Source: Thermoproteota archaeon (GTDB taxonomy: Archaea; Asgardarchaeota; Jordiarchaeia; Jordiarchaeales; Freyrarchaeaceae). From it: 64,000 nt of DNA. The notes under the pieces were generated by a model. That model made no database searches and was not told where the DNA came from. It saw only the letters and a list, made by a program, of their open reading frames with translations. This document shows positions 1-64,000 of the stretch, one piece after another; positions within the stretch are counted from its first letter, which is position 1; the number at the start of each line of letters is the position of its first letter. Position numbers and translations under genes: made by a program. Location of the stretch: assembly GCA_029258835.1 (NCBI GenBank), contig JAPDJY010000034.1:31036-95035 (forward strand), read 5' to 3'.

Positions 1-38
1 AAAGAAGACGATAGAATGGTATAGAGCACGAATGAAAG

Positions 39-281
39 CTAAACAGTAATATTAGCCCCTTCTTTTCCAAGCTCCATTACTTCCCTCAGCAATTTAAGGG
101 TCTCCTCAGCCTCCTCCGGCTTAAGCTTCTCTATGGCGTAACCAGTATGAATCATCACGTAATCTCCCACCCTAACATCGTCGAGTAAAGTAATAAATGC
201 CTCCCTCACGACGCCTCCAAAGTCAACAATAGCCTTCTCACCGCGGACCTCTAAAACTTTAGCTGGAACCCCAAGACACAC
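39..281 (-). CDS. hypC: Hydrogenase maturation chaperone HypC
   Basis: (M)CLGVPAKV...VDFGGV.R...GDYVMIHTGYAI signature; start trimmed to GTG at 281 behind GGAG. Confidence 0.95.
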   Translation of the reverse strand: MCLGVPAKVLEVRGEKAIVDFGGVVREAFITLLDDVRVGDYVMIHTGYAIEKLKPEEAEETLKLLREVMELGKEGANITV

Positions 282-431
282 GTCTACCAGCTCCCTTAAC
301 ACACCCATCTTCAACTATATGCCGAAACAATTTTAAGTTTTCCTCAGAAGAGCCACCCTCATCTTTCCGTAATGAACCATCATGAGCCGAGAAAACGTGC
401 TTACCCTGATTTTCCATCAATTCTCCGTTGC

Positions 432-977
432 TCATATCCCTAGTATTATTTCTAGATATGACTTCAATTCGAAGCCTTCCGTCGGAATCCCCAGCTCCTT
501 CGCCTTCATAATCAATTTTTCCCTTTTTCCCTCTATTTCCCCTTCATCTTCCACCGTCCCTTCAATTTCGACGAAGAAACCGGCGTCCTCCACACAGTCT
601 AAATGGAGCAACTCATCGTTAAACTTGTAAGTTTTCCTTTTCTTAACTACCTTCGCAACCCGTTTAAATCCGAGTTTCTCGAGAAGGGATACGAAGCTAT
701 TGAAATCCTCAACTTTAACTTGGATTTCCTCTCTAGTTTTCGATCTAGAATCTATCCTTGGCCCTTTATACGTAACCTCCACCCTACCCCTAGCACGCCT
801 AACCCTTAACGCCTCGTCGCTTACCGCAAAGTTTCTTGAAGGATGCTGAAAGTAAACGTCCTCCTGCACTTCCTCACCTAGAAACTTTCCACCCAAAGTT
901 AACACTTTAGACGCAATTTTTTCCATAAGTTCTCTTGGAACCCTATACTTAACTTCAACCTCTATCATTAAACCCAC
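432..977 (-). CDS. cyaB: Class IV adenylate cyclase / CYTH-domain protein
   Basis: EVEVKY N-terminus, QEDVYF, ALRVR, TYKGP, FVEIE, C-terminal KSYLE. Confidence 0.88.
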   Translation of the reverse strand: MGLMIEVEVKYRVPRELMEKIASKVLTLGGKFLGEEVQEDVYFQHPSRNFAVSDEALRVRRARGRVEVTYKGPRIDSRSKTREEIQVKVEDFNSFVSLLEKLGFKRVAKVVKKRKTYKFNDELLHLDCVEDAGFFVEIEGTVEDEGEIEGKREKLIMKAKELGIPTEGFELKSYLEIILGI

Positions 978-2085
978 CCTAATCTATATTTTCAAGTCAT
1001 CATCAGTGCCGAAACCTAACACGGAAGGAAAAGTTATGTAACCGTTGCCAGCCAGTTTTCTTACACCTCCACCTGATTTCATCATCAGCACGCCTCAACG
1101 CATTTGCGGACGCTGTCCATAATTTCTGAAAAAAGGAGCGATTAACGCAGTGCTCGTCTCCCTATAAAATTTCCTATCTGTTGTATGTCCAACGAAAGCC
1201 ATGCACGGACAGTCCTCCAAATGCCCTCCACAATCCTGCTGACTACCCCCGTCCTCGATCCATTTCATTGGAATCCTAACCGGCACCTACCATCCCCCTC
1301 AACGTAAGGATATGTCCTTCCCTTGAAACAAGGGTGATAGCATCCTCTGAACACGGCCCTGTAAATTGCACCGGAAACCTCTCCCATCAGGTCTATGTAT
1401 GCCCTGCCTAACGTGGGGCGGAGCATAGCGACGCAGAATTAGCAACCATGGTGAACCTTCCACAACCCTATGTAATTTATCCAAGTTCAAGGCAGCTGCA
1501 TAGTATCCTTTCAGGAAAGGTTGAACATTAAAGTTCATTTCCGGCCCTAAAGCTATGCATTTAGCGTGCTCACGGTTACAGGGTATGAAGGCCATTGGAA
1601 GAAAGGTTCCCGCAGTGGTATGCACCAATCTCCTCCCATCGAATTCATTCGGAAGGCTCCCTCCTCTCCGATGCTCATCATTCCAATGCTCAACGCCTCC
1701 GTTCCGTTGAGGGATGGTTGGAATGCCCTAGCAATCTCTCCATGCAGTCCTAGAGGCGTCAAGTGTAAAAACCTTTCACCTTGTTCATCCATCGGCAAAG
1801 ATACACGACCCTGTAAACATCTCTCCGCAGTCTCAACGGTTTCCTCCATCTCTTCTACAGTAACTCTTCAAATAAAAAAGGTTACCTCTCCAGTTTCATC
1901 AAACGAATCGCCTAAGGATCGCCTAAAGGGAAAGTCGAATGGGCTTGATCGCGAATCTATAAAAAGAAGTTGAAATATGGTTTCCGAGAGAACACTTATA
2001 TACTTCTGGAAGCGATTTAACTTCTGCCTTTCTTGTAAATTCTAGGAGGGACATAAAAATTTCAGGGAAAAACCATGGTGGAAAA

Positions 2086-2832
2086 GTGCTCCTTTTGGAC
2101 CTAGACGGGACGCTCGGTTTTTCATTGATACCCGAAGAGGAAGCCATCTCTGAAACATTAGAGTTCATTTCTAGGAAATTAGCAAAGCGCTTCAACAGGG
2201 CAGTCAGCATAGAGGAATTGCACGCACTTTACAGGGAGACAAAGAGGGAACAGTACAGCATCTACCATCTTAACCCGAAAAGGCATAATAAAGACTTAAG
2301 GTGGGAGATGCTTCTCAACAAGCTGGAAAGTAAAGTGGGTGTTAGGTTACCTGAAGACTTCCGCGATGAGGTTAGGATGCGTTACTGGTCTTCTTTTGAA
2401 AGCAAGGCTAAGCCTTATCCTGATGCACAGGAAACCCTAGAAAAGTTGATGGGAGGCTTTGTAGTGGTGATCGTAACTAATAACGACCTTGCGGAAGCGC
2501 AGAGGAAACTAAGGATTTTCGGCTTAAAAGAGGGGAAGCACTATGATATCCTCATCACATCCGAAAACTTTAACGTCTGCAAGCCTTCACCAGATTTTCT
2601 CAAGAAACTTCTTCCCTTCCTCGAGCAAAAACTAAATTGCAAGGTAACCCTCGACAATGTGGTCATAATAGGTGACGACCCTAAAAATGATATAGCGTGG
2701 GCCAGATCTGTTGGAGCCAAAGCTATAAGGATTAAGAGGGATCTTCTCGCTGACCTTGAACCAGGAAGCGAGGCAGAGAAGGCTGACCACGTAATCGAAA
2801 ACCTATCAGACTTGCTCAACATACTCCGTTAA
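2086..2832 (+). CDS. HAD-superfamily hydrolase
   Basis: DLDGTL motif I, VTN motif II, KP and GDDPKNDI motifs III/IV. Confidence 0.9.
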   Translation: MLLLDLDGTLGFSLIPEEEAISETLEFISRKLAKRFNRAVSIEELHALYRETKREQYSIYHLNPKRHNKDLRWEMLLNKLESKVGVRLPEDFRDEVRMRYWSSFESKAKPYPDAQETLEKLMGGFVVVIVTNNDLAEAQRKLRIFGLKEGKHYDILITSENFNVCKPSPDFLKKLLPFLEQKLNCKVTLDNVVIIGDDPKNDIAWARSVGAKAIRIKRDLLADLEPGSEAEKADHVIENLSDLLNILR

Positions 2833-2881
2833 ATCCTCCGTTAAATCTTTTAATTATCCTCCTACTTGGAGGTTTCCTTAA

Positions 2882-4171
2882 ATGGACGTTATCGAGAAGG
2901 TTTTCTCCAAGATCGGGTTAGAGTTTGACGCGGAGGTAGGAGCATACATCCATAAAAAGACCAATATTCCTTTAACAGTTCATTATGACCAAGAGAAAGA
3001 AGAGCTTGTTTTGCTGGATCAAACTAAGCTTCCCTTCGAGGTCGCTGTTTGGAGAACTAAAGACTGGAGGGAAGCAGGAGATCCTGGAATAAAGGGGATG
3101 ATAGTTAGAGGGAGCCAAGCCATAGGGTGTGCCGCGGGCTACGCTATGTTGCTCGCAGCAAACAGTTTTAGAAACCTGAAAGAGAATCGTTTCACAGAGA
3201 AAATGGCTGAGGCAGCGTCCTTCTTAGACGCTACAAGGCCGACCGCGTCCCCCTTAAGGTGGGCTGTGGAGCTCTGCATGAAAGCTATGCGGAGCGCGCT
3301 CCGAGACGGAGGAGTTGAAGAGGCAATTGAAGCCATTAGGGAGACTGCAGACTACATACTCGCCTCTGATTTGGTCATGAACTGGTACCTGAGACAGGAA
3401 GGGAAGCCGCTAATAAGTGACGGCGACGTAATAATGACACACTGTAACGGGGGAAGCTTATCCTCAAGTTTCGGAGGGCATGCCCTAGGGATGATCGAAG
3501 AAGCTTACGCTGAAGGAAAGGACATTATGGTTATCTCTAAGGAGACCAGACCTAGAAGTCAAGGCTTCAAACTTACAACATGGGAGCTTAACCGGGCAGG
3601 TGTCCCAGTAGTTATCATAACGGATAACATGATTTCCTCCGCGATAGAACGGTTTAAGGTTTCAAAGGTGCTGCTTGGGGTCGACAGGGTTGCGAGGGAC
3701 GGCTCGGTAGCCAATAAGATAGGCTCCGCCGACATAGCGCGCGTAGCAGCGCTCTACGGCAACATAGACTTCTACTATGCTACATCATACAGCACCATAG
3801 ATCTAGATACGGATCATGGTAGCAGCATTCCAATAGAGGAGAGAAGCATAGAAGAAGTTACATACCCGTACAGGCTTGAAGCACAAGACAAACGGGTAAA
3901 AGGCATACTATCCGGGAAAAGCCTAGGTGAATGGCCTCCCAAGGAAGTTCTCGTTCATGGTAAACCAGGGAAGGGTCAGATAGCAATTTATAACCCTGCT
4001 TTCGACGTAACTCCTCCAAAACTGATAGACTTGATTATAACTGACATAGGGGTTTTTGCCCCTCAACAGATAAGAACGCTCACCGAGGAAAAAATAACCC
4101 AGATCGTAAGGGAGAGGCTGGAGAAGCAAGGAGTAACGGTGCCGAAGCATATAATCAGCTCGCGGGATTAA
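2882..4171 (+). CDS. mtnA: S-methyl-5-thioribose-1-phosphate isomerase (eIF-2B-like family)
   Basis: LLDQTKLP, MIVRG, RPTA, THCNGG, ETRP..QG.KLT.WEL, ANKIG, NPAFDVTP. Confidence 0.85.
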   Translation: MDVIEKVFSKIGLEFDAEVGAYIHKKTNIPLTVHYDQEKEELVLLDQTKLPFEVAVWRTKDWREAGDPGIKGMIVRGSQAIGCAAGYAMLLAANSFRNLKENRFTEKMAEAASFLDATRPTASPLRWAVELCMKAMRSALRDGGVEEAIEAIRETADYILASDLVMNWYLRQEGKPLISDGDVIMTHCNGGSLSSSFGGHALGMIEEAYAEGKDIMVISKETRPRSQGFKLTTWELNRAGVPVVIITDNMISSAIERFKVSKVLLGVDRVARDGSVANKIGSADIARVAALYGNIDFYYATSYSTIDLDTDHGSSIPIEERSIEEVTYPYRLEAQDKRVKGILSGKSLGEWPPKEVLVHGKPGKGQIAIYNPAFDVTPPKLIDLIITDIGVFAPQQIRTLTEEKITQIVRERLEKQGVTVPKHIISSRD

Positions 4172-4222
4172 TTCCAAAAACATTTTTATTTCTCCGTTAA
4201 AACTAAAGAACCTTGAAGGCCG

Positions 4223-4351
4223 GCGGGGGTTGCCTAGTGGCTAGCAGGGCAAGAAGCACGCCCACAAAAGGCGCTGGCCTGGAGTTAGCTGCTACCTGAA
4301 AGCCAGTTCCCCGTTTGGGGAGCGTGGGTTCGAATCCCACCCCCCGCGCCA
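4223..4351 (+). tRNA. tRNA-Ser(GGA), two introns (D-loop 4243-4267; 37/38 4285-4300), CCA encoded
   Basis: Acceptor GCGGGGG/CCCCCGC, G73, CCA; T-arm GTGGG-TTCGAAT-CCCAC; long variable arm; anticodon stem CTGGC/GCCAG; BHB-like motifs. Confidence 0.85.
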
Positions 4352-4352
4352 C

Positions 4353-5683
4353 CTAATAACATCCCTCCTCAAGCTCCTTAAGCCAGCTGATTCTTTCCTT
4401 AACGGGTTCACCGAAGGGATTCTGGCGGGACTCCACGTATTCAGCTATCTTCAAGTGTGGGGGTGGAGCATAGCCCAGGCTTACTAGGCGCTGCCTGAGC
4501 TTCTCGATCATGGACGGTACATCTATTTCAAGGGGACACACCTTCACGCATGCGCCACATCCGGTACAGCTAAAGGCTACGGGGGCCGCTTTCTCAACTC
4601 CATGGAAGAACGCTGTGAATATTGCTCCTATGCCGCCGACATACCGGTAGCCCATCACCTGCCCTCCAACCTTACCGTAAACGGGACAGACGTTTAGACA
4701 CGCGCCACATCTAATACAATATGCCGCCTCTTTAAAGTTTGGGATCAAAGATCATACTACTTCTACCATTATCCAGCAGAACTAGGTGGAGTTCTCTGGG
4801 GCCATGTGCTCCGATGGTTGTTGTTAGTTCTATGTCGGCTGTCCTGCTTGGGTCGGTTATAAGTGAAACGTAGCAAGCCATTAGCTGCCCGGTTGCGTTT
4901 GGAGGGAGAAGCTGAACTATCGCCATAGCGTCATCGATCGTTGGGACAACCTTCTCTATACCCGCTACGCAGACGTGTACTGGCGGCACGTTGGAGACGA
5001 AGCGGGCATTCCCCTCATTTTCAAGTATAATCAAGTATAACAATAGTTCCTGTCTCCGCTGCTATTACGTTGGCACCGGTTATCCCGACGTCGGCGCTCA
5101 TGAATTCTCTGCGGAGCAGCTGCCTCGCCGTTAGAGCGAGAGCTTCGACGTTAGGTGAAACCCTTCTACCAGTGGCTTTAGAGAAGAGGGCTGCAACCTC
5201 CTCCTTAGGAACATGGATGGCGGGAACCACCATGTGCGTCGCCCTCTCCCCCCTAAGTTGCACTATGAATTCCCTAAGGTCTGTTTCAACGACCCTGAAC
5301 CCCTCCCTCTCTAAGGCCTCGTTTAAGTCCACTTCCTCCGTAACCATAGATTTACTCTTGATAATTAATTGAGCCTCGTGTTCAGAGCACACTTTAATAA
5401 CGTACTTCCTGAGCTCCTCGGAATCCTCTGACAGGTGAAAGCTGCATCCTAACTCTTCCGCTCTCTCCTTCAGAATGGAAATTAACTGGGTTAAATTCTC
5501 TATCGACCACGCTTTCACCTCTCTCGCCCTCTTCCTTAACCATTGAATGTATGGTAGCGATGCAACTGCTTCCTTTCTTGCCATTGAAAACCGTGCCGTG
5601 GCTCTTTCCAAAGCCAACTGTAGCCTTTCATCACGGATGGCACTGGAAACCTTTTCCTTATACTCTTCGTACCATTCACTCAT
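4353..5683 (-). pseudogene. lutB: LutB/LldF-like LUD + 4Fe-4S protein split into three ORFs by two frameshifts
   Basis: KSKSMVTEE, ETDL.EFIVQL, GITGAN, ENEGN, GAHGP.ELH, CIRCGACLNVCP lie collinearly across ORFs 5021-5683, 4732-5043 and 4353-4748; 10-bp tandem duplication at 5021-5040 and one extra base near 4738-4740. Confidence 0.85.
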
Positions 5684-6438
5684 GGTCCACTCGTCACCCC
5701 TCTTAACGCTTCCCAGACGAGTTCGGGTAGGTCGAGCACCCTTACATCTAACCCGTATCTATCCGCAGCGTCTCTAAGGTTCTTGACGCAGAAGGGACAT
5801 GCTGTAACCAGTACGTCGACCCCCACTGAGATGGCCTGTTTAAGCCTTTCAGCAGCTATAGCTAGGCTGAGATCGGTGAGAGCAGACCTAACGCCTCCCC
5901 CTGCCCCGCAGCAGTATGCTTCATCACGGCTTTTAGCCATCTCCACCAATGTGACTCCCGGAATGGCCTTTATAACCCTTCTTGGAGCCTCATAAATGCC
6001 TAAGTGTCGTCCAAGGTGGCATGGGTCACAATACGTCACCTTTAACCGTACTTCACCACCAAGCTCTACTCCACATTCACTTAGCACGTCCTCTATGAGT
6101 TGGGAGATGTGAAGCGTCTCGAAGGGAATGTTGCCTATAATTTCAGGATACTCACGAAACGTTCTGAAGCAACCTGCACACGACGTTACAACTACCTCTA
6201 CGTTCCTCCTCGAAATCCTTCTGACGTTTTCTCTAGCAATTTTCTTGGCAGCTTCTCTTTGACCCGTCCGAAGGAGAACCGAGCCGCAGCACCCTTCCTC
6301 CTCCCCAAGCATAGTGAACTCAACATCCAAAGACCTGAGAACCCTGACGGTTGCTTTCGCTCTCTCCTTTACACGGTATGAAGCCATGCATCCAGCCCAG
6401 TATAATATGTCTGCCCTTAACCAAAAGCATCCCTCCAA
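5680..6438 (-). CDS. CCG-domain Fe-S protein (LutA/HdrD-like)
   Basis: Two CCG motifs (EGCCG, YCCGAGGG), SCAGC, DPCHLGR, TACPFC; coupled to lutB. Confidence 0.88.
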   Translation of the reverse strand: MEGCFWLRADILYWAGCMASYRVKERAKATVRVLRSLDVEFTMLGEEEGCCGSVLLRTGQREAAKKIARENVRRISRRNVEVVVTSCAGCFRTFREYPEIIGNIPFETLHISQLIEDVLSECGVELGGEVRLKVTYCDPCHLGRHLGIYEAPRRVIKAIPGVTLVEMAKSRDEAYCCGAGGGVRSALTDLSLAIAAERLKQAISVGVDVLVTACPFCVKNLRDAADRYGLDVRVLDLPELVWEALRGVTSGP

Positions 6439-6498
6439 ACATTAAAAGTGAATCTCCCACATTTAGCCATAGTTATCTTGGTGGCTTCGCGTCCCAGC

Positions 6499-8841
6499 TC
6501 AGCGTACAAGCTCTACCACGTGCTTCTTGCCATCATCCACTAGACTGACCGTGACCTCTCCCTTTCCGGCTAAGAACCCTCCCTCCCTCCCGTCCATGAT
6601 CACTTCTTTAACGTCGTCAATGCATCTGAACATAACCTTGTAGCTTTCTCTTTCAGGATTATACTTTCCTTTCCTCTCGCCAATCTCCAACCTAACCCTG
6701 TCCCCAAAGACGCCACACGCCATCCTCGTTACCGCATATTCGGAATCCACGCTTTCCCCGTCATCCTCGTAAAGGTTAAACTCTCCATTTCCAGGGTAAA
6801 CTTCTAAGGTTAACTCGTCAACTTTCTTCTCTCCAACGTAACTCATAGGAGGCCATTCAGGTATCATCGCCCCTTCAGCGACAAAGAGCGGTATTCTTTC
6901 AAGGGGTGCTTCGACGTCCCCTTCCCAGGGGCCAATGTGCTTTTCCCCAGTCCAATAGTTGTACCATACGCCCTTGGGGAGATATACCTTCCTCAACCGT
7001 GCTCCTTTAACGTAGACTGGAGCCACGAGGATGAACGGTCCAAAGAGGAACTCGTCGCCTCTATAGCATCTCTCATCGTTCGGGTAATGTAGGAAAAGAG
7101 GCCTCATGATGGGCATTCCAGTTTGCAAATGCTCCCAGAAAAGTGAGTAAATATATGGCAGAAGAGCATAGCGTAGCTTTATGTAGGTTCGCGCAATTTT
7201 TTCAACGTTTTCACCGAAAACCCATGGCTCTTGCTTCCACCCCTTAAAGGTGTGGCTTCTGCAGAGAGGATAAAATACTCCAAGCTGGATCCACCTAGCG
7301 TACATTTCAGGCGTACATCTTGCTATGAACGGTCTTTTAAACGCCAGCTTGCCAAAGCCTCCAATATCCGCTCCGGCGAAGGGTACACCGCTAACACTTA
7401 AGTTAAGTAGCATCTCGACGCTCAGCAGTATATGATCCCACGTGCTCATGTTATCCCCCGTCCAAGTGGCAGCGTACCTCTGAATGCCAGCGTACCCAGA
7501 CCTCGTCAATATGAACGTCCTCTTATCGGGATGTACGGTGTTAAAGGCCTTAACAGTAGCGACGGCCTCTAAAAGTGCATAAACGTTTCGTACCTCTTCA
7601 AACGGTAGAAAGCGCTTTCCGTCATAGAAGACTACGTCGTCGATTTTAATGCGTGGTCGCCTCACCATCACCAAGTTGTCATATACTGGCTCATTCATGT
7701 CATTCCAGATACCCGAGACCCCCTCACGCAGTAGTTTAATGTAGAGGCTGGCCCACCACTCTCGAACTTCCTCTCTGGTTAGGTCCGGGAAAACCTCGCC
7801 GCCAGCCCAAACGACCCCTGTAAATAACTTCCCATTTCTCCTCCTCACGAAGTATCCTTTTTCGACGCCTTCCCTGTAAACATCGTAGTTCCTGTCCCTT
7901 TTCACTCCCACCTCGGCTATGGCTACAACCTTAACACCTTTCTTCATGGCTTCCCTAGTAAACCCCTTAGGATCCGGAAATCTTTTAGGATGCCATGTGA
8001 AAGCCCTGTAACCATCCATGTAGTCTATGTCGAGGTAGACCACGTCGCACGGTATATCACGCCGTCTAAACTCGTCTATGATTCTTAACACTTGATCCGC
8101 GCTTTTGTAACCCCATCTTGACTGTTGATATCCAAGCGCCCACAGGGGAGGAAGCGGGGTACGCCCTGTTAGAAGCGTATATTTCTCTATGACCTCAGAA
8201 GGACTGGGTCCAGGAATAACGTAATATTTTGCTTCTCCTCCATTAGCTGTCACAGTGTAGACTGTGGGATCGCTGAAGCCCATATCAAAAACCGTTTCGT
8301 AAGTGTTATCTAGAAAGAAGCCGTAGGAAAACCCCTTTCTTAATGCTATGAAGAAAGGTATGGACTTGTAAAGTGGATCTGTGTTGCGGTTGTAGCATTG
8401 AGGGTCGGTGTTCTTCATCACCAGGCGGCATCCCCTTTTATCAAACGTCTTAGCTTTCTCTCCGAATCCAAAATAGTGCTCGCCATCAGCTATTTTCTTT
8501 CTAATAGTGAAGCCGCCGTCCCATAGCTCGATTGGTGAGGCGTCACAGCAAAACTCTGCATTGTTAAACGTGAACGAGAATGTGCAGCTCCTCTTATCAA
8601 CGTAAACCACCACTTTTCCGTCCCCAGCTACTAGCCCATCTCCATCATCATTGACCGTGACTTTGACTTCTCCAATATCTTCTCTGACAACCGCCCAAGA
8701 CCCGTCTTCCTTAAGTGAGGTGGCTACCCTTAACTTGACACAGCCCCTACCGATGAAGGCAACTTCAGCCTCCCCATGCTCACATCTAAGAGTGAAATTC
8801 CTCTGGGAAGAATAGCTCTCCAAGACTCTCCCTATCTTCAA
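6499..8841 (-). CDS. Glycoside hydrolase family 31 (alpha-glucosidase-like)
   Basis: WNDMNEP nucleophile motif, WTGDN acid/base, GADIGGF, YLDIDYMD. Confidence 0.95.
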   Translation of the reverse strand: MKIGRVLESYSSQRNFTLRCEHGEAEVAFIGRGCVKLRVATSLKEDGSWAVVREDIGEVKVTVNDDGDGLVAGDGKVVVYVDKRSCTFSFTFNNAEFCCDASPIELWDGGFTIRKKIADGEHYFGFGEKAKTFDKRGCRLVMKNTDPQCYNRNTDPLYKSIPFFIALRKGFSYGFFLDNTYETVFDMGFSDPTVYTVTANGGEAKYYVIPGPSPSEVIEKYTLLTGRTPLPPLWALGYQQSRWGYKSADQVLRIIDEFRRRDIPCDVVYLDIDYMDGYRAFTWHPKRFPDPKGFTREAMKKGVKVVAIAEVGVKRDRNYDVYREGVEKGYFVRRRNGKLFTGVVWAGGEVFPDLTREEVREWWASLYIKLLREGVSGIWNDMNEPVYDNLVMVRRPRIKIDDVVFYDGKRFLPFEEVRNVYALLEAVATVKAFNTVHPDKRTFILTRSGYAGIQRYAATWTGDNMSTWDHILLSVEMLLNLSVSGVPFAGADIGGFGKLAFKRPFIARCTPEMYARWIQLGVFYPLCRSHTFKGWKQEPWVFGENVEKIARTYIKLRYALLPYIYSLFWEHLQTGMPIMRPLFLHYPNDERCYRGDEFLFGPFILVAPVYVKGARLRKVYLPKGVWYNYWTGEKHIGPWEGDVEAPLERIPLFVAEGAMIPEWPPMSYVGEKKVDELTLEVYPGNGEFNLYEDDGESVDSEYAVTRMACGVFGDRVRLEIGERKGKYNPERESYKVMFRCIDDVKEVIMDGREGGFLAGKGEVTVSLVDDGKKHVVELVR

Positions 8842-8888
8842 GATATGCCCCCTCGCCTATGTTCTTCAACGCCTCTAAGCTCCCTTTC

Positions 8889-9338
8889 TCATATGTCGAG
8901 GACGAACACGAGGCGTGCTTCATCTTCCCCAACATTAATTTCCATTTCGTGATACGTTGCTGCTTTGACATCGGTCTTTGAGACGTGCTTTTCAGGGTTA
9001 AACCTTTCACCCCTCGCCGTTGCGGCCAGTCTGTACCGTCCATCCTCCCTTCTTATCTCTTCAACGTTAACCACAGAGAAGATCAGCCCCTCGGAGTCGG
9101 TCAAATATATGAATTCTTCAAGCCAGTTGTAAAGTAAGCTCTCTAGGTCCTCCCCCTCCACCTCTATTCTCCTTTCCACCTCAGGGTTAACCCTTGAGGT
9201 ATCCGTCATTAACTCGTAGAGTGCCTTAGCAGCCTCCTCGAAAGCCTCCTCCAAGCTTCCCCCTTTGGCCTCTATTTTAGCGTCCGCCGTATGCTCAAGA
9301 AACCTAAAGCCACCCATCCATCTCATCCCCCTCTTCAT
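8889..9338 (-). CDS. Archease (RtcB tRNA-ligase cofactor)
   Basis: EHTAD N-terminal motif, DVKAATYH, C-terminal VLDI. Confidence 0.95.
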   Translation of the reverse strand: MKRGMRWMGGFRFLEHTADAKIEAKGGSLEEAFEEAAKALYELMTDTSRVNPEVERRIEVEGEDLESLLYNWLEEFIYLTDSEGLIFSVVNVEEIRREDGRYRLAATARGERFNPEKHVSKTDVKAATYHEMEINVGEDEARLVFVLDI

Positions 9339-9509
9339 CCTCCCTTTATCACTTCAACTATGAAAAAGCTTTGCCTTCTCTCCAAGCACGCTAGCCATAC
9401 CATGTAACGCCTTAACTTGATGCTAGAGCTCTCAGATGGTATCTGTATAATACCAAGCTTCAAAACATTAACCCTCCTTGGTTTCAGGTAAAGGGCTGGA
9501 GGTTCTCGG

Positions 9510-9998
9510 TTGAAATACGTGAAAGTGGCCTTCTTAGGTATGCCCTCCGTTGGTAAAACAAGCATTATAAGGCTTCTAAGCGACAATAAGGTAGTTAAAA
9601 GCTATGACCCAACTATAGGGGTAGACTTTGGCTCCTTATCTGTCGGTGAATGCGAGGTCTGCCTCTGGGACTTTGCGGGGCAGAAGAGGTTCCGTTTCCT
9701 CTGGGACGACTTTCTGAAAGGGGCAAAGGTGATCTTCGCCGTGACGGACTCAACTCCTAAGAACGTTTTAAACACTAGGGAAATAGTAAGCGAGGTGAAA
9801 GAGAAAACCGACGCGTTTCTCATCGGGATAGCCAACAAGCAAGACTTGCCAGGAGCCATGAAACCGAAGCAAGTAGAAAGCATACTTAGAATACCCACCT
9901 ATGGGATGGTTGCCATAGACCCTAGGAAAAGAGTTAAAATGTACAGCATATTAAGGCAGGCACTAGAGCAGGCAGTGCTAGCTGTGGCGACAAACTAA
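9510..9998 (+). CDS. Ras/Arf-like small GTPase
   Basis: G1 GMPSVGKT, G2 PTIG, G3 WDFAGQ, G4 NKQD; 162 aa. Confidence 0.92.
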   Translation: MKYVKVAFLGMPSVGKTSIIRLLSDNKVVKSYDPTIGVDFGSLSVGECEVCLWDFAGQKRFRFLWDDFLKGAKVIFAVTDSTPKNVLNTREIVSEVKEKTDAFLIGIANKQDLPGAMKPKQVESILRIPTYGMVAIDPRKRVKMYSILRQALEQAVLAVATN

Positions 9999-10044
9999 AA
10001 CCTTTTTTAAGCATTCTGATGGTGTTATCCCAGAACCCGGTGAA

Positions 10045-10404
10045 GTGTCTTGCATGGCTGATTTCGGGCTTGGACGTCCAGAGAAACCTGTCAGAATACC
10101 GCCCGCAACCCCCAGAAAAATTAAGGACTTATCTCGGTCAGATGGTAGGGTGAGGATAATGGGCGTCGTGGTTGAATCATCATCTAACCACGTGGTAATT
10201 GACGATGGAACTGGTATGGTCATGATTAACTTGGCAAGTAGCACTCCGCCTCCCTCCACCGGGAAATACGTCAGGGTTTTCGGGCTTGTGACATCTGACG
10301 AGAAAGGCGGCCTCTACGTGAACGCTGAGATCCTACAGGACATGAGCTCCCTAGACCTTGACCTTTACAAGCGCGTCCGGAAGGTGATCGAGTCGGAACG
10401 TTAA
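10045..10404 (+). CDS. Single OB-fold protein, RPA small-subunit-like
   Basis: VRIMGVV...IDDGTG...GKYVRVFG OB pattern with C-terminal helix; directly upstream of PCNA. Confidence 0.7.
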   Translation: MSCMADFGLGRPEKPVRIPPATPRKIKDLSRSDGRVRIMGVVVESSSNHVVIDDGTGMVMINLASSTPPPSTGKYVRVFGLVTSDEKGGLYVNAEILQDMSSLDLDLYKRVRKVIESER

Positions 10405-10464
10405 AAAGCTATGCGCAAGCATTAAGATTAACTAGGAGGGAACACGTTTTTCTCTTCTAGACGA

Positions 10465-11241
10465 ATGGGATTGGAGGGGAAAGTTTTGGCTTTCAAGATT
10501 AAGTTTTCAGATGCCAAGTTGTGGAGGCGTATAGTTGAAGCTGTCAGCGTCCTCGTTGATGAAGCCGTCTTCAAGGCGGATAATTCATCTCTTAGAGCGA
10601 GGGCTATGGATCCAAGTCACGTAGCAATGGTTGACGTTTACTTGCCAGCCGGGATCTTTGACGAATATGAGTGTAGCGGAGAAGCCGTTATGGGCGTCAG
10701 CTTGGATGAAATGTCTAAGATCGTGCGTAGGGCCGGTGGAGGCGACGAGCTTGAAATGGTGCTTGATGAAGAAGCAAACAGTCTCCGTGTACGGCTTAAG
10801 GGGGCTGCAACTAGGACATTCAAGATCTCTCTCCTAGACCTAGGCGCCGAGGAGCCCCCAACTCCATCGATCACTTTTAACACCGAGGTCAAGCTGATCA
10901 CTAACTCCCTTGTTCAAGCGTTGAAGGACGCTGAACTTTTCAGTGACCATGTTGAGATTTCAGCCACCCCTGAAGGAGTATTCATTGCGGCGTCAGGCGA
11001 CACAAGCGGCGTCGAAGTGAAGATAGACCGGGGAAGCGAGGCCCTGCTGGAGTTAAACGTAACCGAGCCGTCAAGAGCCATCTATGCCCTAAGCTACCTT
11101 ACCGATATGATTAAAGCCGCGGCGATAAGCGACACGGTAACCTTACAGTTTTCAACGAACATGCCTTTAAAACTTGAGTTCCGCGTTCTCGGCGAGGGTA
11201 AAGTAACATACTGGTTGGCTCCTCGAATCGAGGCAGAGTGA
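10465..11241 (+). CDS. pcn: PCNA sliding clamp
   Basis: AMDPSHVAMV and C-terminal YWLAPRIE; 258 aa. Confidence 0.97.
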   Translation: MGLEGKVLAFKIKFSDAKLWRRIVEAVSVLVDEAVFKADNSSLRARAMDPSHVAMVDVYLPAGIFDEYECSGEAVMGVSLDEMSKIVRRAGGGDELEMVLDEEANSLRVRLKGAATRTFKISLLDLGAEEPPTPSITFNTEVKLITNSLVQALKDAELFSDHVEISATPEGVFIAASGDTSGVEVKIDRGSEALLELNVTEPSRAIYALSYLTDMIKAAAISDTVTLQFSTNMPLKLEFRVLGEGKVTYWLAPRIEAE

Positions 11242-11294
11242 AACCGTAACATTAAATTTCTGCTACTCATATTTTTATTTCAGAGTTCCTTCTA

Positions 11295-12392
11295 GTGCCA
11301 CCTCCAAAGGAGGCTATAAAAATAATCTCCCGCCAGTTCCTCGCTAAGTACCCTTTCACTTCTGAGGCTCAGAAATGTCTTCAAGATTTAAATCTCCACT
11401 TAGAAGATCTGCTGGATCCATGCTACAGGCCAGTCTTAGAGAGGGGGAGGGAGCGGGTTTTAGAGGCACTCGACGAAGGCGTAGTTTCATGCAGGATGGA
11501 AAGACCGGATGTTGAATTCCTCTCCTTCCCGGTGGCAAGGCTAATAGTTGAAGCGGTAAGAGACAACTTCCTCAAGCACAGGTTTGCAACTGCTGAATCT
11601 AAGAGAGCTCAGAAACTATTTGAGGAGGAGGGAGAGGAAACCCTTCTCGTCATAGCCCGGAAGACCTTTAACGTTGACGTTGAATGGGTTAGAGAGGAAG
11701 TGGATGGTAGGGTATATCACTTTAAAGTGCACTTCTCAGACTACTTAAGGTACGCTTCAAGCTTCCACGATCCATACTGGAAGCTTGTTAACCGCCTTCT
11801 CTTAAAAGGTTACGTTTACCTTGTAAAGGACGACTTTGCCCGCCTCTTATCAGGAGCCGTCGAGAAAAAATTGTCGGAAAGCCGAGGAGCCCCCGCTAAG
11901 CTTCCACCAGAAATAAGAGTAATAGTTGATGAGGTCTCATTGAAGGCGGCTTCCAGACGTGGAAGGTACGCCTTTGAAGACGTTAAGGGCACGGTGGTTG
12001 AGGAGGCTTTCCCCCCGTGCATAGCATCGATCATTTCGGCGCTGCGAAGCAACAAACCATTATCTCACAGTGCCAGGTTCACCTTAACATCGTTCCTTCT
12101 CCACGTAGGCTACCCTGTCGATAAAATAGTGTCCCTTTTCAGCGGTGTTCCAGACTTCAGGGAGGATTTAACTAGGTACCAAGTTGAGCATATAGCAGGT
12201 ATGAAGAGTGGAACAAGGTATACTCCCCCCAAATGTGAAACCCTAAAAACTTACGGGTTATGCCCTCTCCCAGAAGGCTGCGGGAACGTTAGGCACCCCC
12301 TAGAATATTACAGACGCCACAGGCGAGAACGCTTAGCCAGTAGGGGGGTAGTAGAGAATGAGCGGAAAGGCGAAGACCGAGTTTTACCTTAA
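11295..12392 (+). CDS. priL: DNA primase large subunit
   Basis: LAKYPF, WKLVNR, FPPCI, H.ARF, TRYQVEHI, Y.PPKC...C Fe-S ligands. Confidence 0.95.
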   Translation: MPPPKEAIKIISRQFLAKYPFTSEAQKCLQDLNLHLEDLLDPCYRPVLERGRERVLEALDEGVVSCRMERPDVEFLSFPVARLIVEAVRDNFLKHRFATAESKRAQKLFEEEGEETLLVIARKTFNVDVEWVREEVDGRVYHFKVHFSDYLRYASSFHDPYWKLVNRLLLKGYVYLVKDDFARLLSGAVEKKLSESRGAPAKLPPEIRVIVDEVSLKAASRRGRYAFEDVKGTVVEEAFPPCIASIISALRSNKPLSHSARFTLTSFLLHVGYPVDKIVSLFSGVPDFREDLTRYQVEHIAGMKSGTRYTPPKCETLKTYGLCPLPEGCGNVRHPLEYYRRHRRERLASRGVVENERKGEDRVLP

Positions 12393-13596
12393 ATCGCTCT
12401 TCAGAAGGTATTACCGTGAAAACCCTGTTACACCTCCTCCATCGATGGAAAAGCGTGAGTTTGGCTTCATGTTCTTCGGAACTAAGGCGATGGCGAGACA
12501 CCTGTCTTTCTTAGCCGTTGAGGAGCTTCAAGGATTCCTGTCATCCGAGGCTCCGTCAGGAGCATTCTACTCAGCGGCATACTATCTAGACCCCTCTGCT
12601 CCAAGGATGGACGAGAAAGGGTGGATAGGATGCGACTTAATCTTCGACATAGACGCCGACCATTTAGACCTTCCATGCAAGAACGTCCATGATAAGTGGG
12701 CTTGCAAGAGTTGCGGTGAAAGTGGCTTCGGCGTGAAGCCGGAGCGCTGCCCTAAGTGCGGGAGCCAGGATCTAAATGAGAAAGCATGGTTATGCGAGGG
12801 TTGCTTGGACGCTGCAAAAACGGAACTTGTCAACCTGATCGAGGAGTACCTCATACCAGATTTCGGAATCGGTGAGGGCGAGCTTAAACCGGTATTTTCA
12901 GGGCACAGAGGATACCATCTTCACGTTACGTCGAACGCGGTGCTGGACTTGGACCAAACTGCACGGCGTGAAATCATTGACTATATAAGGGGAACCGGGC
13001 TCCAACCACGCTATCACGGGCTCTCCGAGGTGAGGGAGGGCAGAAGTAGGATCATAAAAGGGCCAAGCGTCGAGGCTGGAGGGTGGAGGGGGAGGCTTGC
13101 CAGAGGAATAGCTGAAACGATCTTATTAATGGGCGAAGAGGACCTTCCAGAAAACCGGAAGTTGCGGTCGGGTTTAAAGAGCCTGCTAAGAAACAAAGGT
13201 AAAGTTACGGCGTCACTAAGAAAAGGATTCTGGGATCCAGTTAAAGGCGTCGACATAAGTACATGGGAGTATCTTGCCGAGCTTACGGTTAAAAGAGTAG
13301 GTGGTAAGATAGACGAGCCGGTCACAGCGGATGTTAGGCGCCTCATCAGGCTCCCCACATCCCTTCACGGAAAAACGGGATTTAGGGTTACCCCCCTGAA
13401 GGTTAAGGACCTAAACCGTTTTGACCCGTTTAAAGACGCATTGGTGTTTAAGGGGGAGATCAGAGTGCAGGTTGAGGATGCACCCCAGTTTAGAATAGGC
13501 GAAGAAACCTTCGGCCCATATAAGAATGAGGCTGTCGAGCTCCCCCTTTCCGCGGCGGTTTTTCTAATGTGTAAAGGTGCTGCTTACTTGAAGTAG
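12358..13596 (+). CDS. priS: DNA primase small subunit with Zn-ribbon insertion
   Basis: REFGF, DLIFDIDAD, FSGHRGYH, DEPVTAD.RRLIRLP.SLHGKTG. Confidence 0.96.
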   Translation: MSGKAKTEFYLKSLFRRYYRENPVTPPPSMEKREFGFMFFGTKAMARHLSFLAVEELQGFLSSEAPSGAFYSAAYYLDPSAPRMDEKGWIGCDLIFDIDADHLDLPCKNVHDKWACKSCGESGFGVKPERCPKCGSQDLNEKAWLCEGCLDAAKTELVNLIEEYLIPDFGIGEGELKPVFSGHRGYHLHVTSNAVLDLDQTARREIIDYIRGTGLQPRYHGLSEVREGRSRIIKGPSVEAGGWRGRLARGIAETILLMGEEDLPENRKLRSGLKSLLRNKGKVTASLRKGFWDPVKGVDISTWEYLAELTVKRVGGKIDEPVTADVRRLIRLPTSLHGKTGFRVTPLKVKDLNRFDPFKDALVFKGEIRVQVEDAPQFRIGEETFGPYKNEAVELPLSAAVFLMCKGAAYLK

Positions 13597-13600
13597 GAGG

Positions 13601-14128
13601 ATGCCGATGTACGAGAAGATATTTGAGGCATGGGTTAAAGAGTATGAAAATGCATCTCTCCAACAACTAGATGACGGCTTTTTCAGGAAGGCGAACGAAT
13701 ACCTTAAGTCTCTAAGTAAGCTGGGTGGCGAAGGACTTGCCGCTGAACTGGCCAGCATTAAGAGAAGACGGGTAGAGTACATGCTACTAGACTTGAAGAG
13801 GATGCGTCTGGAAAAGATTCTTTCATGCATCACCGAAGGGAAACCTGTCAATACGAATGCGCTAACCGGCAATGAGCGTAAAGTATACGACGCCATACTG
13901 CGTACTTCAGAAATACGTTTCGAGGAGGAAGAACTGGAAGAATTGGAAAACTTGGACGAAAACGCCCTAGTAACGGTACGCATACTAGTCGACCTTCCCG
14001 AAATAGTTGGAGCAGACCTTAAGGTCTATGGCCCCTTCAAAGCGGAAGACGTCGCCTCTCTACCAAGAGACAATGCCATCGCCTTAATCAGGAAGGGAGC
14101 GGCAATGCCAATAATCCCGGAAAAATAA
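13601..14128 (+). CDS. GINS subunit (Gins15/51 type)
   Basis: LQQL...F A-domain, R.EKI, C-terminal VGADLKVYGPFKAEDVASLP B-domain; follows priS. Confidence 0.88.
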   Translation: MPMYEKIFEAWVKEYENASLQQLDDGFFRKANEYLKSLSKLGGEGLAAELASIKRRRVEYMLLDLKRMRLEKILSCITEGKPVNTNALTGNERKVYDAILRTSEIRFEEEELEELENLDENALVTVRILVDLPEIVGADLKVYGPFKAEDVASLPRDNAIALIRKGAAMPIIPEK

Positions 14129-14475
14129 ACCTTTCTGGAAAAATTTTTCCCTTCTCCACTGCCATCCGCATTAACGCTAAAATTTCCCTCCAAAGCTTAC
14201 ATGCTAAAGGAACTGCAAAGCCGTTTTCCGTTTATTCATCAACTTAGCCTACCGCTTCGTCACGTATTTCTCCATCTTTAACGAGTTAACGAGGCCGAAA
14301 CGATTGTTTTTACATAGTTAAAAGCATAAAAGGGGGGAACTGAAAGAGGGCAAAGCATTAGAACCGCGGTAGACAGCCATCGCAAAAAGTTTTTAAACGG
14401 CTAAATCCTTGTCCTTTCACAACATGGTGTTAAAGACATAATGTTCGCCGCCCCTCTAGGGTTCTAAATAAAAGG

Positions 14476-14970
14476 GTGAACAGGTTGGGAAAAGTTACTG
14501 TTGAAGCTCTCGTTGAAGGAGGTAAAGCAACGGCTGGACCACCGCTTGGCCCTGCACTTGGGCCAACAGGTGTCAACCTTTACCAAGTGGTACAGAAAAT
14601 CAACGAGCTCACGGAGAAGTTCAAGGGGCTTAAGGTTCCCGTTAAAGTAACAGTTGACACGGACGACAAGTCCTTCGAAGTAGAGGTTGGCGTTCCACCC
14701 ACATCCGCTTTGATCCTGAGCAAGCTTGGAAAGGAAAGAGCCACAGGGAATCCGGGAAGAGAGGTAACAGGCAACCTATCAATAAGCGACATAATAGAGA
14801 TTGCTAAAATAAAGCGCAACCAGCTTTCAGCTAAAACATTAGCGGGCGCTGTAAGGACGGTGCTCGGAACCTGCGTTTCGATGGGTGTAACAGTTGAAGG
14901 GAAAGACCCAAGAGAAGTTCAGAGAGAAGTTCTTGAAGGCAAATACGATGATCTCCTCGCTGAAGAATGA
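14476..14970 (+). CDS. rpl11: Ribosomal protein uL11
   Basis: GGKATAGPPLGPALGP, GTCVSMGV. Confidence 0.97.
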   Translation: MNRLGKVTVEALVEGGKATAGPPLGPALGPTGVNLYQVVQKINELTEKFKGLKVPVKVTVDTDDKSFEVEVGVPPTSALILSKLGKERATGNPGREVTGNLSISDIIEIAKIKRNQLSAKTLAGAVRTVLGTCVSMGVTVEGKDPREVQREVLEGKYDDLLAEE

Positions 14971-15042
14971 AGAACTATTATGTTTCAACGTGAAGCCACC
15001 GACGTTTTAAGCCGGGAAAGTGTGGTTTGTGGAGGTCTCCTT

Positions 15043-15705
15043 ATGCCGGTCGACAAAAAGGCTGTGGTCGAGGCATTGGAGGAGGTGGAGGCTTCCTCCA
15101 AGAAAAGGAACTTTGTCGAGTCAATAGACCTAACAGTCAACCTTAAGGACCTCGACCTGAAACGCCCTGAAAACAGGATAAACGTGGAGTTAACGCTTCC
15201 CCACGAAGTAGGGAAGGAACCTAGGATTTGCGTGATAGCATCAGGAGAGCTAGCTGTGAAGGCTAAGGAGCTAGGCGTTGAGGTCTTAGATAAGGATGAA
15301 CTCCAGAACCTGGCAGGTAACAGGAAAGCCGCTAGGAAGCTAGCTAAGTCCTTTGACTTCTTCGTGGCAAGCGCCGACCTTATGCCCCTCATAGGCCGCA
15401 TCCTTGGCCCGGTTCTAGGTCCTAGAGGGAAAATGCCTAAACCTATCCCCCCGAACGCCGACTTAAAGCTCATCTTGGAAAACTATAAGAAAACTGTTCG
15501 GCTGAGGATGAGGGACAATCCTTCCCTTCATACTAAGGTCGGCAGCAGGGGGATGGACAAGGAGAAGGTCGCTGAAAACATCAGCGCCGTGGTCTCGTTC
15601 CTAGAAGAAAAGCTTGAGAAGGGCCCTCAAAACATCAAGTCCCTCTTCATCAAAACAACCATGGGTCCGCCAATAAAGCTCCCCTACGTGAGAAGTAGGA
15701 GGTGA
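15043..15705 (+). CDS. rpl1: Ribosomal protein uL1
   Basis: RNFVESIDL, LGPRGKMP, KTTMGPP; ATG at 15043 behind GGAGGT. Confidence 0.97.
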   Translation: MPVDKKAVVEALEEVEASSKKRNFVESIDLTVNLKDLDLKRPENRINVELTLPHEVGKEPRICVIASGELAVKAKELGVEVLDKDELQNLAGNRKAARKLAKSFDFFVASADLMPLIGRILGPVLGPRGKMPKPIPPNADLKLILENYKKTVRLRMRDNPSLHTKVGSRGMDKEKVAENISAVVSFLEEKLEKGPQNIKSLFIKTTMGPPIKLPYVRSRR

Positions 15706-16730
15706 AAGCGTTGCAAGTAGAACTAACAGCTAGAGGCAGACCAGTACCAGAGTACAAACTGAAGAAAGTAGCCGAGCTCGTCCGGCTCATGGAGAAACAC
15801 GATGTAATAGGAATAGCGGGGATAGAGGGGATAGGTGCAAAGCAGCTTCAGGAGTTAAGAAGCAAGCTTAGAGGTCAGGCCCTTATAAGAGTGGAGAAAA
15901 ACACCCTTGTGAAGAAAGCGATAGGAAAGCTCGCCGGCAAGAAGAAGGGAATCGGAAAGCTTGAAGCATACATCAGGGGCCCAATCGCATTAATATTCAC
16001 TAACATGAACCCTGTCAAGCTTAACATGTTCCTTGAGAAAAACAAAACTAGGGCTCCTGTAAAGCCTGAAACCATAACTCCCGTCGACATCGTTGTTCCA
16101 GCAGGTAATACCGGTCTACCTCCTGGACCAGTGATTAGTGAACTTGGGAATGTAGGGTTACCGACAAGAGTCGAGTCTGGCACCATATGGATTACGAAGG
16201 ACACCGTCGTAGCTAAGGCAGGGGATTTGGTTTCGAAGCCTTTAGCAGACGTCCTCAGGCGGCTTGGCATAGAACCCTTAGAAGTAGGATTAACGTTGAA
16301 GGCTGCCTACGATAGTGGTGTGGTTCTTTCAGAGGATGAATTGAAAGTGAATGTGGAGGAAGTGTTTGCCAGCCTGAAGGCGGCACACGTGGAAGCCTTC
16401 AACCTTGCCGTGAACGCTCAGATAATGACCCCTGAAACGGCAATGGTCATACTGCGGATCGCACACGTGGAAGCCTTCAACCTTGCCGTGAATGCTGCCG
16501 TAGCGACTGCTGAAACACTGCCAGCAATCCTAAGGGTCGCCGAGGGAAAGGCGGTAAGCCTAGCTCTCCGCATAATGGAGAGGAAGCCTGAAGCAGCACC
16601 AGAGGAAGTCTTCGCTTTAACCAAGAGGGAAACACCTCCACCCTCAAAAGAGGAGAAACCCGAAAAGGAAAAGGAGGAAGAGGAGGAAGAAGAGGAAGAG
16701 GTAGGAGGCTTAGGAAGCCTCTTCGCATAG
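15702..16730 (+). CDS. rpl10: Ribosomal stalk protein uL10 (P0)
   Basis: KNTL, PAGNTGLPPGP, acidic hinge and GLGSLFA terminus. Confidence 0.96.
   Translation: MKALQVELTARGRPVPEYKLKKVAELVRLMEKHDVIGIAGIEGIGAKQLQELRSKLRGQALIRVEKNTLVKKAIGKLAGKKKGIGKLEAYIRGPIALIFTNMNPVKLNMFLEKNKTRAPVKPETITPVDIVVPAGNTGLPPGPVISELGNVGLPTRVESGTIWITKDTVVAKAGDLVSKPLADVLRRLGIEPLEVGLTLKAAYDSGVVLSEDELKVNVEEVFASLKAAHVEAFNLAVNAQIMTPETAMVILRIAHVEAFNLAVNAAVATAETLPAILRVAEGKAVSLALRIMERKPEAAPEEVFALTKRETPPPSKEEKPEKEKEEEEEEEEEVGGLGSLFA
16383..16496 (+). repeat. 36-bp direct repeat (35/36 identical, period 78 nt) inside uL10
   Basis: GCACACGTGGAAGCCTTCAACCTTGCCGTGAA(C/T)GCT at 16383 and 16461, both encoding AHVEAFNLAVNA. Confidence 0.95.
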
Positions 16731-16791
16731 CTTAATGAAACCTTTAAAAGCTTGATCGCAAATCTAAAAATCGTGGCGAGGTGAAAACGTC

Positions 16792-17103
16792 ATGGAATAT
16801 GTATATGCTGCACTACTCCTCCACAAAGCCGGAAAACCCATAAATGAAGAAAGCATTAAGAAGGTTTTGTCCTCAGCAGGCATTTCACCGGATGAGGCAA
16901 GAGTTAAGGCTTTAGTAGCGGCTTTAGAGGAAGTTGACATAGAGGAAGCCATAAAAAGTGCTGCCCCGGTACCCGTAGCAGCCACGGCAGCCCCTGTCGA
17001 GGCAGCACCGGCTGAGGCGGAGAAAGCAGAGGAGAAAGGCGAAGAAGAGGAGAAAGAAGAGGAAGGAGAGGAACTGGAAGGTCTCGGCGCCCTCTTCGGC
17101 TAA
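16792..17103 (+). CDS. rpl12: Ribosomal stalk protein P1 (aL12)
   Basis: [11 protein letters not shown]...GLGALFG. Confidence 0.97.
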
Positions 17104-17143
17104 GTCTCAGCTTTAAAAACTTAAACATCGGGAATCTTTCTTT

Positions 17144-19912
17144 TCAGTGCCTCCATCCTATTTTCTGCCCATGCTTACATATTTCATTTTTCAGAAGCCT
17201 GTAACCCTCCTTTACGGCCTCACCGACCTTATCTAAGCGTGTACCTCCTCCCATAGCCACTTTCCCCTTCCCACCGCCGGATCCTCCCACCACCTCTGCT
17301 ACTTTCCTGACTACCATTGGCACATCCACATCAACAAGTTTCCCAGTCATTCCTACAACGCCGACTCTCTCACCTCTTCCTAGAAGGAGAACAGCCGCTC
17401 TTTCCTCCATCTTAACCACCTCTTCCGCTATCTTCACAAGTAGTTCCGTGTCCCCTTCTGTTTCACCAACAACTAACACATAACCGTTAACCCTTTCAGC
17501 CTCCCTTAAGAATCTCTCAGCCTCTCTTCTGGCCAGCACGTCTTTAAGCCTCTCTATCTCCTTCCCCCTCTTTTTCCATTCTTCAAAAAACTTTTTAGCA
17601 GCTTCACGTACCTGCTCCTTTGGGACACGGAATACCGCAGCCGAGTCCTCAACAAGCTTATCCATCTCCTGTATGTAACGGACAGCCGCCTCCCCCGCTT
17701 TGAACTCGAGCCTGACGACTCCGTCTTGTATCCTTTCAACTCTAACTATTTTTATTAGTCCAACCTCCCCTGTCCAGTCGACGTGTACCCCTCCGCACGC
17801 CTCCACATCCCACCCGTCCACGTCCACTATTCTGAGTTCCCGTCCGGGAACCGCTCCCCCCTGGTAGATTGTAAATCCAAACATTGCTTCAGCCTCATCC
17901 CTAGGGATAACGTACTTTCGAACTCTCCTATTCTCCATCACGATCCTATTAGCTAAAGCCTCTATTTCCTTAACCTCCTCCCGGCTTAACTGCTTATAAT
18001 GGGTTATGTCGAGCCTTGCTTCGTCAGGCTTCTTCTCTGCCCCTGCTTGCCAAACATGCGGGCCGAGAACCCTCCTAGCTGCACCGTTCAAAATGTGCGT
18101 AGCTGTATGGTGCCTCATCAACGCGATCCTCCTCCCCCAGTCTATTTCTCCCTTAACCTTCGCTCCAACGCTAAACTTCGCCGGATCCTTAACTTGGTGG
18201 AGGATGGCGTTACCCACCTTCTCCACCCGAACCACCTCTTCACCGTTAAGCGTTCCAACATCGTGAAGCTGCCCACCGCCTGTAGGGTAGAAGAGGGTCT
18301 TATCCAAGACAACGTAGGGTCCAACTACAGCCGTGACCTTACTGGTAAACTCCGAATCGTAGGGCTTATCATAGTACAACGGGTAGGTTGAAGGCAGCTC
18401 CTCCTCGACTACGACCCTTTTAGCTTCAACCCTCGACTTTTCCTTCCTCTCCCCCAGCTCCAAGTAAAAACTGCTTGGAACTTCCACGTGGACCCCCATT
18501 TCCTCCCCTATTTCCTGAACCATTTCCGGTGGAATACCGTTCGACTCGTAAAGCTCAACTAAAACCTTTAATCCCAGCTTCCTCCCGCTTCTTAACAGTC
18601 TTTCAACCTGCCTACGCCCCCTGTCGAGTGTCTGGAAGTACCTTTCCCTCTCAACCTTAAAGATGTCTTCGATTACCTCCCTTGCAACCTCCAAGTGAGG
18701 GTAGCTCTCCTTAAGGTAGTCGATGTGCCTATGGAACAGCTCTGCGAAGTCAAGCTCAAATCCGTACAGCCTGTCTAGGCTTATCGCTCTCCTAAGTATC
18801 ATGCGGAGGTTGTAGCCTCCTCCAACATTTGAAGGTATCCCACCGTCAGCGACGGCGAACACTAACGTACGCGTATGATCCGCAATGGCGTATAGCGCCT
18901 CTAACGGGCCAAGCTGATGTCTTAGCTCGCCGTGGCCGACTCCGATCCTTGAAGCTATCTCCCTAGTCACCCTCTCAAAATCCTGCATTTCGTTCGCGTC
19001 AAAAAGACCTGAAAGGGCAGAGTACCTGAAAAGTAAGTCCTCACTAACGTCCACCCCCGTCTCCCTTTTGAGCCAGCTGAGCACTGGACCGAACGCCGCC
19101 TCGTAAATGGTAGGTGTCCCCTGGGTAAACCACGCCATCCTCTCCACCCCCCACCCTACGTCGATAACCTTTATCTTAAGCTCCCTCCAGCTCCCATCAG
19201 GTCCCAGAGCATACTGCATGAAGACGTTGTTAACTATTTCAAGTCCCTTCCCAAACGCTTCGAGCGATGGGCCAAACGTTCCCCCTCCACTCCAGACGTC
19301 CTCTTTATAGGTAACTTCCTCCTTTCCAATTTTCAAATATTTTGTGAGAAACTCGAAGTTAAGGTCTATGCAAGTGTCCATCCAGTACCCTTCGCCGTCG
19401 TACTTGAAAGCGTGCTGCCCTCCCATAATGAAAAGAGATAGGTGCCTCCCCGTCCTTCCAACGTTATCTACGTCACAGAATCCTTTTCCGCCGAACCTTA
19501 TACATGGCTGGGGGACGACTAGCGGGTTTGCAGGGGGCTTAACGACTCCTTCCACCACGTAGGGCTGAAAGTCGGCTATCGAGGCTATGGTGAAGGCTAA
19601 GTCGTCCCTCCACCTCGCAACCACAGGGTACTCCCTTATCCTCGTATGTCCCCTCTCCTCGAAGAAACGACACCAGTTATCTATAGCCTCGTGGAAACTC
19701 CACCCTCCCCCCTTCCTACCTAGGAAAAGGTAGCCTCCCACACATTTCGTGTCGCCGCAGTTCCTCCTATCAGGGTTCAATGTCCAAAAGTAGTCTCCAC
19801 ATGCTTCACATCGTTTCCTAGTGAACCCTTCTCTTCTGAACAGTTCAACCTCGTAGTTTTCCCTTCCAAACTTTCCCTTCAAATCTTCCTTGGACACGTT
19901 CAAGGAGGCCAC
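17144..19912 (-). CDS. alaS: Alanyl-tRNA synthetase (archaeal type)
   Basis: YPVVARWR.D, IASIADFQP, DHTRT, HHTATH and CGGVH editing motifs, GGSGGG C-Ala domain. Confidence 0.97.
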   Translation of the reverse strand: MASLNVSKEDLKGKFGRENYEVELFRREGFTRKRCEACGDYFWTLNPDRRNCGDTKCVGGYLFLGRKGGGWSFHEAIDNWCRFFEERGHTRIREYPVVARWRDDLAFTIASIADFQPYVVEGVVKPPANPLVVPQPCIRFGGKGFCDVDNVGRTGRHLSLFIMGGQHAFKYDGEGYWMDTCIDLNFEFLTKYLKIGKEEVTYKEDVWSGGGTFGPSLEAFGKGLEIVNNVFMQYALGPDGSWRELKIKVIDVGWGVERMAWFTQGTPTIYEAAFGPVLSWLKRETGVDVSEDLLFRYSALSGLFDANEMQDFERVTREIASRIGVGHGELRHQLGPLEALYAIADHTRTLVFAVADGGIPSNVGGGYNLRMILRRAISLDRLYGFELDFAELFHRHIDYLKESYPHLEVAREVIEDIFKVERERYFQTLDRGRRQVERLLRSGRKLGLKVLVELYESNGIPPEMVQEIGEEMGVHVEVPSSFYLELGERKEKSRVEAKRVVVEEELPSTYPLYYDKPYDSEFTSKVTAVVGPYVVLDKTLFYPTGGGQLHDVGTLNGEEVVRVEKVGNAILHQVKDPAKFSVGAKVKGEIDWGRRIALMRHHTATHILNGAARRVLGPHVWQAGAEKKPDEARLDITHYKQLSREEVKEIEALANRIVMENRRVRKYVIPRDEAEAMFGFTIYQGGAVPGRELRIVDVDGWDVEACGGVHVDWTGEVGLIKIVRVERIQDGVVRLEFKAGEAAVRYIQEMDKLVEDSAAVFRVPKEQVREAAKKFFEEWKKRGKEIERLKDVLARREAERFLREAERVNGYVLVVGETEGDTELLVKIAEEVVKMEERAAVLLLGRGERVGVVGMTGKLVDVDVPMVVRKVAEVVGGSGGGKGKVAMGGGTRLDKVGEAVKEGYRLLKNEICKHGQKIGWRH

Positions 19913-20000
19913 CTTCCTGCCAGCTGCTGTAACCTCTTAAGCCACCGCAATCTAAAAACCTTCCTGTCAACATTAAGTAACGTGAAAATCGCATCCTTTC

Positions 20001-20690
20001 ATGGGGGTTAATAGATTAATGTACGAGTTAAACATTAAAAGGCTTCTTGCTGCAGCAGAGGAATTAAGGTACCTTCTCGATAGGGGATACCCCCGCGATG
20101 GAGCCTTAAACTTCGTCGCAAACCATCATAGACTAGACAAAAAACACAAAATCGTCCTTCTCCGTAGCGTCTACAGTAGCAAGGAGATCGAGGAGAGGAA
20201 AAGGAAGACAGTACCCTTCCAGAAGCTTAAAGGGAACGTGCTATCCGTAGACGGATACAACGTGTTGATAGTCCTTGAAACCATGCTTAGAAATCAGCCA
20301 CTTCTCGAAGGGGACGACGGATACGTAAGGGATATCTCCGGGGTGCACGGAAAGCACAAACTATCAAACCACACGATTCAAGCCGTGAACATCCTCCTAG
20401 AAGAGCTTAAGAAAGCCCAGCCAAGGGAAGTACTCATATTCTTCGACAGCCCGGTAAGTAAGAGCGGAGAACTAGCTGGAACGGTCAGAAACCTCATGAA
20501 AACCCGCGGGGTGAAGGGTGATAGTGTAGCGGTAAGTCAAGCGGACAATGCAGTAATAAGGACAGGCGAGATAGCCCTTACAAGTGACAGCGTAATACTC
20601 CAGAAAGCACGAAAGTGCTTCGACATAGCAGGACACATAGCTAGAAAAAGAGGATACGCATGGATCATATCTTTTAAGCATCCTCCTTAA
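20001..20690 (+). CDS. DUF434-family PIN-like protein
   Basis: LRYLLDRGY, VDGYNVLI, DGYVRD, SPVSKSGEL, TSDSVI. Confidence 0.8.
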   Translation: MGVNRLMYELNIKRLLAAAEELRYLLDRGYPRDGALNFVANHHRLDKKHKIVLLRSVYSSKEIEERKRKTVPFQKLKGNVLSVDGYNVLIVLETMLRNQPLLEGDDGYVRDISGVHGKHKLSNHTIQAVNILLEELKKAQPREVLIFFDSPVSKSGELAGTVRNLMKTRGVKGDSVAVSQADNAVIRTGEIALTSDSVILQKARKCFDIAGHIARKRGYAWIISFKHPP

Positions 20691-20886
20691 AAGGTGAAAA
20701 AGTGTAGCTTATCTTCAATTCATGCAATCCACATCAAGCTAGCAACCTTCTAAGCTGGAATATTCTTGTGGAAGCGCGGCAGTAAGTATAAACCCTCACC
20801 ATTTCCAACTTCATGCAACCAATAGAATTGATAAAACATAACACATATAAAACGCTCTTGTGGAATAAATTACCGAACAGAAGGGT

Positions 20887-21038
20887 GGTCCCGTCGCCTA
20901 GCCAGGAGCTGCAGACTGAAAGGGCGCCGACTTGCAAGAGCGTAAACGTAGGCGTAAGCCTTCTAAGCCGGAGTTCCCGGGTTCAAGAACCACCACTAAG
21001 CAACTTGGTGGTGGTTGAAAGTCCCGGCGGGACCACCA
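20887..21038 (+). tRNA. tRNA-Arg(TCT), three introns (D-loop ~20909-20920; 29/30 20930-20957; 59/60 20988-21021)
   Basis: Acceptor GGTCCCG/CGGGACC plus ACCA; spliced anticodon arm CCGGC-CTTCTAA-GCCGG; clean BHB TTCA/TGAA with ACCACCAC/GTGGTGGT outer helix; D-loop boundary less certain. Confidence 0.9.
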
Positions 21039-21051
21039 CCTTTTCCCCGTT

Positions 21052-22035
21052 TCAACCCTTAAAGAAGTGTTCGTATCCTTTTTGAGGTATATTAACCCAG
21101 CCCTTTTCTGGATGCTTAAATATGACCTTCTTTTCTTCAATGACCCTCCCCATTTCGTAGAGGTTGCCTCCGACCTTCCTCACGGCGTCCACAGCCTTCA
21201 CCCATTTATCGTTTGGTACCGTTACGACTAGCTCGTATTCTTCGCCGCCGTAGAATGCTAGCTCGTAAGGGTCTAACCGGTTTTCCTCCGCGAAGGACGA
21301 AACCTCAGGGTGTATTGGGACGTGTTCTATGGCGAACCCGACATTGCTTGCGTTGGAGAGCTCATGGAGTGATGCAGCCAGCCCATCACTGCTATCTATG
21401 CTGGAGGACACATATCCCCCTTCCGCCAGCACAACTCCCTCATTAACCCTCGCCTTGGGATTGTAAACTGCCTCCACGCACTTTCTGACTCCATTCCTTC
21501 CTAACCCGCTTAAAAGAACCTTTAAACCTACCGCGGTCATGCCGAATAATCCGGTGGTAGCCACTATATCGCCTAGTTTCGCTCCCTCTCTCGAAATAAC
21601 TCTTCTAGCTAAGCCTATCACCGCCCCAGAGATAACCACCTCGTCCGCTTCGTTCACGTCTCCTCCAAGATAACATGCACCATAAGCCTTCGACGCCTCA
21701 ACGATTCCTTCAACGACCTCTAAGACATCCCTAACCTTAAAGTTCCTTGGAAAGCCAAACGCGTACATCCCCCCAATAGGCTTAGCCCCCTTAGCAGCCA
21801 AGTCGCTTACATTCATTACAACCGTTTTCCATCCCACCTGACGCCACGTCATTCCTGGAGGAACATCCGTCCTTGCAACCAACATGTCACAGTTAAACAC
21901 AAGTATCCCCTTTTCCAAGTGAACAGCCGCAGCATCGTCTCCAAACGGCAAAGCCACGCCTTCACACTCCGCTAGTATGCTCAAAATCCTCTTCACCAGC
22001 TCCTTCTCGCCTAAATCCCCAACCTTCACAAGCAA
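21052..22035 (-). CDS. thiL: Thiamine-monophosphate kinase
   Basis: GDDAA, NVSDLAAKGA, GGD, DSSDGL, GGEEYEL, GYEHF. Confidence 0.95.
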   Translation of the reverse strand: MLVKVGDLGEKELVKRILSILAECEGVALPFGDDAAAVHLEKGILVFNCDMLVARTDVPPGMTWRQVGWKTVVMNVSDLAAKGAKPIGGMYAFGFPRNFKVRDVLEVVEGIVEASKAYGACYLGGDVNEADEVVISGAVIGLARRVISREGAKLGDIVATTGLFGMTAVGLKVLLSGLGRNGVRKCVEAVYNPKARVNEGVVLAEGGYVSSSIDSSDGLAASLHELSNASNVGFAIEHVPIHPEVSSFAEENRLDPYELAFYGGEEYELVVTVPNDKWVKAVDAVRKVGGNLYEMGRVIEEKKVIFKHPEKGWVNIPQKGYEHFFKG

Positions 22036-22313
22036 CCCCTCCGCTTAAAGGCTCAATCTAAAAACAAACATGCACCATAACCATCTACAAAAGAGGAATG
22101 CTCAATAAATTAACTCAACTCCTCAACACCACCATCAGTCAACCAATAAGGGATTCCTACGAAAAGGAATTACGCCCACCATAAGTCCAATGAAGATCAA
22201 TTCCCATCCAACTCAGGCAAACACAAGAAAACTCCATCTAACCACACGTCGCCAGATGCCTCCTAGATCCCCCTAAAGTTGCCACCCACCCCAACAGGAA
22301 AAGAACAGGTGGA

Positions 22314-22409
22314 AGCCCCGGGCGGGTATTCCGACTTGCTTCGAACCCGCGACCTGCGGCTCACCCGAACACTTACGAGGCCGCCGCTCTACCACTGAGC
22401 TACCGGGGC
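22314..22409 (-). tRNA. tRNA-Thr(CGT), two 12-nt introns (37/38 22362-22373; 59/60 22328-22339)
   Basis: GCCCCGG/CCGGGGC acceptor, U73, GCGGC-CTCGTA/A-GCCGC anticodon arm, BHB helices CTCG/CGGG and TTCG/CGGA. Confidence 0.9.
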
Positions 22410-22454
22410 TCCGCTCTCCCATATTAAAAGTTCAAAATATAAACCTTTTCTATC

Positions 22455-22672
22455 TGCCTTGCGAAGCAGTTAGGTATTTGGTGGTATTTGTGGGTGTTGG
22501 TGAGTGAACAGGTGGAGGCTGCCCCGGATGCTCAGCCGCCTAGCGGCCTAGAGGGCGGAACCCTCAGATGAGGAGCTCCTAGGCTCCCCCGATAGCCCAC
22601 GAGACCACCCAGGCCGATGCGTGGAAAGGAGTAGACATCCACAAAAGCCCATCTACCCCAAAACCCGCTCCG
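22455..22672 (+). mobile_element. Non-autonomous IS607/IS605-like miniature element, copy A
   Basis: Shares TGCCTTGCGAAGCAGTTA start, GT-rich repeats, a GATG.GG.GCTCC..GG.T.CCCCGA.AGCCC core and a CA-rich end with 51897-52085; right boundary approximate. Confidence 0.65.
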
Positions 22673-23091
22673 TTACATAATGTTTTTCCTCTCTTCATTT
22701 ACAGACTATGTTGTAAAATGAACTTCGTAAAATGAACTCTTCACGTGCCCCATTCTGCCTACAACCCTCCGCTGCCACGTGGATAAAGGTAGCTTTTGAA
22801 AAAGAAGTCTGGCTGCATTAAACCACTTCTTATCCTGACCCTCATACACGAAAGATTTGCCTTCCCTCTTCTAAATCAGTTCATTATATTTCTAGGTTGC
22901 TAAAAGTTAATTGCCTCTAGCTTAAAGTTATTTACCGTCTATAAGTACCAGTAGAGTTTAAATTAATTAAGGATCCCCTATGGAAGAAGGGGAAGGGAGC
23001 CTAAATACCTCAAATAATTGCTGATAACAACGAATATTTTTTCTAGAAAATTTATTTTCAATTCTTCTTAATATCTTTATCTTGAATTATT

Positions 23092-23134
23092 TTTTATTGA
23101 ATATGGAATTTTTTATTGAATATTTTATTGAATA
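23092..23134 (+). repeat. Three direct copies of TTTTATTGAATA upstream of the orphan ORF
   Basis: Read directly at about 23092, 23111 and 23123. Confidence 0.8.
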
Positions 23135-23181
23135 CGGAAGCCGTCTTCGTTGGAGGTGTGTTGCAGAAGCTAGGAGGATGA

Positions 23182-23577
23182 GTGGGGAAGATGTGGAAGA
23201 AATGGTTTGTGAGAAAGCCGGCAGGAACGTCCTCTAACGTTTCTGACGAGGCAAAGGAGGTAGCGATACGTCACTACGAGCTTCTACAGAAAGGAGATTA
23301 TGAAGGGTGGGTTAGCACGTTATGCTTGTGGCTTCAGGAAGTAGCAGGCAGGTCGGGTAGCAGTCCGTATTTCTGGTGGAAGACTGGACGCCACTATGTT
23401 GAAGACTATGGTGTATACTACGAGTATTATAAGGAGGGTAAGTCGTCATTTCCTAATACTAGAAAATTCTTTTTTAAGCGTAAGAACCCTGATGGAAGCG
23501 ACAGAGGGATGCCTGTTCCCATAACAGTTAAACTGGATGAGGATGGAGTTTGGAGAGTAGATCAAGCCAGTTACTAA
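23182..23577 (+). CDS. Hypothetical protein, possibly NTF2-like fold
   Basis: GGAGG RBS; N-terminal helix HYELLQKGDYE and C-terminal VKLDEDGVWRVD strand pattern. Confidence 0.6.
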   Translation: MGKMWKKWFVRKPAGTSSNVSDEAKEVAIRHYELLQKGDYEGWVSTLCLWLQEVAGRSGSSPYFWWKTGRHYVEDYGVYYEYYKEGKSSFPNTRKFFFKRKNPDGSDRGMPVPITVKLDEDGVWRVDQASY

Positions 23578-24164
23578 CCCAATTTTTTCCTTCTTCACTT
23601 TATCCAGTTGGAACGGAACCTTTCCCTTCTCTGGTCATTCTTCGGAGAAGTGGAATGATAGTGAAATTACGCAACTTAACCGGCCTATCCGTAGCTCTAA
23701 GTGCTTAGGGGGCATTTATTGTAGTGTGGAGTCGGGTGGAAGAAGCTATGGGGCATGTGCCAGCAAGAGCAGGAATCAGATTCGATGTTAAATTTTTGAA
23801 GCTGCGTAAACATCTGTTCAGAGAAAGCGTTAATTTTAATGTTAACTGGCAAGTGTTAAATGCAAGGGTTAATGTGGTCCCTAATAGATTGCATGCGTAG
23901 CTATTAACAATGGATTAATAGTTTTAACTGGAAAAGGGGAAACGTGGTCGGATAGTTGGAGGGTTTACGTGTGGCTGCTCTAGGGTGCTCCATTTACATG
24001 GCGGTGGAGAGGGGCATGGAGGAAGAAGGACCACTATGTGACAAGGAGAACACAGGGAAATGAAGGACCTAAAAGGTAAATTTTGAAAGCAAAAGGTTAA
24101 TAGGTTTCAATTTTCTCTCATTAAACGGTCACAGTCCTCTTCTAAGTTTTTAAGGTGTTCTGTA

Positions 24165-25526
24165 ATGGTTCTGGAAGCTCTTGGTGAAGGCTTAAGGAGC
24201 GCTATAAATAAGCTTCTCCGGTCAACGGTTGCTGACCGGGCGGCTGTAAAAGAGCTTGTAAAGGAGATACAGCGCGCCCTCCTTTCCTCCGACGTCAACG
24301 TTGAACTAGTCCTTAAATTGTCTGAGAGGATAGAGAAGAGAGCCCTCGAGGAGAAGCTCCCTCCAGGGGTAAGCAGGAGGGAGCACATAGTTAAGATCGT
24401 GTATGAGGAGCTTGCTAACATAATCGGCAGCAGGGCGCGTGGCTTGAAGATCAAGCCTAGCCAGCCGAACGTTATAATGCTCGTCGGGATTCAGGGTTCA
24501 GGTAAAACAACTACGGCGGCGAAGCTTGCAAGGTATCTGTTCAAGAGAGGGTTCAAAACCGCCCTTGTATGCGCCGACACGTTCCGGCTTGGAGCATACG
24601 AGCAGCTCAAGCAGCTGGCCGAGATGGCTGGCATACCATTCTACGGTGAGCTAGGCGCTAAGAACAGCGTGGCAGTCGCTAAGAGGGGGATCAAGCACTT
24701 TCAGGAGAAGGGGTACGAGGTCATAATCGTTGACACAGCAGGCAGACACAAGGAGGAAAGTGAGCTAATGGCTGAAATGAAGGAGATAGCTAGGGCTATA
24801 AAGCCAACCGAGATAATGCTTGTCGTGGATGGGACATTAGGGCAGCAGGCGATGTCCCAGGCTAAAGCCTTCAAGGAAGCCACAGACATAGGATCCATAA
24901 TTGTAACAAAGCTTGACGGCTCAGCTAGAGGTGGAGGCGCCCTTTCCGCGGTAGCCGCAACGGGAGCTCCGGTCAAGTTCATAGGCACAGGGGAGAAAAT
25001 AGATGATATAGAGGCCTTCGATCCGGTCAGGTTTGTCAGCCGGCTCCTAGGGATGGGCGACCTTCAAGCCCTCCTCGAAAAGGTAAGGGAAGCGGAGATA
25101 CGACCTGAAAAGGAGGATGCCGTCGTCCTCCTAACAGGCCGTTTTACATTAAAGGACTTCTATAAGTGGATGGAGCAAGCTAGGAAAATGGGTCCCATAG
25201 GGAAAATTTTCGAGCTCATGGGGATTTCCAGCATCCCCAAAGAGCTTAAGGATATGGCTGAGACTAAGCTGGACAGGTGGAAGGTCATAATGCAGTCCAT
25301 GACGGAGGAGGAACTCGAAGACCCTAAGATCCTTAATAGGTCGAGAGTTAACAGGATCGCTAGGGGCTCTGGTACGACGCCTAGGGAGGTTAAGGAGCTC
25401 ATAGACCAGTACTTTACGGCGAAGAAGATGGTGAAAGCCCTAGGGAAAAGAAGGCTGAGAGGGAAAGGCCTTCCCATACGGGGCATACCTCTTGAGCAGC
25501 TTGAAAAGCTTGTGGGCCGCCTATGA
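24165..25526 (+). CDS. srp54: Signal recognition particle protein SRP54
   Basis: GIQGSGKTTT, DTAGR, TKLDG, Met-rich M domain with RIARGSG. Confidence 0.97.
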   Translation: MVLEALGEGLRSAINKLLRSTVADRAAVKELVKEIQRALLSSDVNVELVLKLSERIEKRALEEKLPPGVSRREHIVKIVYEELANIIGSRARGLKIKPSQPNVIMLVGIQGSGKTTTAAKLARYLFKRGFKTALVCADTFRLGAYEQLKQLAEMAGIPFYGELGAKNSVAVAKRGIKHFQEKGYEVIIVDTAGRHKEESELMAEMKEIARAIKPTEIMLVVDGTLGQQAMSQAKAFKEATDIGSIIVTKLDGSARGGGALSAVAATGAPVKFIGTGEKIDDIEAFDPVRFVSRLLGMGDLQALLEKVREAEIRPEKEDAVVLLTGRFTLKDFYKWMEQARKMGPIGKIFELMGISSIPKELKDMAETKLDRWKVIMQSMTEEELEDPKILNRSRVNRIARGSGTTPREVKELIDQYFTAKKMVKALGKRRLRGKGLPIRGIPLEQLEKLVGRL

Positions 25527-26092
25527 GGAGCTTCTACCTGCTATCTCACACTTTCCCGTCTCCGCTGAAGCCCCAAATAGATAGGGGCATTGTGGACGAG
25601 GAGACCGCAGAAATCTGTTCGTGTGTAAGAGCCGCCCTCTTCCTCTCCCACGACATAAGAAGAGACGTTCAAGTACACCTAATAGCTTCAGATGAAAACA
25701 GGGAGATAGTGATTGACGGGAGCAAGGTCAGGTACCTCTCCCCTGACGAGCGTTCCATCTGCATGTTACTCATAAAAATGAATGAGAAGAAGAGCTCTAG
25801 AAGGCCGTGGCGGGGAGTAACAGCTAAACCGTTCACCTCCCTTCAGGACTCCATCCCTCCGGGAACGGTGCTCGTCGCCCTTAGCGGCCATGGAAGAGAC
25901 GTGCGGCAACTGAAAAGCTTAAAGGATGTAAGCGTAGTAGTTCCATTATACCCTCTTTCAAGGGACGAGGAACAGTCATTGAAGCAGCTCAGAGCGATTC
26001 CCGTTAAACGGAGGAAAACCCTCCCAAGTCACTTCATAGTGCTTCTAAACAATTATTTAGACCTCTTGGAGGCTCAGCCATGTACCCCATAG
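25523..26092 (+). CDS. trmY: tRNA (pseudouridine54-N1)-methyltransferase TrmY-like
   Basis: ALFLSHDIRRD and PDERS motifs; next to pus10; C-terminal knot diverged. Confidence 0.75.
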   Translation: MRSFYLLSHTFPSPLKPQIDRGIVDEETAEICSCVRAALFLSHDIRRDVQVHLIASDENREIVIDGSKVRYLSPDERSICMLLIKMNEKKSSRRPWRGVTAKPFTSLQDSIPPGTVLVALSGHGRDVRQLKSLKDVSVVVPLYPLSRDEEQSLKQLRAIPVKRRKTLPSHFIVLLNNYLDLLEAQPCTP

Positions 26093-27480
26093 TGAAAGCT
26101 CTTGAAATACTAAAGAAAATCCCCCTCTGCAATAGTTGCCTAGGTAGGCAGTTCGCCCTCCTAGGCATGGGATCAAATAACCCGAGCAGAGGGCATGCCT
26201 TAAAGCTAACCCTAACAATGACCGCACACTACATGCTCAGGGAAAATCCCGAGGAGGCCGTCAAGATCCTCAAGGTTCTCGCCTCCAACGGAATGTTCCA
26301 GCCCGCGGTGGAAACCCTACAGAAGGAAGGAATTCCGATAGAGGTCAGCGAGAATAAATGCTACATCTGCGGTGGATTAATGCTCAGAAAAAGGGAAATC
26401 GCCCAGAAGATAGCTTCCCTCCTAGAAAATTATGACTACAGAACACTTCTGATAGGATGTCACGTACCAATAGACCTCACTGAGAGGGACGATGAAGTTA
26501 AAGCCGCACACCAAGTGGATACGGGAGAGTCGCTTAAGGCAGAGTTCAACAGGGAGGTTGGGAAAATAGTCTCAGCTCTTACCGGTAAACCAGTAGACTT
26601 CAAAAACCCTGACATAGTAGCCGTCGTAAACCTTGAAAACCTAGAAGTAACGATCAACTCAAACCCGATTTACATTGGAGGACGCTACCTAAAATACGTA
26701 AGAGGAATTCCGCAAACCAAATGGCCATGTAAAGCATGCAAAGGGCAAGGATGTCCCCGATGTGGAGGAACAGGAAAGATGTACCCTGAATCCGTGGAAG
26801 AACTCGTAACAGCCCCAATCCTCGAGGAAACCGGAGGGGAAGAAGCAAAGTTCCACGGGGCAGGAAGAGAAGACATAGACGCGAGAATGCTCGGCACAGG
26901 CCGCCCCTTCATAGTAGAAGTGAAAAACCCAAAGAAACGCAACATAGACCTCCAAAAACTACAGGACAAAATAAACCAGTACGCCCAGGGGAAAGTCGAA
27001 GTCCACTCCCTCCACTTCGCAGTAAAAGAACAGGTAAGACAGCTGAAAGCCCTATCCCAGTTCGCCCCTAAAACCTATAAAGCCATAGTTAAAGTCGACA
27101 GGGAGATAACCTCAGAAGAGCTTAAAGCACTTGAACAAAAACTCACAGGACAAACAGTAAGGCAGAAAACGCCAAGAAGGGTAGCCCACAGACGGGCCGT
27201 GAAAACAAGGCTCAAAAAGGTCTACGAGGCACACGTAAACCAAGTAGACCCTCACACCTTCGAGCTAATTGTAAAATGTCAAGGTGGACTTTACGTCAAA
27301 GAACTAGTAACAGGGGACAGGAGAAGAACACGGCCAAGTGTATCAGAAATACTAAATGCGAAAGCAGAGTGCACCCAACTAGACGTAATAGACGTAGGAG
27401 CAACAATACCCCCACAGGAAGAACAAAACCAAAAAGTTTATTTATCACCCACCTACTCACTCGATCACGAGGGCCCGTAG
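26080..27480 (+). CDS. pus10: tRNA pseudouridine 54/55 synthase Pus10
   Basis: LC.SCLGRQF, THUMP region, GRYLK..RGIPQT, HGAGREDIDARM, GGLYVKEL. Confidence 0.96.
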   Translation: MYPIVKALEILKKIPLCNSCLGRQFALLGMGSNNPSRGHALKLTLTMTAHYMLRENPEEAVKILKVLASNGMFQPAVETLQKEGIPIEVSENKCYICGGLMLRKREIAQKIASLLENYDYRTLLIGCHVPIDLTERDDEVKAAHQVDTGESLKAEFNREVGKIVSALTGKPVDFKNPDIVAVVNLENLEVTINSNPIYIGGRYLKYVRGIPQTKWPCKACKGQGCPRCGGTGKMYPESVEELVTAPILEETGGEEAKFHGAGREDIDARMLGTGRPFIVEVKNPKKRNIDLQKLQDKINQYAQGKVEVHSLHFAVKEQVRQLKALSQFAPKTYKAIVKVDREITSEELKALEQKLTGQTVRQKTPRRVAHRRAVKTRLKKVYEAHVNQVDPHTFELIVKCQGGLYVKELVTGDRRRTRPSVSEILNAKAECTQLDVIDVGATIPPQEEQNQKVYLSPTYSLDHEGP

Positions 27481-27590
27481 CTCAGCCAGGTAGAGCGACA
27501 GGCTCATATCAGCCTACAACTGTTGAGAAACCTGTTGGTCCAGGGTTCGAAAGCATGGAGCTCCTCCAGCCGGAAATCCCTGCGGGCCCA
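27471..27590 (+). tRNA. tRNA with CAT anticodon, likely tRNA-Ile2, two introns (37/38 27509-27529; 59/60 27552-27576)
   Basis: GGGCCCG/CGGGCCC acceptor typical of archaeal Ile, A73; ACAGG-CTCATA/A-CCTGT; BHB helices CTCA/TGAG and TTCG/CGGA. Confidence 0.88.
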
Positions 27591-27893
27591 TCAACCCTCA
27601 ACATACAAAGAACTTATAATTCCTCTTTTTCATTTTCCTTGACAACCCTCACTGGGAAGCCGCTGAAGGTTAAGGGTTTCTAGGTAAAGGCATTTTTCGG
27701 GTATGTCAGGATGTAAAAAGGCAGTCAGCCAGAAACCCCAAGCAATACCTATAAGCTTCAAGCTTGATCTGTTACGTTTCCTCTCAGCAATATGGAAAAA
27801 GCGCTTAAAACCGTCGTGAAAACGTTCCTCAGCTATAGGTCTGAATAAACGCATAAAGTTTTTAAAATGCTTGACTTCTATTCTACTCTGAGT

Positions 27894-28022
27894 GCCTCGG
27901 TGGTGTAGCCCGGCCAAGGTTACGCTGATAGCATAAGGGGCTTAGAGGCTACGTCCTCGCCCAATCGACCCCTTGACCCGGGAACCACATGTTCGGGACT
28001 TCAAATCCCGGCCGAGGCACCA
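27894..28022 (+). tRNA. tRNA-Glu(TTC), three introns (D-loop 27917-27929; 34/35 27944-27964; 53/54 27983-27999)
   Basis: GCCTCGG/CCGAGGC plus ACCA; GTGTAGCCCGG D-arm; spliced AGGGG-CTTTCGA-CCCCT; BHB helices CGGC/GCTG, GGGC/GCCC, CCCG/CGGG. Confidence 0.9.
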
Positions 28023-28128
28023 CACCACATCCTCCACCCTGAGTAAAAACGAAAAACCTCGGTTACCAACAAGAAGCCGGTTAAGACTTTTAGGTTTTAA
28101 TGGTGGTGCTGGCTTAGAAGGAGTTTTG

Positions 28129-28306
28129 TGGCGCCGGGGGCAGGATTTCCGTTTGCATCTCGAACTTTCGCTCCCTTGGCTGCTGTTTCTAGCCCAGGGA
28201 TCTGCGACCACCAGGTCGCTGCGTACATGTACATAACAGCCTGGCGCTGACGGCCCGGCGCGCACGTGGCGCCTTACACCGTCTACCTGAACTGAGCTAC
28301 CCCGGC
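28129..28306 (-). tRNA. tRNA-Asn(GTT), four introns (D-stem ~28281-28248; 37/38 28233-28217; 52/53 28201-28166; 59/60 28158-28146)
   Basis: GCCGGGG/CCCCGGC, G73, CCA; removing 34+17+36+13 nt leaves a standard 78-nt cloverleaf with CCAGG-CTGTTAA-CCTGG. Confidence 0.88.
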
Positions 28307-28553
28307 ACCTAGTGAATGAGTAGGTTAGTCTTTCTTCTTAAATTTTTCGTGTGTTTACGTGAGAGCTAGTTGTTGGGATGGTGCAAGCCGGCTGTAAAGC
28401 TTAGAGGCTGCTAGAGAGGGTTTAAGATTGCTAGGGTGCTAATGGGCTCATTGGCTGGATGTGTCATGTTGCGTGGCTTTATTGGTTTTTCAGCATGTTT
28501 ATAAGGGAATGTTCTACTATTGTTCATTTGAGTTGTTGCATGGAGGGTTTGGT

Positions 28554-28784
28554 GTGGCTAAGAAGAGGCGTCGAAGTGAGGAGGCTCCTTTACCTGCGAC
28601 TAGTGCGGGTCTTATAAGGTTCTTTGAGGATGAGAGTGTCGGGGTTAAGGTGAGCCCCTTCTTGGTGGTTGCTGTAGCTGCCTCGATCATTGCAGCTGTC
28701 ATGTTGGCTCTCTACCTAAGCAGTAGTGGTAGCTGGCTTACTCAGTTTGCCGGCCAGTCTCCCTATGCTGGTTTATCCTTCTAG
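28554..28784 (+). CDS. secG: Protein translocase subunit Sec61beta
   Basis: AGLIRFFEDE..GVKVSP motif followed by one TM helix; GTG start at 28554. Confidence 0.9.
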   Translation: MAKKRRRSEEAPLPATSAGLIRFFEDESVGVKVSPFLVVAVAASIIAAVMLALYLSSSGSWLTQFAGQSPYAGLSF

Positions 28785-28792
28785 CTTTCTCT

Positions 28793-29407
28793 TTATTCTT
28801 CATCAGGCTCGATGCTTCTTGCTTCAAGTATCATGTATGGCCCGGTCTTCAGTTCTTTGACTTCTTCTTTTGTGAGTTCCTCTACTTTTACTCTTTTCTG
28901 GTCTCTTAGCAGTATCATACCGTTCCCTAGGGGGTCTTCGAGTATTATCGTGAATTTTAGCTGTCCACTTATCGCCTTATTTATGGCGTTGATCGCTTGT
29001 TCGCATCTTTGCGTCTCCTGTGGAGTGGTGGACCAGTTCTTGAGTGTTTGGGCTATGTCCAGAAAGCGATGTAGCACCCCCTCCACGTTTGTTATGAATG
29101 GCTGGGCTGCCGGCCCAGGTTCCATGGATGCCCCAAGCTCGGGGATTCTTATAGTGCTCGTCGATGACCTAACAACTTTAGCGTTAAGGTCTTCTAAGCT
29201 CTGAACGTGAAATGTGCACCTTATTGGTCTGCCAAACCTCATATTCATCACGTCACTTACCTTTAAACCGCATTTTTCACATTTAACCGTTATTAAGAAG
29301 AGGTCATGGAAGAAGGGGACGTTCACCTGTGTCTGAATAACCGTCGCTTTGCTTCCACATGAGGGACAGATGGCTTCGTCGATCTCCATTGTTCCCCCCT
29401 CTTTCAT
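28793..29407 (-). CDS. ZPR1 zinc-finger protein
   Basis: CPSC...CEKCG, VVRS, IPELG...PG, ITNVEG, LEDPLGN. Confidence 0.92.
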   Translation of the reverse strand: MKEGGTMEIDEAICPSCGSKATVIQTQVNVPFFHDLFLITVKCEKCGLKVSDVMNMRFGRPIRCTFHVQSLEDLNAKVVRSSTSTIRIPELGASMEPGPAAQPFITNVEGVLHRFLDIAQTLKNWSTTPQETQRCEQAINAINKAISGQLKFTIILEDPLGNGMILLRDQKRVKVEELTKEEVKELKTGPYMILEARSIEPDEE

Positions 29408-31125
29408 GCTTGCTTCTTCATGGCCTCCAGCTGTGACAGGAGGTGTTCCGCCTCCTCCTTAGGATCCGCTTCCCTGAAGGAGATAACCTTCAGCCTCCTC
29501 CTTCCAGTTACAGGGTTTACCGCATGCTTAACGGCGAGAACGACCTCTTTCCCTTCTACTTCCCTTGCTTTATCCCTTATGGGTGCGTCGACGCTTCCCG
29601 TTTTCTCTACAGTCATGTATGCTTCTCTAGGCGTCACTTTTAAGAGCTTCTCCGCCTGCATCCCTGTGAAGACTGCCTCCGCTGTGTCTGTTCCATCGTC
29701 AACTACGGCGTTAACTAAAAGTTTTAGTGTCGGCTCGATTCTTCCGCAACCTGGGCAAACCCACCTCTCATCTCTAACTGCAACCTTACCGCAGAACGGG
29801 CATACCTCGTAGACCGTCTTTTTGCGCAGGAGCCGTCGAATGGTTACTCTTACCTCCGCCTCCTCCCCGTCCTCCAGCTGGAAGAGGAATTTACGCGTCA
29901 GCCCCCCTTTCACTTCCTCCTCGCTGAAATCTTCTGTTGACGCGACCTCTACGTTCGAGAAGCGTCCCACATGAACTTCCACGTCACCACTCAACCCTAT
30001 CCTCGTGTATCCCCTCCTAACCTTTAAGGTGTCCCCTACCTCGGCGTCGGCCACCATGTCTGCCTGCTCCCCCCAAGCGACAACTCGAACAGTCCCGGTC
30101 TCGTCTTTGATCACCAAAGAAGCCATATTCCCCGTTGTACCGTCACTTCTCGTAAACTCCTTGACGGACGCGTCTTCTACGACTTCCCCCTCCACGTCCA
30201 CAGCAGCCATATCCGGCTCCAAAACGGCTATGTTCACCTTCCTCCCCACGGTTGCCGCCGTGTGCTCCACCGTTACCTGAGCTAGCTTACCTACGTGTAG
30301 CTCCACGTCCCCCTGAAGACCAATCTTGGTATATGCGTTTTCTATCTTCAACCTATCTCCCTCCTTGACGTCTTCGACTAGGAGGGCGTTTTCATCCCAG
30401 AAGACCGCTCTAACACTCCCTGTGTCATCAGCTATTATCATTGCTTTTCTCCGTCCCTCGCCTCCTCCCTCTCTAGCGAAAACAGTCGCCGGGTAGACTC
30501 TCTGAACTACCACCTCCACGTCCACGTCCCGCATTTCAGGAGTCAGCTCGCTTAACTTAACCGTTCTACGTTCAACAATGGGGTATTCTTCCTCATCCAC
30601 GCCTTCGGGTCTCAGCTCCACGCCGCCTCCCCTTCCAACATGCACCTCGACCTCCCCTTTCAACCCCTCTCTGATATAACCCCTAACTACTCTAATTATG
30701 TCTCCCTCTCCGATAGAGCCGTTCTCCACCAGTTCAGCGTGTTCCCCCCACAGGACAACCCTAACGCTTCCAGTAGCATCGTTCAAGAGTATGCTGGCGA
30801 TTTTTCCTCGAACACCCCTCCTCTCAAACTCTCTCACAGGGTACACCCTGCTAACCCTGCCAGTAATAGTCACGCTCCGCATGTCCATTTTCAAGTCTTT
30901 TATACGCAGTTTAACGGGCTTATACTCGTCGACCTCTGAAAGGTCTACTCCAAGGTCCTTAGCTACGAGGTGGGCTGCTCCCTCGTCGCTTATCAGCCCA
31001 TCCATCTCCCTCTTCTTGTCCTCTATAAGGTGTTGGATGTCGCTTCTGGTCAGCCCAGACCTTTCAGCTATAAAGCTTATCTTCTCCTCCAAACTCAACC
31101 AGCTCACCTGTCCATGGAATCCCAC
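29404..31125 (-). CDS. rpa: Replication protein A large subunit (multiple OB folds plus Zn finger)
   Basis: Three D.TG.VR.V.W OB repeats, a fourth OB with CPFC/CPGC and DDGT; N-terminal GLISDEGA domain. Confidence 0.9.
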   Translation of the reverse strand: MGFHGQVSWLSLEEKISFIAERSGLTRSDIQHLIEDKKREMDGLISDEGAAHLVAKDLGVDLSEVDEYKPVKLRIKDLKMDMRSVTITGRVSRVYPVREFERRGVRGKIASILLNDATGSVRVVLWGEHAELVENGSIGEGDIIRVVRGYIREGLKGEVEVHVGRGGGVELRPEGVDEEEYPIVERRTVKLSELTPEMRDVDVEVVVQRVYPATVFAREGGGEGRRKAMIIADDTGSVRAVFWDENALLVEDVKEGDRLKIENAYTKIGLQGDVELHVGKLAQVTVEHTAATVGRKVNIAVLEPDMAAVDVEGEVVEDASVKEFTRSDGTTGNMASLVIKDETGTVRVVAWGEQADMVADAEVGDTLKVRRGYTRIGLSGDVEVHVGRFSNVEVASTEDFSEEEVKGGLTRKFLFQLEDGEEAEVRVTIRRLLRKKTVYEVCPFCGKVAVRDERWVCPGCGRIEPTLKLLVNAVVDDGTDTAEAVFTGMQAEKLLKVTPREAYMTVEKTGSVDAPIRDKAREVEGKEVVLAVKHAVNPVTGRRRLKVISFREADPKEEAEHLLSQLEAMKKQA

Positions 31126-31234
31126 TATAACATGTTTCGGAGAAGCTTTTAAGGTTCACCACCCACATCTAGTCCGATCATGTAGGGAAACGCCTTCGTT
31201 CCCTCCTCTAAGCTACTGTTTCGAGGTGTCCGCC

Positions 31235-32098
31235 TTGCGGTGGGCTGAAAATTTTGAAGAGGCGGTCGTCGAGCTTCTGAGACGCTCCGTCTCAACCCTT
31301 CCACCAGACGTTAAAAGCGCTCTCGAAGCAGCGTTGAAAAGGGAGTCTGAGGAGATCGCCAGAATCCAGCTGGAGGCCATGCTGGAAAACATAAGAATGG
31401 CCGAGGAGAAGCGCTTACCCATCTGCCAAGATACGGGTATCCTCCACTTCCGCGTTCGACTCGGCTCCTCCGCGAACGCGAGAACTGTTAGGGACGTGAT
31501 CCTCAAAGCTACGGCTAAGGCAACCCGTGAGATACCCTTAAGGCCGAATGCCGTCGACCCCGTGACAGGGATAAACTCCGGCGATAATACGGGCTTACAT
31601 GTGCCATGGATCGACTTTGAACACTCCGAAGACGACTGGATCGAAGTAACAGTTCTCCCCAAGGGGGGTGGGAGCGACAACGTGAGCACGATAAGGTTTG
31701 TTCCTCCCAGTGAGGGGTTGCACGGCGTCAAGGAGGCAGTCGTGGACGCTGTCTTAAGGGCTGGAGGCGCACCGTGTCCCCCCGTCGTATTGGGGGTAGG
31801 AGTTGGGGGAGGGGCTTCGGTCGTCATGCAACTCGCAAAAAAAGCCCTTATGCGTCCGATCTCCGAGAGAAACCCCAACAGGGAGATAGCCAAGCTAGAG
31901 CTCGAAATACTCGAAGCCGTCAATGGAACGGGCGTGGGGCCCATGGGTCTCGGGGGTAAAACAACAGCTATAGGTGTAAACGTTGAGGTGGCTCATAGGC
32001 ACCCTGCCTCGTACCCCGTCGCCATACTCTTTAACTGCTACGTTGCGAGGAGAGCTAAAATTAGGATGTACCCTAATGGTGAATGGCTCTTTTGCTAG
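31235..32098 (+). CDS. Fe-S hydro-lyase alpha subunit (fumarate hydratase/tartrate dehydratase)
   Basis: PICQDTG, KGGGSDN, CPP, GVGVGG, GPMGLGG; start trimmed to TTG behind GAGGTG. Confidence 0.92.
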   Translation: MRWAENFEEAVVELLRRSVSTLPPDVKSALEAALKRESEEIARIQLEAMLENIRMAEEKRLPICQDTGILHFRVRLGSSANARTVRDVILKATAKATREIPLRPNAVDPVTGINSGDNTGLHVPWIDFEHSEDDWIEVTVLPKGGGSDNVSTIRFVPPSEGLHGVKEAVVDAVLRAGGAPCPPVVLGVGVGGGASVVMQLAKKALMRPISERNPNREIAKLELEILEAVNGTGVGPMGLGGKTTAIGVNVEVAHRHPASYPVAILFNCYVARRAKIRMYPNGEWLFC

Positions 32099-32111
32099 TT
32101 TGTGGAGGAGG

Positions 32112-32660
32112 ATGTCAATGAATGTTAAACTAGCTACTCCCTTATCTGAAAGCGACGTGAGGTCTCTACACGTAGGAGACATAGTGTTTCTCTCGGGCAC
32201 GATTGTGACGGCTAGGGATGCAGCCCATAAGAGAATGATTGAAAGCATTCGGAGTTCCCGCCCCTTACCCATCAACTTGAAGGGAGGAGTAATCTATCAC
32301 TGCGGACCCATAGTGAAGAGGGAGAGGGACCGCTTAACCATCGTCTCGGCTGGGCCAACGACGAGCATGAGAATGGAGCCCTTCGAACCATTCATTATAG
32401 AACGTCTCGGTGTGAGGATGGTGATCGGCAAGGGGGGGATGGGCAAGGAGACCATTAAAGCCATGAAGCGTCACGGTGCTGTTTACGCAGCGTTCCCGGG
32501 TGGGGCGGGCGTCTTGGCTGCGTCGAAGGTTAGTTGCGTCCTACGGGTTGAATGGGAGGACTTGGGAATGCCTGAAGCCTTATGGGTCTTAAAGGTGGAA
32601 TCGTTCGGCCCCTTAGTGATCGCCATAGATTCCCATGGGGAGACCTTGTACCGGGGTTAA
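32112..32660 (+). CDS. Fe-S hydro-lyase beta subunit
   Basis: TARDAAH, YHCGP, GPTTS.RM, GKGG, LGMPEA. Confidence 0.93.
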   Translation: MSMNVKLATPLSESDVRSLHVGDIVFLSGTIVTARDAAHKRMIESIRSSRPLPINLKGGVIYHCGPIVKRERDRLTIVSAGPTTSMRMEPFEPFIIERLGVRMVIGKGGMGKETIKAMKRHGAVYAAFPGGAGVLAASKVSCVLRVEWEDLGMPEALWVLKVESFGPLVIAIDSHGETLYRG

Positions 32661-33445
32661 AAATACTCTGTGAGCCTTCTTGAAGCAGGCTCTCTAAGCA
32701 TCTCAGCACACTTTTGAGGGGTCAATTGCTTAAACTCGAGTCCATGCTTCTCTAAAACTAAGAGTGCTTTCTTGGATGCTGAAGGGGCTGCTAGGATCCC
32801 CCTCACACCACGCCCCCCACTTCTCCTCTTAACATCCTCAACATACCTAACTAGTTGCACGGCGTCCTCCCCCGTCGCGCTCCTCCTTTTAAGCTCTATA
32901 ACCACGATGTTCCCTGCACGGTCAATGGCGTAAACATCTATGAATCCTGGCTCAACGCTCTTCTCCTTCATTATCGGCTTTAAGCCCTCCTCTACGAGCT
33001 CCGGGTTAGCCATTACCACCCTCTGCATGTCCTTCTCGCTGGCATACATTGCAAACTCTGCTTTGTCCACTAGGTTTGCCACAACCAAGCCGTACACCTT
33101 CTCAAACTCGACTTCTAGCGTTTCCTTAGGTTTAAGCCTAATACTCCTAAGAACCATTCTTCCGTTTCGAAGGGAGGCTTGGATGACAGACCCTGGAGGC
33201 TGCCAGTTTACTGGCTGGACGTCCCAAGCTCTGTGTACGAGCACGCTTCCATCCCCCTTAACCACCACAACTCTTTCACCCAAACCCAGCGTTGAACTAG
33301 CCCGCCCCCTATAGTCAACTCTACAGGAGCCCACAACAAGCAGAAACCTCTCTTTCCTCAAAGCATCCTTAACGGTACGTATCGCCTCCTCTAGGGATGG
33401 TTGATCCAGAAAAAGGACGCTACCTTCATGCAATGGATGCACCAC
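32657..33445 (-). CDS. nucS: Mismatch endonuclease NucS/EndoMS
   Basis: C.VDY.GRA.S, DGSVLVH, PVNWQP, ID...ELKR, QL.RY. Confidence 0.95.
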   Translation of the reverse strand: MVHPLHEGSVLFLDQPSLEEAIRTVKDALRKERFLLVVGSCRVDYRGRASSTLGLGERVVVVKGDGSVLVHRAWDVQPVNWQPPGSVIQASLRNGRMVLRSIRLKPKETLEVEFEKVYGLVVANLVDKAEFAMYASEKDMQRVVMANPELVEEGLKPIMKEKSVEPGFIDVYAIDRAGNIVVIELKRRSATGEDAVQLVRYVEDVKRRSGGRGVRGILAAPSASKKALLVLEKHGLEFKQLTPQKCAEMLREPASRRLTEYF

Positions 33446-33477
33446 CTTTTTATCCTCGCCTTCTCTTAATGTAACGT

Positions 33478-34005
33478 ATGGGTCGAGGCGAAATCAGGAG
33501 GAAAGCTGGACTCTACGATGAAACAGCTTGGATGTACGATAAACGTTACGGCTACCAGCAAAGCCTAAAGCATGCGGCTGCCTTATCCGAGCTACCGGTA
33601 GGGAAGAAAGATGTTGTAGCAGACCTAGGATGCGGAACCGGGGATCTACTTAAGAAGATAAGAAACCTAGGTGGATTGGGGGTGGGGTTCGACTTCTCCC
33701 TGAAAATGCTCTTGGAAGCCAGAAGGAAGCATCCTGACCTTGACTTCGTACTAGCCGACGTGCATCGCCTCCCCTTAAAACCCTCCTCCTGCAGTAAGGT
33801 CTTCGCTGTAACTCTCCTTCAAAACGTCAACGTTAACGTTTTTCTCGAAGAGCTTGCTAGGATCTGTCGTCCCCACGGCCAAGCCTTGTTGTCGTCTTTA
33901 GCGAAGGTTGCCGAGCCCTTCATCCAATCCATCCTCAAGTTAAAACCTCGAAAGATCTTTAGCGTTGATGAAGACATAATGGCCGTAATGGAGCTTCAGG
34001 GTTAA
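33478..34005 (+). CDS. Class I SAM-dependent methyltransferase
   Basis: DLGCGTG, GFDFS..ML, AD...LP. Confidence 0.88.
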   Translation: MGRGEIRRKAGLYDETAWMYDKRYGYQQSLKHAAALSELPVGKKDVVADLGCGTGDLLKKIRNLGGLGVGFDFSLKMLLEARRKHPDLDFVLADVHRLPLKPSSCSKVFAVTLLQNVNVNVFLEELARICRPHGQALLSSLAKVAEPFIQSILKLKPRKIFSVDEDIMAVMELQG

Positions 34006-34011
34006 GCTATT

Positions 34012-34749
34012 TTATATGCCTCCACTTGGAAGAATTATAATCCCGTTATCGCCTATCTCGAAAGGCATGACCTTTAAGGAGTGCTTCGAAAACCTTAATT
34101 TGCGAACCACTAGGGACCTCTTAAGCTCCCCTCTCTCCTCGTTTAGGTAAAGGATGATTATTCCTTGGGCTATAAACTCCTCCACCCCAAATCTTGAAAA
34201 CTCGTGCTTCGACGTTATCTCCGACGTCAGCAAGCTCGTGGTGTTAAGGTCATTAAGCAGAGAAGCAATCTTAAAAATCGCTGTTCTGATCGCGGTTAAC
34301 GATTCAAACCGTATTCCGAGGCTTGAAAGAGAGTCGATCACCACACGCTCAGCGTTTATCTCCTTGGTTGCCTTATAAATTTCCTGGGCTAGAGTGCTTA
34401 TGTCGAACCCTCGCCTTAGAGTGTACGGTTCAGAGGTTGGAAGTCCTGCTCTACTCGAAGCTGCATCGATGATGATAAGCTTCCCCTCTCTCTCCATTTT
34501 CTCAATGTCCCAGCCAAACTGCCTAGCTTCACGCCTTAAGTCGTTAGGTCTCTCCTCAAGTGTTACGAACACTCCCGGCTCATCGTACTCGCTTGCCCCA
34601 TAGTAAAGAAACTGCATACAAAAGATTGTCTTCCCGGTTCCGGCAGCCCCTGTAACGAGGACGTTAGTTCCTTTAACGAACCCACCATTAGTTATCTCAT
34701 CAAGGCCTGGAATGCCCGTCTTCACCCTCTCAATCATGTTCCCCCTCAC
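34012..34749 (-). CDS. KaiC/RAD55-like single-domain ATPase
   Basis: TGIPGLD, GAAGTGKT, TLEE, VIDS, KLR. Confidence 0.92.
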   Translation of the reverse strand: MRGNMIERVKTGIPGLDEITNGGFVKGTNVLVTGAAGTGKTIFCMQFLYYGASEYDEPGVFVTLEERPNDLRREARQFGWDIEKMEREGKLIIIDAASSRAGLPTSEPYTLRRGFDISTLAQEIYKATKEINAERVVIDSLSSLGIRFESLTAIRTAIFKIASLLNDLNTTSLLTSEITSKHEFSRFGVEEFIAQGIIILYLNEERGELKRSLVVRKLRFSKHSLKVMPFEIGDNGIIILPSGGI

Positions 34750-35243
34750 CTCTCTTCTTCAGCTATTTCAGGTATTAACCCTATTATCTCCTCTCCCTTA
34801 AGAAGTTCATTCATATACCAAACGTTAACCTCTTGAACGTCAGGGCTTCTTCTGAAACCAGAAATAATCCTCTCCAACTCCTCATTAGTCCTTGCAATAG
34901 CTATTAAATATACCTCGTTTCCCTCGTCTCCTATCCCGATGAGCCTTACGTAGTCGTTCTTGATAAGGTTTTCAGCGATCTCCCGTGTCCTCTTAACGGT
35001 TAAGTCCTTAACGATATGCCCCCCCACCATCAACCTTACCATCGCCAAAGCATTATACCCTAGCTTCTCGGCTGAAACCGCCACAGTAAATTTACGAATA
35101 ATCCCCTTCTCAACAAGTTTGCGGACGCGAAAATGTATGGTTGTGTCTGGTACGTTTAAGGTTTTAGCTATTTGCGTAAACGGGATTCTTGAATCCTTCT
35201 GAAGGATCTTCAAAATTTCAACGTCAAGGGTATCTATTTCCAT
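34746..35243 (-). CDS. Lrp/AsnC transcriptional regulator
   Basis: LD..ILK.LQKDSR...IAK...TIHFRVRKL..KGII HTH. Confidence 0.92.
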   Translation of the reverse strand: MEIDTLDVEILKILQKDSRIPFTQIAKTLNVPDTTIHFRVRKLVEKGIIRKFTVAVSAEKLGYNALAMVRLMVGGHIVKDLTVKRTREIAENLIKNDYVRLIGIGDEGNEVYLIAIARTNEELERIISGFRRSPDVQEVNVWYMNELLKGEEIIGLIPEIAEEER

Positions 35244-35400
35244 TAATTTGGCACCTCTTTTCCAGCTAAATTCAACCTAGTTATCACCTTTTTTGTTAAA
35301 AATTTAACTATTAATTAAATTAAAATGTTTCTATTATTCCTCATACCTCCTTCTTGTTAAAGGAAATCCAATTAACCTTTGTCCCTTAGGAGCCCTTCCT

Positions 35401-36165
35401 TCATTCGCCGTCTGTTTTCCAGAGGCTTGATATCATAGCCGCCAGTCTGGGCTTTCCGAATTGCTCCATTACCTCCTTATCCTTTTCTCCCGGGAAAACT
35501 CCTATGAATGGGCTCACCGTTCCCTCCTCCACCTGTGCAACCCAAACCGCAATATTGCTTTCAAGGATTTTATTGGCCTTCCTCCTGTAAAACTCGTAGA
35601 ATGGCTCAAGCCTTGATCCTGTTGGGACAACGAGTATCTTCCCCTTGAACTCGTCTATTCTGTCATCGACCTCCCTGTGGGCGTCCTCGACCGACTTAAA
35701 AAACACTATCGTCATTTCCCGCTGGTTTTTAATAGCCTTTAATGTTTCATTCTCTCTCATGACGAGGTATCCTGCCTTTTCGAGTACTTCCTGCACTATT
35801 TGGATGGACCTTTCAAGCCTGAATGTACGTAGTTTTTCTAGGAGCTTTTCGAAGTCTACTCTTTCCCTGTCGACCGTATGGCTAAAGTAAAACGTTTCCC
35901 CCCTGTAAACTCCTCTCTCGCTCAGGTGAGGCGCGTGTATTGAGAGGGGCACTGGACCCGTTACTGCCTTCATGAAGAAAGCTGTAGGTTCACCTCTTTC
36001 TTTTGCAAACTCCTCAAGCTCGTCCTTCGAGAAGTGCTTCTTTAATGCACTTTTTATTTTGCAGAGGAGTTCTGGCTGTGAGACAATCTTCTCCCTGTTT
36101 ACCCACTCCTTCAACTCCCCGAAAACAAGCTTTATCTTCTCCTCCATCTCACTCACACACCACAC
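35401..36165 (-). CDS. Hypothetical protein
   Basis: 254-aa ORF directly after AMP phosphorylase; no motif recognised. Confidence 0.6.
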   Translation of the reverse strand: MWCVSEMEEKIKLVFGELKEWVNREKIVSQPELLCKIKSALKKHFSKDELEEFAKERGEPTAFFMKAVTGPVPLSIHAPHLSERGVYRGETFYFSHTVDRERVDFEKLLEKLRTFRLERSIQIVQEVLEKAGYLVMRENETLKAIKNQREMTIVFFKSVEDAHREVDDRIDEFKGKILVVPTGSRLEPFYEFYRRKANKILESNIAVWVAQVEEGTVSPFIGVFPGEKDKEVMEQFGKPRLAAMISSLWKTDGE

Positions 36166-36169
36166 CTTC

Positions 36170-37693
36170 CTATATTTTTCCTAGAAGCATTCCTTCAATC
36201 TGAACTGGGACGAGCTCCGCAGCTAGGGCCGCTGCTTTAGAAAGCCTGCTCTCTCTTTCAGAGTAAATTTCCATTAACGTATCCCCCCTAGAAACCTTGT
36301 AACCCCTCTTAAACCTTAAGATCACCCCTGCTCCCTTATCAACCGGGGCTCCCGCCGCCCTTGCAACCAACTTTATCGCTTCATTATCAACCCTCACCAC
36401 GTACCCGTCGCTTTCAGCATTTACCGTTGTAACGTGGCTGCCTAGTGGTATGTCACTTGGCTTAACCCTTGAATCTCCTCCTTGAGCCTCTATTATCTCT
36501 CTCATTTTAGAGAGAGCCCTCCCACTTCTAAGTATTTCTCTTGCAACCTCTTGTCCTCGCCCAGCCATGGCGGCTTCTCCCATCTCAAGGATCATTCCTG
36601 CGAGAGCCGTTGACTTCTCGACCAGGCTCAAAGGCCCTTTGCCTGCTAGAGCCTCTAGAGCTTCCTTCGCCTCCAAGGCCGGCCCGATGGTGTGCCCAAC
36701 CGGTTGCCCACCATAAGTTATACCACACTGCATTTTAATCCCTAGCTTCCTAGCTATCTTAATGAACTTAACAGCTAGGTTTCTCGCCTCCTCCTCATCC
36801 CGCGTCTTACATCCTTCCCCTATGGGTATATCTAGAACCATGTTATCTATTCCAACGGCTACTTTTTTCGCTAAAATGCTAGCTATCATCTGCGGGACGG
36901 GGTCTATCATCAACGGATGCTCTACTCTAATTATCAAGTCGTCGGTGGGAACTATGTTTAAGCTACCTCCCCACGCTATTATCCCCCTAGTCCTTTCGGC
37001 TATCTCCTTAAACTCCTCCGCCTTGAAGTTCACGGGGGCTAAGACCTCCATAGTGTCGGCTGTTCCGCTGGGACTCGTGATAGCCTTGCTGCTCGTCTTA
37101 GGTATCAGAAGCCCCGACGCTGCCACTATAGGAACTATGAGTAAGCTCACCTTGTTTCCCGGGACTCCTCCTATGGAGTGCTTGTCAAAAGCCCTTTCCT
37201 TAAACTCGATCCTTTCACCACTCTCGATCATGGCGAGGGTTAAGCTTTCTATTTCCGAGTCAGTCATTCCCTTAAATTGTTCTGCTAGAACGAATGCGGC
37301 GACCTCGACACGGCTCAGCTCTCTTCTCGCAATATCCCTAATTATTGAACGTATTTCACCTGCTGAAAGCTCTTCTCCCCTCATCTTTTTATGTATGTAC
37401 TCTGAAGAACGCGGGAACATTACTGGCTCAAGTACTATCCGCTCTCCCTCGGTCAACCCAAGAACATCCCCTAACCCCCTACAAACCCCTACTTCCCCTT
37501 TCCCAACATACGTCCTTGACAGCGAGACTCTTGCATTCGCTTCCTTCTGGCCAAATCTAACTTTAACCCTGTCTCCCACATTAACCCTAAGAGCGGCAGC
37601 ATCGTTCACGTTCAAAATGACTGTTAATTCGTCGAAGTCTACGTCGAAGAGACGCACTTCGAAAGAGTCCACCTTTGCTCCTCCCTTTAACAT
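36170..37693 (-). CDS. AMP phosphorylase
   Basis: DKHSIGGVPGNK, PKTSSKAITSPSGTADTMEVLA, N-terminal beta-barrel extension. Confidence 0.93.
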   Translation of the reverse strand: MLKGGAKVDSFEVRLFDVDFDELTVILNVNDAAALRVNVGDRVKVRFGQKEANARVSLSRTYVGKGEVGVCRGLGDVLGLTEGERIVLEPVMFPRSSEYIHKKMRGEELSAGEIRSIIRDIARRELSRVEVAAFVLAEQFKGMTDSEIESLTLAMIESGERIEFKERAFDKHSIGGVPGNKVSLLIVPIVAASGLLIPKTSSKAITSPSGTADTMEVLAPVNFKAEEFKEIAERTRGIIAWGGSLNIVPTDDLIIRVEHPLMIDPVPQMIASILAKKVAVGIDNMVLDIPIGEGCKTRDEEEARNLAVKFIKIARKLGIKMQCGITYGGQPVGHTIGPALEAKEALEALAGKGPLSLVEKSTALAGMILEMGEAAMAGRGQEVAREILRSGRALSKMREIIEAQGGDSRVKPSDIPLGSHVTTVNAESDGYVVRVDNEAIKLVARAAGAPVDKGAGVILRFKRGYKVSRGDTLMEIYSERESRLSKAAALAAELVPVQIEGMLLGKI

Positions 37694-37852
37694 TTGTTGC
37701 CATCCAACCTTTTTAGGTAACTAGCACTTCACAACAGAAAAACATAGTGGATTCGGTGTCGGTGCTTCTCCCTTTTGACGCCAAAAATATTACCAAACTT
37801 TTTAGGTGTTGAAAGAAGAATATTTTCATGATGGAAAGGGGGCTTCCTCAAC

Positions 37853-39601
37853 ATGATGTTCTCTAAGATAGCGGATTTCTATGAGAAGATAGAGGCTACA
37901 ACTAAAAGGCTGGAAATGATAGACCTGCTAGTTCAGCTCTTCTCTGAGACACCCAAAGACATAATCGACAAAGTCGTATACCTAACTACGGGTCGTCTTT
38001 ACCCGCTCTTTGTGCCGATAGAGCTTGGAATGTCTGAGAAATTGGCGATGAGAAGCATAGCCATGGTTGCAGGGGTTCCCGTCGAGGAAGTAGAGGGGCT
38101 TCTTAAGGAGACGGGCGACTTAGGCCTAGTGGCTGAGACATTTGTGAAGAAGAAGAAGCAAGCATCTCTCTTCCAGCAGCCTTTAACCGTAGAGGAAGTA
38201 TATGAAACACTAGATAAGATAGCAAGGGCGACCGGTGAAGGATCCGTCGAAACCAAGCTTAAACATCTGTCAAAGCTGCTTCTTAACGGCACACCCAAAG
38301 AGGCGAAGTACATAATGAGGATGGTTGTGGGGGCGTTACGCCTCGGAATAGCCGACTACACGATCCTTGACGCGTTAGCGGTTGCCTTTACTGGCTCTAG
38401 GGAAAACAGGCCGGTGCTTGAAAGGGCGTATAACATAACATCCGACCTTGGACTCGTAGCGAAGGTTGCTGCAACGAAAGGACTGGAAGCCCTTCAAAAG
38501 TTTAAGGTGACTGTTGGGAGACCGGTTAGGATGATGCTCGCCCAAAGGGTTTCCTCTCCCGAGGAGCTCCTAGAGCGCATGGGTGGCTGCTTCTCAGCCG
38601 AGTACAAGCTTGACGGGGAAAGAATGCAGATCCACAAAGACAACGGAGCCGTCAACATATTTTCAAGACGGCTAGAAAACATCACCCACCAGTACCCTGA
38701 CATAGTTAAACTGGTGTTAGACCACTTAAAAGTAGAAAAGGCAATCGTTGAGGGCGAATGTGTTGCCATAAACCCCCAAACTAGAGAGCTGCTACCGTTC
38801 CAACAGCTTATGAGGCGTAGACGTGTTTATGGCATCGAGGAAGCGATGGAGAAGTATCCTGCTGCAATACACCTCTTTGACGTACTCCTAGTAGAAGACG
38901 AGGACTACACGGGGAAGCCGTATCCTGAACGGAGGAAGAAGCTTGCAGAGATCGTCTCCGAAAACGACAGAATAAAACTTGTCAGAGCCGAACTAGTTGA
39001 CAACGTGGAGTCGGTAGAACGCTTCTTCGAAATAGCGATAGAAGAAGGATGTGAAGGAATAATGGCGAAATCAGTCCAGCCAGACTCGATATACGAGGCA
39101 GGAAGCAGAGGGTTCAAATGGATCAAGTATAAGCGAGAGTACAAGACTGAAATGACCGATACCATAGACGTAGTAATAGTGGGGGCGTATATGGGTAGAG
39201 GGAAACGGGCGGGAGCATATGGAGCCCTCCTTGTCGCAGTTTATGACGAAGAAGAAGACTCCTTCAAGACCATCTGCAAGGTTGGTACAGGGTTCAGCGA
39301 CGAGGAACTCGAAAACCTTCCGAAAATGTTGGAACCATATAAAATCCCTCACAGACATCCTCGAGTTGACTCGAAGCTCGATGCTGACGTCTGGTTTACC
39401 CCCGCTAAAGTCGTCGAGATAATAGGGGCCGAGTTAACGATAAGTCAGGTTCATACATGCGCTCTTGGATACGCTAAAGAAGATAGCGGCATAGCTGTAA
39501 GGTTTCCAAGGTTTACTGGAAGATGGCGAGATGACAAGAGTCCAGAGGAAGCCACAACAGTCAAGGAGATTATTGAAATGTATGAGCAACAAAAAAGGTA
39601 A
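37853..39601 (+). CDS. lig: ATP-dependent DNA ligase
   Basis: EYKLDGERMQ, EGIMAK, WIKYK, VRFPRF. Confidence 0.97.
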   Translation: MMFSKIADFYEKIEATTKRLEMIDLLVQLFSETPKDIIDKVVYLTTGRLYPLFVPIELGMSEKLAMRSIAMVAGVPVEEVEGLLKETGDLGLVAETFVKKKKQASLFQQPLTVEEVYETLDKIARATGEGSVETKLKHLSKLLLNGTPKEAKYIMRMVVGALRLGIADYTILDALAVAFTGSRENRPVLERAYNITSDLGLVAKVAATKGLEALQKFKVTVGRPVRMMLAQRVSSPEELLERMGGCFSAEYKLDGERMQIHKDNGAVNIFSRRLENITHQYPDIVKLVLDHLKVEKAIVEGECVAINPQTRELLPFQQLMRRRRVYGIEEAMEKYPAAIHLFDVLLVEDEDYTGKPYPERRKKLAEIVSENDRIKLVRAELVDNVESVERFFEIAIEEGCEGIMAKSVQPDSIYEAGSRGFKWIKYKREYKTEMTDTIDVVIVGAYMGRGKRAGAYGALLVAVYDEEEDSFKTICKVGTGFSDEELENLPKMLEPYKIPHRHPRVDSKLDADVWFTPAKVVEIIGAELTISQVHTCALGYAKEDSGIAVRFPRFTGRWRDDKSPEEATTVKEIIEMYEQQKR

Positions 39602-39728
39602 TTATACTTGAACTTTTTAGTCGGTTGAACGATACCTAACCTTATCCTTTTTAGATTTTTCCCTCTTTGCAAAAGTTTTTAATATCTTTAAGAAATATAT
39701 CTCTGAAGAGATCGCTTTTTGTTAAAGC

Positions 39729-40145
39729 TTGGATGAGAGGTCGTTGAGTTTGTCTGTAGACCAAATAGTCGCAATTGTAAATGAACTTCTCTCGTCAAAT
39801 GAAAATATAACTGCAGCAGCAGTTTTAACAAACGATGGACGAGTGATATATCAAACAGATAATTGGGACGTCACAGGAGACGTCGCAGGGTTGCTCTCTG
39901 CTTGGAGGGAAAAAGCAGCCTCGATATCCATTCAAGGAATCAAATATTCCGTCCTTCAGGCCACGGAGGAAAGACTCATAGCAACCAATGTTAGCGGCCT
40001 AGGACACATTATACTTTCAACGGCACAATACCGTGGCATTCTATTGGTCTACGTTGCACCCCAAGGCGATACCGGAGGATCCTATGTAGACGTTAGCAGG
40101 GCTGCTGTAAAGCTAGGCCAAGTGCTTCAGGCTATGGGCTACTAA
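39729..40145 (+). CDS. Asgard-type profilin-like protein
   Basis: YQTDNWD, IQGIKYSVLQATEERLIATN..G.GHI pattern recalled from Asgard profilins; ~130 aa. Confidence 0.8.
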   Translation: MDERSLSLSVDQIVAIVNELLSSNENITAAAVLTNDGRVIYQTDNWDVTGDVAGLLSAWREKAASISIQGIKYSVLQATEERLIATNVSGLGHIILSTAQYRGILLVYVAPQGDTGGSYVDVSRAAVKLGQVLQAMGY

Positions 40146-40203
40146 ACTTGCAGCTTCAATATTTGATAAGTGAATAACTTAAGGCCCCCTCTTTCTTTCC
40201 CTC

Positions 40204-40911
40204 TTAATATATCCTCCTGACGAGTTTTACCTCGTCCTTCTCCATGTCATATTCTACCAGTTTAGCGTTAGCCAAGTCGTGTATGCTTTTGAGAATTACT
40301 GCCGGTTGGAATCCCGCCGTCTTTGTAAGCTCATTTCGCTTTAGGCTGCTTTTCGCCCCATGCAGTATGTAAAGGACCTTTGCATGTGGCTGCCCTGCAA
40401 AAACCTCCTCAAGTAATGTAATGTAAATAGAGAGAAGCTGTCTAACATCCTCCACTCTCTCCCTCTCTTTCGTGATCTCCCTATACATTTTTGAGATCCT
40501 TAAGAGCTGCTCTTGTATGGCTTCCATTTCCGCTTTAACCCTCTCGTTCTCCTCTCTAAGCATGGTTAACTCTTCATCTTTAGACTTAACATCTTCCATA
40601 ATTTCCCCCATTTTCTCCTTTAGCCTTGCAACTTCGCCTGTTTTTTCCTCCAATAGTCTCCTAAGCCTCTCAGCTTCCAACTTGAGCTTTTCAGCCGCCT
40701 CCTCTTTACTTTTAACCATCTCCTCTAAGCTAATTATTTTCCCGTCCCTCTCCTTGATTTCTTTCTCTTTAAATGCTAAAGTCTCTCTCATTTTTTCAAC
40801 TATCAACTTAGCATCCTCTACTTCCTTACTGAGCTCCCTCAGCGACTGACCGACTCTTCCTAATGCTTCAACGGCATCCAACACACCCTCCTCCTGAGAT
40901 CTTATCATCAT
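40204..40911 (-). CDS. Coiled-coil protein with C-terminal winged helix
   Basis: ~160 aa of E/K heptads, then PHAKVLYILH...ELTK...IHDLANAKLVEYD wHTH-like domain. Confidence 0.7.
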   Translation of the reverse strand: MMIRSQEEGVLDAVEALGRVGQSLRELSKEVEDAKLIVEKMRETLAFKEKEIKERDGKIISLEEMVKSKEEAAEKLKLEAERLRRLLEEKTGEVARLKEKMGEIMEDVKSKDEELTMLREENERVKAEMEAIQEQLLRISKMYREITKERERVEDVRQLLSIYITLLEEVFAGQPHAKVLYILHGAKSSLKRNELTKTAGFQPAVILKSIHDLANAKLVEYDMEKDEVKLVRRIY

Positions 40912-41108
40912 TCCCCCCTTAAAACACGCCTAGAATATGGTTTACCTTGTTACTCATATTGATTTCTCTTAAATTTTCCTCATCACTTTCATTATCATTA
41001 TCTCTTTTTTCTTCCTTTAATTCTAACTTTTAACCTCTTTCGATAGTTTTAAAGCGTATTCCAACCTTTAACTTTATTTAGAAGCACTCATGTCATGGTT
41101 GGGGGCTC

Positions 41109-42089
41109 ATGGAAGAAGCGGCTAAGGATGTAATAGCCAAGGTTGTAGGTGAAAGTATCCAGAAAAGCATAGAACCTTTCGTACGAGCTCTTCTTAGAAG
41201 CATAAAGTTAATCAAGGACGATGTGGCATCCGTCGCAGGCGAGCTTGAAGCGTACTCTCGTGAATCAGCAAGCCGGCTAGACGCGCTTTCCTCCATCCTT
41301 CAAGACCTTTCTGATCGCGTTCAGCAGCTAGAATCCGTGCAGAGTGAAAGATCATTACAACCCTCCATAGTTCACTCGCCTGAATTAGACTCAGAGCACT
41401 TAAGTGATGTAATCAGAGAAAAGGTCAGAGAACTTGTTGAGCCCCTCGAGAAATCCACTCAGAGAATCCTAGATCAGCAACTTACCCTTTCAAAAGGAAT
41501 AACTAAGGTAATAGACCTCTTAGAAGACCTAGTGAACCTAGTCATGGAAGTTAAATCAACCATTTCAAAGCCAACGCTGCAGTTCCCTGCTGTCAGCCAG
41601 CAACCATCTGAATCCCCTGAAAACCTCGAGAGTGTTAGCGCTCCATCAGAAGAAATTGAAGAGGAGCAGCCATCCGAAAAACTCTTTTCTCAGCTAAGCG
41701 AGGCAATAAGCTCCCTAACAAAAGCCGATTACGAAGAACCAGAGGAGGCCGCATCAGAACCCGTCGAAGTTGAAGAAGGAGAAGTAGAAGAGAACATAGC
41801 TACTGGAGAACCCCAACTTGGAGGGCAGTTGACGCCTCCCCTAACCCCACTAGCATCATCGCAAGAGAGTTCGCCTCCTCTAACAACCCTCGAGGAGATA
41901 ACTGATGAGATTAACAGGTTAGAGAATCGATTAGCAGAGATAGATAGAGACATTACAGATTTGACGTTTGATAGAATGCGTGGTATTCTAACAGAGGAAG
42001 AATACCAGGAAAAGAAAGCTGCTTTGATAAAGGAGAAAGAAGAGCTGAGAAAGAGAATCGAACAGTTAATCTCTGAAATGGAAAAGTAG
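41109..42089 (+). CDS. Helical protein with acidic/Pro-rich linker and C-terminal SHOCT/CdvA-like hairpin
   Basis: C-terminal DL.FDRMRGILTEEEYQEKK motif. Confidence 0.6.
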   Translation: MEEAAKDVIAKVVGESIQKSIEPFVRALLRSIKLIKDDVASVAGELEAYSRESASRLDALSSILQDLSDRVQQLESVQSERSLQPSIVHSPELDSEHLSDVIREKVRELVEPLEKSTQRILDQQLTLSKGITKVIDLLEDLVNLVMEVKSTISKPTLQFPAVSQQPSESPENLESVSAPSEEIEEEQPSEKLFSQLSEAISSLTKADYEEPEEAASEPVEVEEGEVEENIATGEPQLGGQLTPPLTPLASSQESSPPLTTLEEITDEINRLENRLAEIDRDITDLTFDRMRGILTEEEYQEKKAALIKEKEELRKRIEQLISEMEK

Positions 42090-42131
42090 GCCTTTTAGAA
42101 AGCCATTATCATCCTTGGCGGAGGTTTTACC

Positions 42132-42407
42132 TTGAAGTTTCTTAAAGATGTCTGGGAGTATTATTTTACTACTTCAACAGGTAGGAATGGGAAACGTATC
42201 ATAGTCATCCATGCTGTCGCCCCCTTAAAAAGGCTTAAGGATTTAGGCTTGGATGACGAGTCAAAGATTAAACAGTTATGGCTTTCAGCTCTCTCGGAAG
42301 TCCCTTCCCTAAGCAAGAAATCACTTGACAACTCCTTATTCGAAATAGACTTTGGAAGCGAGGAAGTTGAAGTACGAATAACCCTCTCCCAAGAAGACAT
42401 CTCCTAA
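42132..42407 (+). CDS. Hypothetical protein
   Basis: 91-aa ORF with GGAGG RBS, operon-like spacing. Confidence 0.55.
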   Translation: MKFLKDVWEYYFTTSTGRNGKRIIVIHAVAPLKRLKDLGLDDESKIKQLWLSALSEVPSLSKKSLDNSLFEIDFGSEEVEVRITLSQEDIS

Positions 42408-42430
42408 GAAATACATTCTATTTTAACGGA

Positions 42431-43057
42431 GTGGGAAAGGTGATCTTGTTGATTCACGGGGTTTACCTTATAGACGAGAAAAGTGGCACAAATTTGCTGT
42501 TTAGAAAGTATGGTGAACTCGACATGGACGAAACGCTTATATCTGGCTTTCTAACAGCAATAAGGCACTTTTCTTCCGAGTTAAAGAGGGAAAAGGAACC
42601 AAACCGTGTTCAAGAAATAGAAATGGAAACCTATAAAATCGTTTACGCGTTTGAAGGGGAAGTACTCGCGGTTGCAATAGTTGACAGGGGCGACAGCACC
42701 CCCCTAGTCAGATCCGCTCTAAAAAAGTTGGCTGCATCATTCTCTAATGATTACGCTGCTATTTTAAGGGAATGGAATGGCGACGTGTCGATCTTTAAAG
42801 ATTTTCTTCCAAAACTAGATGAAATATTAATGGACGGGAAGATTGGGGAGCAGGTTAAGAAGCCAAAGTTAAAGAGAAAACTGATGAAAAGCATGGTTCG
42901 CATAGGCTTCATTAGCGAGATAGCATTTTTGGTTGGTGAACTATGTGACGGAAAGAAATCTAGAGATTTTATTGCAAGCGAACTCGGCATGCCCCTAGAG
43001 AAGGTGATTGAAGCCTTAGGGGAACTAGAAAAGAAAGATTTAATAGAGTGGGTTTAA
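42431..43057 (+). CDS. Longin-like domain protein with C-terminal winged helix
   Basis: GVYLID..SG..L, LISGFLTAI, F...Y...L.EWNGDVSIF; CDGKKS...IASEL...LEKKDLI wHTH. Confidence 0.7.
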   Translation: MGKVILLIHGVYLIDEKSGTNLLFRKYGELDMDETLISGFLTAIRHFSSELKREKEPNRVQEIEMETYKIVYAFEGEVLAVAIVDRGDSTPLVRSALKKLAASFSNDYAAILREWNGDVSIFKDFLPKLDEILMDGKIGEQVKKPKLKRKLMKSMVRIGFISEIAFLVGELCDGKKSRDFIASELGMPLEKVIEALGELEKKDLIEWV

Positions 43058-43060
43058 CTC

Positions 43061-43990
43061 TTATTCTGCTTCATACTGTACACCTGCTGTTATCAGTATT
43101 AGCGAGAGGAACACTATCATAGGTGCTAGAAAGATAACCCATTCCCCAAGCATCGCCTTTATGATCGCTGCTTGGACAGCCCGGCCTATGTAGTACGTTG
43201 TGAAGCCAAACCCCATGAGCAACGCCTTTCTCCTTATCACCCCAACTCCTTGCCAAGCTATGTAAAAGAAAAGTAATGGGACAAATATCGAGTAAAGAGA
43301 AGCCAATACATAGTTTATAGTCAAGTATATTGTTCCACTTGGCTGGTAAGCAATAACACACTTCAAGGGGAAATATGGGCTGAACGGGTCGAATCCAAGC
43401 CATACCAAAAACTTTTCATATAGCTCCGCTGAGAAAGAAGGCATATATAAGTTTATCGTGTCGATACCGTACCCGAAGAGCATGTTTTCAGGAAGCAGAA
43501 TTAACAATGCTGCAATGATGAATGGGGGAATGTGAAGGGTTCTTCTGACCCATTTGTTTTCAAACCAAACATAAGATGTTCCTAATACTATGAAAGCGAC
43601 ACTAACCCATTGCCAGAAGGATCCTAAACGCCAACTCCAAGGACTATACGTGAATACTGCGGGGACAAATTGGGGATATGGCACTGTCATGGAGGAGAAA
43701 GCGCCGAGGGTAAGGGGTATTATCCACGGTCTAGCGTAAAAATCGTATACTATGAAGAATCCTCTTCCTATAGCGAGGGTGATGAAGAAAACAGCGAGAG
43801 ATAGGTGGAACAGGTTTCTATCCTTCCTCCACTTAAAAAAGGTTAAGTAAAAGAAGAGCAAGAAGTAGTAACCCACAACGGTGAACCATAACCCTATAAT
43901 AAGCGTACTTGAAACGTACTGTTCGGGAATCATGTTTTCCCCTCCCTTACATGTTTTACAGGAACTTTTTATATAAGCGTTGCTTTTCAT
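43061..43990 (-). CDS. Polytopic (~7 TM) membrane protein
   Basis: About seven hydrophobic segments, no soluble output domain. Confidence 0.7.
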   Translation of the reverse strand: MKSNAYIKSSCKTCKGGENMIPEQYVSSTLIIGLWFTVVGYYFLLFFYLTFFKWRKDRNLFHLSLAVFFITLAIGRGFFIVYDFYARPWIIPLTLGAFSSMTVPYPQFVPAVFTYSPWSWRLGSFWQWVSVAFIVLGTSYVWFENKWVRRTLHIPPFIIAALLILLPENMLFGYGIDTINLYMPSFSAELYEKFLVWLGFDPFSPYFPLKCVIAYQPSGTIYLTINYVLASLYSIFVPLLFFYIAWQGVGVIRRKALLMGFGFTTYYIGRAVQAAIIKAMLGEWVIFLAPMIVFLSLILITAGVQYEAE

Positions 43991-44055
43991 GTTGTGTTGC
44001 CACTTAATTTGCTGCGATACTAAGAGTTAATGGCTCATCATCTTGGAGGCCTTGT

Positions 44056-44889
44056 ATGAAGCGTATCTTGGGCGTGTCATCAGGATGCTTCCTTCATCGA
44101 GGAAACGGATACGTTGCCCCCCTACCGATACCGGAAGAATTAAAGTCATGCTGGTTCGAACTTCAGGTTGAACGGGGTTATTCTTTCGAAGATTTTGAGA
44201 AAATAATCTCCATTCATTTGCCATTTCGCGAGTACCACCCTGTAATTAGGGGTGGCAATAGGATCTTTTTGGAGGGAAGGAGCATAAACATTGCCACACT
44301 AGATTCATCCTTAAGAAGGAAGTGGCTGAGTAGTTTCAAGAACGTTCTTTCCGATGCCGCTTCTAGAGGTGTCTTAGCTGCAGTACTACACTATGGGGGG
44401 TGCGACTGCAATGGTTCTGCTCGTCTCGATGAAAATCATAGACTCCTCCACTGGGAGGCGGAGAAATCCTTTCTTAAGGAGTTATCAAGGCACTGCGAGA
44501 ACCTAGGCGTCCTACTCTTGGTGGAGAATCATCCCTACGACGACTCGATCTTTCTAAGTCATTTTAAGCATGTAGTGAGCATAATCAATGAGGGTCTTGC
44601 GGCATTCTGCCTCGACCTACCTCACGCATACTACCGTGAGGTTAAGATGGGAGACGTCAGCCTAAAAGAATACGTTCGACACTTAAAAAACCACATACTT
44701 GAAGTACACTTAGCTGATAATAATGGAGTAGATCACGCCCCTCTCCCACTAGGGGAGGGACGCATCGACTTTAACTTTGTATTTAACTCCCTTACAAAAA
44801 CACGCTTCTTCATAGTGGAGCTGAGAGAAAACCCTGCGTACTCCATTAAAGTAGCCGAAAGATACATGAAGAAAGCTAAAGAAGGATGA
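44056..44889 (+). CDS. Sugar-phosphate isomerase/AP-endonuclease-2 TIM-barrel protein
   Basis: SIHLPF, VLH, VEN, LDLPH, VHLADN...H.PLGEG.IDF, VE. Confidence 0.85.
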   Translation: MKRILGVSSGCFLHRGNGYVAPLPIPEELKSCWFELQVERGYSFEDFEKIISIHLPFREYHPVIRGGNRIFLEGRSINIATLDSSLRRKWLSSFKNVLSDAASRGVLAAVLHYGGCDCNGSARLDENHRLLHWEAEKSFLKELSRHCENLGVLLLVENHPYDDSIFLSHFKHVVSIINEGLAAFCLDLPHAYYREVKMGDVSLKEYVRHLKNHILEVHLADNNGVDHAPLPLGEGRIDFNFVFNSLTKTRFFIVELRENPAYSIKVAERYMKKAKEG

Positions 44890-44930
44890 CCTACTGTTCA
44901 TTACACGTTTTGAGCGTTTCTTTCGCTTTT

Positions 44931-46196
44931 TCACATAACCCTAACTTCCAAATCCATGATTGCCTCTTGGAACAGCCTGTAGGCTATGTCCGAGAACGTA
45001 AATAGCACCCTCCCTATCTTATCCTTTAATGGTGCTTTCTCAGGATACCCCCAGTCGTAAAGAGGCTTTCCTAAGAGCATTTCAAGTCCAAGGGGAATCG
45101 TTACCTTTGCCATGAGTGAAAGGTTTGAAAGCTCTCTAATACCTCTGCTTTCAAGGTACTTTTCCGGGTTCATCACGCTCTCCCTTTTAAGGTCTTGAAC
45201 CCTCTTAAGGGATGAGTCAAGGTAAAGCTGGATCTCCCTAACTCCCCGAACAATCTCATCATCAAGAACGCTGGAAAATTCTCTCAGGATGCTCTCCATT
45301 TCATTAGATATTTCCTTTATAGGGGTGCGCCATAAGAAATCTGAAATCTTGTTTAGCACTCTCCTCAGCCCAGAGTCCACACCCCCTCTCTTCATCTCCT
45401 CGATCTTCCTGTCTAACTCCACCACAGCATTTAGAAACCCATCTAGGTTCACCCCAAGCTTATCTCTAATCTCCTCGTGTTCCAGCAAGTAAAACTTGTG
45501 CATTTCCTGCTCTAGAGTAAAGCCTACGGCAGCTGAAGCCCCTATGAGCATGTCAAGAATAACGTCCAAAATCCTTTTGAAACCAATTTTCTCTAGTAGC
45601 ATGTTAAGCCTATCCCAGAACATCCTAAAGATCATTGTTCTCTCCTTTTTCATCAAGCCTAAAGCATGATCTCCCGGCTTAAAGTAAAAGCAATATCCTT
45701 TAAGAGCCTCTCTAAGGCTACCCTTCACCCCAAGACTCCCCAAGAACAGGGATGGAAAACCGTGAGCCGCAGTGTTAAGGTAATAGTAAGCTCGCTTTCC
45801 ATCGCTTGGGTAGCTAAAGATTATGACCCTCTCCAAGTCGCCAGGGTGATGCGCCATGTCAGGGGCAACGGTAAACCCTTTACTGTATGCCATGAGGACG
45901 TATATTACATACCTCTCCTCCCCCTCCCTCAATCCTGGAAGCTTCATTGTGAACCCGATCTTTTCGAAGACGCTTTCCTCCTCTTTAGCCCACTCTGACG
46001 CTACAAGGTAGAAGCTCTTCCTCTCAAACTCGTCTGAAAGCATTTTAAGGATACCGAGCGTGTCACGTTTTTTAACGTACTCGTCAAGTCTCTCGAAGAC
46101 AGCACTGATAACCTTTAAGCTCCTCTTAAGCACATACTGTCGGCTCCGATCCTCATAGATGACCACTCTCTTAGGTAGGTAAACATCAACTTCCAT
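44931..46196 (-). CDS. Hypothetical protein
   Basis: 421-aa ORF with GGAGG RBS; HHPGDLER, AAHG and PGDHA His motifs. Confidence 0.65.
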   Translation of the reverse strand: MEVDVYLPKRVVIYEDRSRQYVLKRSLKVISAVFERLDEYVKKRDTLGILKMLSDEFERKSFYLVASEWAKEEESVFEKIGFTMKLPGLREGEERYVIYVLMAYSKGFTVAPDMAHHPGDLERVIIFSYPSDGKRAYYYLNTAAHGFPSLFLGSLGVKGSLREALKGYCFYFKPGDHALGLMKKERTMIFRMFWDRLNMLLEKIGFKRILDVILDMLIGASAAVGFTLEQEMHKFYLLEHEEIRDKLGVNLDGFLNAVVELDRKIEEMKRGGVDSGLRRVLNKISDFLWRTPIKEISNEMESILREFSSVLDDEIVRGVREIQLYLDSSLKRVQDLKRESVMNPEKYLESRGIRELSNLSLMAKVTIPLGLEMLLGKPLYDWGYPEKAPLKDKIGRVLFTFSDIAYRLFQEAIMDLEVRVM

Positions 46197-46277
46197 CCTT
46201 TTCCCTCCAGCCGCCGCACTTAAACTTCTGTAATACTAAGATCACTTCGCGCAACCCTCAGCTATTCTTTCTCATCC

Positions 46278-46745
46278 TTACCTCTTATAGTCTTCGGAAA
46301 AATGTACTTTTTCTCTTTTAACTCTAAAGAAAACGATAATCGCCGCTACTACGTAAAAGAAGGATACGAGAAGTAATAACCGTAAGAGTTCGATGAACCG
46401 AGTGAACCCTATTCCAAACCCGAGCAGACACCCCGTAGCAACCCTCAACCAGTTTTTACTCTCCCTTCCAAGAACACTCTGCGTTCCCCAATCGACTAGA
46501 GCTGGTGTCAGAAACAAGGTAACTATAAGCATCGCTAGAGGCTCTGGAACGTAAAGCCACTTCCAAACATAAAACTGAACTATAATTCCCAAGATGAACC
46601 CGATTGTTAATCCGCTGCAACGAGCACACAGCCGCAATTCACGCCCACGAAACCTAACCTTTAAAGTTCTATGTGCATACTCCTCTGTATGATGTGAAAG
46701 AAGGAAAAGTAGGAACTTCTTAACTTTCTCCCTAGAAACATTCAT
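46278..46745 (-). CDS. DUF2085 membrane protein
   Basis: LCARC.G, P.LVDW.TQ...RES.N.LR..TG. Confidence 0.85.
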   Translation of the reverse strand: MNVSREKVKKFLLFLLSHHTEEYAHRTLKVRFRGRELRLCARCSGLTIGFILGIIVQFYVWKWLYVPEPLAMLIVTLFLTPALVDWGTQSVLGRESKNWLRVATGCLLGFGIGFTRFIELLRLLLLVSFFYVVAAIIVFFRVKREKVHFSEDYKR

Positions 46746-46813
46746 TAATCCACCTCACATGTACTTTAGGAAAAAATATTAGTTAAAAAAGAGGGGGTCA
46801 GGTGGCTGCTTCA

Positions 46814-47008
46814 CTACTCTCTAACTATCAAGTAAATTATTAGCCCTATAATGCCTGTTAAAAGCACTATTATTAGCCAGAGGGCGCCTTCCATTCCTCT
46901 CTCCTCAGCATCCCTGTAGACCCAGACCGCTAAGATAATAGCGACAATGCACCATAACGCAATTACCAAGTATGTTACTCCCATTATAAACTGAAGCGGC
47001 AGCAACAT
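46814..47008 (-). CDS. Small membrane protein (PLDc_N-like)
   Basis: WVYRDAEERGM...LW.....L.GIIGLIIYL. Confidence 0.75.
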   Translation of the reverse strand: MLLPLQFIMGVTYLVIALWCIVAIILAVWVYRDAEERGMEGALWLIIVLLTGIIGLIIYLIVRE

Positions 47009-47162
47009 CCATTTTCCCTCCTAAAACTCCATTAAGCTAAGATAAAACACATATTGCCTATAAAAATGTTAAGCAGTCCATCGCCTCTTTCTTAAGTAAG
47101 ATCATTATTCTCCTTAACCTTTTTATTGAGAAATTTGGATATTTATACGTATACGAAAAACC

Positions 47163-47765
47163 GTGGGCGAAAAACCGTGGGTGGTGCATTTTCTTTTGAA
47201 GGTTGAAACCGTGCTCTTCAACGCACCCGGTCCAAAGAACACCGATGAAACGCTAAAGATCGCCAAATCGTTCGCAGAAGCAAATCAGGTGAAAGACGTG
47301 GTTATAGCCTCCACAACAGGTGCCACGGCTCTAAAGGCAGTTGAGTTATTCCCTCCAGAAGAATTTAACCTCGTTGTCGTCACCCATAGCTATGGTTTCG
47401 TTAAGTCGGGCGAGCAAGAGTTTAGCAGTAAAGCTAGGGAGACACTTGAAAAGAGGGGAGTAAAGGTTCTAACATGTATCCATGCACTTTCGGGTGTTGA
47501 ACGCGCGTTTAGAAATAAGCTCGGAGTATGGATGCCCGTAGACCTGATCGCACGAACGTTCAGATCTGTAATTTGCGATGGATTTAAAGTATGCATAGAG
47601 ATCTCCCTCATGGCCGCGGACGCCGGCCTAATACCAGTAGACAAGGATGTAATAGCAATTGGAGGGACAGGGAGAGGAGCCGATACGGCGGTTGTCCTTA
47701 AACCCGCAGAGTCATCTCATTTCCTAGACCTACGGGTCCACGCCATACTCTGCAAACCCATCTAA
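47163..47765 (+). CDS. Pyruvate-kinase C-terminal-like protein (MTH1675-type)
   Basis: PG..NT, IASTTG.TA, VVVTH, HALSGVER, KVC.EI..MAADAG, GGTGRGADTA. Confidence 0.88.
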   Translation: MGEKPWVVHFLLKVETVLFNAPGPKNTDETLKIAKSFAEANQVKDVVIASTTGATALKAVELFPPEEFNLVVVTHSYGFVKSGEQEFSSKARETLEKRGVKVLTCIHALSGVERAFRNKLGVWMPVDLIARTFRSVICDGFKVCIEISLMAADAGLIPVDKDVIAIGGTGRGADTAVVLKPAESSHFLDLRVHAILCKPI

Positions 47766-48580
47766 ATGAAATATTTTTTTATCGGCATCTTACACTTTGG
47801 ACATTTCTCCTCCTTCTCAAAGTAATCATGCAAGTGCTCTTTACACGCCTTTCCGAAGCAAAACGGACAAATCAAATGTTCGTCGTCCACCCCAAGCTTC
47901 TTCCCACATATTATACACTTATTTTCTTCCTCCTCTTCGCGTATCGCCCTTTCGAGCCATTCCGCCTCCTCAGGGGAGCCTACCTCGTAGACTCCTCCCT
48001 CTATCAGCATATCCCTAATCTGCATTCTGATCTCCCTTGGCGCGTCCTCTGATATTAAAAGAAGCTTTTCGGCCTCCTCAACTAGACTCTTACCTTGCAG
48101 TCTAGACGAAACAATCTGCCACACGTGCCTAAGGAGTGGAGGATTCCTGAGGAACGCGCCGTAAAGAAAGTTTGCGCACTCATAACTTCTTCCCTCATCA
48201 AAATAAAGGTCTACAGCCTCTTTGAATAGGCCAACCCTGAGTAGTTGTAGTACCGGGTGTCCCCCCTCCTTATCATACTTTTCTAGAATCCTTATGGCTT
48301 GCCTTGTCCTTAAAACAGAGTAAATAATGCAGGTCGATATGCATGCTAAGAAGACCATGCTTAATACGGGGAAGGTAGCCGGGTACTGAACGGGCGCCAT
48401 GTTCATACTTAAAGCAATCACGTTGTATATTAACCATCTGAATAAGTCCTCGAATCGACCATAAGTGTAATACAAGTATATGTCGGCGGCGCAATAAGCA
48501 GCAAAACCCCCTGAGAATAAAAGGAGCCACATTAACCTTCGCCTTAACTTCGTCTTGGCTATTTCAGTCAACGTCATCAC
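47762..48580 (-). CDS. Two-TM membrane protein with C-terminal RING-like finger
   Basis: CIIC-x12-CPFC-x4-C-x2-H-x10-CPKC. Confidence 0.7.
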   Translation of the reverse strand: MMTLTEIAKTKLRRRLMWLLLFSGGFAAYCAADIYLYYTYGRFEDLFRWLIYNVIALSMNMAPVQYPATFPVLSMVFLACISTCIIYSVLRTRQAIRILEKYDKEGGHPVLQLLRVGLFKEAVDLYFDEGRSYECANFLYGAFLRNPPLLRHVWQIVSSRLQGKSLVEEAEKLLLISEDAPREIRMQIRDMLIEGGVYEVGSPEEAEWLERAIREEEEENKCIICGKKLGVDDEHLICPFCFGKACKEHLHDYFEKEEKCPKCKMPIKKYFI

Positions 48581-48772
48581 CGTAATGCTATTATAATTTT
48601 ATTTTCTAGTAACATTAATTTTTTCGTTGTTACTTTGTTTTTGTCATAACGCTTCCTTACAGCCTTCCATATTTTTCATTTATCATCCCGTTTCATTCCT
48701 GATAATCATAATTAACCGAAAAAATTATATACTTTTAAGCATTAACTTTCCTGCCCACTAGGAGGTGTTTGC

Positions 48773-50311
48773 TTGGAAGTCAGAACGCCCCATGAGAAAC
48801 TTGAAAAAATCGATGATAAACCGATAAGAAGCTACGATGAAATCAACGAGAAAATAAGGCGAGGAGACGCGGTAGTGGTTACCGCAGAGGAAATGGTAAA
48901 GATCGTTGAAGAATCGGGTGTAGCGAAGGCGGCCAAAGAGGTAGACGTTGTGACAACAGGCACCTTCGGTTGCATGTGTAGTAGCGGTGCATTCCTTAAC
49001 TTTGGTCATGCCGATCCGCCAATAAAAATGGAGCGTGTCTGGCTTAACGACGTTGAAGCCTATCATGGTGGAGCAGCCGTCGACTGTTACATAGGTGTAA
49101 CGAAGATGAGTGAGACTAAGCCGTTTAAGTATGGCGGCGGACATGTAATAGAGGATCTAGTTGCTGGCAAAGAAATAGAAGTCAGAGCTACAGCGTACGG
49201 AACAGATTGTTATCCTAGGACACGTGTCGAAACAATCATAACCATTAATGATTTAAACCAAGCGATCCTGTGCAACCCTCGAAACGCGTATCAACGATAC
49301 GACGCCGCCACTAATAGCCGTGATGAAACCATTTATACTTACATGGGAAAGCTACTCCCACATTATGGTAACGTGACCTTCTCAGGAGTAGGGTGTTTAA
49401 ATCCTCTCTGCAACGACCCAGACTATGAGACCATCGGCGTTGGAACACGCATATTCCTAGGAGGCGGCGTCGGCTACGTGATAGGGGAGGGAACACAGCA
49501 TGATCCGACAAACCAGTTTGGGACGTTGATGGTTAAAGGAGACCTCAAAAAGATGAGTCCGAGATATTTAAGAGGTGCCGTACTTACAAAGTATGGCACT
49601 ACAATGTTTGTCGGCGTGGGCGTTCCCATACCTATACTTAATCAGAGGTTAGCCTTGAAAACTGCTGTAAGTGATGAAGAAATATTGACTCGTGTTATTG
49701 ATTATGGCGTTCCAAGACGGCAAAGGCCTGCTGTCAGAGAAGTTACATATAGTGAACTGAAATCCGGCAAGATCGAACTTAACGGGGAAACCGTTAAAGT
49801 TTCCCCTCTTTCAAGCATAAGCATGGCCAGAGAAATCGCTGAGACCCTGAAAAAATGGATTGAAGAGGGGATCTTCCTCCTTTCAGCACCTGTGGAACGG
49901 TTACCGAGAGACACGGAGTTTAAACCCATGAAGATGACTAAAGAGATAAAGTATGTCTGCTCGATAATGCGTCCCGCAGTAACCTGTAGACTCGAGGACA
50001 GCATAGAAGCGGTAGCAGAAACCATAGTGTCAAAAAACGTGAATCATATAGTGGTTGTGGACGACGATGGGCGGCTAAGCGGAATAGTAACATCCTTTGA
50101 CGTGACGAAGGCTGTAGCTCAAAAGAAAAGAAGCTTACCAGAAATAATAACGCAAAATGTTATCTCCGTGGGGCCAGATGAGCCAGTCGACGTGGCTGCA
50201 AAGCGGATGAGAGATCATGACATATCCGCGCTTCCAGTAATCGATGCTCACCGAAAGGTTTTGGGGATAGTTACTAGCGAGGATCTATCAAGGCTCGTCG
50301 CTGGGGGGTGA
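48773..50311 (+). CDS. L-aspartate semialdehyde sulfurtransferase (DUF39 + CBS pair, MA1821-like homocysteine biosynthesis)
   Basis: EINEKI, DVVTTGTF..MCSSGA, YGGGHVIEDL, TDCYP, NPRN.YQ; C-terminal CBS pair. Confidence 0.92.
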   Translation: MEVRTPHEKLEKIDDKPIRSYDEINEKIRRGDAVVVTAEEMVKIVEESGVAKAAKEVDVVTTGTFGCMCSSGAFLNFGHADPPIKMERVWLNDVEAYHGGAAVDCYIGVTKMSETKPFKYGGGHVIEDLVAGKEIEVRATAYGTDCYPRTRVETIITINDLNQAILCNPRNAYQRYDAATNSRDETIYTYMGKLLPHYGNVTFSGVGCLNPLCNDPDYETIGVGTRIFLGGGVGYVIGEGTQHDPTNQFGTLMVKGDLKKMSPRYLRGAVLTKYGTTMFVGVGVPIPILNQRLALKTAVSDEEILTRVIDYGVPRRQRPAVREVTYSELKSGKIELNGETVKVSPLSSISMAREIAETLKKWIEEGIFLLSAPVERLPRDTEFKPMKMTKEIKYVCSIMRPAVTCRLEDSIEAVAETIVSKNVNHIVVVDDDGRLSGIVTSFDVTKAVAQKKRSLPEIITQNVISVGPDEPVDVAAKRMRDHDISALPVIDAHRKVLGIVTSEDLSRLVAGG

Positions 50312-50315
50312 AAAG

Positions 50316-50702
50316 TTGAAGCTACTGGTAAGATTTAATACGGAAAGGGTCAGGGAGGCAATTACATCAGATGTCATCTTAGAGACAGGGATAAGTATAA
50401 ACATTTTGAGTGCTTCCCTCAACGAGAAAGGCGGGGAAATGCTGCTAGAAGTTCCAGACGAAAGAGCAGACGAAATACGTAATGCATTTGAACGGAGAGG
50501 AGTTGAAGTTGAAGCAAGGAAATACGTTGAAATTCTTGAAAGCATGTGCGTACATTGCGGAGCTTGTTACTCTATATGCCCCACGGACGCTATACAACTT
50601 GATACCTACACATTCAGAATAAGCTTGGTAAAGGATTCTTGCATCGGATGTCTAAGGTGTATAGATGTATGCCCAGTAGAAGCCATTGTAAAGGTTAAGT
50701 GA
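50316..50702 (+). CDS. NIL-domain 2x[4Fe-4S] ferredoxin (MA1822-like partner)
   Basis: INIL, CVHCGACYSICP, CIGCLRCIDVCP. Confidence 0.9.
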   Translation: MKLLVRFNTERVREAITSDVILETGISINILSASLNEKGGEMLLEVPDERADEIRNAFERRGVEVEARKYVEILESMCVHCGACYSICPTDAIQLDTYTFRISLVKDSCIGCLRCIDVCPVEAIVKVK

Positions 50703-50861
50703 ACCCTCTTCCCATTTTTGCCATCCTGCCGCCTTCTTAACATGAGAATTCTCCTTTTGTTCTCCTTTAAGTAAGGCTTTATAAAGGCTTACATGGTCTC
50801 TTGGTAATGCGTGGATTTTAAAATGTAATGTTTTCCCGGGGGACTGAGAGGTGGTGGAATC

Positions 50862-51884
50862 GTGGATGTCAGTAAGCATCTTTCCCTAAAGCATATTACT
50901 TTCTTTTACCATGGTGGAGCTCTCCTAGAATATCAGGGTATGATACCCGTAAAGGATGGAAACACTACTTACATGATGGCTATTGACCCAGACGAAGCTG
51001 AGCAAGTCCTATCCACATTAACCGTAATTGACTTGGATGGAGGCGCCGTAACGAAGATGATCTATCAACCTCCAAAAGGGGTTTTCTCTGACGGCGTTGA
51101 TCCCCGCTCATTCTTTCAGAGTCTCCTCTCAGGTCTAGTGGGGAAGAACATCAGCGTAGTTATGGACGATGAAAACTCTATTTCAGGTGTTCTCGTCGGT
51201 CTTGATGTGGAAGAAAGCAGCGCTAGGAGAGACCTGTACTTAAACCTCCTTTCATCGGATCAAATACACCGCGTTAAATCATCCGATATAAAGTCCCTCT
51301 CTATAGGGAAAAACGACTCACTTGAACTCAAAAGTGTTATTAGAGGCGAGGTTAAGGCCTACGTTGGATGGGAAATTGATCCCGGATTACCGGGTAAGGA
51401 TAAGCACAGGGTGAGCGTTAGATACCTGCAACCCGTAGAGAGATGGAACGTACTGTATCACCTTTACATGGTAGATAGCACTTGGATCCTTCTTGTATGG
51501 TGTAGCGTAAGCAATCCAACATCTAAGGACTGGAAGAACGTATCTATAACCATCACGACCAATAATTTATCGACTACTAGCAAAAACGAGCAACCTCAAG
51601 GTGATGGAGAAACTATAACATATAATGTTAGTGATCCCGTGACTATACCTAAGTTTTCAAAGATATTAATCCCTGTCTCTAGGCTTGAAGTTGAAGGCGA
51701 ACTTAAAGCAATACGTGGCATGGAAGGAGACCAGCTGTCCCTAACTATTAGAAATAAGAGTGGTCGGCTATGGCTCCCCGGTAAGTTAGTAGTGTGGAAG
51801 GATAACGGGTCGCTTGTGGGGACGGGGGAAATCCCCTTAACAAGGAATGGAGAAGCCGCCTCCATAGTTTTAAACCCCTTATGA
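50862..51884 (+). CDS. DUF4139-like protein
   Basis: L.TLTVID, Sm-like GK.I.V...G.LVG, YL...W...Y, V.NPTSKDWKNV pattern. Confidence 0.6.
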   Translation: MDVSKHLSLKHITFFYHGGALLEYQGMIPVKDGNTTYMMAIDPDEAEQVLSTLTVIDLDGGAVTKMIYQPPKGVFSDGVDPRSFFQSLLSGLVGKNISVVMDDENSISGVLVGLDVEESSARRDLYLNLLSSDQIHRVKSSDIKSLSIGKNDSLELKSVIRGEVKAYVGWEIDPGLPGKDKHRVSVRYLQPVERWNVLYHLYMVDSTWILLVWCSVSNPTSKDWKNVSITITTNNLSTTSKNEQPQGDGETITYNVSDPVTIPKFSKILIPVSRLEVEGELKAIRGMEGDQLSLTIRNKSGRLWLPGKLVVWKDNGSLVGTGEIPLTRNGEAASIVLNPL

Positions 51885-51896
51885 AAAACCTTGAGA

Positions 51897-52085
51897 TGCC
51901 TTGCGAAGCAGTTAAATTTGGTGAGTGTTTGGGGTGCTGGCTTGGCCATAGGGTGGCTATGGGGTGGAGTCTTCGGATGTGGGGCTCCGGGGTTACCCCG
52001 AAAGCCCCATCAGAGGCGTACGCCTCGATGACGGGGAAACGCCTGACAGACCAAAACACACACTACCCATAAAACCTGTCAAGCG
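51897..52085 (+). mobile_element. Non-autonomous IS607/IS605-like miniature element, copy B, with tnpB 3'-end/omegaRNA-like core
   Basis: 18-bp identity to copy A start; translates to LRMWGSGVTPKAP, resembling archaeal TnpB C-termini; nested hairpin GGGGCT-C-CGGGG-TTA-CCCCG-AA-AGCCCC; palindrome GAGGCGTACGCCTC. Confidence 0.7.
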
Positions 52086-52250
52086 TGAACCCCACATGAA
52101 ACATTTTCAATCGTCCAGAAAAACTTAATTAATCTCCCTTTTTCCTTAATTCTTGAGTCCTTTAAGCATAACTGCTAGCTTTAATCAATGAATGATTCTT
52201 TAGGGATTTAAAGAAGAATATAAGCCCCCGTTGAATTAGGCGGTTTTAGA

Positions 52251-53141
52251 ATGAGAGGAATGCGTGGTAGATATGTGAAATACTCAGAAAAGGTTTTGGA
52301 CTGTTTTTCTAGCGGTGAAGACGTTTCGCTTTTCCTTCCACTAGTAAAACTTCTCTCCGAGTACATGGAGAGGCTTTGCGAGGAGTGCATGGAGAATAAG
52401 ATGATCTGTACCCTTCGGCCAATGTGTCCTGACAGAAGATGGTTGAGTCTTCTCATAAAGATAGGAGCAGACGAGAGAGATCTGCCTAAGTACTGCTATA
52501 AGGTACGGTTAAACGAGGTGAAGGCGCTTCTAGGTAAGGTTGGCCATATACACTTTGGTGATGCAGTACTTCAAATTGAAGTTTTTCTAAACCTTCTTTC
52601 GGGTGGCCGCTCGCGCCTCATAGACCCCCTCAGAAGCGGCGACATTGAACGGTTCGTGGAGGGCCTCGTAGCAGAGTTTAAACGGCACCTGCTCAACGTT
52701 ACCCTCCTAACCGGGGATGGATATATACTCCTCCTATCAGACGGAAACGTTTTCTTTTTCAATTTACTGGAAAACATTGTTTTGATTAATCCTGAAGAGA
52801 AGAGGTTTACGTCGGTCCGCGAATTCGTAGACCTAGTGTTAGCAGTACGAGAGCATTACGCTCTACCTCTCGAGGTTGAAGAAGACTTTAAAGGTTTTCC
52901 TAGAGTAACATTGAGGCTCCCCCACCGACCCGACCTAGAATCCATCTTAGAAAAGTTCGTGGGTAGGGTAATGGGCGTGGTAGAGTACGTGGACTACTTC
53001 TGCGGTGATAATTGTTTCACCGTGGAAATAGAGTTTAACCCTGTCTCCGGAAACCCCCCATTAAGGTTTAAGGATGCACTCTATGTGTTGGAACGTATGA
53101 AGGCTCTCTACCAAGAATTCCGCAAGGAACCCCTTTCTTAG
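52251..53141 (+). CDS. Hypothetical protein with N-terminal Cys cluster
   Basis: CEEC-x6-C-x5-C motif; 296 aa. Confidence 0.6.
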   Translation: MRGMRGRYVKYSEKVLDCFSSGEDVSLFLPLVKLLSEYMERLCEECMENKMICTLRPMCPDRRWLSLLIKIGADERDLPKYCYKVRLNEVKALLGKVGHIHFGDAVLQIEVFLNLLSGGRSRLIDPLRSGDIERFVEGLVAEFKRHLLNVTLLTGDGYILLLSDGNVFFFNLLENIVLINPEEKRFTSVREFVDLVLAVREHYALPLEVEEDFKGFPRVTLRLPHRPDLESILEKFVGRVMGVVEYVDYFCGDNCFTVEIEFNPVSGNPPLRFKDALYVLERMKALYQEFRKEPLS

Positions 53142-53184
53142 TTCACTTTCAGCTTAATTAACTTAAAAAGGAGGATGTAGTGAT

Positions 53185-56100
53185 TTGTCTGGGGACCTAG
53201 CTTCAATAGTTGCTGAAAAATTTGGACTTAGGGAAGACGAGTCTAAGATTTATGGGTTACTCTTACTTTACAGAGTACTTACAATTGGAGAGCTAAGTTA
53301 TCATTCGTCATTTCCAACATCTAAAATAGAGCCGATCCTCAGGTCGCTAGAGGAAAAGGGCTTGGTCTCTAGGGTTCCCGGGGTAGTTACTAGGTATGTT
53401 CCCTCAACACCATTCGGTTTGCTGTTTGATGTTGTAGGAGAATTCCTAAGTAAGGCTGAGAGCGCAGAGAAGGGTTTACGTACCAGCTCGGAGATGCTCG
53501 AAGCGGAGCTTAACAGGGCAGTAGATTCCCTTAAAGCAGACTTAAAGGTCGCTGTATCAAGTGAAATGCAAAGCTTAGAAAAAGAAGTCGACAGGTCAAG
53601 CAAACTATTAGAGAAAATTACTGAGCGTGAACAGGCTGAAATGGTGAACTTGGTAAAAGTCATAGACGAACAATCAATGGAACAAGTTAAACAGCACAGC
53701 GTTTTCTGCGAGGAAGCCTCGTCTAAGCTTAAAAATGCAGTCAGCAATGAAATTACACAAAGCTTAAGCCGTGCGGAAGAAACCATAAGGCAAAACGCTT
53801 CAGCCCTTTCAAATACCCTCTCATCAGCATTAAGCAACATTGAACTGTCTTCTAGGAAACTGGAGGAGGAAGTGAGAGAAGGCATAAACAATAGCTCTAC
53901 CAAGGTTGAGTCGTCTACTAGTGAAGCAGTTAAAAAACTGTCAGAAATGGTGGAGGAGGAATATTCCACCATAGAAAAATCGTTTTCTTCAGCAAAGGAA
54001 GATGTGTCAAAGACTGTGGAATCGATTAGGAGCGTTCTGGATAATTATACTGCCTCCGTGAAGAAAACGTCCGAGAGTATTCTTCAAAGGGCAATGGATG
54101 AGCGTAGAGGGCAAGCTGAAAAATTAGCGAAAAACATGAGAAAGTCTATCGAAGATAACACGTCAAACATTGCCAAAAGTATCTCCTCTTTCTACACTTC
54201 AACCATGAAAATGCTTGGATCTTTGAGTAGAGAGCATGAAAAGAAAGTTAGCGAGCTGTCGGAACGCATGGAACGCCTTGTCGATGCAAGCGCCCTTCGC
54301 CTTTCCGAAATGACCGAGAGCGTAAAGGAGAAACTCGCAGAAAGACTTAGCGATTATGCCGAATTCCAAGAAAAAGAGTTGGAATCCGCTTGCTCAAGTC
54401 TCGAGAAAAACCTATCCTCAATATTTAACGAACTTAACAGTTCATCCTCCCTAATAAGGGAGGATGCGTCATCTGCACTTAGTGAAAGCGCCCATGCCGT
54501 AAAAGACGTTCTTAAGCAGGCAGAAAGCAGGTTTGACTCCTTACTCTCAAAACACGTTGAGGACTTAAAGTCGATGATTGGTAATGTTGAGAAAACGATT
54601 TCCACGTCCTTTTCCACGGATAGAGAAGTCGAAGGTAAAAACTTGCTAGAGTTAAAGCAGAATGTTTCTTCTTTAATGGACCTTTCGAGACACGATATCG
54701 TCGAGGCAGCGTCGACTCTTTCCGAAGCAGCTTTTAAGGATGCACATGTTCAAACGCAAGCATTTATTAATGAACTGAGAAAGCTGAGAGAGGACTTTTC
54801 TAAGCGCATTAAAGTAAGCTTAAGGCAAGCTAGAAAGGAGTCCGAGGAGCTTAAGAGCACGGTGTCATCTCTTCTAAGTCAGCGCATCTTCGACATGGAG
54901 GAATATGCGGAGTCCCTGAAGGAGCGCGTTCAGAGAATGGTCAGCGATAGGCTGGAAGAAATGTCCCTAGGAATAGAGGCTCTTCAATCGCATTTCACAG
55001 AAGTAATGGATATGATAATCGTTCGCTTCACCGACTTAATAAATGAAGCCAAAGACAGTTTCTCTCGTTCCCTTAACTTACAGTTATCATTTTTCAAGGA
55101 AAATCTTAGCGAGCTTAACACTACGTTCATCGATGAAATAGATAAGCAGATGGAAGGGGTTAAAAGTGAAGCAAACGAGATCCTATCTGAATTCTCTGAA
55201 AGTTTAGATAGGAGAATCCTGCAAGCTGAAGAATTAGCCTCACGGATAAAAGAAACTACGGATGCAGCGTTACAACACCAGGAAAGGTTCAGCAGGAAAC
55301 TTAGGAATGACCTTGTTGCCCTCCTTCTACAAGGTATAAAACGCCATGTTGACTCCTTTAATAACATAGCAGAATCTCTTAACGAACGGTTGGACGCCCT
55401 CATAGAGTCAAGAATGAACTCCTTAGAGAAGCTCAGGGAAGACCTCCAAAAGAAGATTTCATCTGCTCTAAACTCTGAATTATCCTCTATCGAAGACTCC
55501 ACGTCTAACCTGAGGAAGGAGGCTGCATCCCACCTCTCAAAGAGCGGTAAGGAATGTGCTGAAACCTTAGAAATCGCTACTAAGAAAATAGAGGAGGCGC
55601 TTTCTGAATACGTCACTCTCTACAAGAATTCTTTAGATAATTTTAAGAGAGACCTTTCCGCATTCCTCAAGGAGTCACTGGAAAGGCTATCTCAGTCCTC
55701 TCAGAAAACGTTAGACGAAATTACCTCACATTTAGACATGGAACGCGAAACTATAGTGAACGAGGCGAGGGTTCTAAGTGATTCATCTAAAAAAGCTTTG
55801 GAAAACTATGTTAAGACGTTAAAAAGCCACCTTAACGAGTCGCTAAATGCTCTGTTAAAGGCGGTGTCTGACCAAATCGAGTATTTGAAGAATGAGAAGA
55901 ACATGTTTACGTCGCTTGTAAGAAGCAACGTTGACGAAAACATAAAGGAGTTTGAGAGTCATGTTAAATCGTTACAGTCCTCGTTGTCGTCCCTTCTGGA
56001 AGAAGGGAACGAGAAGGTGTCAGTGAACCTTTCACAACTGGAATCTAGGCTCTTCGACACCCTAGAAAGCGTAAACGAAGTTGTAGGGGAGGCATCACAC

Positions 56101-57117
56101 AGTATTAAGGACGGAAGCGTAGAACTTCTAAAGGAATACTCTAAGGAGGTAATGGACGTGCTGTCACTAATAGGAGAAACTATTAGCAGATATGTCGAGG
56201 AGAACAGGAACCTTTTCGGCTCAAGGATAGGCGAATCAAAGTCGCTTATAAACGACCTTGTAAACTCTCTTTCAACCGAATTAGTAAGCTTAACTAGCGA
56301 GGTTGAGGGGGAGATCTCGTCGTTAACAGAGTCATACACCAGAGAGTCCCTTAACATCGTTCAGGAACTTAGGAACAGGATGGTCAGCACGGTTAAATCG
56401 CAGATTAGTAAGTATGATAAGGAACTTTCTAATTTCGGTAAGGAGACCCTTAAAATGCTATCCGGAGTGGAAGAAAAATATAAGCGCGTCCTTGGAGAAT
56501 TAGCTAGCCAGATATCAATCCGCCTAAGTGAATTCTACGAAAAAGCAGTCACCCGGATAAAAGAAGTCACAATAAACATGGTCGAGACACTAAAATCATT
56601 AGTTGAATCTTCTAAGTCAACGGAGGAACTAGCCCGGATCGCATGGGAGGAATTCGGGAAAAAGCCTCTGAGTATAGAGAAAACGTGTTTTGTTGCAACT
56701 AAGGAGGCTGTCCTCCTAAAAATAAAGGACATGGTTACACGCACAAAAAAGATCTTAATATTAGCAATGCCACACATAAAAGACGTTCCAATCGAAGAGG
56801 TACTACGGCTGGAGCCCCCAGCAAGGATCTACGTCTTCACAGACTTCCACCTTCCCTCTGACTTGGATATTGTTAAAAGACTAATTGGAAGGAGCAATTT
56901 ACGCCTCTGGAAAACCGAGGAGAAGTCCTTCTATCTGTGTTTAAGGGATGAAGAGGAGGTTTTGGCTGCCCCGGTAGCCGAGGAGGAACCGGTAATAGCG
57001 ATAGCAAGCGAGGATCCAAGCTACGTCCAAGCTTACCGGCTGACGATCACCCCTTACCTAAGATGGAAAGCTAAAGAGTTAAGGAGGAAAGACATAAATA
57101 GCCTGTCCTCACCGTAG
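53185..57117 (+). CDS. TrmB-like wHTH + ~1050-aa helical region + TrmB C-terminal-like domain
   Basis: FGL..DESKIY..LL...TIGELS...IL.SLEEKGLV HTH; C-terminal KIKDMV.R.KK.L.LAMP...LRDEEEVL. Confidence 0.75.
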   Translation: MSGDLASIVAEKFGLREDESKIYGLLLLYRVLTIGELSYHSSFPTSKIEPILRSLEEKGLVSRVPGVVTRYVPSTPFGLLFDVVGEFLSKAESAEKGLRTSSEMLEAELNRAVDSLKADLKVAVSSEMQSLEKEVDRSSKLLEKITEREQAEMVNLVKVIDEQSMEQVKQHSVFCEEASSKLKNAVSNEITQSLSRAEETIRQNASALSNTLSSALSNIELSSRKLEEEVREGINNSSTKVESSTSEAVKKLSEMVEEEYSTIEKSFSSAKEDVSKTVESIRSVLDNYTASVKKTSESILQRAMDERRGQAEKLAKNMRKSIEDNTSNIAKSISSFYTSTMKMLGSLSREHEKKVSELSERMERLVDASALRLSEMTESVKEKLAERLSDYAEFQEKELESACSSLEKNLSSIFNELNSSSSLIREDASSALSESAHAVKDVLKQAESRFDSLLSKHVEDLKSMIGNVEKTISTSFSTDREVEGKNLLELKQNVSSLMDLSRHDIVEAASTLSEAAFKDAHVQTQAFINELRKLREDFSKRIKVSLRQARKESEELKSTVSSLLSQRIFDMEEYAESLKERVQRMVSDRLEEMSLGIEALQSHFTEVMDMIIVRFTDLINEAKDSFSRSLNLQLSFFKENLSELNTTFIDEIDKQMEGVKSEANEILSEFSESLDRRILQAEELASRIKETTDAALQHQERFSRKLRNDLVALLLQGIKRHVDSFNNIAESLNERLDALIESRMNSLEKLREDLQKKISSALNSELSSIEDSTSNLRKEAASHLSKSGKECAETLEIATKKIEEALSEYVTLYKNSLDNFKRDLSAFLKESLERLSQSSQKTLDEITSHLDMERETIVNEARVLSDSSKKALENYVKTLKSHLNESLNALLKAVSDQIEYLKNEKNMFTSLVRSNVDENIKEFESHVKSLQSSLSSLLEEGNEKVSVNLSQLESRLFDTLESVNEVVGEASHSIKDGSVELLKEYSKEVMDVLSLIGETISRYVEENRNLFGSRIGESKSLINDLVNSLSTELVSLTSEVEGEISSLTESYTRESLNIVQELRNRMVSTVKSQISKYDKELSNFGKETLKMLSGVEEKYKRVLGELASQISIRLSEFYEKAVTRIKEVTINMVETLKSLVESSKSTEELARIAWEEFGKKPLSIEKTCFVATKEAVLLKIKDMVTRTKKILILAMPHIKDVPIEEVLRLEPPARIYVFTDFHLPSDLDIVKRLIGRSNLRLWKTEEKSFYLCLRDEEEVLAAPVAEEEPVIAIASEDPSYVQAYRLTITPYLRWKAKELRRKDINSLSSP

Positions 57118-57183
57118 AAATGTAGCTCATAAAGAGGAACAACAAGGGGCTTTGCTTCCTGTTTAAACGCGGAGAGAATTTAG

Positions 57184-57618
57184 ATGATTTACGCTATATG
57201 GGTGCTCAAGAGCAGCGGTGAACCACTAATCTACAAATTTTACAGAAAGGATAGATTAACTAGTCAAGCCCCATCGCTTACAGGCGGCTTCCTAACAGCT
57301 ATATTCGACTCAATGCGCGTCAACACAGGCGAACAATTAAACATTATAAAAATAGGCGAAATAAACGTTGCCTACAAGCCATTTAAGACCTTCATAGTGG
57401 TTGTGGCAAGTGACGACCCCGAGGAAGCAAGAAGGTTTGCAGCTAAGGTTGGGTCAGAATTTAAAATGCAGTACTCACAACTTTTAGATTCCTGGACGGG
57501 TGAAACATCCATATTCCAACCATTCATAAAAAAGCTAGACTTTCTGGTCAAGGATGCGAAACGCAATCTCAGAGACAACTTGGGCCGTCTTCTCAACTCC
57601 CTAGGTTCCCAAGGTTAA
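57184..57618 (+). CDS. Longin-like domain protein
   Basis: IWVL..SG.PL, LTGGFLTAI, F...Y...L.SWTGETSIF; paralogous pattern to 42431-43057. Confidence 0.7.
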   Translation: MIYAIWVLKSSGEPLIYKFYRKDRLTSQAPSLTGGFLTAIFDSMRVNTGEQLNIIKIGEINVAYKPFKTFIVVVASDDPEEARRFAAKVGSEFKMQYSQLLDSWTGETSIFQPFIKKLDFLVKDAKRNLRDNLGRLLNSLGSQG

Positions 57619-57637
57619 AACCACGCAGCCTCTTTTT

Positions 57638-58729
57638 TCAATAAAGCCTTTTCACGACGAAGTCTGCTAGCTCAACAAAGTACCTTTCAGCATCCCTGCT
57701 TAGAGGAGGGTCGAGAGATCTTATTTTCTCCTTCGCCTCCTCCTTTAACGCTAATGCTTTTTTACGTGCCTTCTCAAGCGCTCCAACCCTTAAGAATATC
57801 TCCTTAACCCTTTCAACTTCCTCTACCTTGGCTTCCCTTTTCCCCAGCACCTCCCTAAGAACCCTTAACTCCTCAGGGTTTACCGCCTCCATCGCATTAA
57901 CAACCAAGATCGTCTTTTTCCCCTCCCTTATGTCGCTGTCGACAGGCTTACCCGTCACTCCTTCGTCTCCGAAAGTTCCAAGTATATCATCCTGTATCTG
58001 GAATGCTTGCCCTACGAGGATGGCGTACTCCTTCAATGCCTGAATTTGACTCGCCGTCCCTCCTCCAAGTGTCGCCCCAATCTCAATGGATTTTTCGAGA
58101 AGGGACGCGGTCTTCATCTTCACCATGTACATGTACTCATCCATAGTGACCCTCTCCTTCATGGAGAGAACCGTTTCAAACATAACACCATCTATTAGCT
58201 CTTCAAACACTTCCTGGTAAAGGCTTATTGCCTTACAGATAAGATCAGAAGAAAAACCAGACTCGATTAAAGCCTCCAGCCCCAAGTTATACGTCGTATT
58301 CCCTCCTAGAATTGCCATAGTCATCCCAAAATCATCCTCTTTCCCCGCCTCAAAATTATCTAGGTACCAGTTACGGTACTTTACATGAAACGTTTCTCCT
58401 CCCCTACGAGTTTCATCATGGTCTATGAGGTCGTCATGGATAAGTGTTGCATTATGGAGCAGCTCTACGGAAATAGACGCCTTATATATGTCTCCTTGAT
58501 TTTTTCCTCCAACGCCGAAGTAGGCGTTAATTAGCGAAATTGGTCTAAGCCTTTTCCCTCCTCTCATGATGAACTCCTTAATGTTCGAGTAGTACTCAGC
58601 GTGATATGGGGAAACAGCCCGGGCAATTTTCCTCTCAAAAAAGGCTTCAATACTAGCGTTAACACGTTCAAGATACTTGCCAACCTGCTCCTGAAAGCTC
58701 AATCCTTCCCTCCTCCACACTAACTTCAC
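57638..58729 (-). CDS. Polyprenyl diphosphate (GGPP-type) synthase
   Basis: GGKRLRP, HDDLID..ETRRG, KT, FQIQDDILG, DIREGKKT. Confidence 0.95.
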   Translation of the reverse strand: MKLVWRREGLSFQEQVGKYLERVNASIEAFFERKIARAVSPYHAEYYSNIKEFIMRGGKRLRPISLINAYFGVGGKNQGDIYKASISVELLHNATLIHDDLIDHDETRRGGETFHVKYRNWYLDNFEAGKEDDFGMTMAILGGNTTYNLGLEALIESGFSSDLICKAISLYQEVFEELIDGVMFETVLSMKERVTMDEYMYMVKMKTASLLEKSIEIGATLGGGTASQIQALKEYAILVGQAFQIQDDILGTFGDEGVTGKPVDSDIREGKKTILVVNAMEAVNPEELRVLREVLGKREAKVEEVERVKEIFLRVGALEKARKKALALKEEAKEKIRSLDPPLSRDAERYFVELADFVVKRLY

Positions 58730-59095
58730 CCAAGTCTAGGAAAAACCTTCCCTTTTAACTTCTTCCCCCCCACACAACTTCTAGTTCGACACTCCCAAAA
58801 GTTTAGGTGAAAATAAAGTAGAAACGTGTAGCCTGTCCAGCCTCCTCTGAAATTCCCTCAAACATTCACGTTGGCTTCACATGTTTTACGTGTAAATGTT
58901 AAGTTAAAGCCGAAACCTCTGCGTTTTTGAGTGTAAAAACAGTAACCCTTAAAATCGTCGAAATCTCACCTTATTACTGCGTAACCTTTAAATACCATCT
59001 TTAACCCCTCTCCTATTCCAAAGAGGCACAGAGGAACATAGAAGAACTTCTTCTAACGAACCTAACGCTCGCCAGTAGCTTGGAGGATCTAAACC

Positions 59096-60166
59096 TTGAT
59101 GAGGCCGAAAGTGCGGGTTGGAATCGAAGGATGGGGATGCTACATTCCCCAGTATAGGATAACAGTTGAAGCAATAGCATCCGTTTGGGGCGTGCCATCA
59201 GAGCGCTACAAGGAAGGCCTTCTCATACGGGAGAAAGCCGTGGCCGGCCCCGACGAAGACACGATAACCCTGTCCGCTGAAGCAGCCATGAATGCCGTTA
59301 AAAGAGCGCAGATAGACCCGTTGGAGATAGGCGCCGTCCTCTGCGGGTCAGAGTCTCACCCCTACGCTGTGAAGCCGACCGGGTGCACGGTCGCCGAGAT
59401 AGTAGGTGCGACTCCAAACACCCTCGCAGCAGACCTTGAGTTCGCATGTAAAGCTGGAACCGAAGCTGTCCAGATGTGTATGGCTCTCGCCGCCTCAGGA
59501 ATGGTAAAGTATGGATTAGCTGTAGGTGCCGATGTAGCTCAAAGTGCTCCCGGAGACGACTTAGAGTATTCCGCCGCCGCAGGAGCGGCTGCCCTAATAA
59601 TTGGAAAGTTAAACTCTTCATCAGCTGCGTCGATCGAAGCAACGTACTCTTACGTCACCGACACACCCGACTTCTGGAGGCGGGCCGAGCAACCATATCC
59701 AAAGCATGGTGGACCATTCACAGCGTTATCTTATTTCCATCATGTCACGTTTGCGGCCGAGCAGCTTATTGAAGAGCTTGGAATGAGGCCAAGTGACTTC
59801 GACTACGTTGTTTTCCATCAGCCGAACGGGAAGTTCCCCCTCAGAGCTGCCAGCCAGCTTGGCTTCACTAGAGATCAGGTATTAAAAGGCCTACTTGTCC
59901 CGTACATTGGAAACACGTATTCCGCATCCGCGCTTCTAGGGCTGGCAGCAGTGCTGGATGACGCTTCACCCGGAGAGCAAATCCTCTTAGTATCCTACGG
60001 TTCCGGTGCTGGCAGCGACGCAATGTACATTGTTGTCCAGGATGGCGTGGAGGAGAAGCGCCACCTCGCCCCTAAGGTTTGGGACTACGTTAAGAGGAAG
60101 AAGTACATAGACTACGCCTGCTACGCTAAGTGGCGTAGGATGATCATAGGCTTGGAGTCTAAGTAG
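59096..60166 (+). CDS. Hydroxymethylglutaryl-CoA synthase (archaeal)
   Basis: [43 protein letters not shown]. Confidence 0.96.
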
Positions 60167-60177
60167 GGGGAGTATGT

Positions 60178-61335
60178 TTGAAACGTAAGGTTGCTGTGAT
60201 CGGTGTAGGAATGGTTAAGGTTGACCACCACTGGAGTGAGTCGCTTCGCTCCCTCTTCACTAAAGCAGCCTTAAACGCGTTGGAGGATGCGGGGATACCG
60301 AAAGTTGAAGCTCTTTATGTAGGCAACATGTCTGCAGGGCAATTTAACAATCAGGAGAACATTGCTCCCCTACTTGCGGATTCTCTGGGCTTTAACTCTA
60401 TACCTTCAATACGCGTTGAGGAGGGCTGCAGCTCTGGGGCTGCAGCTCTCTACATGGGGCTTAAGGACGTTGCGTCCGGAATGCATGACATTGTGATGGT
60501 TGGCGGCGTAGAAAAGATGATGGACACCACAACTAACGATGCTACGTTCATAATCTCCACGGTAACTGATCAGGAGTATGAAGCCTTCACTGGCTTATCA
60601 CTTGCAGGGATAAATGCTATGGTTATGCGCTTATATATGAAAAGGTTCGGTGTTAAAAGGGAGAGCTTTGCCAAGTTTGTCGTTCAGATGCATGATAATG
60701 CTTCGAAGAACCCGTACGCTCAGTTCCCCTTTAAAATATCTCTTGAAAAAGCCCTTAACTCCGTCCCCGTAGCAGACCCAATCCATCTTATGGACTGCGC
60801 CCCAATAGGAGATGGCGCGGCAGCTTTAATCCTTTGCCCTGCGGATAAAGCTAGGGAATTCGTATCCGACTGCGTTGAAATCGCAGGGGCTTGGAAGGCC
60901 AATGACACTTTCCTTTTCCATATGAGAAAAGATTTCCTGACGCTAAAGGCGACGGTTGAAGCTAGCAGAAACGCCTATGAAATGGCTAAGATAACCCCCG
61001 AGGACATTGACGTAGCAGAAGTCCATGACTCCTTCTCCATTGCGGGTTTCCTCGCCATAGAAGATTTAGGCTTCGCCCGTAAGGGGGAGGCTTGGAAGGC
61101 CGTGGAGGAAGGTCTCATAAGTTTAGAAGGGGAAATCCCGATAAACCCTTCCGGCGGCTTGAAGGCTCGAGGTCATCCTATAGGGGCAACCGGCATATAC
61201 CAAGCAGCCGAAATAGTTCTCCAGCTTCGTGGCGAAGCCGGTAAGCGTCAAGTTCCTGACGCTCAAGTAGGCATAACTCACAATACGAGCGGGTTTGGAA
61301 CCTCAGCAATAGTCCATGTTTTTAAGGCTAAATGA
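60178..61335 (+). CDS. Acetoacetyl-CoA thiolase (archaeal)
   Basis: RVE..CSSG, GGVEKM, DGAAA, EVHD, NPSGGLKARGHPIGATG. Confidence 0.95.
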   Translation: MKRKVAVIGVGMVKVDHHWSESLRSLFTKAALNALEDAGIPKVEALYVGNMSAGQFNNQENIAPLLADSLGFNSIPSIRVEEGCSSGAAALYMGLKDVASGMHDIVMVGGVEKMMDTTTNDATFIISTVTDQEYEAFTGLSLAGINAMVMRLYMKRFGVKRESFAKFVVQMHDNASKNPYAQFPFKISLEKALNSVPVADPIHLMDCAPIGDGAAALILCPADKAREFVSDCVEIAGAWKANDTFLFHMRKDFLTLKATVEASRNAYEMAKITPEDIDVAEVHDSFSIAGFLAIEDLGFARKGEAWKAVEEGLISLEGEIPINPSGGLKARGHPIGATGIYQAAEIVLQLRGEAGKRQVPDAQVGITHNTSGFGTSAIVHVFKAK

Positions 61336-61348
61336 GGTGAAAGGGGAG

Positions 61349-61762
61349 TTGCCATCCAGACATTGGAGAGAACTGCCTCAAAGGTACAGGCTGGAAGCAT
61401 CTTTTTGTCCTAAATGCTCGACAACGTACTTTCCTCCAAGAGAGTTCTGCCCCGAGTGCGGGTCGAGGGAGCTGGAACGAAGGAAGCTTCCTCACAGAGG
61501 AAAACTGGTAACCTACACGGTGATGTATACTCCTCCAAAAGGCTTCGAGCTCTATGTTCCATACATTGTAGGGTTAGTTAGGCTTGAAGATGGAACCTAC
61601 ATAACCGCTCAGATAACAGATGTTGACCCCCAAGAACTCGACTTAGACATAGACGTTGAAGCTGTAATAAGGAAAATTGGTGAGAAAGGACGGGATGGAC
61701 CCATATACTACAGTTACAAGTTTAGGCCCGCCGTTCCGAACGGTGGCTCAACGGAAACTTAG
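61349..61762 (+). CDS. DUF35 Zn-ribbon/OB scaffold protein of the thiolase-HMGCS complex
   Basis: CPKC..YFPPR..CPECG, Y.YKFRP; third gene of the triad; TTG start assumed. Confidence 0.92.
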   Translation: MPSRHWRELPQRYRLEASFCPKCSTTYFPPREFCPECGSRELERRKLPHRGKLVTYTVMYTPPKGFELYVPYIVGLVRLEDGTYITAQITDVDPQELDLDIDVEAVIRKIGEKGRDGPIYYSYKFRPAVPNGGSTET

Positions 61763-61794
61763 CCTCCCTCCTAGAAACGCGGGGTCTTTGAAGC

Positions 61795-63600
61795 ATGAGG
61801 GAATTTCTCTCCCAACTAGAAAAAGAAAATCTTCTCCTAAAGATCAAAAGAAAGGTCTCTGTTAAGTATGAGATTCCCGCCATCATGAAAAAACTAGACG
61901 GGAAACCCTTACTTTTCGAGAACGTTGCAGAAAGCAGGTTTAAAGTGGCTGCTAACCTTTGCTCAAGCAAAAATCTCATAGCTAAAGCATTAAACGTTCC
62001 CCCCGAACACCTTCTCCCCAAGCTCGCTGAAGCGTTAAAGAAGCGTAGTGAACCAGAAGTTGTAAGTCACGGCCGCTGCCTAGAAGTCGTCGAAAATGTA
62101 AACCTCACCAAGCTTCCGATCTTAACACATACCGAGAAGGACGGAGGCCCCTACGTAACCTCCGCCATAGTCGTAGTGAGAGACCCAGATTATGGACGTA
62201 ACCTGAGCTTTCACAGGCTTATGCTCCTAGACGAGAGAAGATTTGCAATAAGGGTCGTGGAGGACAGGGACACGTACACGTACCTTAAAAGGGCTGGAGG
62301 CGAACTTGACGCGGCGATCGTGATCGGTAATCATCCCTCAGTTATGTTCGCCGCTGCAACTTCTCTCCCAGTGGACGTTGACGAGTACGAGGTGGCGAAT
62401 GCCCTGAAACCTGTGAAGCTGGTTAAGTGCAAGACCGTAGACTTGGAAGTCCCCGCTGACTCCGAAATACTCTTAGAAGCTAAGATAACTAGCGAGACGG
62501 TTGAGGAGGGCCCCTTCCCTGACATAACAGGAACGTACGACATCGTTAGGGAACAACCAGTGGTTGAAGTCAACCGGTTCTCCCATGCAAAGGACGCGGT
62601 GTACCAAGCGATACTTCCCGGCGGAGCCGAGCACAAGCTCCTAATGGGGATGCCCCGGGAGCCTGTGATATACAATGAAGTTAGCAAGGTTTGTGAGTGC
62701 CTTGACGTCGCTTTAACTCATGGAGGCTGCTCTTGGTTGCACTGCATAATTAAAATAAAGAAGAAGCATGCCGATGACGGTGTAAGGGCTATAGAAGCAG
62801 CATTCAGAGCGCACAAGTCCTTAAAGCACGTAGTGGTAGTTGATGAGGACGTGGATATTTACGACCTAAACTCGGTCGAGTACCTCTTTAAGAAGTACGG
62901 CGACGACGTGGCGTGCGTGATAGTCGAGCCCGTGGCCATGAACATGGGGGTCGTACCGCCTGAGCCAGGGTTCCTGGAGGGACTGAGGAAGATATGTGAC
63001 GAGTATGGAGCCGTCCTCATATTCGACGAAATAAAGACCGGAGCCAAGCTGGCCTACGGTGGGGCTGTCGAGTACTTCGGTGTGCAACCAGACCTCGTCA
63101 CAGTGGCCAAGGCCGTCGCAGGAGGAGCCCCCTTCTCAGCCGTCGTAGGCAAAAGAGACATAATGGAGCTCATAGGGCATGGCATGGTCGCCCACGCTGG
63201 CACCTTCAACGCGAACCACCTCAGCGTGACGGCGGCTAAGGTAACCCTAAAGGAGATACTCACCCCGGATGTCTACGGGCCCACCAGGAGGCTCTCCGAG
63301 GAGCTCGCTAAAGGCTACCAGGACATACTCGACGACAAAGGCATAGACGCTGTGGTGCAGTGGATAGGCGCGAACGGACACGTATACCTGGGCGTCGACG
63401 AGCCCGTGAAGGACTACAGAGGTTACAGGAAGCAGGACTCAGACCTGTGGTGGCTCGTAGCATACGCCATGATGAACAGAGGTGTCATATTCGAGGTCCT
63501 GACCGCCGACGACCAGTGGACTGTATCCGTAGCGCATACCAAAGAGGACGTTGAAAAGACTTTGGAGGCCTTCAAGGAGGCTGTGTCTAAGCTGACTTGA
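61795..63600 (+). CDS. Chimeric ORF: C-terminally truncated UbiD-family decarboxylase fused to the C-terminal part of a class III (GSA-type) aminotransferase
   Basis: UbiD motifs DGGPY, N.SFHR, EGPFPD, K.VVVVDEDVDI up to ~62860; then IVEPV.MN.G, FDEIKTG, AKAVAGG, HAGTFNAN. Confidence 0.85.
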   Translation: MREFLSQLEKENLLLKIKRKVSVKYEIPAIMKKLDGKPLLFENVAESRFKVAANLCSSKNLIAKALNVPPEHLLPKLAEALKKRSEPEVVSHGRCLEVVENVNLTKLPILTHTEKDGGPYVTSAIVVVRDPDYGRNLSFHRLMLLDERRFAIRVVEDRDTYTYLKRAGGELDAAIVIGNHPSVMFAAATSLPVDVDEYEVANALKPVKLVKCKTVDLEVPADSEILLEAKITSETVEEGPFPDITGTYDIVREQPVVEVNRFSHAKDAVYQAILPGGAEHKLLMGMPREPVIYNEVSKVCECLDVALTHGGCSWLHCIIKIKKKHADDGVRAIEAAFRAHKSLKHVVVVDEDVDIYDLNSVEYLFKKYGDDVACVIVEPVAMNMGVVPPEPGFLEGLRKICDEYGAVLIFDEIKTGAKLAYGGAVEYFGVQPDLVTVAKAVAGGAPFSAVVGKRDIMELIGHGMVAHAGTFNANHLSVTAAKVTLKEILTPDVYGPTRRLSEELAKGYQDILDDKGIDAVVQWIGANGHVYLGVDEPVKDYRGYRKQDSDLWWLVAYAMMNRGVIFEVLTADDQWTVSVAHTKEDVEKTLEAFKEAVSKLT

Positions 63601-63767
63601 TGAAAGCCTTCACACTTCCCCTTTTTTAAGCCTCCACTCCCTTTCCGCAGAGAGTCTGCTTGAAAGCCTTCCTGAAGTGTTCTGTAAGAGTTTTGTAATC
63701 GAGCATAGAGTGTGGTCCGTATACTCAAGGGATTGTGAAAGGTTCAAAGAAAAAGTAGGGGGAATGT

Positions 63768-64000
63768 TTATTCGGGGGCCAGCTCCTTGAACGCCAGCGT
63801 CACGTCTATGCCCTGCTTGGCTCTGTACCACTTCCATGCGAAGTACCATATTATGCCCGTCACCCAGACAGCTATGTATATGAACGTCCATATCCTCGTG
63901 TAGCCCGCAAACAGCTCAGGAGAGTAAGACGCTCGTACTAGTATGGCGTCGAATATCAGCGTTATGATTCCAGCTATCGTGGCGTACGGTATGGGTCCAA
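63768..64000 (-). CDS. C-terminus of an APC-family amino-acid permease (partial)
   Basis: Hand translation: ...IIWYFAWKWYRAKQGIDVTLAFKELAPE-stop, preceded by two TM helices. Confidence 0.75.
   Translation of the reverse strand, partial: GPIPYATIAGIITLIFDAILVRASYSPELFAGYTRIWTFIYIAVWVTGIIWYFAWKWYRAKQGIDVTLAFKELAPE

Follow-up and report, generated by a model that had tools for sequence, protein, structure and literature searches.

Six multiply interrupted tRNA genes with predicted bulge-helix-bulge introns in a genome assigned to the Jordarchaeales (Asgard archaea)

Heavy interruption of tRNA genes is already published for the Jordarchaeia lineage, in a study of Freyarchaeia (= Jordarchaeia) by Valentin-Alvarado 2024 (PMC11291895) and in an analysis of 90 Asgard genomes by Goswami et al. 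(2026 preprint, 10.64898/2026.10.13.758758). For Freyarchaeia and Atabeyarchaeia these sources report at least one intron in 92-98% of tRNA genes, several introns in more than half to 74% of them, and a mean of 2.0-2.4 introns per gene with up to five; many of the sites are non-canonical, and inserts in the D-arm are missed by annotators (PMC11291895; 10.64898/2026.10.13.758758). No association with mobile elements was found (Goswami et al. 2026 preprint, 10.64898/2026.10.13.758758), and the type of the splicing endonuclease, EndA, is likewise in print (Kaneta 2018). Multiple short introns with bulge-helix-bulge (BHB) motifs at non-canonical sites, together with an (alpha-beta)2 EndA bearing a Crenarchaea-specific loop, are described for Thermoproteales (Sugahara 2008 and Fujishima 2010, as cited in later work). 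Thermoproteales introns form sequence families that run across tRNA types (28%), a sign of transposition (10.64898/2026.10.13.758758). The lysine-bearing L1/CSL loop of EndA (K44 in Aeropyrum pernix) permits cleavage at non-canonical sites, and enzymes of the A. pernix type cut D-loop sites and relaxed motifs (Hirata 2011, PMC3241643).

The genes described here lie in a window of 64,000 nucleotides, the whole stretch of DNA analysed, from a draft metagenome-assembled genome (94.7% complete, 6% contamination, 2.7 Mb). On the evidence of one marker protein, SRP54, together with kinship labels, the source organism is assigned to the Jordarchaeales: its SRP54 shares 83% and 81% identity with those of Jordarchaeales/Jordarchaeum MAGs, and the next group, Odinarchaeia, reaches 63%. 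A first-pass annotation had considered an Asgard origin probable and had named Thermoproteales as the placement that would contradict its reading; the nearest SRP54 matches, from this single marker, bear out the Asgard assignment. The genome apparently represents a separate genus within the smaller-genome family of Jordarchaeia.

Six tRNA genes, each with a perfect 7-bp acceptor stem, were identified in the window. Their coordinates, and those of their introns, are as follows (ARAGORN calls refer to the products spliced in silico).

4223-4348 (to 4351 with the encoded CCA), plus strand: tRNA-Ser(GGA), mature length 85 nt, ARAGORN Ser gga
4243-4267: Ser intron 1, 25 nt, D-loop 20a/21, central helix 4/4
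4285-4300: Ser intron 2, 16 nt, 37/38, central helix 3/4, outer helix 6 bp, inner helix 3 bp
20887-21035 (to 21038 with the encoded CCA), plus strand: tRNA-Arg(TCT), ARAGORN Arg tct, 75 nt
20909-20920: Arg intron 1, 12 nt, D-loop (register +/-1), weak BHB with central helix 3/4 and 1-bp flanking helices
20930-20957: Arg intron 2, 28 nt, 29/30
20988-21021: Arg intron 3, 34 nt, 59/60, full BHB motif with an 11-bp inner helix
22314-22409, minus strand: tRNA-Thr(CGT), ARAGORN Thr cgt, 72 nt
22362-22373: Thr intron 1, 12 nt, 37/38, central helix 4/4
22328-22339: Thr intron 2, 12 nt, 59/60, central helix 4/4
27471-27590, plus strand: tRNA with a CAT anticodon, ARAGORN cat, 74 nt
27509-27529: CAT-gene intron 1, 21 nt, 37/38
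27552-27576: CAT-gene intron 2, 25 nt, 59/60
27894-28019 (to 28022 with the encoded CCA), plus strand: tRNA-Glu(TTC), ARAGORN Glu ttc, 75 nt
27917-27929: Glu intron 1, 13 nt, D-loop 20b/21, central helix 4/4
27944-27964: Glu intron 2, 21 nt, 34/35, central helix 4/4
27983-27999: Glu intron 3, 17 nt, 53/54, central helix 4/4
28132-28306 (from 28129 with the encoded CCA), minus strand: tRNA-Asn(GTT), ARAGORN Asn gtt, 75 nt
28249-28282: Asn intron 1, 34 nt, D-stem 22/23, central helix 3/4, 1-bp flanking helices
28217-28233: Asn intron 2, 17 nt, 37/38
28166-28201: Asn intron 3, 36 nt, 52/53
28146-28158: Asn intron 4, 13 nt, 59/60

The interval from 4223 to 28306 thus runs from the first base of tRNA-Ser to the first base of tRNA-Asn. 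The genes contain 16 introns in total (Ser-GGA 2, Arg-TCT 3, Thr-CGT 2, CAT 2, Glu-TTC 3, Asn-GTT 4), distributed as four at 37/38, four at 59/60, four in the D-arm, and one each at 29/30, 34/35, 52/53 and 53/54; five of the 16 are only 12-13 nt long. These counts and sites agree exactly, gene by gene, with the 16 introns in six genes of the first-pass annotation, which had also recorded that several were of 12-13 nt, and ARAGORN and our solver concur on the model.

Two assignments called for a choice. The CAT-anticodon gene is probably tRNA-Ile2, judging from its sequence: it has G1:C72, its acceptor stem and discriminator are the same as those of tRNA-Ile(GAT) of this genome, and it is identical at 59/75 positions to tRNA-Ile(GAT) and at 44/77 to the initiator, no elongator Met gene having been found for comparison. 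The first 10 bases of this gene are shared with the 3' end of pus10. Reading tRNA-Ser instead with anticodon UGA and an intron at 33/34 gives a perfect 4-bp helix at the cost of a disrupted anticodon stem and an A37 following A36, and was rejected. The preferred reading, in which GGA is followed by G37 and the intron sits at 37/38, draws on general knowledge of archaeal tRNAs, which is not decisive.

As the first-pass annotation had anticipated for many such genes, standard tools overlooked these loci. ARAGORN found none of the six in the window, and Rfam returned no match over its cut-off and a single sub-threshold match (tRNA-Thr, 25.1 bits). ARAGORN's intron-mode calls, which labelled the Ser gene Gly-ccc and the CAT gene Ser-aga, were rejected as mislabels. 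A strict SPLITS-like recursive BHB splicer coupled to ARAGORN solved Thr, CAT and two of the three Glu introns, with a wrong excision in the Glu D-loop; Ser, Arg and Asn were beyond it, since the D-arm introns are flanked by helices of only 0-2 bp. In its place we used a cloverleaf-constrained solver, which ranked the identical intron model top for each of the six genes. Removal of the introns restored a canonical cloverleaf in every case, with no stem mismatches, and ARAGORN recognized all six spliced products as full-length tRNAs, whose anticodons are sensible.

The exon-intron boundaries carry the BHB arrangement, in which a 4-bp helix lies between two bulges of 3 nt each. The central helix is perfect in 13 of the 16 introns, and three of its four pairs form in the others (Ser 37/38, Arg D-loop and Asn D-stem); among shifted controls, 1.8% had a perfect central helix and 15% had three or more pairs. 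Automated scoring counted 12 perfect helices; the Arg 59/60 intron is 4/4 in the correct register, which was set by hand and was also the solver's choice.

Comparison with four genomes of a sister genus (G001-G004) provides support that is independent of the BHB motif. The first-pass annotation had suggested comparing intron sites across related MAGs. Exons are conserved, and inserts vary or, in some cases, are missing at the predicted junctions. Exons were identical to those of relatives at 75/75 positions in Glu, 70-71/75 in Asn and 72/74 in the CAT gene, and the inserts differed in sequence and length. The mature tRNA-Glu is the same at all 75 positions in five genomes, in which its three introns measure 13-17, 18-28 and 17-30 nt. 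In all four relatives, tRNA-Ser has inserts of different sequence at the identical two sites, and tRNA-Arg has three inserts in matching places between conserved exons. Other sites are empty in some genomes: the Thr 37/38 insert is absent from the relatives at the exact predicted junction; the CAT gene is without its 37/38 insert in G003 and G004, and in G001 an insert at 30/31 takes its place; and tRNA-Asn of the relatives has the 22/23, 52/53 and 59/60 inserts without that at 37/38. The relatives' tRNA-Thr also has a D-loop insert that the source genome lacks.

Metagenome contigs extend this pattern. Contigs from different studies contain the whole three-gene tRNA cluster with every intron, and all seven of the sites that vary among them (7/7) fall in an intron or a spacer. 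In the CAT gene, alignments to compact tRNAs of foreign organisms end at 27508, and compact Glu tRNAs of other organisms join 27917 to 28000.

The D-arm inserts of Arg and Asn, with their degenerate motifs, are the part of the model most exposed to another reading, namely that EndA does not remove them from the primary transcript and that they leave after another intron, leave by another route, or are retained as an enlarged D-loop. Their central helices have only three of four pairs and their flanking helices 1 bp; a 3' ACTGA in the Arg insert is conserved in five genomes, outside the simple BHB geometry used here. The 2026 preprint deliberately speaks of "intervening sequences", and tRNAscan-SE displays D-arm inserts as enlarged D-loops. 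We nevertheless consider this reading unlikely. Taking the inserts out restores canonical D-loops (A14, G18G19, A21) and mismatch-free D-stems, and between genera the inserts vary in sequence and length whereas the exons do not. Because the D-loop insert of the relatives' tRNA-Thr is missing from the source genome, such inserts are dispensable for the mature tRNA, and D-loop sites and relaxed motifs are within the reach of an A. pernix-type EndA.

To place the window in context, a census of the genome was made with the solver, on candidates that were filtered by GC and tested for the T-arm first. It recovered 45 tRNA genes with 42 anticodons and 117 introns; 43 genes (96%) have at least one intron, 36 (80%) at least two, and some as many as five. 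A decoy genome gave no match at the census cut-off, and the census leaves out 43 candidates (29 in the decoy) unscored at the 8-second limit. Genes for Trp, Gly-TCC/CCC and elongator Met, all expected, were absent from the census. Since census introns were selected by BHB compatibility, their BHB statistics are not independent evidence. TATA-like boxes lie upstream of 23/45 census genes, compared with 4.3% of random sites. Nearly all of the 42 anticodons are supplied by interrupted genes only.

Intron burden in the window is representative of the genome and of the order, at 2.67 introns per gene compared with 2.59 genome-wide. In all 11 genomes of the order, the Rfam tRNA model finds 5-11 tRNAs per genome, against 22-40 in most other Asgard families. 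The first-pass annotation had posited a lineage-wide proliferation of introns and looked to an intron-aware scan of the whole genome; the census mean of 2.6 per gene and the Rfam deficit across the order uphold it, the rest of the genome being far from ordinary.

With introns in more than 90% of its tRNA genes, several in most of these, and class membership given by the single marker, the source genome displays the Jordarchaeia/Freyarchaeia phenotype. It resembles published Freyarchaeia and Atabeyarchaeia in the proportions of interrupted (96%) and multiply interrupted (80%) genes, in its mean of 2.6 and maximum of five, in the turnover of intron positions between close relatives, and in the lack of cross-isotype intron families; there is no substantial difference, although its mean is slightly higher than those published, from a census that is BHB-based where theirs is not. 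It shares multiple short introns at non-canonical positions, and a predicted (alpha-beta)2 EndA with the Crenarchaea-specific loop, with Thermoproteales, a different phylum, and its 2.6 introns per gene exceed the 1.54 of the richest Thermoproteales genome quoted. Only four similar intron pairs (at least 80% identity) were found, each joining isoacceptors of a single amino acid, Ala or Leu; at that identity, no near-identical introns were found in different tRNA types of the genome, unlike the transposition-type families of Thermoproteales.

That introns are kept as protection of tRNA genes from mobile-element integration is an idea already put forward for Thermoproteales and Nanoarchaeota. 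The first-pass annotation had raised it for tRNA 3' halves in particular. The T-arm, where many integrases recombine, does hold 36 of the 117 census introns, but the D-arm holds 30 and the anticodon arm 36, so there is no concentration at the 3' end. No integrase lies beside the six tRNA genes in the window, whose neighbours are housekeeping genes, and the one intact tyrosine recombinase in the assembly is on a contig without a census tRNA. The 2026 preprint, too, reports no mobile-element enrichment near intron gains. Masking of 3' halves is thus unsupported here, and we regard protection as improbable. A reading of the interrupted loci as pseudogenes in decay or as artefacts of the assembly, with working tRNAs elsewhere, might be entertained for a draft assembly of this completeness and contamination and for loci to which standard tools are blind, but it is highly improbable given only two uninterrupted tRNA genes in 2.7 Mb, exons strongly constrained across genera, promoter-like boxes enriched upstream of census genes, and the recurrence of the interrupted loci in independent metagenome contigs.

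We conclude that these are very probably six functional Jordarchaeales tRNA genes, each with 2-4 short archaeal-type introns that would be cut by EndA at BHBs and joined by RtcB with archease. Genes for such machinery are present. The first-pass annotation had noted archease, trmY and pus10 in the window, and Pfam matches confirm all three.

8889-9338, minus strand: archease, activator of the RtcB tRNA ligase (Pfam PF01951, E 6e-49)
25523-26092, plus strand: TrmY-family RNA methyltransferase (PF04013, Pfam E 4.5e-15)
26080-27480, plus strand: Pus10, tRNA pseudouridine synthase (Pus10_C E 2.7e-73; archaeal THUMP E 1.3e-26)
G000:C1:78966-80273, outside the window: RtcB

The genome also encodes two separate EndA paralogs, EndA-1 and EndA-2, on G000:C1 and G000:C6, both PF01974+PF02778, one apparently catalytic and one structural. 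EndA-1 aligns end to end (residues 11-190, E 4e-46) with the catalytic subunit of the A. pernix enzyme and keeps the catalytic His, in a GPGIDHAP motif; its K45 and K47 align to K44 and R46 of the A. pernix loop, and the alignment to 3p1z_B is gap-free through the loop. EndA-2 has Ala where M. jannaschii has the catalytic His. The pair thereby resembles the (alpha-beta)2 EndA of A. pernix (Hirata 2011, PMC3241643; PDB 3P1Z) in catalytic motif, in loop basic residues and in having a second paralog without the catalytic His, and an (alpha-beta)2 assembly is predicted; in sequence, however, crenarchaeal beta subunits are more distant from EndA-2 than are the enzymes of M. kandleri and M. jannaschii. 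The broad-specificity endonuclease that non-canonical sites had led the first-pass annotation to expect, and whose subunit type it had left to be classified, is therefore present as far as sequence can tell.

In the proposed pathway, each tRNA gene would be transcribed from its own TATA-type promoter into a long precursor, which would fold at each intron into a bulge-helix-bulge, with two 3-nt bulges and a 4-bp helix; in the 12-13-nt introns this motif is reduced to a minimal and relaxed form. In its geometry, the 59/60 site of the T-loop mimics the canonical 37/38 site of the anticodon loop. The (alpha-beta)2 EndA, with the lysine-bearing specificity loop in its catalytic subunit, would cut in both bulges, and RtcB with archease would join the exons. 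The gene structures, the BHB geometry, the pattern of conservation and the presence of the enzymes are observed; for cleavage and ligation in vivo, and for the order of intron removal, this scheme is what we infer.

A LutB-like gene, broken into three reading frames, lies 5 bases downstream of tRNA-Ser. When two short inserts are taken out, one of them BHB-shaped and 25 nt long at 5035-5059 and the other at about 4744-4759, a single LutB-like frame results, collinear with uninterrupted 433-447-aa homologs of the sister family. Synteny of this gene around the relatives' tRNA-Ser loci was absent. Neither of the non-coding stretches 22420-22700 and 23580-24160 matched Rfam, even at a lax threshold, and their nucleotide sequence is not conserved in the relatives' loci that were compared. 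Tentatively, and at somewhat short of even chances, the interruption of tRNAs may be one face of a genome-wide BHB intron system that also splits protein-coding genes. If so, a permissive EndA/RtcB/archease machinery would routinely splice mRNAs in an Asgard archaeon; no paper describing this was found.

Little is added here as discovery, because publications already cover the phenomenon at the level of the lineage, what the BHB motif does, which type of EndA is involved and the missing connection to mobile elements. ARAGORN and Rfam miss most such genes, so that estimates of completeness for Asgard MAGs, and studies of their codon usage or recoding, are affected. The introns of 12-13 nt and the D-arm inserts with weak motifs would make convenient test substrates. 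The tRNA genes of Jordarchaeia are confirmed, gene by gene and with motif-independent evidence, to be among the most fragmented known.

The 64-kb window contains no tRNA genes visible to standard tools: ARAGORN reported none, and neither did Rfam at its gathering thresholds. A lax Rfam search gave a single sub-threshold tRNA match, at 22337-22409 on the minus strand. Scanning for a perfect 7-bp acceptor helix accompanied by a T-loop-like motif and high G+C identified six loci, the first and last of which set exactly the span assigned by the first-pass annotation. Its expectation that standard annotation would miss such genes was thus borne out in the window.

Loci found by the acceptor-helix scan, with intron number and the length of the spliced product in ARAGORN
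4223-4347, plus strand: tRNA-Ser(GGA), two introns, spliced product 85 nt
20887-21034, plus strand: tRNA-Arg(TCT), three introns, spliced product 75 nt
22315-22409, minus strand: tRNA-Thr(CGT), two introns, spliced product 72 nt
27471-27589, plus strand: tRNA gene with a CAT anticodon (CAT gene), two introns, spliced product 74 nt
27894-28018, plus strand: tRNA-Glu(TTC), three introns, spliced product 75 nt
28133-28306, minus strand: tRNA-Asn(GTT), four introns, spliced product 75 nt

Each gene was aligned by reading to the canonical cloverleaf, and the resulting model was then tested in four ways. When the 16 segments were cut in silico, ARAGORN recovered a full-length tRNA from all six products. 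The central helix of the bulge-helix-bulge (BHB) motif was scored in its standard arrangement, which pairs the four exon bases that sit 2 nt ahead of the 5' cut with the four intron bases placed likewise ahead of the 3' cut; 13 introns had 4/4 pairs and three (Ser 37/38, Arg D-loop and Asn D-stem) had 3/4, versus 4/4 in 1.8% and at least 3/4 in 15% of control boundaries displaced by 3-9 nt. A solver that walks a cloverleaf template along the gene, with jumps allowed over any BHB-compatible segment, returned the same intron set as its top solution for six of six genes. It also picked the 20988-21021 register of the Arg 59/60 intron, in which the central helix is 4/4, the T-stem forms the outer helix and the inner helix is 11 bp long.

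The introns per gene, their sites (four each at 37/38, at 59/60 and in the D-arm, and one each at 29/30, 34/35, 52/53 and 53/54) and the five very short introns of 12-13 nt were all as the first-pass annotation had described them, and that observation is accurate to the base for the six window genes. As read from the sequence, the 59/60 introns use the T-stem as outer helix and pair T-loop bases 54-57 with the intron; the canonical 37/38 site has the same geometry, built from the anticodon stem and bases 32-35. Introns of 12-13 nt comprise a single bulge base, a loop of 5-6 nt, the four bases of the helix and two further bulge bases, and therefore have almost no inner helix.

Comparisons with relatives did not depend on the motif. 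Orthologs of all six genes were present in each of four sister-genus genomes (G001-G004), three of them in the same cluster order. Mature tRNA-Glu was identical at 75/75 positions across the five genomes, its three inserts spanning 13-17, 18-28 and 17-30 nt, and tRNA-Arg carried three inserts in the same places in all five. Where the genome under study has a 37/38 insert in the CAT gene, G003 and G004 read GGCTCATAACCTGT without interruption, and the insert of G001 lies at 30/31 instead. The 37/38 insert of tRNA-Asn was missing from all four relatives, and tRNA-Thr in the relatives lacked the 37/38 insert and had a D-loop insert missing from the genome under study. These presence/absence differences therefore fix the junctions independently of the splicing motif. 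Public-metagenome contigs from different studies carried the entire three-gene cluster in one piece, every intron included, and each of the seven variable positions lay in an intron or a spacer. Other organisms in those metagenomes have compact tRNAs, whose alignments ended at 27508 and joined 27917 to 28000, matching the predicted exon ends.

A compact CAT gene on another contig (C2:74657) was assigned as the initiator, given its A1:U72 pair and an anticodon stem with three G-C pairs at its base. The window CAT gene is 59/75 identical to tRNA-Ile(GAT), the entire acceptor stem and the discriminator included, and 44/77 identical to the initiator; tRNA-Ile2 is therefore a plausible identity.

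Default ARAGORN found 8 tRNAs in the whole assembly (2.72 Mb, 91 contigs, 94.7% complete), and the Rfam model found 12 over cut-off, only two of compact length. We carried out a census in which each acceptor-pair candidate had to pass a T-arm filter, be solved by the cloverleaf/BHB solver and be confirmed in ARAGORN, which reduced 4,238 candidates to 49 loci. The reversed genome served as decoy (4,287 candidates) and produced 14 solutions, each with 4-5 introns and none scoring above 4.0; the cut-off was set where no decoy passes. The census then held 45 genes, 42 anticodons and 117 introns, a mean of 2.60 per gene, with introns picked by BHB compatibility, some expected tRNA genes missed and 43 candidates unscored at the solver time limit. 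Two genes had no intron, seven had one, 11 two, 15 three, seven four and three five. The commonest sites were 59/60 (14), 37/38 (12), 53/54 and 22/23 (8 each), 58/59 (7) and 30/31 (6), and lengths ranged from 10 to 64 nt (median 19). TATA-like boxes lay 22-45 nt upstream of 23/45 genes versus 4.3% of random positions, and CCA was encoded in 34. The window, which spans C4:31036-95035 of the assembly, is representative: introns per gene averaged 2.67 inside it versus 2.59 in the rest of the genome, which is also intron-rich.

The SRP54 protein was 83% and 81% identical to those of MAGs from Candidatus Jordarchaeales and Jordarchaeum; Odinarchaeia followed at 63%. This agrees with the earlier Asgard placement: the lineage is Promethearchaeati, class Jordarchaeia, not Thermoproteales, and tRNAs elsewhere in the genome are not ordinary. 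The DNA was found in hydrothermal-vent and sediment metagenomes. With the standard Rfam tRNA model (E <= 1e-4), 5-11 tRNAs per genome were visible in the window's family (five genomes) and 5-10 in the sister family of the same order (six genomes), compared with 22-40 in most other Asgard families. These low counts in all 11 genomes of the order support the proposed lineage-wide proliferation. The two exceptions elsewhere were a 2.8-Mb single-contig genome with 13, which we infer to be Atabeyarchaeia, and an 80%-complete genome with 12.

Two EndA splicing endonuclease paralogs are encoded. EndA-1 (190 aa) matched the A. pernix catalytic subunit (3p1z_B) over its whole length (E 4e-46) and kept GPGIDHAP; its K45/K47 align to K44/R46 of the Crenarchaea-specific loop, which, K44 especially, gives cleavage at the D-loop and at relaxed motifs (Hirata et al., PMC3241643). 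EndA-2, ~197 aa counted from an internal Met that is probably its true start, has Ala at the catalytic His position of M. jannaschii EndA and retains the Tyr and Lys positions. Its longest ORF (L094:862-1788, contig C6) adds a Ser/Thr/Pro-rich, low-complexity N-terminal extension of ~110 aa before the conserved domains. Judged by sequence, the pair has the (alpha-beta)2 pattern, in keeping with the broad-specificity endonuclease that the first-pass annotation said non-canonical sites need. RtcB is encoded in the genome, and archease, a TrmY-family methyltransferase and Pus10 are, as noted earlier, encoded in the window. A small Arf/Ras/Roc-family GTPase (9510-9998, plus strand), a typical Asgard 'eukaryotic signature' protein, adjoins archease.

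Heavy tRNA interruption in the Jordarchaeia lineage is already published. Valentin-Alvarado et al. 2024 (PMC11291895), who treat Freyarchaeia and Jordarchaeia as one group, reported introns in 92-95% of tRNA genes in complete genomes from Freyarchaeia and Atabeyarchaeia, frequently at non-canonical sites; more than half of the genes had several. Goswami et al. (bioRxiv, October 2026; 10.64898/2026.10.13.758758) analysed 90 Asgard genomes; in both Jordiarchaeia families 97-98% of genes were interrupted, with 2.0-2.4 intervening sequences per gene and a maximum of five. They also reported D-arm inserts missed by tRNAscan-SE, six- to ten-fold enrichment of BHB motifs, repeated gains and two EndA paralogs in 44/60 genomes; nothing in their data pointed to transposition of introns, association with mobile elements or reverse transcription. 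Kaneta et al. 2018 mapped (alpha-beta)2 EndA with an L1 loop to Asgard and predicted that disrupted tRNA genes had gone undetected in that group.

Our own tests agree with these three studies. Only four similar intron pairs were found in the genome, all between isoacceptors of Ala or Leu; near-identical introns occurred only in Ala-TGC/Ala-CGC (three introns) and Leu-TAG/Leu-GAG (C2:100068, C30:28794, C51:1988 and C51:3614). This pattern indicates that whole intron-bearing tRNA genes were duplicated, rather than introns moving between genes. The suggestion that introns mask tRNAs from integrating elements gained no support: no integrase lies beside any of the six window genes, and the sole intact tyrosine recombinase of the genome is on a contig without a census tRNA.

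Other features of the window were recorded. A G+C-rich non-coding stretch (22420-22700) adjoins the tRNA-Thr gene; it matched nothing in Rfam, a lax threshold included, and its nucleotide sequence was not conserved in the relatives' loci compared. A very A+T-rich stretch (22960-23140), inside a 1.1-kb gene-poor region, has several direct copies of TTATTGAATA-like words and might be a replication-origin-like or regulatory region. Directly upstream of SRP54 is a 587-nt non-coding gap (23578-24164) without an Rfam match, which might contain an SRP RNA gene that is interrupted, or a different RNA gene. A 1310-aa protein (53185-57117, plus strand) is unusual in architecture: a winged helix of the TrmB type forms its N terminus, and apolipoprotein-like coiled-coil repeats occupy the next ~1200 residues.

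A LutB-like gene (LUD domain and 4Fe-4S dicluster; 4353-5683, minus strand) is broken into three overlapping frames (5021-5683, 4732-5043 and 4353-4748); in the sister family the homologs run to 433-447 aa without a break. Cutting out a BHB-shaped 25-nt insert at 5035-5059, whose central helix is 4/4 and whose outer and inner helices have 2 and 3 bp, gives a 308-aa fusion of the first two frames, in which the reading frame is regained precisely at the Pfam match start of the second piece. At the second junction, which may be a plain frameshift, the strongest BHB-compatible candidate is an insert of 16 nt (4744-4759) with a 4/4 central helix and a 3-bp outer helix. The LutB-like gene is likely to be a further case of a BHB-type intron, in this instance in a protein gene, and any novelty in the window would rest with it, not with the tRNA introns.

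Follow-up and report, generated by a model that had tools for sequence, protein, structure and literature searches.

A tRNA-Asn(GUU) gene interrupted by four introns in a Jordarchaeia (Asgard) genome

Anatomy and surroundings of the tRNA-Asn gene

The window, i.e., the whole stretch of 64,000 nucleotides of DNA that was analysed, contains a genuine tRNA-Asn(GUU) gene that is split by four introns into five exons and whose host belongs to the Jordarchaeia (Asgard). The locus measures 178 nt, lies on the minus strand (28306-28129), and reads GCCGGGG...CCCCGGC-G-CCA, the CCA end being encoded in the genome. Introns account for 100 of the 178 nt (56%). Exon 1 (28283..28306, 24 nt; all features of the gene are on the minus strand) comprises tRNA positions 1-22, i.e., the 5′ strand of the acceptor stem, the 5′ strand of the D stem, the D loop, and G22, and is the same as in the sister orthologues described below save for position 13 and the D loop. 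It is followed by intron 1 (28249..28282, 34 nt), which interrupts the 3′ strand of the D stem at 22/23 and carries a relaxed bulge-helix-bulge (BHB) motif. Exon 2 (28234..28248, 15 nt, positions 23-37) supplies the 3′ strand of the D stem, position 26, the 5′ strand of the anticodon stem, and the loop residues CU-GUU-A, and is separated by intron 2 (28217..28233, 17 nt, strict hBHBh′) at the canonical site 37/38 from exon 3 (28202..28216, 15 nt, positions 38-52), in which the 3′ strand of the anticodon stem, the variable loop, and T stem positions 49-52 are found. Intron 3 (28166..28201, 36 nt, hBHBh′) is inserted at 52/53. Downstream of it lies exon 4 (28159..28165, positions 53-59), a micro-exon with the sequence GTTCGAG whose length of 7 nt had been noted in the first-pass annotation, and then intron 4 (28146..28158, 13 nt) at 59/60, which has a minimal bulge-helix-loop form. 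Exon 5 (28129..28145, 17 nt) completes the gene with positions 60-73 and CCA, i.e., the 3′ strands of the T stem and the acceptor stem and the discriminator G73.

The cut in the D arm can be written as either 22/23 or 23/24, because the mature sequence is the same either way; the bulge-helix-bulge register favours 22/23. With this refinement of the D-arm site, the first-pass description of the locus (178 nt, four inserts, a cloverleaf of 78 nt, the intron lengths and positions, and an intron share of 56%) was found to be correct throughout. After removal of the four inserts, the resulting 78-mer (including CCA) was called by ARAGORN as tRNA-Asn(gtt) with stems of 7/4/5/5 bp, i.e., a perfect cloverleaf. 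Its discriminator base is G73, which in bacteria is an identity element for asparaginyl-tRNA synthetase; its relevance in the present organism is assumed.

A TATA-like box, TTTAAGAA, is located at 28335..28342 on the minus strand, 28 nt upstream of tRNA position 1, and is considered a putative promoter element. The same box occurs 23-24 nt upstream of the Asn orthologue in each of four genomes of the sister genus, and the neighbouring tRNA-Glu gene has TTTTAAAA at a similar upstream distance. Both elements are likely the TATA boxes of tRNA promoters. No spare copy of the gene's seven initial bases was seen in the 34-nt leader.

In total, the window holds six tRNA genes including that for Asn. 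The tRNA-Glu(UUC) gene (27894-28022, plus strand) encodes its CCA end and has three introns, of 13 nt at 20/21, 21 nt at 34/35 (inside the anticodon), and 17 nt at 53/54; the Glu and Asn genes are convergent and lie about 100 nt apart. A tRNA gene of Met/CAT type with a G1-C72 acceptor pair (27471-27589, plus strand, score 80) is interrupted by a 21-nt intron at 37/38 and by another of 25 nt at 59/60. The remaining genes are those for Ser-GGA (4223-4347, plus strand, two introns), Arg-TCT (20887-21034, plus strand, three introns), and Thr-CGT (22315-22409, minus strand, two introns). With the window left intact, no tRNA was called in it by ARAGORN, and none of the Rfam families was matched at its gathering score; under permissive Rfam settings, the sole weak match in the window was the Met gene (18.8 bits). 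Across the whole genome, 12 loci reached the Rfam cut-off for tRNA, and ARAGORN in intron mode returned 23 calls, several of which had implausible introns of 450-700 nt and none of which was Asn. That tools overlook such genes matters for the annotation of Asgard genomes, and a recent preprint likewise reports that inserts in the D arm are missed by standard annotation (Goswami et al. 2026, bioRxiv 10.64898/2026.10.13.758758).

Introns in the tRNA genes of the host genome and in published sets

The genome is a MAG of 2.72 Mb in 91 contigs with an estimated completeness of 94.7%. Its tRNA genes were catalogued with our own finder, which was started from TTCRA anchors outside of long ORFs, passed through a prefilter, and kept calls with a score of at least 60. 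This yielded 41 tRNA genes (about 46 are expected), all 41 of which were confirmed by ARAGORN after in-silico splicing with the same anticodons. The number is a lower bound, because the Met/CAT-type gene at 27471-27589 of the window was missed, probably through ORF masking. The 41 genes carry 99 introns (mean 2.41 per gene, median length 19 nt), the commonest positions being 59/60, 37/38, 58/59, and 53/54. Introns interrupt 39 of the 41 genes, and 31 have two or more of them: two genes lack introns, eight have one, twelve have two, twelve have three, four have four, and three have five. Given that an average tRNA gene contains 2.4 introns, processing of genes of this kind must be routine for the cell. 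The CCA end is encoded in the genome for 32 of the 41 catalogued genes.

Besides Asn-GTT, four introns are present in the genes for Arg-GCG (G000 C30:24825-24971), Phe-GAA (G000 C42:19037-19179), and Asp-GTC (G000 C31:3039-3198). Genes with five introns appear to number two to three, one of them doubtful: apparent cases are Ser-CGA (G000 C28:31155-31332, minus strand, score 86) and Pro-TGG (G000 C31:3295-3476, plus strand, score 66), for both of which the spliced form was accepted by ARAGORN, and the third, Ser-AGA (score 62), is a doubtful call. At the threshold of the finder, a candidate gene for tRNA-Sec(UCA), interrupted by three introns, was also recorded (G000 C13, about 12406-12555, plus strand; borderline score of 60), the spliced form of which was called by ARAGORN as tRNA-SeC.

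Whether the gene in the window is the only one for tRNA-Asn had been raised as a question in the first-pass annotation. The anticodon GTT was found in one gene only of the 41-gene census, and a blastn-short search of this incomplete MAG with the mature sequence likewise gave no second Asn locus.

To our knowledge, three introns per tRNA gene is the usual stated maximum for the Thermoproteales. On the same footing, the first-pass annotation had placed multi-intron tRNA genes mainly in the Thermoproteales, with three introns as the most in any gene, and had suggested that a gene with four might surpass the highest number described. Both statements are out of date: the host is an Asgard archaeon of the Jordarchaeia and not a member of the Thermoproteales, four-intron genes were tabulated in 2024, up to five introns were reported in 2026, and further genes with four introns, as well as apparent five-intron genes, occur in the same genome. 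Introns were described in 92-95% of the tRNA genes of Atabeyarchaeia and Freyarchaeia by Valentin-Alvarado et al. 2024 (Nat Commun, PMC11291895), and the columns of Supplementary Data 4 of that study run to “intron 4”. Four-intron genes are thus already on record there, namely Arg-TCT, Ile2-CAT, and Leu-GAG of Freyarchaeia and Trp-CCA of Atabeyarchaeia-2. Goswami et al. 2026 (bioRxiv 10.64898/2026.10.13.758758) report 2.20 intervening sequences per gene for Freyrarchaeaceae, Jordiarchaeaceae, and Atabeyarchaeaceae with a maximum of five, and loads of 2.01 for Jordiarchaeaceae and 2.42 for Freyrarchaeaceae, which the value of 2.41 obtained here matches. In lineage as well as in having about two or more intervening sequences per gene, the host belongs with the heavily interrupted Asgard sets, and orthologous Asn loci occur in Candidatus Jordarchaeum, Jordarchaeia, and Jordarchaeales, to which, among archaea, all exact-pattern matches of the T-arm architecture in the public genome collection were confined.

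The Asn gene is hence a clear example of a published phenomenon and represents no new kind; the known picture is left unchanged, since the phenomenon, its scale (as many as five introns in one gene), and what is known of the enzymes have all been published. As in the published Freyarchaeia and Jordarchaeales sets, the introns are short, mostly non-canonical, and found within the D arm, the anticodon arm, and the T arm, with more than two per gene. In the complete Freyarchaeia genome (PMC11291895), however, the Asn gene has two introns, whereas the present one has four, among them a lineage-specific canonical intron and a minimal intron of 13 nt. It thereby offers a well-supported case of extreme fragmentation of an archaeal tRNA gene, with 56% intron and an exon of 7 nt. 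In a review (PMC4090602, citing Sugahara et al. 2007 and 2008), the Thermoproteales (Pyrobaculum, Thermofilum, Caldivirga) are similarly described as having several introns per gene at non-canonical positions, with BHB, hBH, and HBh′ motifs that are spliced by proteins, and as possessing an (alpha-beta)2 EndA of broad specificity; the host of the Asn gene, in contrast, belongs to a different phylum. Multiple and ectopic tRNA introns are also known from the red alga Cyanidioschyzon merolae (PMC3728597, PMC9602550), which differs in that its genes are located in a eukaryotic nuclear genome, are processed by a Sen-type endonuclease, and include permuted genes as well.

Orthologues, tests against chance, and the history of the introns

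Two tests were applied to the possibility that the locus had arisen by chance, i.e., a comparison of orthologues, which makes no use of splicing motifs, and a spliced-cloverleaf dynamic programme of our own, in which a tRNA model is allowed to contain BHB-gated introns at any position. Run unsupervised, the dynamic programme recovered exactly the four introns of the Asn gene with a score of 70. As decoys, 1500 anchors on reversed sequence were used, of which 111 passed the prefilter, and the best of these scored 56. Since introns are gated on BHB-like geometry in the finder, its agreement with the described boundaries is not independent of the motif, and the orthologue comparison is the only motif-free test.

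In this comparison, orthologues of the Asn gene with near-identical exons were found in four species of a sister genus of the same family (G001-G004). Inserts are present in all of them at the same three sites, i.e., 22/23 (13-22 nt), 52/53 (18-30 nt), and 59/60 (16-21 nt); their lengths differ from those in the window and their sequences are unrelated. The anticodon stem shows a compensatory change, with A29-U41 in the window vs. G29-C41 in the sister genus. Three Freyrarchaeaceae genomes carry an Asn gene whose two introns sit at 48/49 and 59/60, in agreement with the number tabulated for the complete Freyarchaeia genome. The micro-exon GTTCGAG is unchanged in five of five family members as well as in the three Freyrarchaeaceae orthologues. 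In locus L048 of the same-order relative G006, whose coordinates coincide exactly with those of the published complete Freyarchaeia genome (Asn gene at 1651332), the finder gave no hit above threshold; the Freyrarchaeaceae architecture is taken from the published table and the three genomes just named.

These data bear on the concern that a cloverleaf might simply emerge when four deletions can be chosen freely in a GC-rich stretch. Random sequence with several free deletions does score up to 56 in our own model, but the Asn locus reaches 70, its boundaries were found again without supervision, and the same exons recur around different inserts in seven other species of the order. For practical purposes, the comparative data exclude such an artefact, and we regard it as having virtually no chance of being correct.

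It is also very improbable, if slightly less so, that the locus represents a pseudogene in decay, burdened by insertions, and that a working tRNA-Asn gene resides in the unassembled 5% of the genome. The MAG is indeed incomplete and fragmented into 91 contigs, its census of 41 tRNA genes stays below a full set, and the sister species have a stronger BHB motif for intron 1. Against decay, the exons are intact and near-identical to those of the orthologues, and the change in their anticodon stem is compensatory; the TATA-like box and the CCA end have both been preserved, and each insert is placed such that its removal restores a perfect cloverleaf. Moreover, the majority of tRNA genes in this genome contain interruptions of the same sort, and interruption is therefore the norm here and no sign of decay.

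The distribution of the inserts shows that introns accumulated stepwise in the Asn gene. The 59/60 intron is common to both families of the order and is old, because its junction sequences are the same order-wide; the introns at 22/23 and 52/53 are shared family-wide, and that at 37/38 occurs in the present lineage only. The latter insert is absent from the Asn orthologues of the four sister-genus genomes and the three Freyrarchaeaceae genomes, and intron 2 is consequently regarded as a lineage-specific gain, given its absence from all seven orthologues compared. The value of the gene lies in part in this series, in which one order-wide, two family-wide, and one lineage-specific intron can be followed on a single gene within one order. 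When the 99 catalogued introns of the genome were compared with each other by blastn-short, no relatives of any Asn intron were found, and strong matches between introns were obtained only for the paralogous Ala-TGC and Ala-CGC genes. There is hence no sign of intron copying, as no Asn intron resembles any other catalogued intron, which agrees with the negative result on the arrival routes of introns in the 2026 preprint (bioRxiv 10.64898/2026.10.13.758758).

Splicing motifs, enzymes, and proposed maturation

Of the BHB cores, those of introns 2, 3, and 4 have all four of their four pairs with 3-nt bulges, in line with the first-pass annotation, which had assigned BHB geometry to these three inserts with the central helices CTGT/GCAG, TCGC/GCGA, and TTCG/CGGA; intron 1 has three of four pairs. 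A flanking helix of at least 2 bp is available to introns 2 and 3, to intron 4 only when intron 3 is absent, and is lacking for intron 1. Intron 2 has a strict hBHBh′ motif (CTGT/GCAG, bulges UA|U and CG|A, h = 7, h′ = 3), and its BHB conformer lies 1.5-3 kcal/mol above the MFE. When the whole precursor is folded, the hBHBh′ motif of intron 3 (TCGC/GCGA, h = 2, h′ = 5) is itself part of the MFE structure at both 37 and 70 °C.

In intron 4 (TTCG/CGGA), a 6-nt loop takes the place of the inner helix, and the outer helix has a single base pair in the primary transcript (h = 1) and five (h = 5, the T stem) without intron 3. The predicted cost of forming its motif (ddG) is 0.7 at 37 °C and 2.4 at 70 °C before removal of intron 3, and 0 and 0.4, respectively, after removal, when it becomes the MFE structure. 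The 59/60 intron of the sister genus retains an inner helix h′ of 3-5 bp, compared with 1 bp here, and is for this reason independent of prior splicing.

The core of intron 1 (AGGT/GCCG) has three of four pairs, with an A-G mismatch beside the 3′ bulge and a single base pair in each of h and h′; cores with three of four pairs such as this one are classed as “relaxed” by a published classifier. At exactly this junction, the 22/23 insert of the sister genus forms a helix of four out of four pairs (AGGT/RCCT) with 3-nt bulges in four of four species. The position is thus a genuine BHB site at which the motif has slipped in the present lineage, because the core is complete in all four sisters. In the fold predictions, the ends of intron 1 are instead paired with each other in a 6-bp helix (GACGGT/GCCGTC), and the BHB conformer lies 6.5 kcal/mol above this MFE at 37 °C and 4.7 kcal/mol at 70 °C. 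Intron 1 has a degenerate motif and constitutes the least certain splicing step. A mirror-image BHB for this intron (GGTG/CGCC, bulges 5′ of the helix strands), judged by eye, was rejected, as canonical geometry requires the bulges to be on the other side of the central helix.

Two EndA paralogues (proteins with PF01974/PF02778) are encoded in the genome. The first (190 aa; G000 C1, ORF L041:1210-1782) is closest to the catalytic subunit of the Aeropyrum pernix heterotetramer (3p1z_B, E-value 4e-46), retains Tyr, His, and Lys, and has the Crenarchaea-type loop aligned. In the second (G000 C6, ORF L042:862-1788, plus strand), Ala is aligned to the catalytic His of the EndA of Methanocaldococcus jannaschii (M. 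jannaschii), and by this pattern the protein is a putative structural subunit. Its EndA domains are preceded by a predicted N-terminal extension of about 135 aa of low complexity that is rich in Ser, Thr, and Pro; the true start codon may lie further downstream. An RtcB is encoded as well (E-value 1.6e-182). In its predicted assembly and substrate range, the EndA pair fits an (alpha-beta)2 architecture, the class that cuts relaxed motifs, and a two-subunit architecture is on record for the majority of Asgard genomes (Goswami et al. 2026, bioRxiv 10.64898/2026.10.13.758758).

Weighing gene and enzymes together, we hold it highly probable that the Asn locus is functional and that its four introns are removed by the archaeal protein-only pathway, i.e., by EndA followed by RtcB. 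We infer that transcription of the gene yields a precursor of about 180 nt. Each BHB or bulge-helix-loop motif would be cut inside its 3-nt bulges by an EndA of broad specificity that is probably assembled as an (alpha-beta)2 heterotetramer, and RtcB would then ligate the exons. Introns 2 (37/38) and 3 (52/53) are expected to be good substrates already in the primary transcript, and intron 4 would turn into one after removal of intron 3 has allowed the T stem to form.

The weakest point of this scheme is intron 1, and it was considered whether the D-arm insert may be no standard EndA substrate at all, such that the gene would have three BHB introns and one atypical insert that is removed by another route or with slightly shifted boundaries, or that maturation of this tRNA is inefficient. 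The incomplete central helix with its flanking helices of 1 bp each, the end-to-end MFE helix of 6 bp, within which or at whose end the cut sites would come to lie, and the cost of 4.7-6.5 kcal/mol for the BHB conformer all point in this direction, and insertions in the D arm are the class most often missed by tRNAscan-SE according to the 2026 preprint. Yet the complete AGGT/RCCT helix is found at exactly this junction in all four sisters, the D stem cannot form with the insert in place, the gene is the only one for Asn found in the genome, and (alpha-beta)2 enzymes are known to accept relaxed motifs (review PMC4090602). An atypical D-arm insert is therefore judged improbable, and removal of all four introns by EndA remains the preferred reading.

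Ordered splicing had been postulated in the first-pass annotation as a need. What holds up in the fold models is that an order is structurally plausible as a preference and possibly as a requirement, because intron 4 has the T stem as its outer helix and this stem forms only once intron 3 is out; the order of removal itself we infer from these folds. A stronger version, in which the missing inner helix of intron 4 would make splicing obligatorily ordered and interdependent and in which intron 1 would be cut through an undefined, relaxed mode of recognition by Asgard EndA, is put forward tentatively and is rather unlikely in our estimation. What retains interest in this gene is that intron 4 depends on intron 3 having been removed first and that intron 1, in the D arm, has a degenerate motif. 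With a strict BHB, a splicing-dependent bulge-helix-loop, and a degenerate D-arm motif combined within 178 nt, the precursor is a compact test substrate for the range of Asgard EndA.

Public sequence data were consulted for traces of the locus, i.e., 23 listed runs, mostly metagenomes from marine or hydrothermal sediments, of which four were examined. Among these four, the only metatranscriptome that matches the stretch has one exact contig, which terminates at exon 1 of the neighbouring Met gene, and the Asn gene is covered by none of its contigs. DNA contigs in the public runs match the intron-containing Asn locus exactly and may derive from the source sample.

What the first reader, a model, noticed from the sequence alone, without database searches (positions are those of the whole stretch)
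51897..52085. Miniature transposon keeping an omegaRNA-like scaffold but no nuclease or transposase (copy B)
Seen: a ~190-bp intergenic element starting TGCCTTGCGAAGCAGTTA, then GT-rich repeats, a nested hairpin, the palindrome GAGGCGTACGCCTC, GATGACGGGGAAA and a CA-rich end roughly inverse to the start. It translates to LRMWGSGVTPKAP. Established: tnpB 3' ends overlap the omegaRNA, whose guide is the flank beyond the right end, and IS607 ends carry short repeats inverted between ends. Inference: a family of guide-RNA mini-cassettes that could program TnpB in trans, each copy with a different guide.
Basis: partly seen in the sequence, partly recalled or inferred. Interest (0 to 1): 0.72.

Follow-up and report, generated by a model that had tools for sequence, protein, structure and literature searches.

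The report
Gene-less mini-transposon carrying TnpB guide-RNA scaffold
This 195-bp intergenic element is one of about 23 copies of a protein-less mini-transposon in an Asgard (Jordarchaeia-related) archaeon; it keeps a transposon left end and the guide-RNA scaffold of a TnpB nuclease, which is a clear example of a kind of element already described.

Summary
Window 51899-52093 (+) is a sharply bounded repeat. The genome holds 23 full copies (mean identity 86%, maximum 95%) and 7 copies of the 3' 122 nt only.

All 7 short copies lie directly after a TnpB zinc-ribbon domain. The 3' 122 nt are therefore the last 40 codons, stop codon and right end of a 1.4-kb element that encodes a small HTH protein and TnpB. 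This is where TnpB guide (omega) RNAs are encoded.

One parent copy (contig C9) has an intact TnpB with the D-E-D triad and zinc finger. In the conserved scaffold stretch I counted one difference between it and the window copy.

The hairpins are 84% paired, against 27-47% in shifted controls, with 8-9 compensated pairs. This holds across copies and relatives from other archaeal phyla.

The ends, the HTH homology and a CC dinucleotide at both junctions point to the IS607 (serine-recombinase) type. The left flank reads YG before CC in 22 of 23 copies.

Use of the RNA by TnpB in trans is inferred, not shown. The copies are old and no matching recombinase was found.

Stand-alone mobilised omegaRNAs and omegaRNA-bearing PATEs are already published. 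Earlier runs of this scan reached the same reading on other copies in this genome. I rate it a new member of a known kind, of modest interest.

The parts
51897..51898 (+). Target-side dinucleotide TG (the YG of a YGCC left-junction motif); candidate TAM together with the CC core
   Evidence: Flank counts over 23 copies: position -1 is G in 22/23 and position -2 is C or T in 22/23. The same Y-G precedes GCC... in five relatives from other archaea.
51899..51900 (+). CC at the left junction (putative serine-recombinase core dinucleotide; the matching CC is at 52092-52093)
   Evidence: CC follows ...GTGAACC in 25-26 of 29 copies and precedes TTGCG in all copies. Other IS607 elements of this genome end ...GAACGG. 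The GG-core model comes from 10.1101/2023.11.20.567912.
51899..51944 (+). Left-end module. Its first 10 nt or so are almost invariant among copies, and the 16-mer GCCTTGCGAAGCAGTT is shared with at least 4 other mini-element families and, in a variant form, with the HTH-TnpB parents
   Evidence: Diversity is 0.009 over 51898-51907. Genome-wide left-end matches are and the parent left-end alignment.
51903..51919 (+). BRE/TATA-like box GCGAAGCAG-TTAAATTT (promoter-like; inferred)
   Evidence: Conserved in all copies (diversity 0.05). The same 20-mer sits about 30 nt upstream of an ordinary gene start in an Undinarchaeota MAG. No transcript data are available.
51921..51933 (+). GT-rich subterminal repeat, inverted relative to the CA-rich 52051-52063
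   Evidence: Inverted pair I3, 13 nt, 85% complementary. The same GT-rich and CA-rich pair is present in the parent ends.
51945..51970 (+). Linker specific to the mini-element, with a small hairpin (CCATAG/CTATGG here; GGCCAC/GTGGCC in most copies); absent from the parents
   Evidence: Alignment of all copies; direct repeats D1 and D2.
51971..52093 (+). OmegaRNA-scaffold module: relic of the last 40 codons and stop of tnpB, which also forms the right end
   Evidence: There are 7 tnpB-attached copies at 80-94% identity, each starting where the PF07282 hit ends. The TnpB frame runs to TGA within ...GCGTGAACCCC.
51981..52008 (+). 5' nested stem-loop: P1 GGGGCU/AGCCCC enclosing H1 C-GGGG/CCCC-G. 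The strand 52005-52008 can alternatively pair with GGGG 52033-52036 (P2)
   Evidence: 94-97% of cells are paired. P2 has 2 pairs with changes on both sides, for example CUCC/GGAG in the Baldrarchaeota relative.
52013..52026 (+). Hairpin H2 (the palindrome GAGGCGTACGCCTC)
   Evidence: 100% paired in 34 sequences, and 3 of 5 pairs carry compensatory changes. Three copies hold a different hairpin, GGGC/GCCC, at this position. The loop is the most variable stretch.
52040..52085 (+). Terminal long stem P3: CGCCUGACAG (52040-52049) with CUGUCAAGCG (52076-52085); the CA-rich loop lies between the two strands
   Evidence: Four pairs carry compensatory changes (89-142 CG to GC, 93-138 AU to GC, 94-137, 97-134). 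An equivalent 10-12-bp stem of different sequence precedes GAACCC(C) in distant TnpB relatives. The window copy has one C.A mismatch, whereas most copies have two.
52086..52093 (+). 3' tail UGAACCCC: relic tnpB stop codon (52086-52088) and right-end terminus
   Evidence: GAACCC(C) ends the homologous region in all relatives.
52094..52113 (+). Predicted guide segment (flank next to the right end, ACATGAAACATTTTCAATCG); inferred
   Evidence: This position follows the published OMEGA model (PMC10691335). The sequence is unique in the genome, with no off-site match of 20/22 or better, and has no exact match in viral contigs.

Best explanation
The element is a non-autonomous, protein-less derivative (MITE-like) of an archaeal IS607-type element. 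It joins a shortened left end, which carries the recombinase-recognition terminus and a promoter-like BRE/TATA box, to the last 122 nt of an HTH-plus-tnpB element. That 3' piece is both the right end and the scaffold of the TnpB guide (omega) RNA.

Shown: the homology, the boundaries, the copy number, an intact cognate TnpB elsewhere in the genome, and conserved and partly covarying hairpins.

Inferred:
1. A serine recombinase (TnpA_S) supplied in trans moves the element, exchanging at a CC dinucleotide in YGCC-like targets.
2. The element is transcribed, either from its own box or by read-through from the co-oriented upstream gene that ends 14 nt before it.
3. The transcript runs into the flank, so each copy yields an omegaRNA whose guide is its own 3' flank.
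4. TnpB from the intact parent loads this RNA and cuts the vacated site (YGCC followed by the flank). This drives re-copying of the mini-element by recombination, the published homing/retention model.
For: - Repeat family: 23 full and 7 tnpB-attached copies.
- All 7 short copies start where a PF07282 TnpB domain hit ends, and the TnpB frame runs to TGA inside the terminus.
- The parent TnpB on C9 matches PF07282 and PF01385. Its D-E-D triad and zinc finger align with ISDra2 TnpB 8bf8.
- By my reading of alignment A3, the window copy differs from that parent at one position between columns 8 and 100.
- Structure: 83.9% of cells are paired, against 27-47% when the 3' partners are slid. There are 8-9 pairs with changes on both sides and 0 of 500 shuffles reach the covariation score.
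- Distant TnpB relatives from several archaeal phyla (Desulfurococcaceae, Baldrarchaeota, Archaeoglobaceae, Jordarchaeia and others) keep the same layout with different stem sequences, and all end in GAACCC(C).
- IS607 type: the parent's 58-aa HTH_17/MerR ORF is up to 56% identical to the N-terminal HTH of the TnpA_S genes of this genome. Left-end motifs are similar. CC is at both junctions and YG on the left flank in 22/23 copies.
- The orthologous spacer in two related genomes lacks the element, and the full element was found in none of 40 relatives searched.
- At least two further mini-element families (D, E) keep a tnpB 3' segment that I estimate at about 200 nt. A Clostridium IS607 needed only 60 bp of right end for excision.
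- Published precedent: stand-alone omegaRNAs act in trans (PMC10691335; PMC10055086).
Against: - There are no transcript data, so the promoter and the guide are inferred.
- The copies are old: no pair is more than 95% identical and the mean is 86%.
- The omegaRNA module is no better conserved (diversity 0.108) than the left-end module (0.084). Selection on the RNA within this genome is therefore not demonstrated. The shuffle control for cells paired is only slightly below the observed value (82.2% against 83.9%).
- The terminal stem carries C.A mismatches at two positions in 22 of 34 sequences, including the intact parent.
- No TnpA_S gene with matching GCC.../...GAACCCC ends was found in this 95%-complete, 91-contig assembly.
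- The mini-element's left end is only related to the left end of the HTH-TnpB parents, not identical. The direct parent is therefore missing, or the element is chimeric.
- No base-precise empty site was found.
Confidence: 0.75

Rival explanations
1. It is the same kind of deletion derivative, but the omegaRNA part is a passive passenger. The 122 nt were kept only because they contain the right end that the recombinase needs. The copies are decaying relics that give no functional guide RNA.
For: - The family is old, with at most 95% identity between copies.
- Diversity is even across the modules, and only the left-end terminus is strongly conserved.
- C.A mismatches occur in the terminal stem of most copies.
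- The CA-rich loop doubles as a subterminal repeat inverted relative to the left end. DNA-level constraints could therefore explain part of the conservation.
- All copies of one family descend from a single deletion event, so the 122-nt breakpoint is one observation.
Against: - Hairpin H2 is intact in all 34 sequences while its loop is the most variable stretch, and in three copies it is replaced by a different hairpin.
- The window copy carries a compensating C-G pair in P3.
- Families D and E independently keep a tnpB 3' segment estimated at about 200 nt, more than the 60 bp sufficient for a studied IS607 right end.
- Published stand-alone omegaRNAs do work in trans.
Confidence: 0.2
2. It is a host-domesticated small RNA gene, for example a regulatory or K-turn/C-D-box-like RNA, that merely descends from a transposon.
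For: It is GC-rich and structured, and lies in an AT-rich spacer. GAUGA and CUGA motifs lie close together at 52028-52045. A promoter-like box is present.
Against: - There are 23 dispersed copies with unrelated flanks.
- The element is absent from the orthologous spacer of relatives.
- No Rfam family matches, even at E up to 10.
- The CUGA is not kept in relatives, which read UUGA or UCGG.
- GAUGA is explained by the TnpB codons ...S-M-T/M-G...
Confidence: 0.03
3. It is a pseudogene fragment of tnpB left by local decay of a full-length element at this site, not a mobile mini-element.
For: The 3' part translates to the TnpB C-terminus.
Against: There are 22 other copies with the same two breakpoints, the same 73-nt 5' module and unrelated flanks. 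Independent local decay cannot explain this.
Confidence: 0.02

Closest known systems
Stand-alone mobilised omegaRNAs of OMEGA systems (Altae-Tran et al. 2021, as summarised in PMC10691335)
   Same: The elements have no protein. They carry an omegaRNA scaffold next to a transposon end, occur in several copies in genomes that also hold the effector, and take their guide from the flank. Those elements were shown to work in trans.
   Different: This case is in an archaeon, within an IS607-like lineage whose parents carry an HTH-only ORF plus TnpB. Activity here is untested.
PATE-like minimal IS200/IS605 elements of Geobacillus stearothermophilus that encode omegaRNAs (Meers et al. 2023, PMC10055086)
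   Same: Non-autonomous, gene-less, left end plus right end with an omegaRNA. TnpA and TnpB must both be supplied in trans.
   Different: Those are Y1-transposase (peel-and-paste) elements with subterminal DNA hairpins and a 4-5-nt TAM on the left flank. This element has IS607-type ends and a dinucleotide junction.
IS607 / IStron elements of Clostridium with TnpA_S and TnpB (10.1101/2023.11.20.567912)
   Same: The TnpA_S has a MerR-like HTH. A core dinucleotide is present at both junctions, and a 4-nt target/TAM contains that dinucleotide (TGGG there, YGCC here). The omegaRNA lies at the tnpB 3' end and right end. Engineered mini-IS elements with an omegaRNA work in trans.
   Different: The core is CC instead of GG. 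The parents lack the recombinase catalytic domain. There is no group I intron. The mini-element here is natural and multi-copy.
Archaeal TnpB 3'-overlapping transcripts (recalled from memory: sense-overlapping transcripts of IS1341-type genes in haloarchaea; Sulfolobus TnpB, 10.1101/2023.03.06.531077, listed but not read)
   Same: An RNA is encoded over the 3' end of archaeal tnpB.
   Different: Those RNAs are attached to tnpB, whereas here the RNA module is detached.

Membership tests
Stand-alone / mobilised omegaRNA element (OMEGA) | Sequence homologous to the tnpB 3' end and right end, where the omegaRNA scaffold is encoded | tested here: met
   Seven tnpB-attached copies at 80-94% identity start at the end of the PF07282 hit and run to the terminus.
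Stand-alone / mobilised omegaRNA element (OMEGA) | No effector or transposase gene inside the element | tested here: met
   The element is 195 bp and contains only a frame relic of 40 codons. The ORFs listed over it (63 and 54 aa) are not shared features of the copies.
Stand-alone / mobilised omegaRNA element (OMEGA) | Compatible, apparently active effector elsewhere in the same genome | tested here: met
   C9 TnpB is 394 aa and uninterrupted, with the D-E-D triad and zinc finger present. Its scaffold is nearly identical to the window copy.
Stand-alone / mobilised omegaRNA element (OMEGA) | Conserved RNA secondary structure with covariation | tested here: met
   83.9% paired against 27-47% in slid controls; 8-9 pairs with changes on both sides; equivalent stems of different sequence in distant relatives. 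The choice between P1 and P2 is unresolved, and P3 has C.A mismatches.
Stand-alone / mobilised omegaRNA element (OMEGA) | Transcribed, processed and loaded by TnpB; guide taken from the flank | not testable with these tools
   No RNA data are available. The flanks differ between copies and are unique in the genome.
IS607 family (serine-recombinase TnpA_S) derivative | Ends shared with an element that encodes TnpA_S | tested here: inconclusive
   The parent's HTH ORF is up to 56% identical to the TnpA_S N-terminal HTH, and the left-end motif GAAGCAGT resembles that of the C64 and C3 IS607 copies. No TnpA_S gene with GCC.../...GAACCCC ends was found. One degraded IS607 copy on C56 ends ...GCTGAACCCC.
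IS607 family (serine-recombinase TnpA_S) derivative | Identical core dinucleotide at both junctions and no target-site duplication | tested here: met
   CC lies at the left junction in all copies and after ...GTGAACC in 25-26 of 29. The flanks show no duplication.
PATE / IS200-IS605 (Y1 transposase) mini-element | Conserved 4-5-nt TAM directly 5' of the left end, subterminal DNA hairpins, and a partner Y1 TnpA | tested here: not met
   The left flank is conserved only at YG. The two Y1_Tnp hits in the genome contain stop codons. The ends are of IS607 type.
Classical MITE (DDE transposon derivative) | Terminal inverted repeats and a target-site duplication | tested here: not met
   There is only a subterminal 13-nt imperfect inverted repeat and no duplication of the flanks. 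'MITE' is used here only in the loose sense.
Any curated Rfam RNA family | Covariance-model match | tested here: not met
   No gathering-score hits in the window. Only two chance-level hits at E 0.3-0.9 on the opposite strand.

The most novel reading that the evidence does not exclude
The genome holds a modular set of guide-RNA cassettes. At least five gene-less families share one left-end/promoter module (GCCTTGCGAAGCAGTT...) but carry omegaRNA scaffolds of different TnpB lineages. The parents are a conserved, recombinase-less 'HTH + TnpB' element found across several archaeal phyla. If the cassettes are expressed and used, one nuclease gene would serve dozens of guides, a transposon-borne and array-free analogue of a CRISPR locus. 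The HTH-only protein could then be a dedicated end-binding or regulatory partner rather than a broken transposase.
Probability: 0.15. Interest if true: 0.6.

Novelty: new member of a known kind. Interest (0 to 1): 0.3.

Why it matters
The element documents, with exact anatomy, a natural detached TnpB guide-RNA module in an Asgard-lineage archaeon and in the IS607 branch. Such elements are less described there than in bacterial IS605.

It yields three testable predictions: a YGCC TAM, a CC crossover dinucleotide, and a defined scaffold of about 123 nt that differs at one position from the scaffold next to an intact 394-aa TnpB.

It does not change the current picture of OMEGA systems. The idea of stand-alone omegaRNAs working in trans is already published.

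Tried and rejected
- Rfam search of the whole window at gathering scores, and of the locus at E up to 10: nothing relevant.
- tRNA scan: no hits.
- Exact-pattern scan of 185,579 species genomes with a scaffold 20-mer: 0 hits.
- The same scan with the left-end 20-mer: 5 hits, about what chance would give. One is an ordinary promoter region in an Undinarchaeota MAG, not a mini-element.
- Empty-site search with joined flanks in the own genome: only a 77%-identical paralogous region, too diverged to place the junction.
- Alignment of the orthologous spacer of two related genomes: the element is absent, but the spacer cannot be aligned base by base.
- Guide searches: no off-target of 20/22 or better in the own genome for any copy, and no exact viral match for the window copy's guide. 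A defence-like targeting role therefore has no support.
- C/D-box or K-turn sRNA reading: rejected, because the motif is not conserved in relatives.
- RNAalifold on the close copies alone gave a weak structure, with a GGG/CCC long-range pair that is not kept in relatives.
- A possible extension of P3 by GGGG/CCCC is likewise not conserved in relatives.
- Single-sequence folding of the + strand was not significantly more stable than shuffles (z = -1.7).

Full report
**Observation.** Its 18-mer start occurs twice in the window, against 0.04 expected by chance.

A search of the window's own assembly (2.72 Mb, 91 contigs, 94.7% complete) found 23 full-length copies of about 195 bp at 83-94% identity. 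It also found 7 copies of only the 3' 122 nt. Aligning all copies with their flanks gives sharp borders: similarity begins at G-CC-TTGCGAAGC and ends at ...AAGCGTGAACCCC. Nucleotide diversity among copies is about 0.74 in the flanks and about 0.1 inside.

In window coordinates the element is 51899-52093, 8 nt longer than the stated end. It belongs to another family with a different 3' part.

**What the 3' half is.** The 7 short copies share conserved sequence upstream of the repeat. A scan of the genome with Pfam PF07282 (TnpB/Cas12f zinc-ribbon domain) put a hit directly in front of every one of them, ending exactly where the repeat starts.

In the best copy (contig C9, locus L042) an open frame of 394 codons from a conserved TTG runs through the whole 122 nt. 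It stops at the TGA inside ...GCGTGAACCCC. The protein matches PF07282 and PF01385. Aligned with the solved ISDra2 TnpB (8bf8), it keeps the RuvC D-E-D residues and the CxxC...CxxC finger.

The 3' 122 nt of the window element are thus the last 40 codons and stop of tnpB, which also form the right end. By established knowledge of OMEGA systems, this is the region that encodes the omegaRNA scaffold, with the guide lying just beyond the right end (PMC10691335).

Of the parent copies only C9 is uninterrupted. The others are frameshifted or cut by contig ends.

**What the 5' half is.** The parents begin with GCCTTGTGTAGCTGTT..., a TATA-like box and GT-rich repeats. They then carry a 58-codon ORF that matches HTH_17/MerR and overlaps the tnpB start. 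The mini-element begins with a related but not identical left end: GCCTTGCGAAGCAGTT, then TTAAAT, then the same GT-rich motif. A 26-nt linker with a small hairpin follows.

The first 10 nt are almost invariant among copies (diversity 0.009), as expected of a recombinase-recognition terminus. The GT-rich stretch is 85% complementary to the CA-rich stretch near the other end.

**Which transposon family.** The small HTH ORF is up to 56% identical to the N-terminal HTH of the serine-recombinase TnpA genes of this genome. Those genes lie next to other tnpB genes as classical IS607 pairs. Their left ends carry a similar GAAGCAGT motif and their right ends finish ...GAACGG. This family finishes ...GAACC-CC instead.

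Junction counts over all copies show CC at both junctions. G is at -1 in 22 of 23 copies, a pyrimidine is at -2 in 22 of 23, and the flanks are otherwise unrelated with no duplication. The same Y-G precedes GCC... in relatives from other archaea.

This parallels the published IS607 picture: a core dinucleotide at both ends, embedded in a 4-nt target that is also the TnpB TAM (TGGG with a GG core in Clostridium). I therefore read YGCC as the likely target/TAM and CC as the crossover. This is an inference, because no base-precise empty site was found.

The two Y1-transposase hits in the genome contain stops, and there is no 4-5-nt TAM on the left flank. The IS200/IS605 (PATE) type is therefore not met.

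No TnpA_S gene with matching ends was found. One degraded IS607 copy on C56 ends ...GCTGAACCCC. The mobilising enzyme remains unidentified in this fragmented assembly.

**Is the RNA structure real?** TnpB homologues at 60-74% identity occur in MAGs of Desulfurococcaceae, Baldrarchaeota, Archaeoglobaceae, Nitrososphaeria, Brockarchaeota, Jordarchaeia and Bathyarchaeia.

Their 3' ends all finish GAACCC(C). Just before it they keep a 10-12-bp stem whose sequence differs between lineages, and further upstream a GGGG-UUA-CCCC hairpin.

On an alignment of 22 mini-elements, 7 parents and 5 close relatives (A3) I tested a named structure: a nested 5' stem-loop, the palindrome hairpin and the terminal stem. 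The results were:
- 83.9% of cells pair, against 27-47% when the 3' partners are slid by 1-3 columns.
- 8-9 pairs have changes on both sides.
- No shuffle of 500 reaches the covariation score.
- The palindrome hairpin pairs in all 34 sequences while its loop is the most variable stretch. In three copies a different hairpin replaces it.

There are weak points too. The shuffle control for cells paired is only slightly lower (82.2%). Two positions of the terminal stem are C.A mismatches in 22 of 34 sequences, the intact parent included. Two alternative pairings of the GCCCC strand cannot be told apart.

The window copy is a good one. Over A3 columns 8-100 I counted one difference from the intact parent, and one of the two C.A positions is a C-G pair.

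**Age, spread and context.** No two copies are more than 95% identical, and the mean is 86%. The family is old, and the omegaRNA module is not better conserved than the left-end module.

The complete element was found only in this genome among 41 searched. Only the tnpB-attached scaffold occurs in three others.

One same-family genome (G004) gave loci identical to contigs titled Candidatus Jordarchaeia archaeon QC4. The host is therefore a Jordarchaeia-related Asgard archaeon.

In the window the element lies 14 nt after the stop of a 340-codon ORF and 158 nt before the next ORF, both on the same strand. Two genomes of the sister genus keep the two genes adjacent with an AT-rich spacer and no element.

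The predicted guide (52094-52113) has no second near-perfect match in the genome, and neither do the guides of the other copies. It has no exact viral match either. This fits a guide aimed only at the element's own vacated site.

**Mechanism and rivals.** I think the published homing model, applied to a detached module, is the most likely mechanism. A recombinase in trans moves the element. Transcription from the left-end box or read-through yields scaffold plus flank. TnpB from the intact parent uses that RNA to cut the empty site, and recombination restores the element.

Published work shows that stand-alone omegaRNAs act in trans, that PATE-like elements often encode omegaRNAs, and that 40 bp of left end and 60 bp of right end suffice for IS607 excision. 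Against that last figure, this family keeps 122 nt of tnpB 3' end, and I estimate that families D and E keep about 200 nt. Retention of the RNA thus looks more than accidental.

The main rival is that the scaffold is a passive passenger in old, decaying copies. The age and the even diversity keep this rival at about 0.2.

**Novelty.** The kind is known. This is a new member in an unusual host and IS branch. Earlier runs of this scan reached the same reading on other copies of this family. I re-derived each point independently here.

Noticed in passing
window 22456-22668 (+); also G000:C27:30199-30411 and C66:~5150-5204: 'Copy A' is a separate mini-element family of about 3 copies. It has the same left-end 16-mer and GT-rich box but a different GC-rich 3' module ending ...CCCCAAAACCC. 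That module recurs at two contig ends (C60:7-128, C82:4253-4373), where a parent tnpB may be cut off.
   Followed up: partly
G000: C6:2950-3189, C33:16514-16753, C81:1760-1999, C82:10-244, C9:~55334-55570 (family C); C20:22201-22450, C31:28680 (family D); C8:38936-39190, C86:841-1083 (family E): At least three more gene-less families start with GCCTTGCG(A/T)A... Each carries the 3' end of a different TnpB lineage: D matches the tnpB end at C56:1012-1224 and E the one at C56:6428-6568. Family C carries a scaffold of the type seen in Archaeoglobales and other relatives. One left-end type is thus combined with several omegaRNA modules.
   Followed up: partly
L042:555-731 (G000:C9) and loci L048, L049, L056, L058, L059, L063, L068: A roughly 55-aa HTH_17/MerR-only ORF, homologous to the N-terminal domain of IS607 TnpA_S but lacking the recombinase domain, lies directly upstream of tnpB and overlaps it. 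It is found in relatives from several archaeal phyla at 40-81% identity. It looks like a conserved 'HTH + TnpB' element design rather than a local truncation. Its role is unknown.
   Followed up: partly
alignment A3, column pairs 90-141 and 94-137 (window 52043/52082 and 52047/52078): Two positions of the terminal omegaRNA stem are C.A mismatches in 22 of 34 sequences, including the intact parent. U-A or C-G occurs in the rest. The 5' partners lie in TnpB codons (Leu CTG/TTG; Thr ACA against Ile ATA), so coding and pairing constraints may conflict. Alternatively, an A+.C wobble may be tolerated.
   Followed up: no
window 22380-22412: Directly upstream of copy A lies a stretch that looks like the 3' half of a tRNA on the minus strand (...ctaccactgagctaccggggc...). 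Neither ARAGORN nor Rfam reports a tRNA in the whole 64-kb window. It may be a tRNA fragment, or a split or intron-bearing gene.
   Followed up: no
window 53185-57117 (+): A 1310-aa ORF with an N-terminal TrmB-type HTH, followed by about 1000 residues that give weak apolipoprotein/ApoLp-III-like (long helical repeat) hits. This is an unusual architecture for a transcription-factor-like protein. The two ORFs flanking the element (50862-51884 and 52251-53141) have no Pfam match.
   Followed up: no
L077:5648-5667 (Undinarchaeota MAG CAZWFW010000011.1): The left-end 20-mer GCCTTGCGAAACAGTTAAAT occurs about 30 nt upstream of the ATG of an ordinary gene, with no mini-element. This is probably a chance match. 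It shows that the left-end terminus reads like a standard archaeal BRE/TATA promoter.
   Followed up: partly
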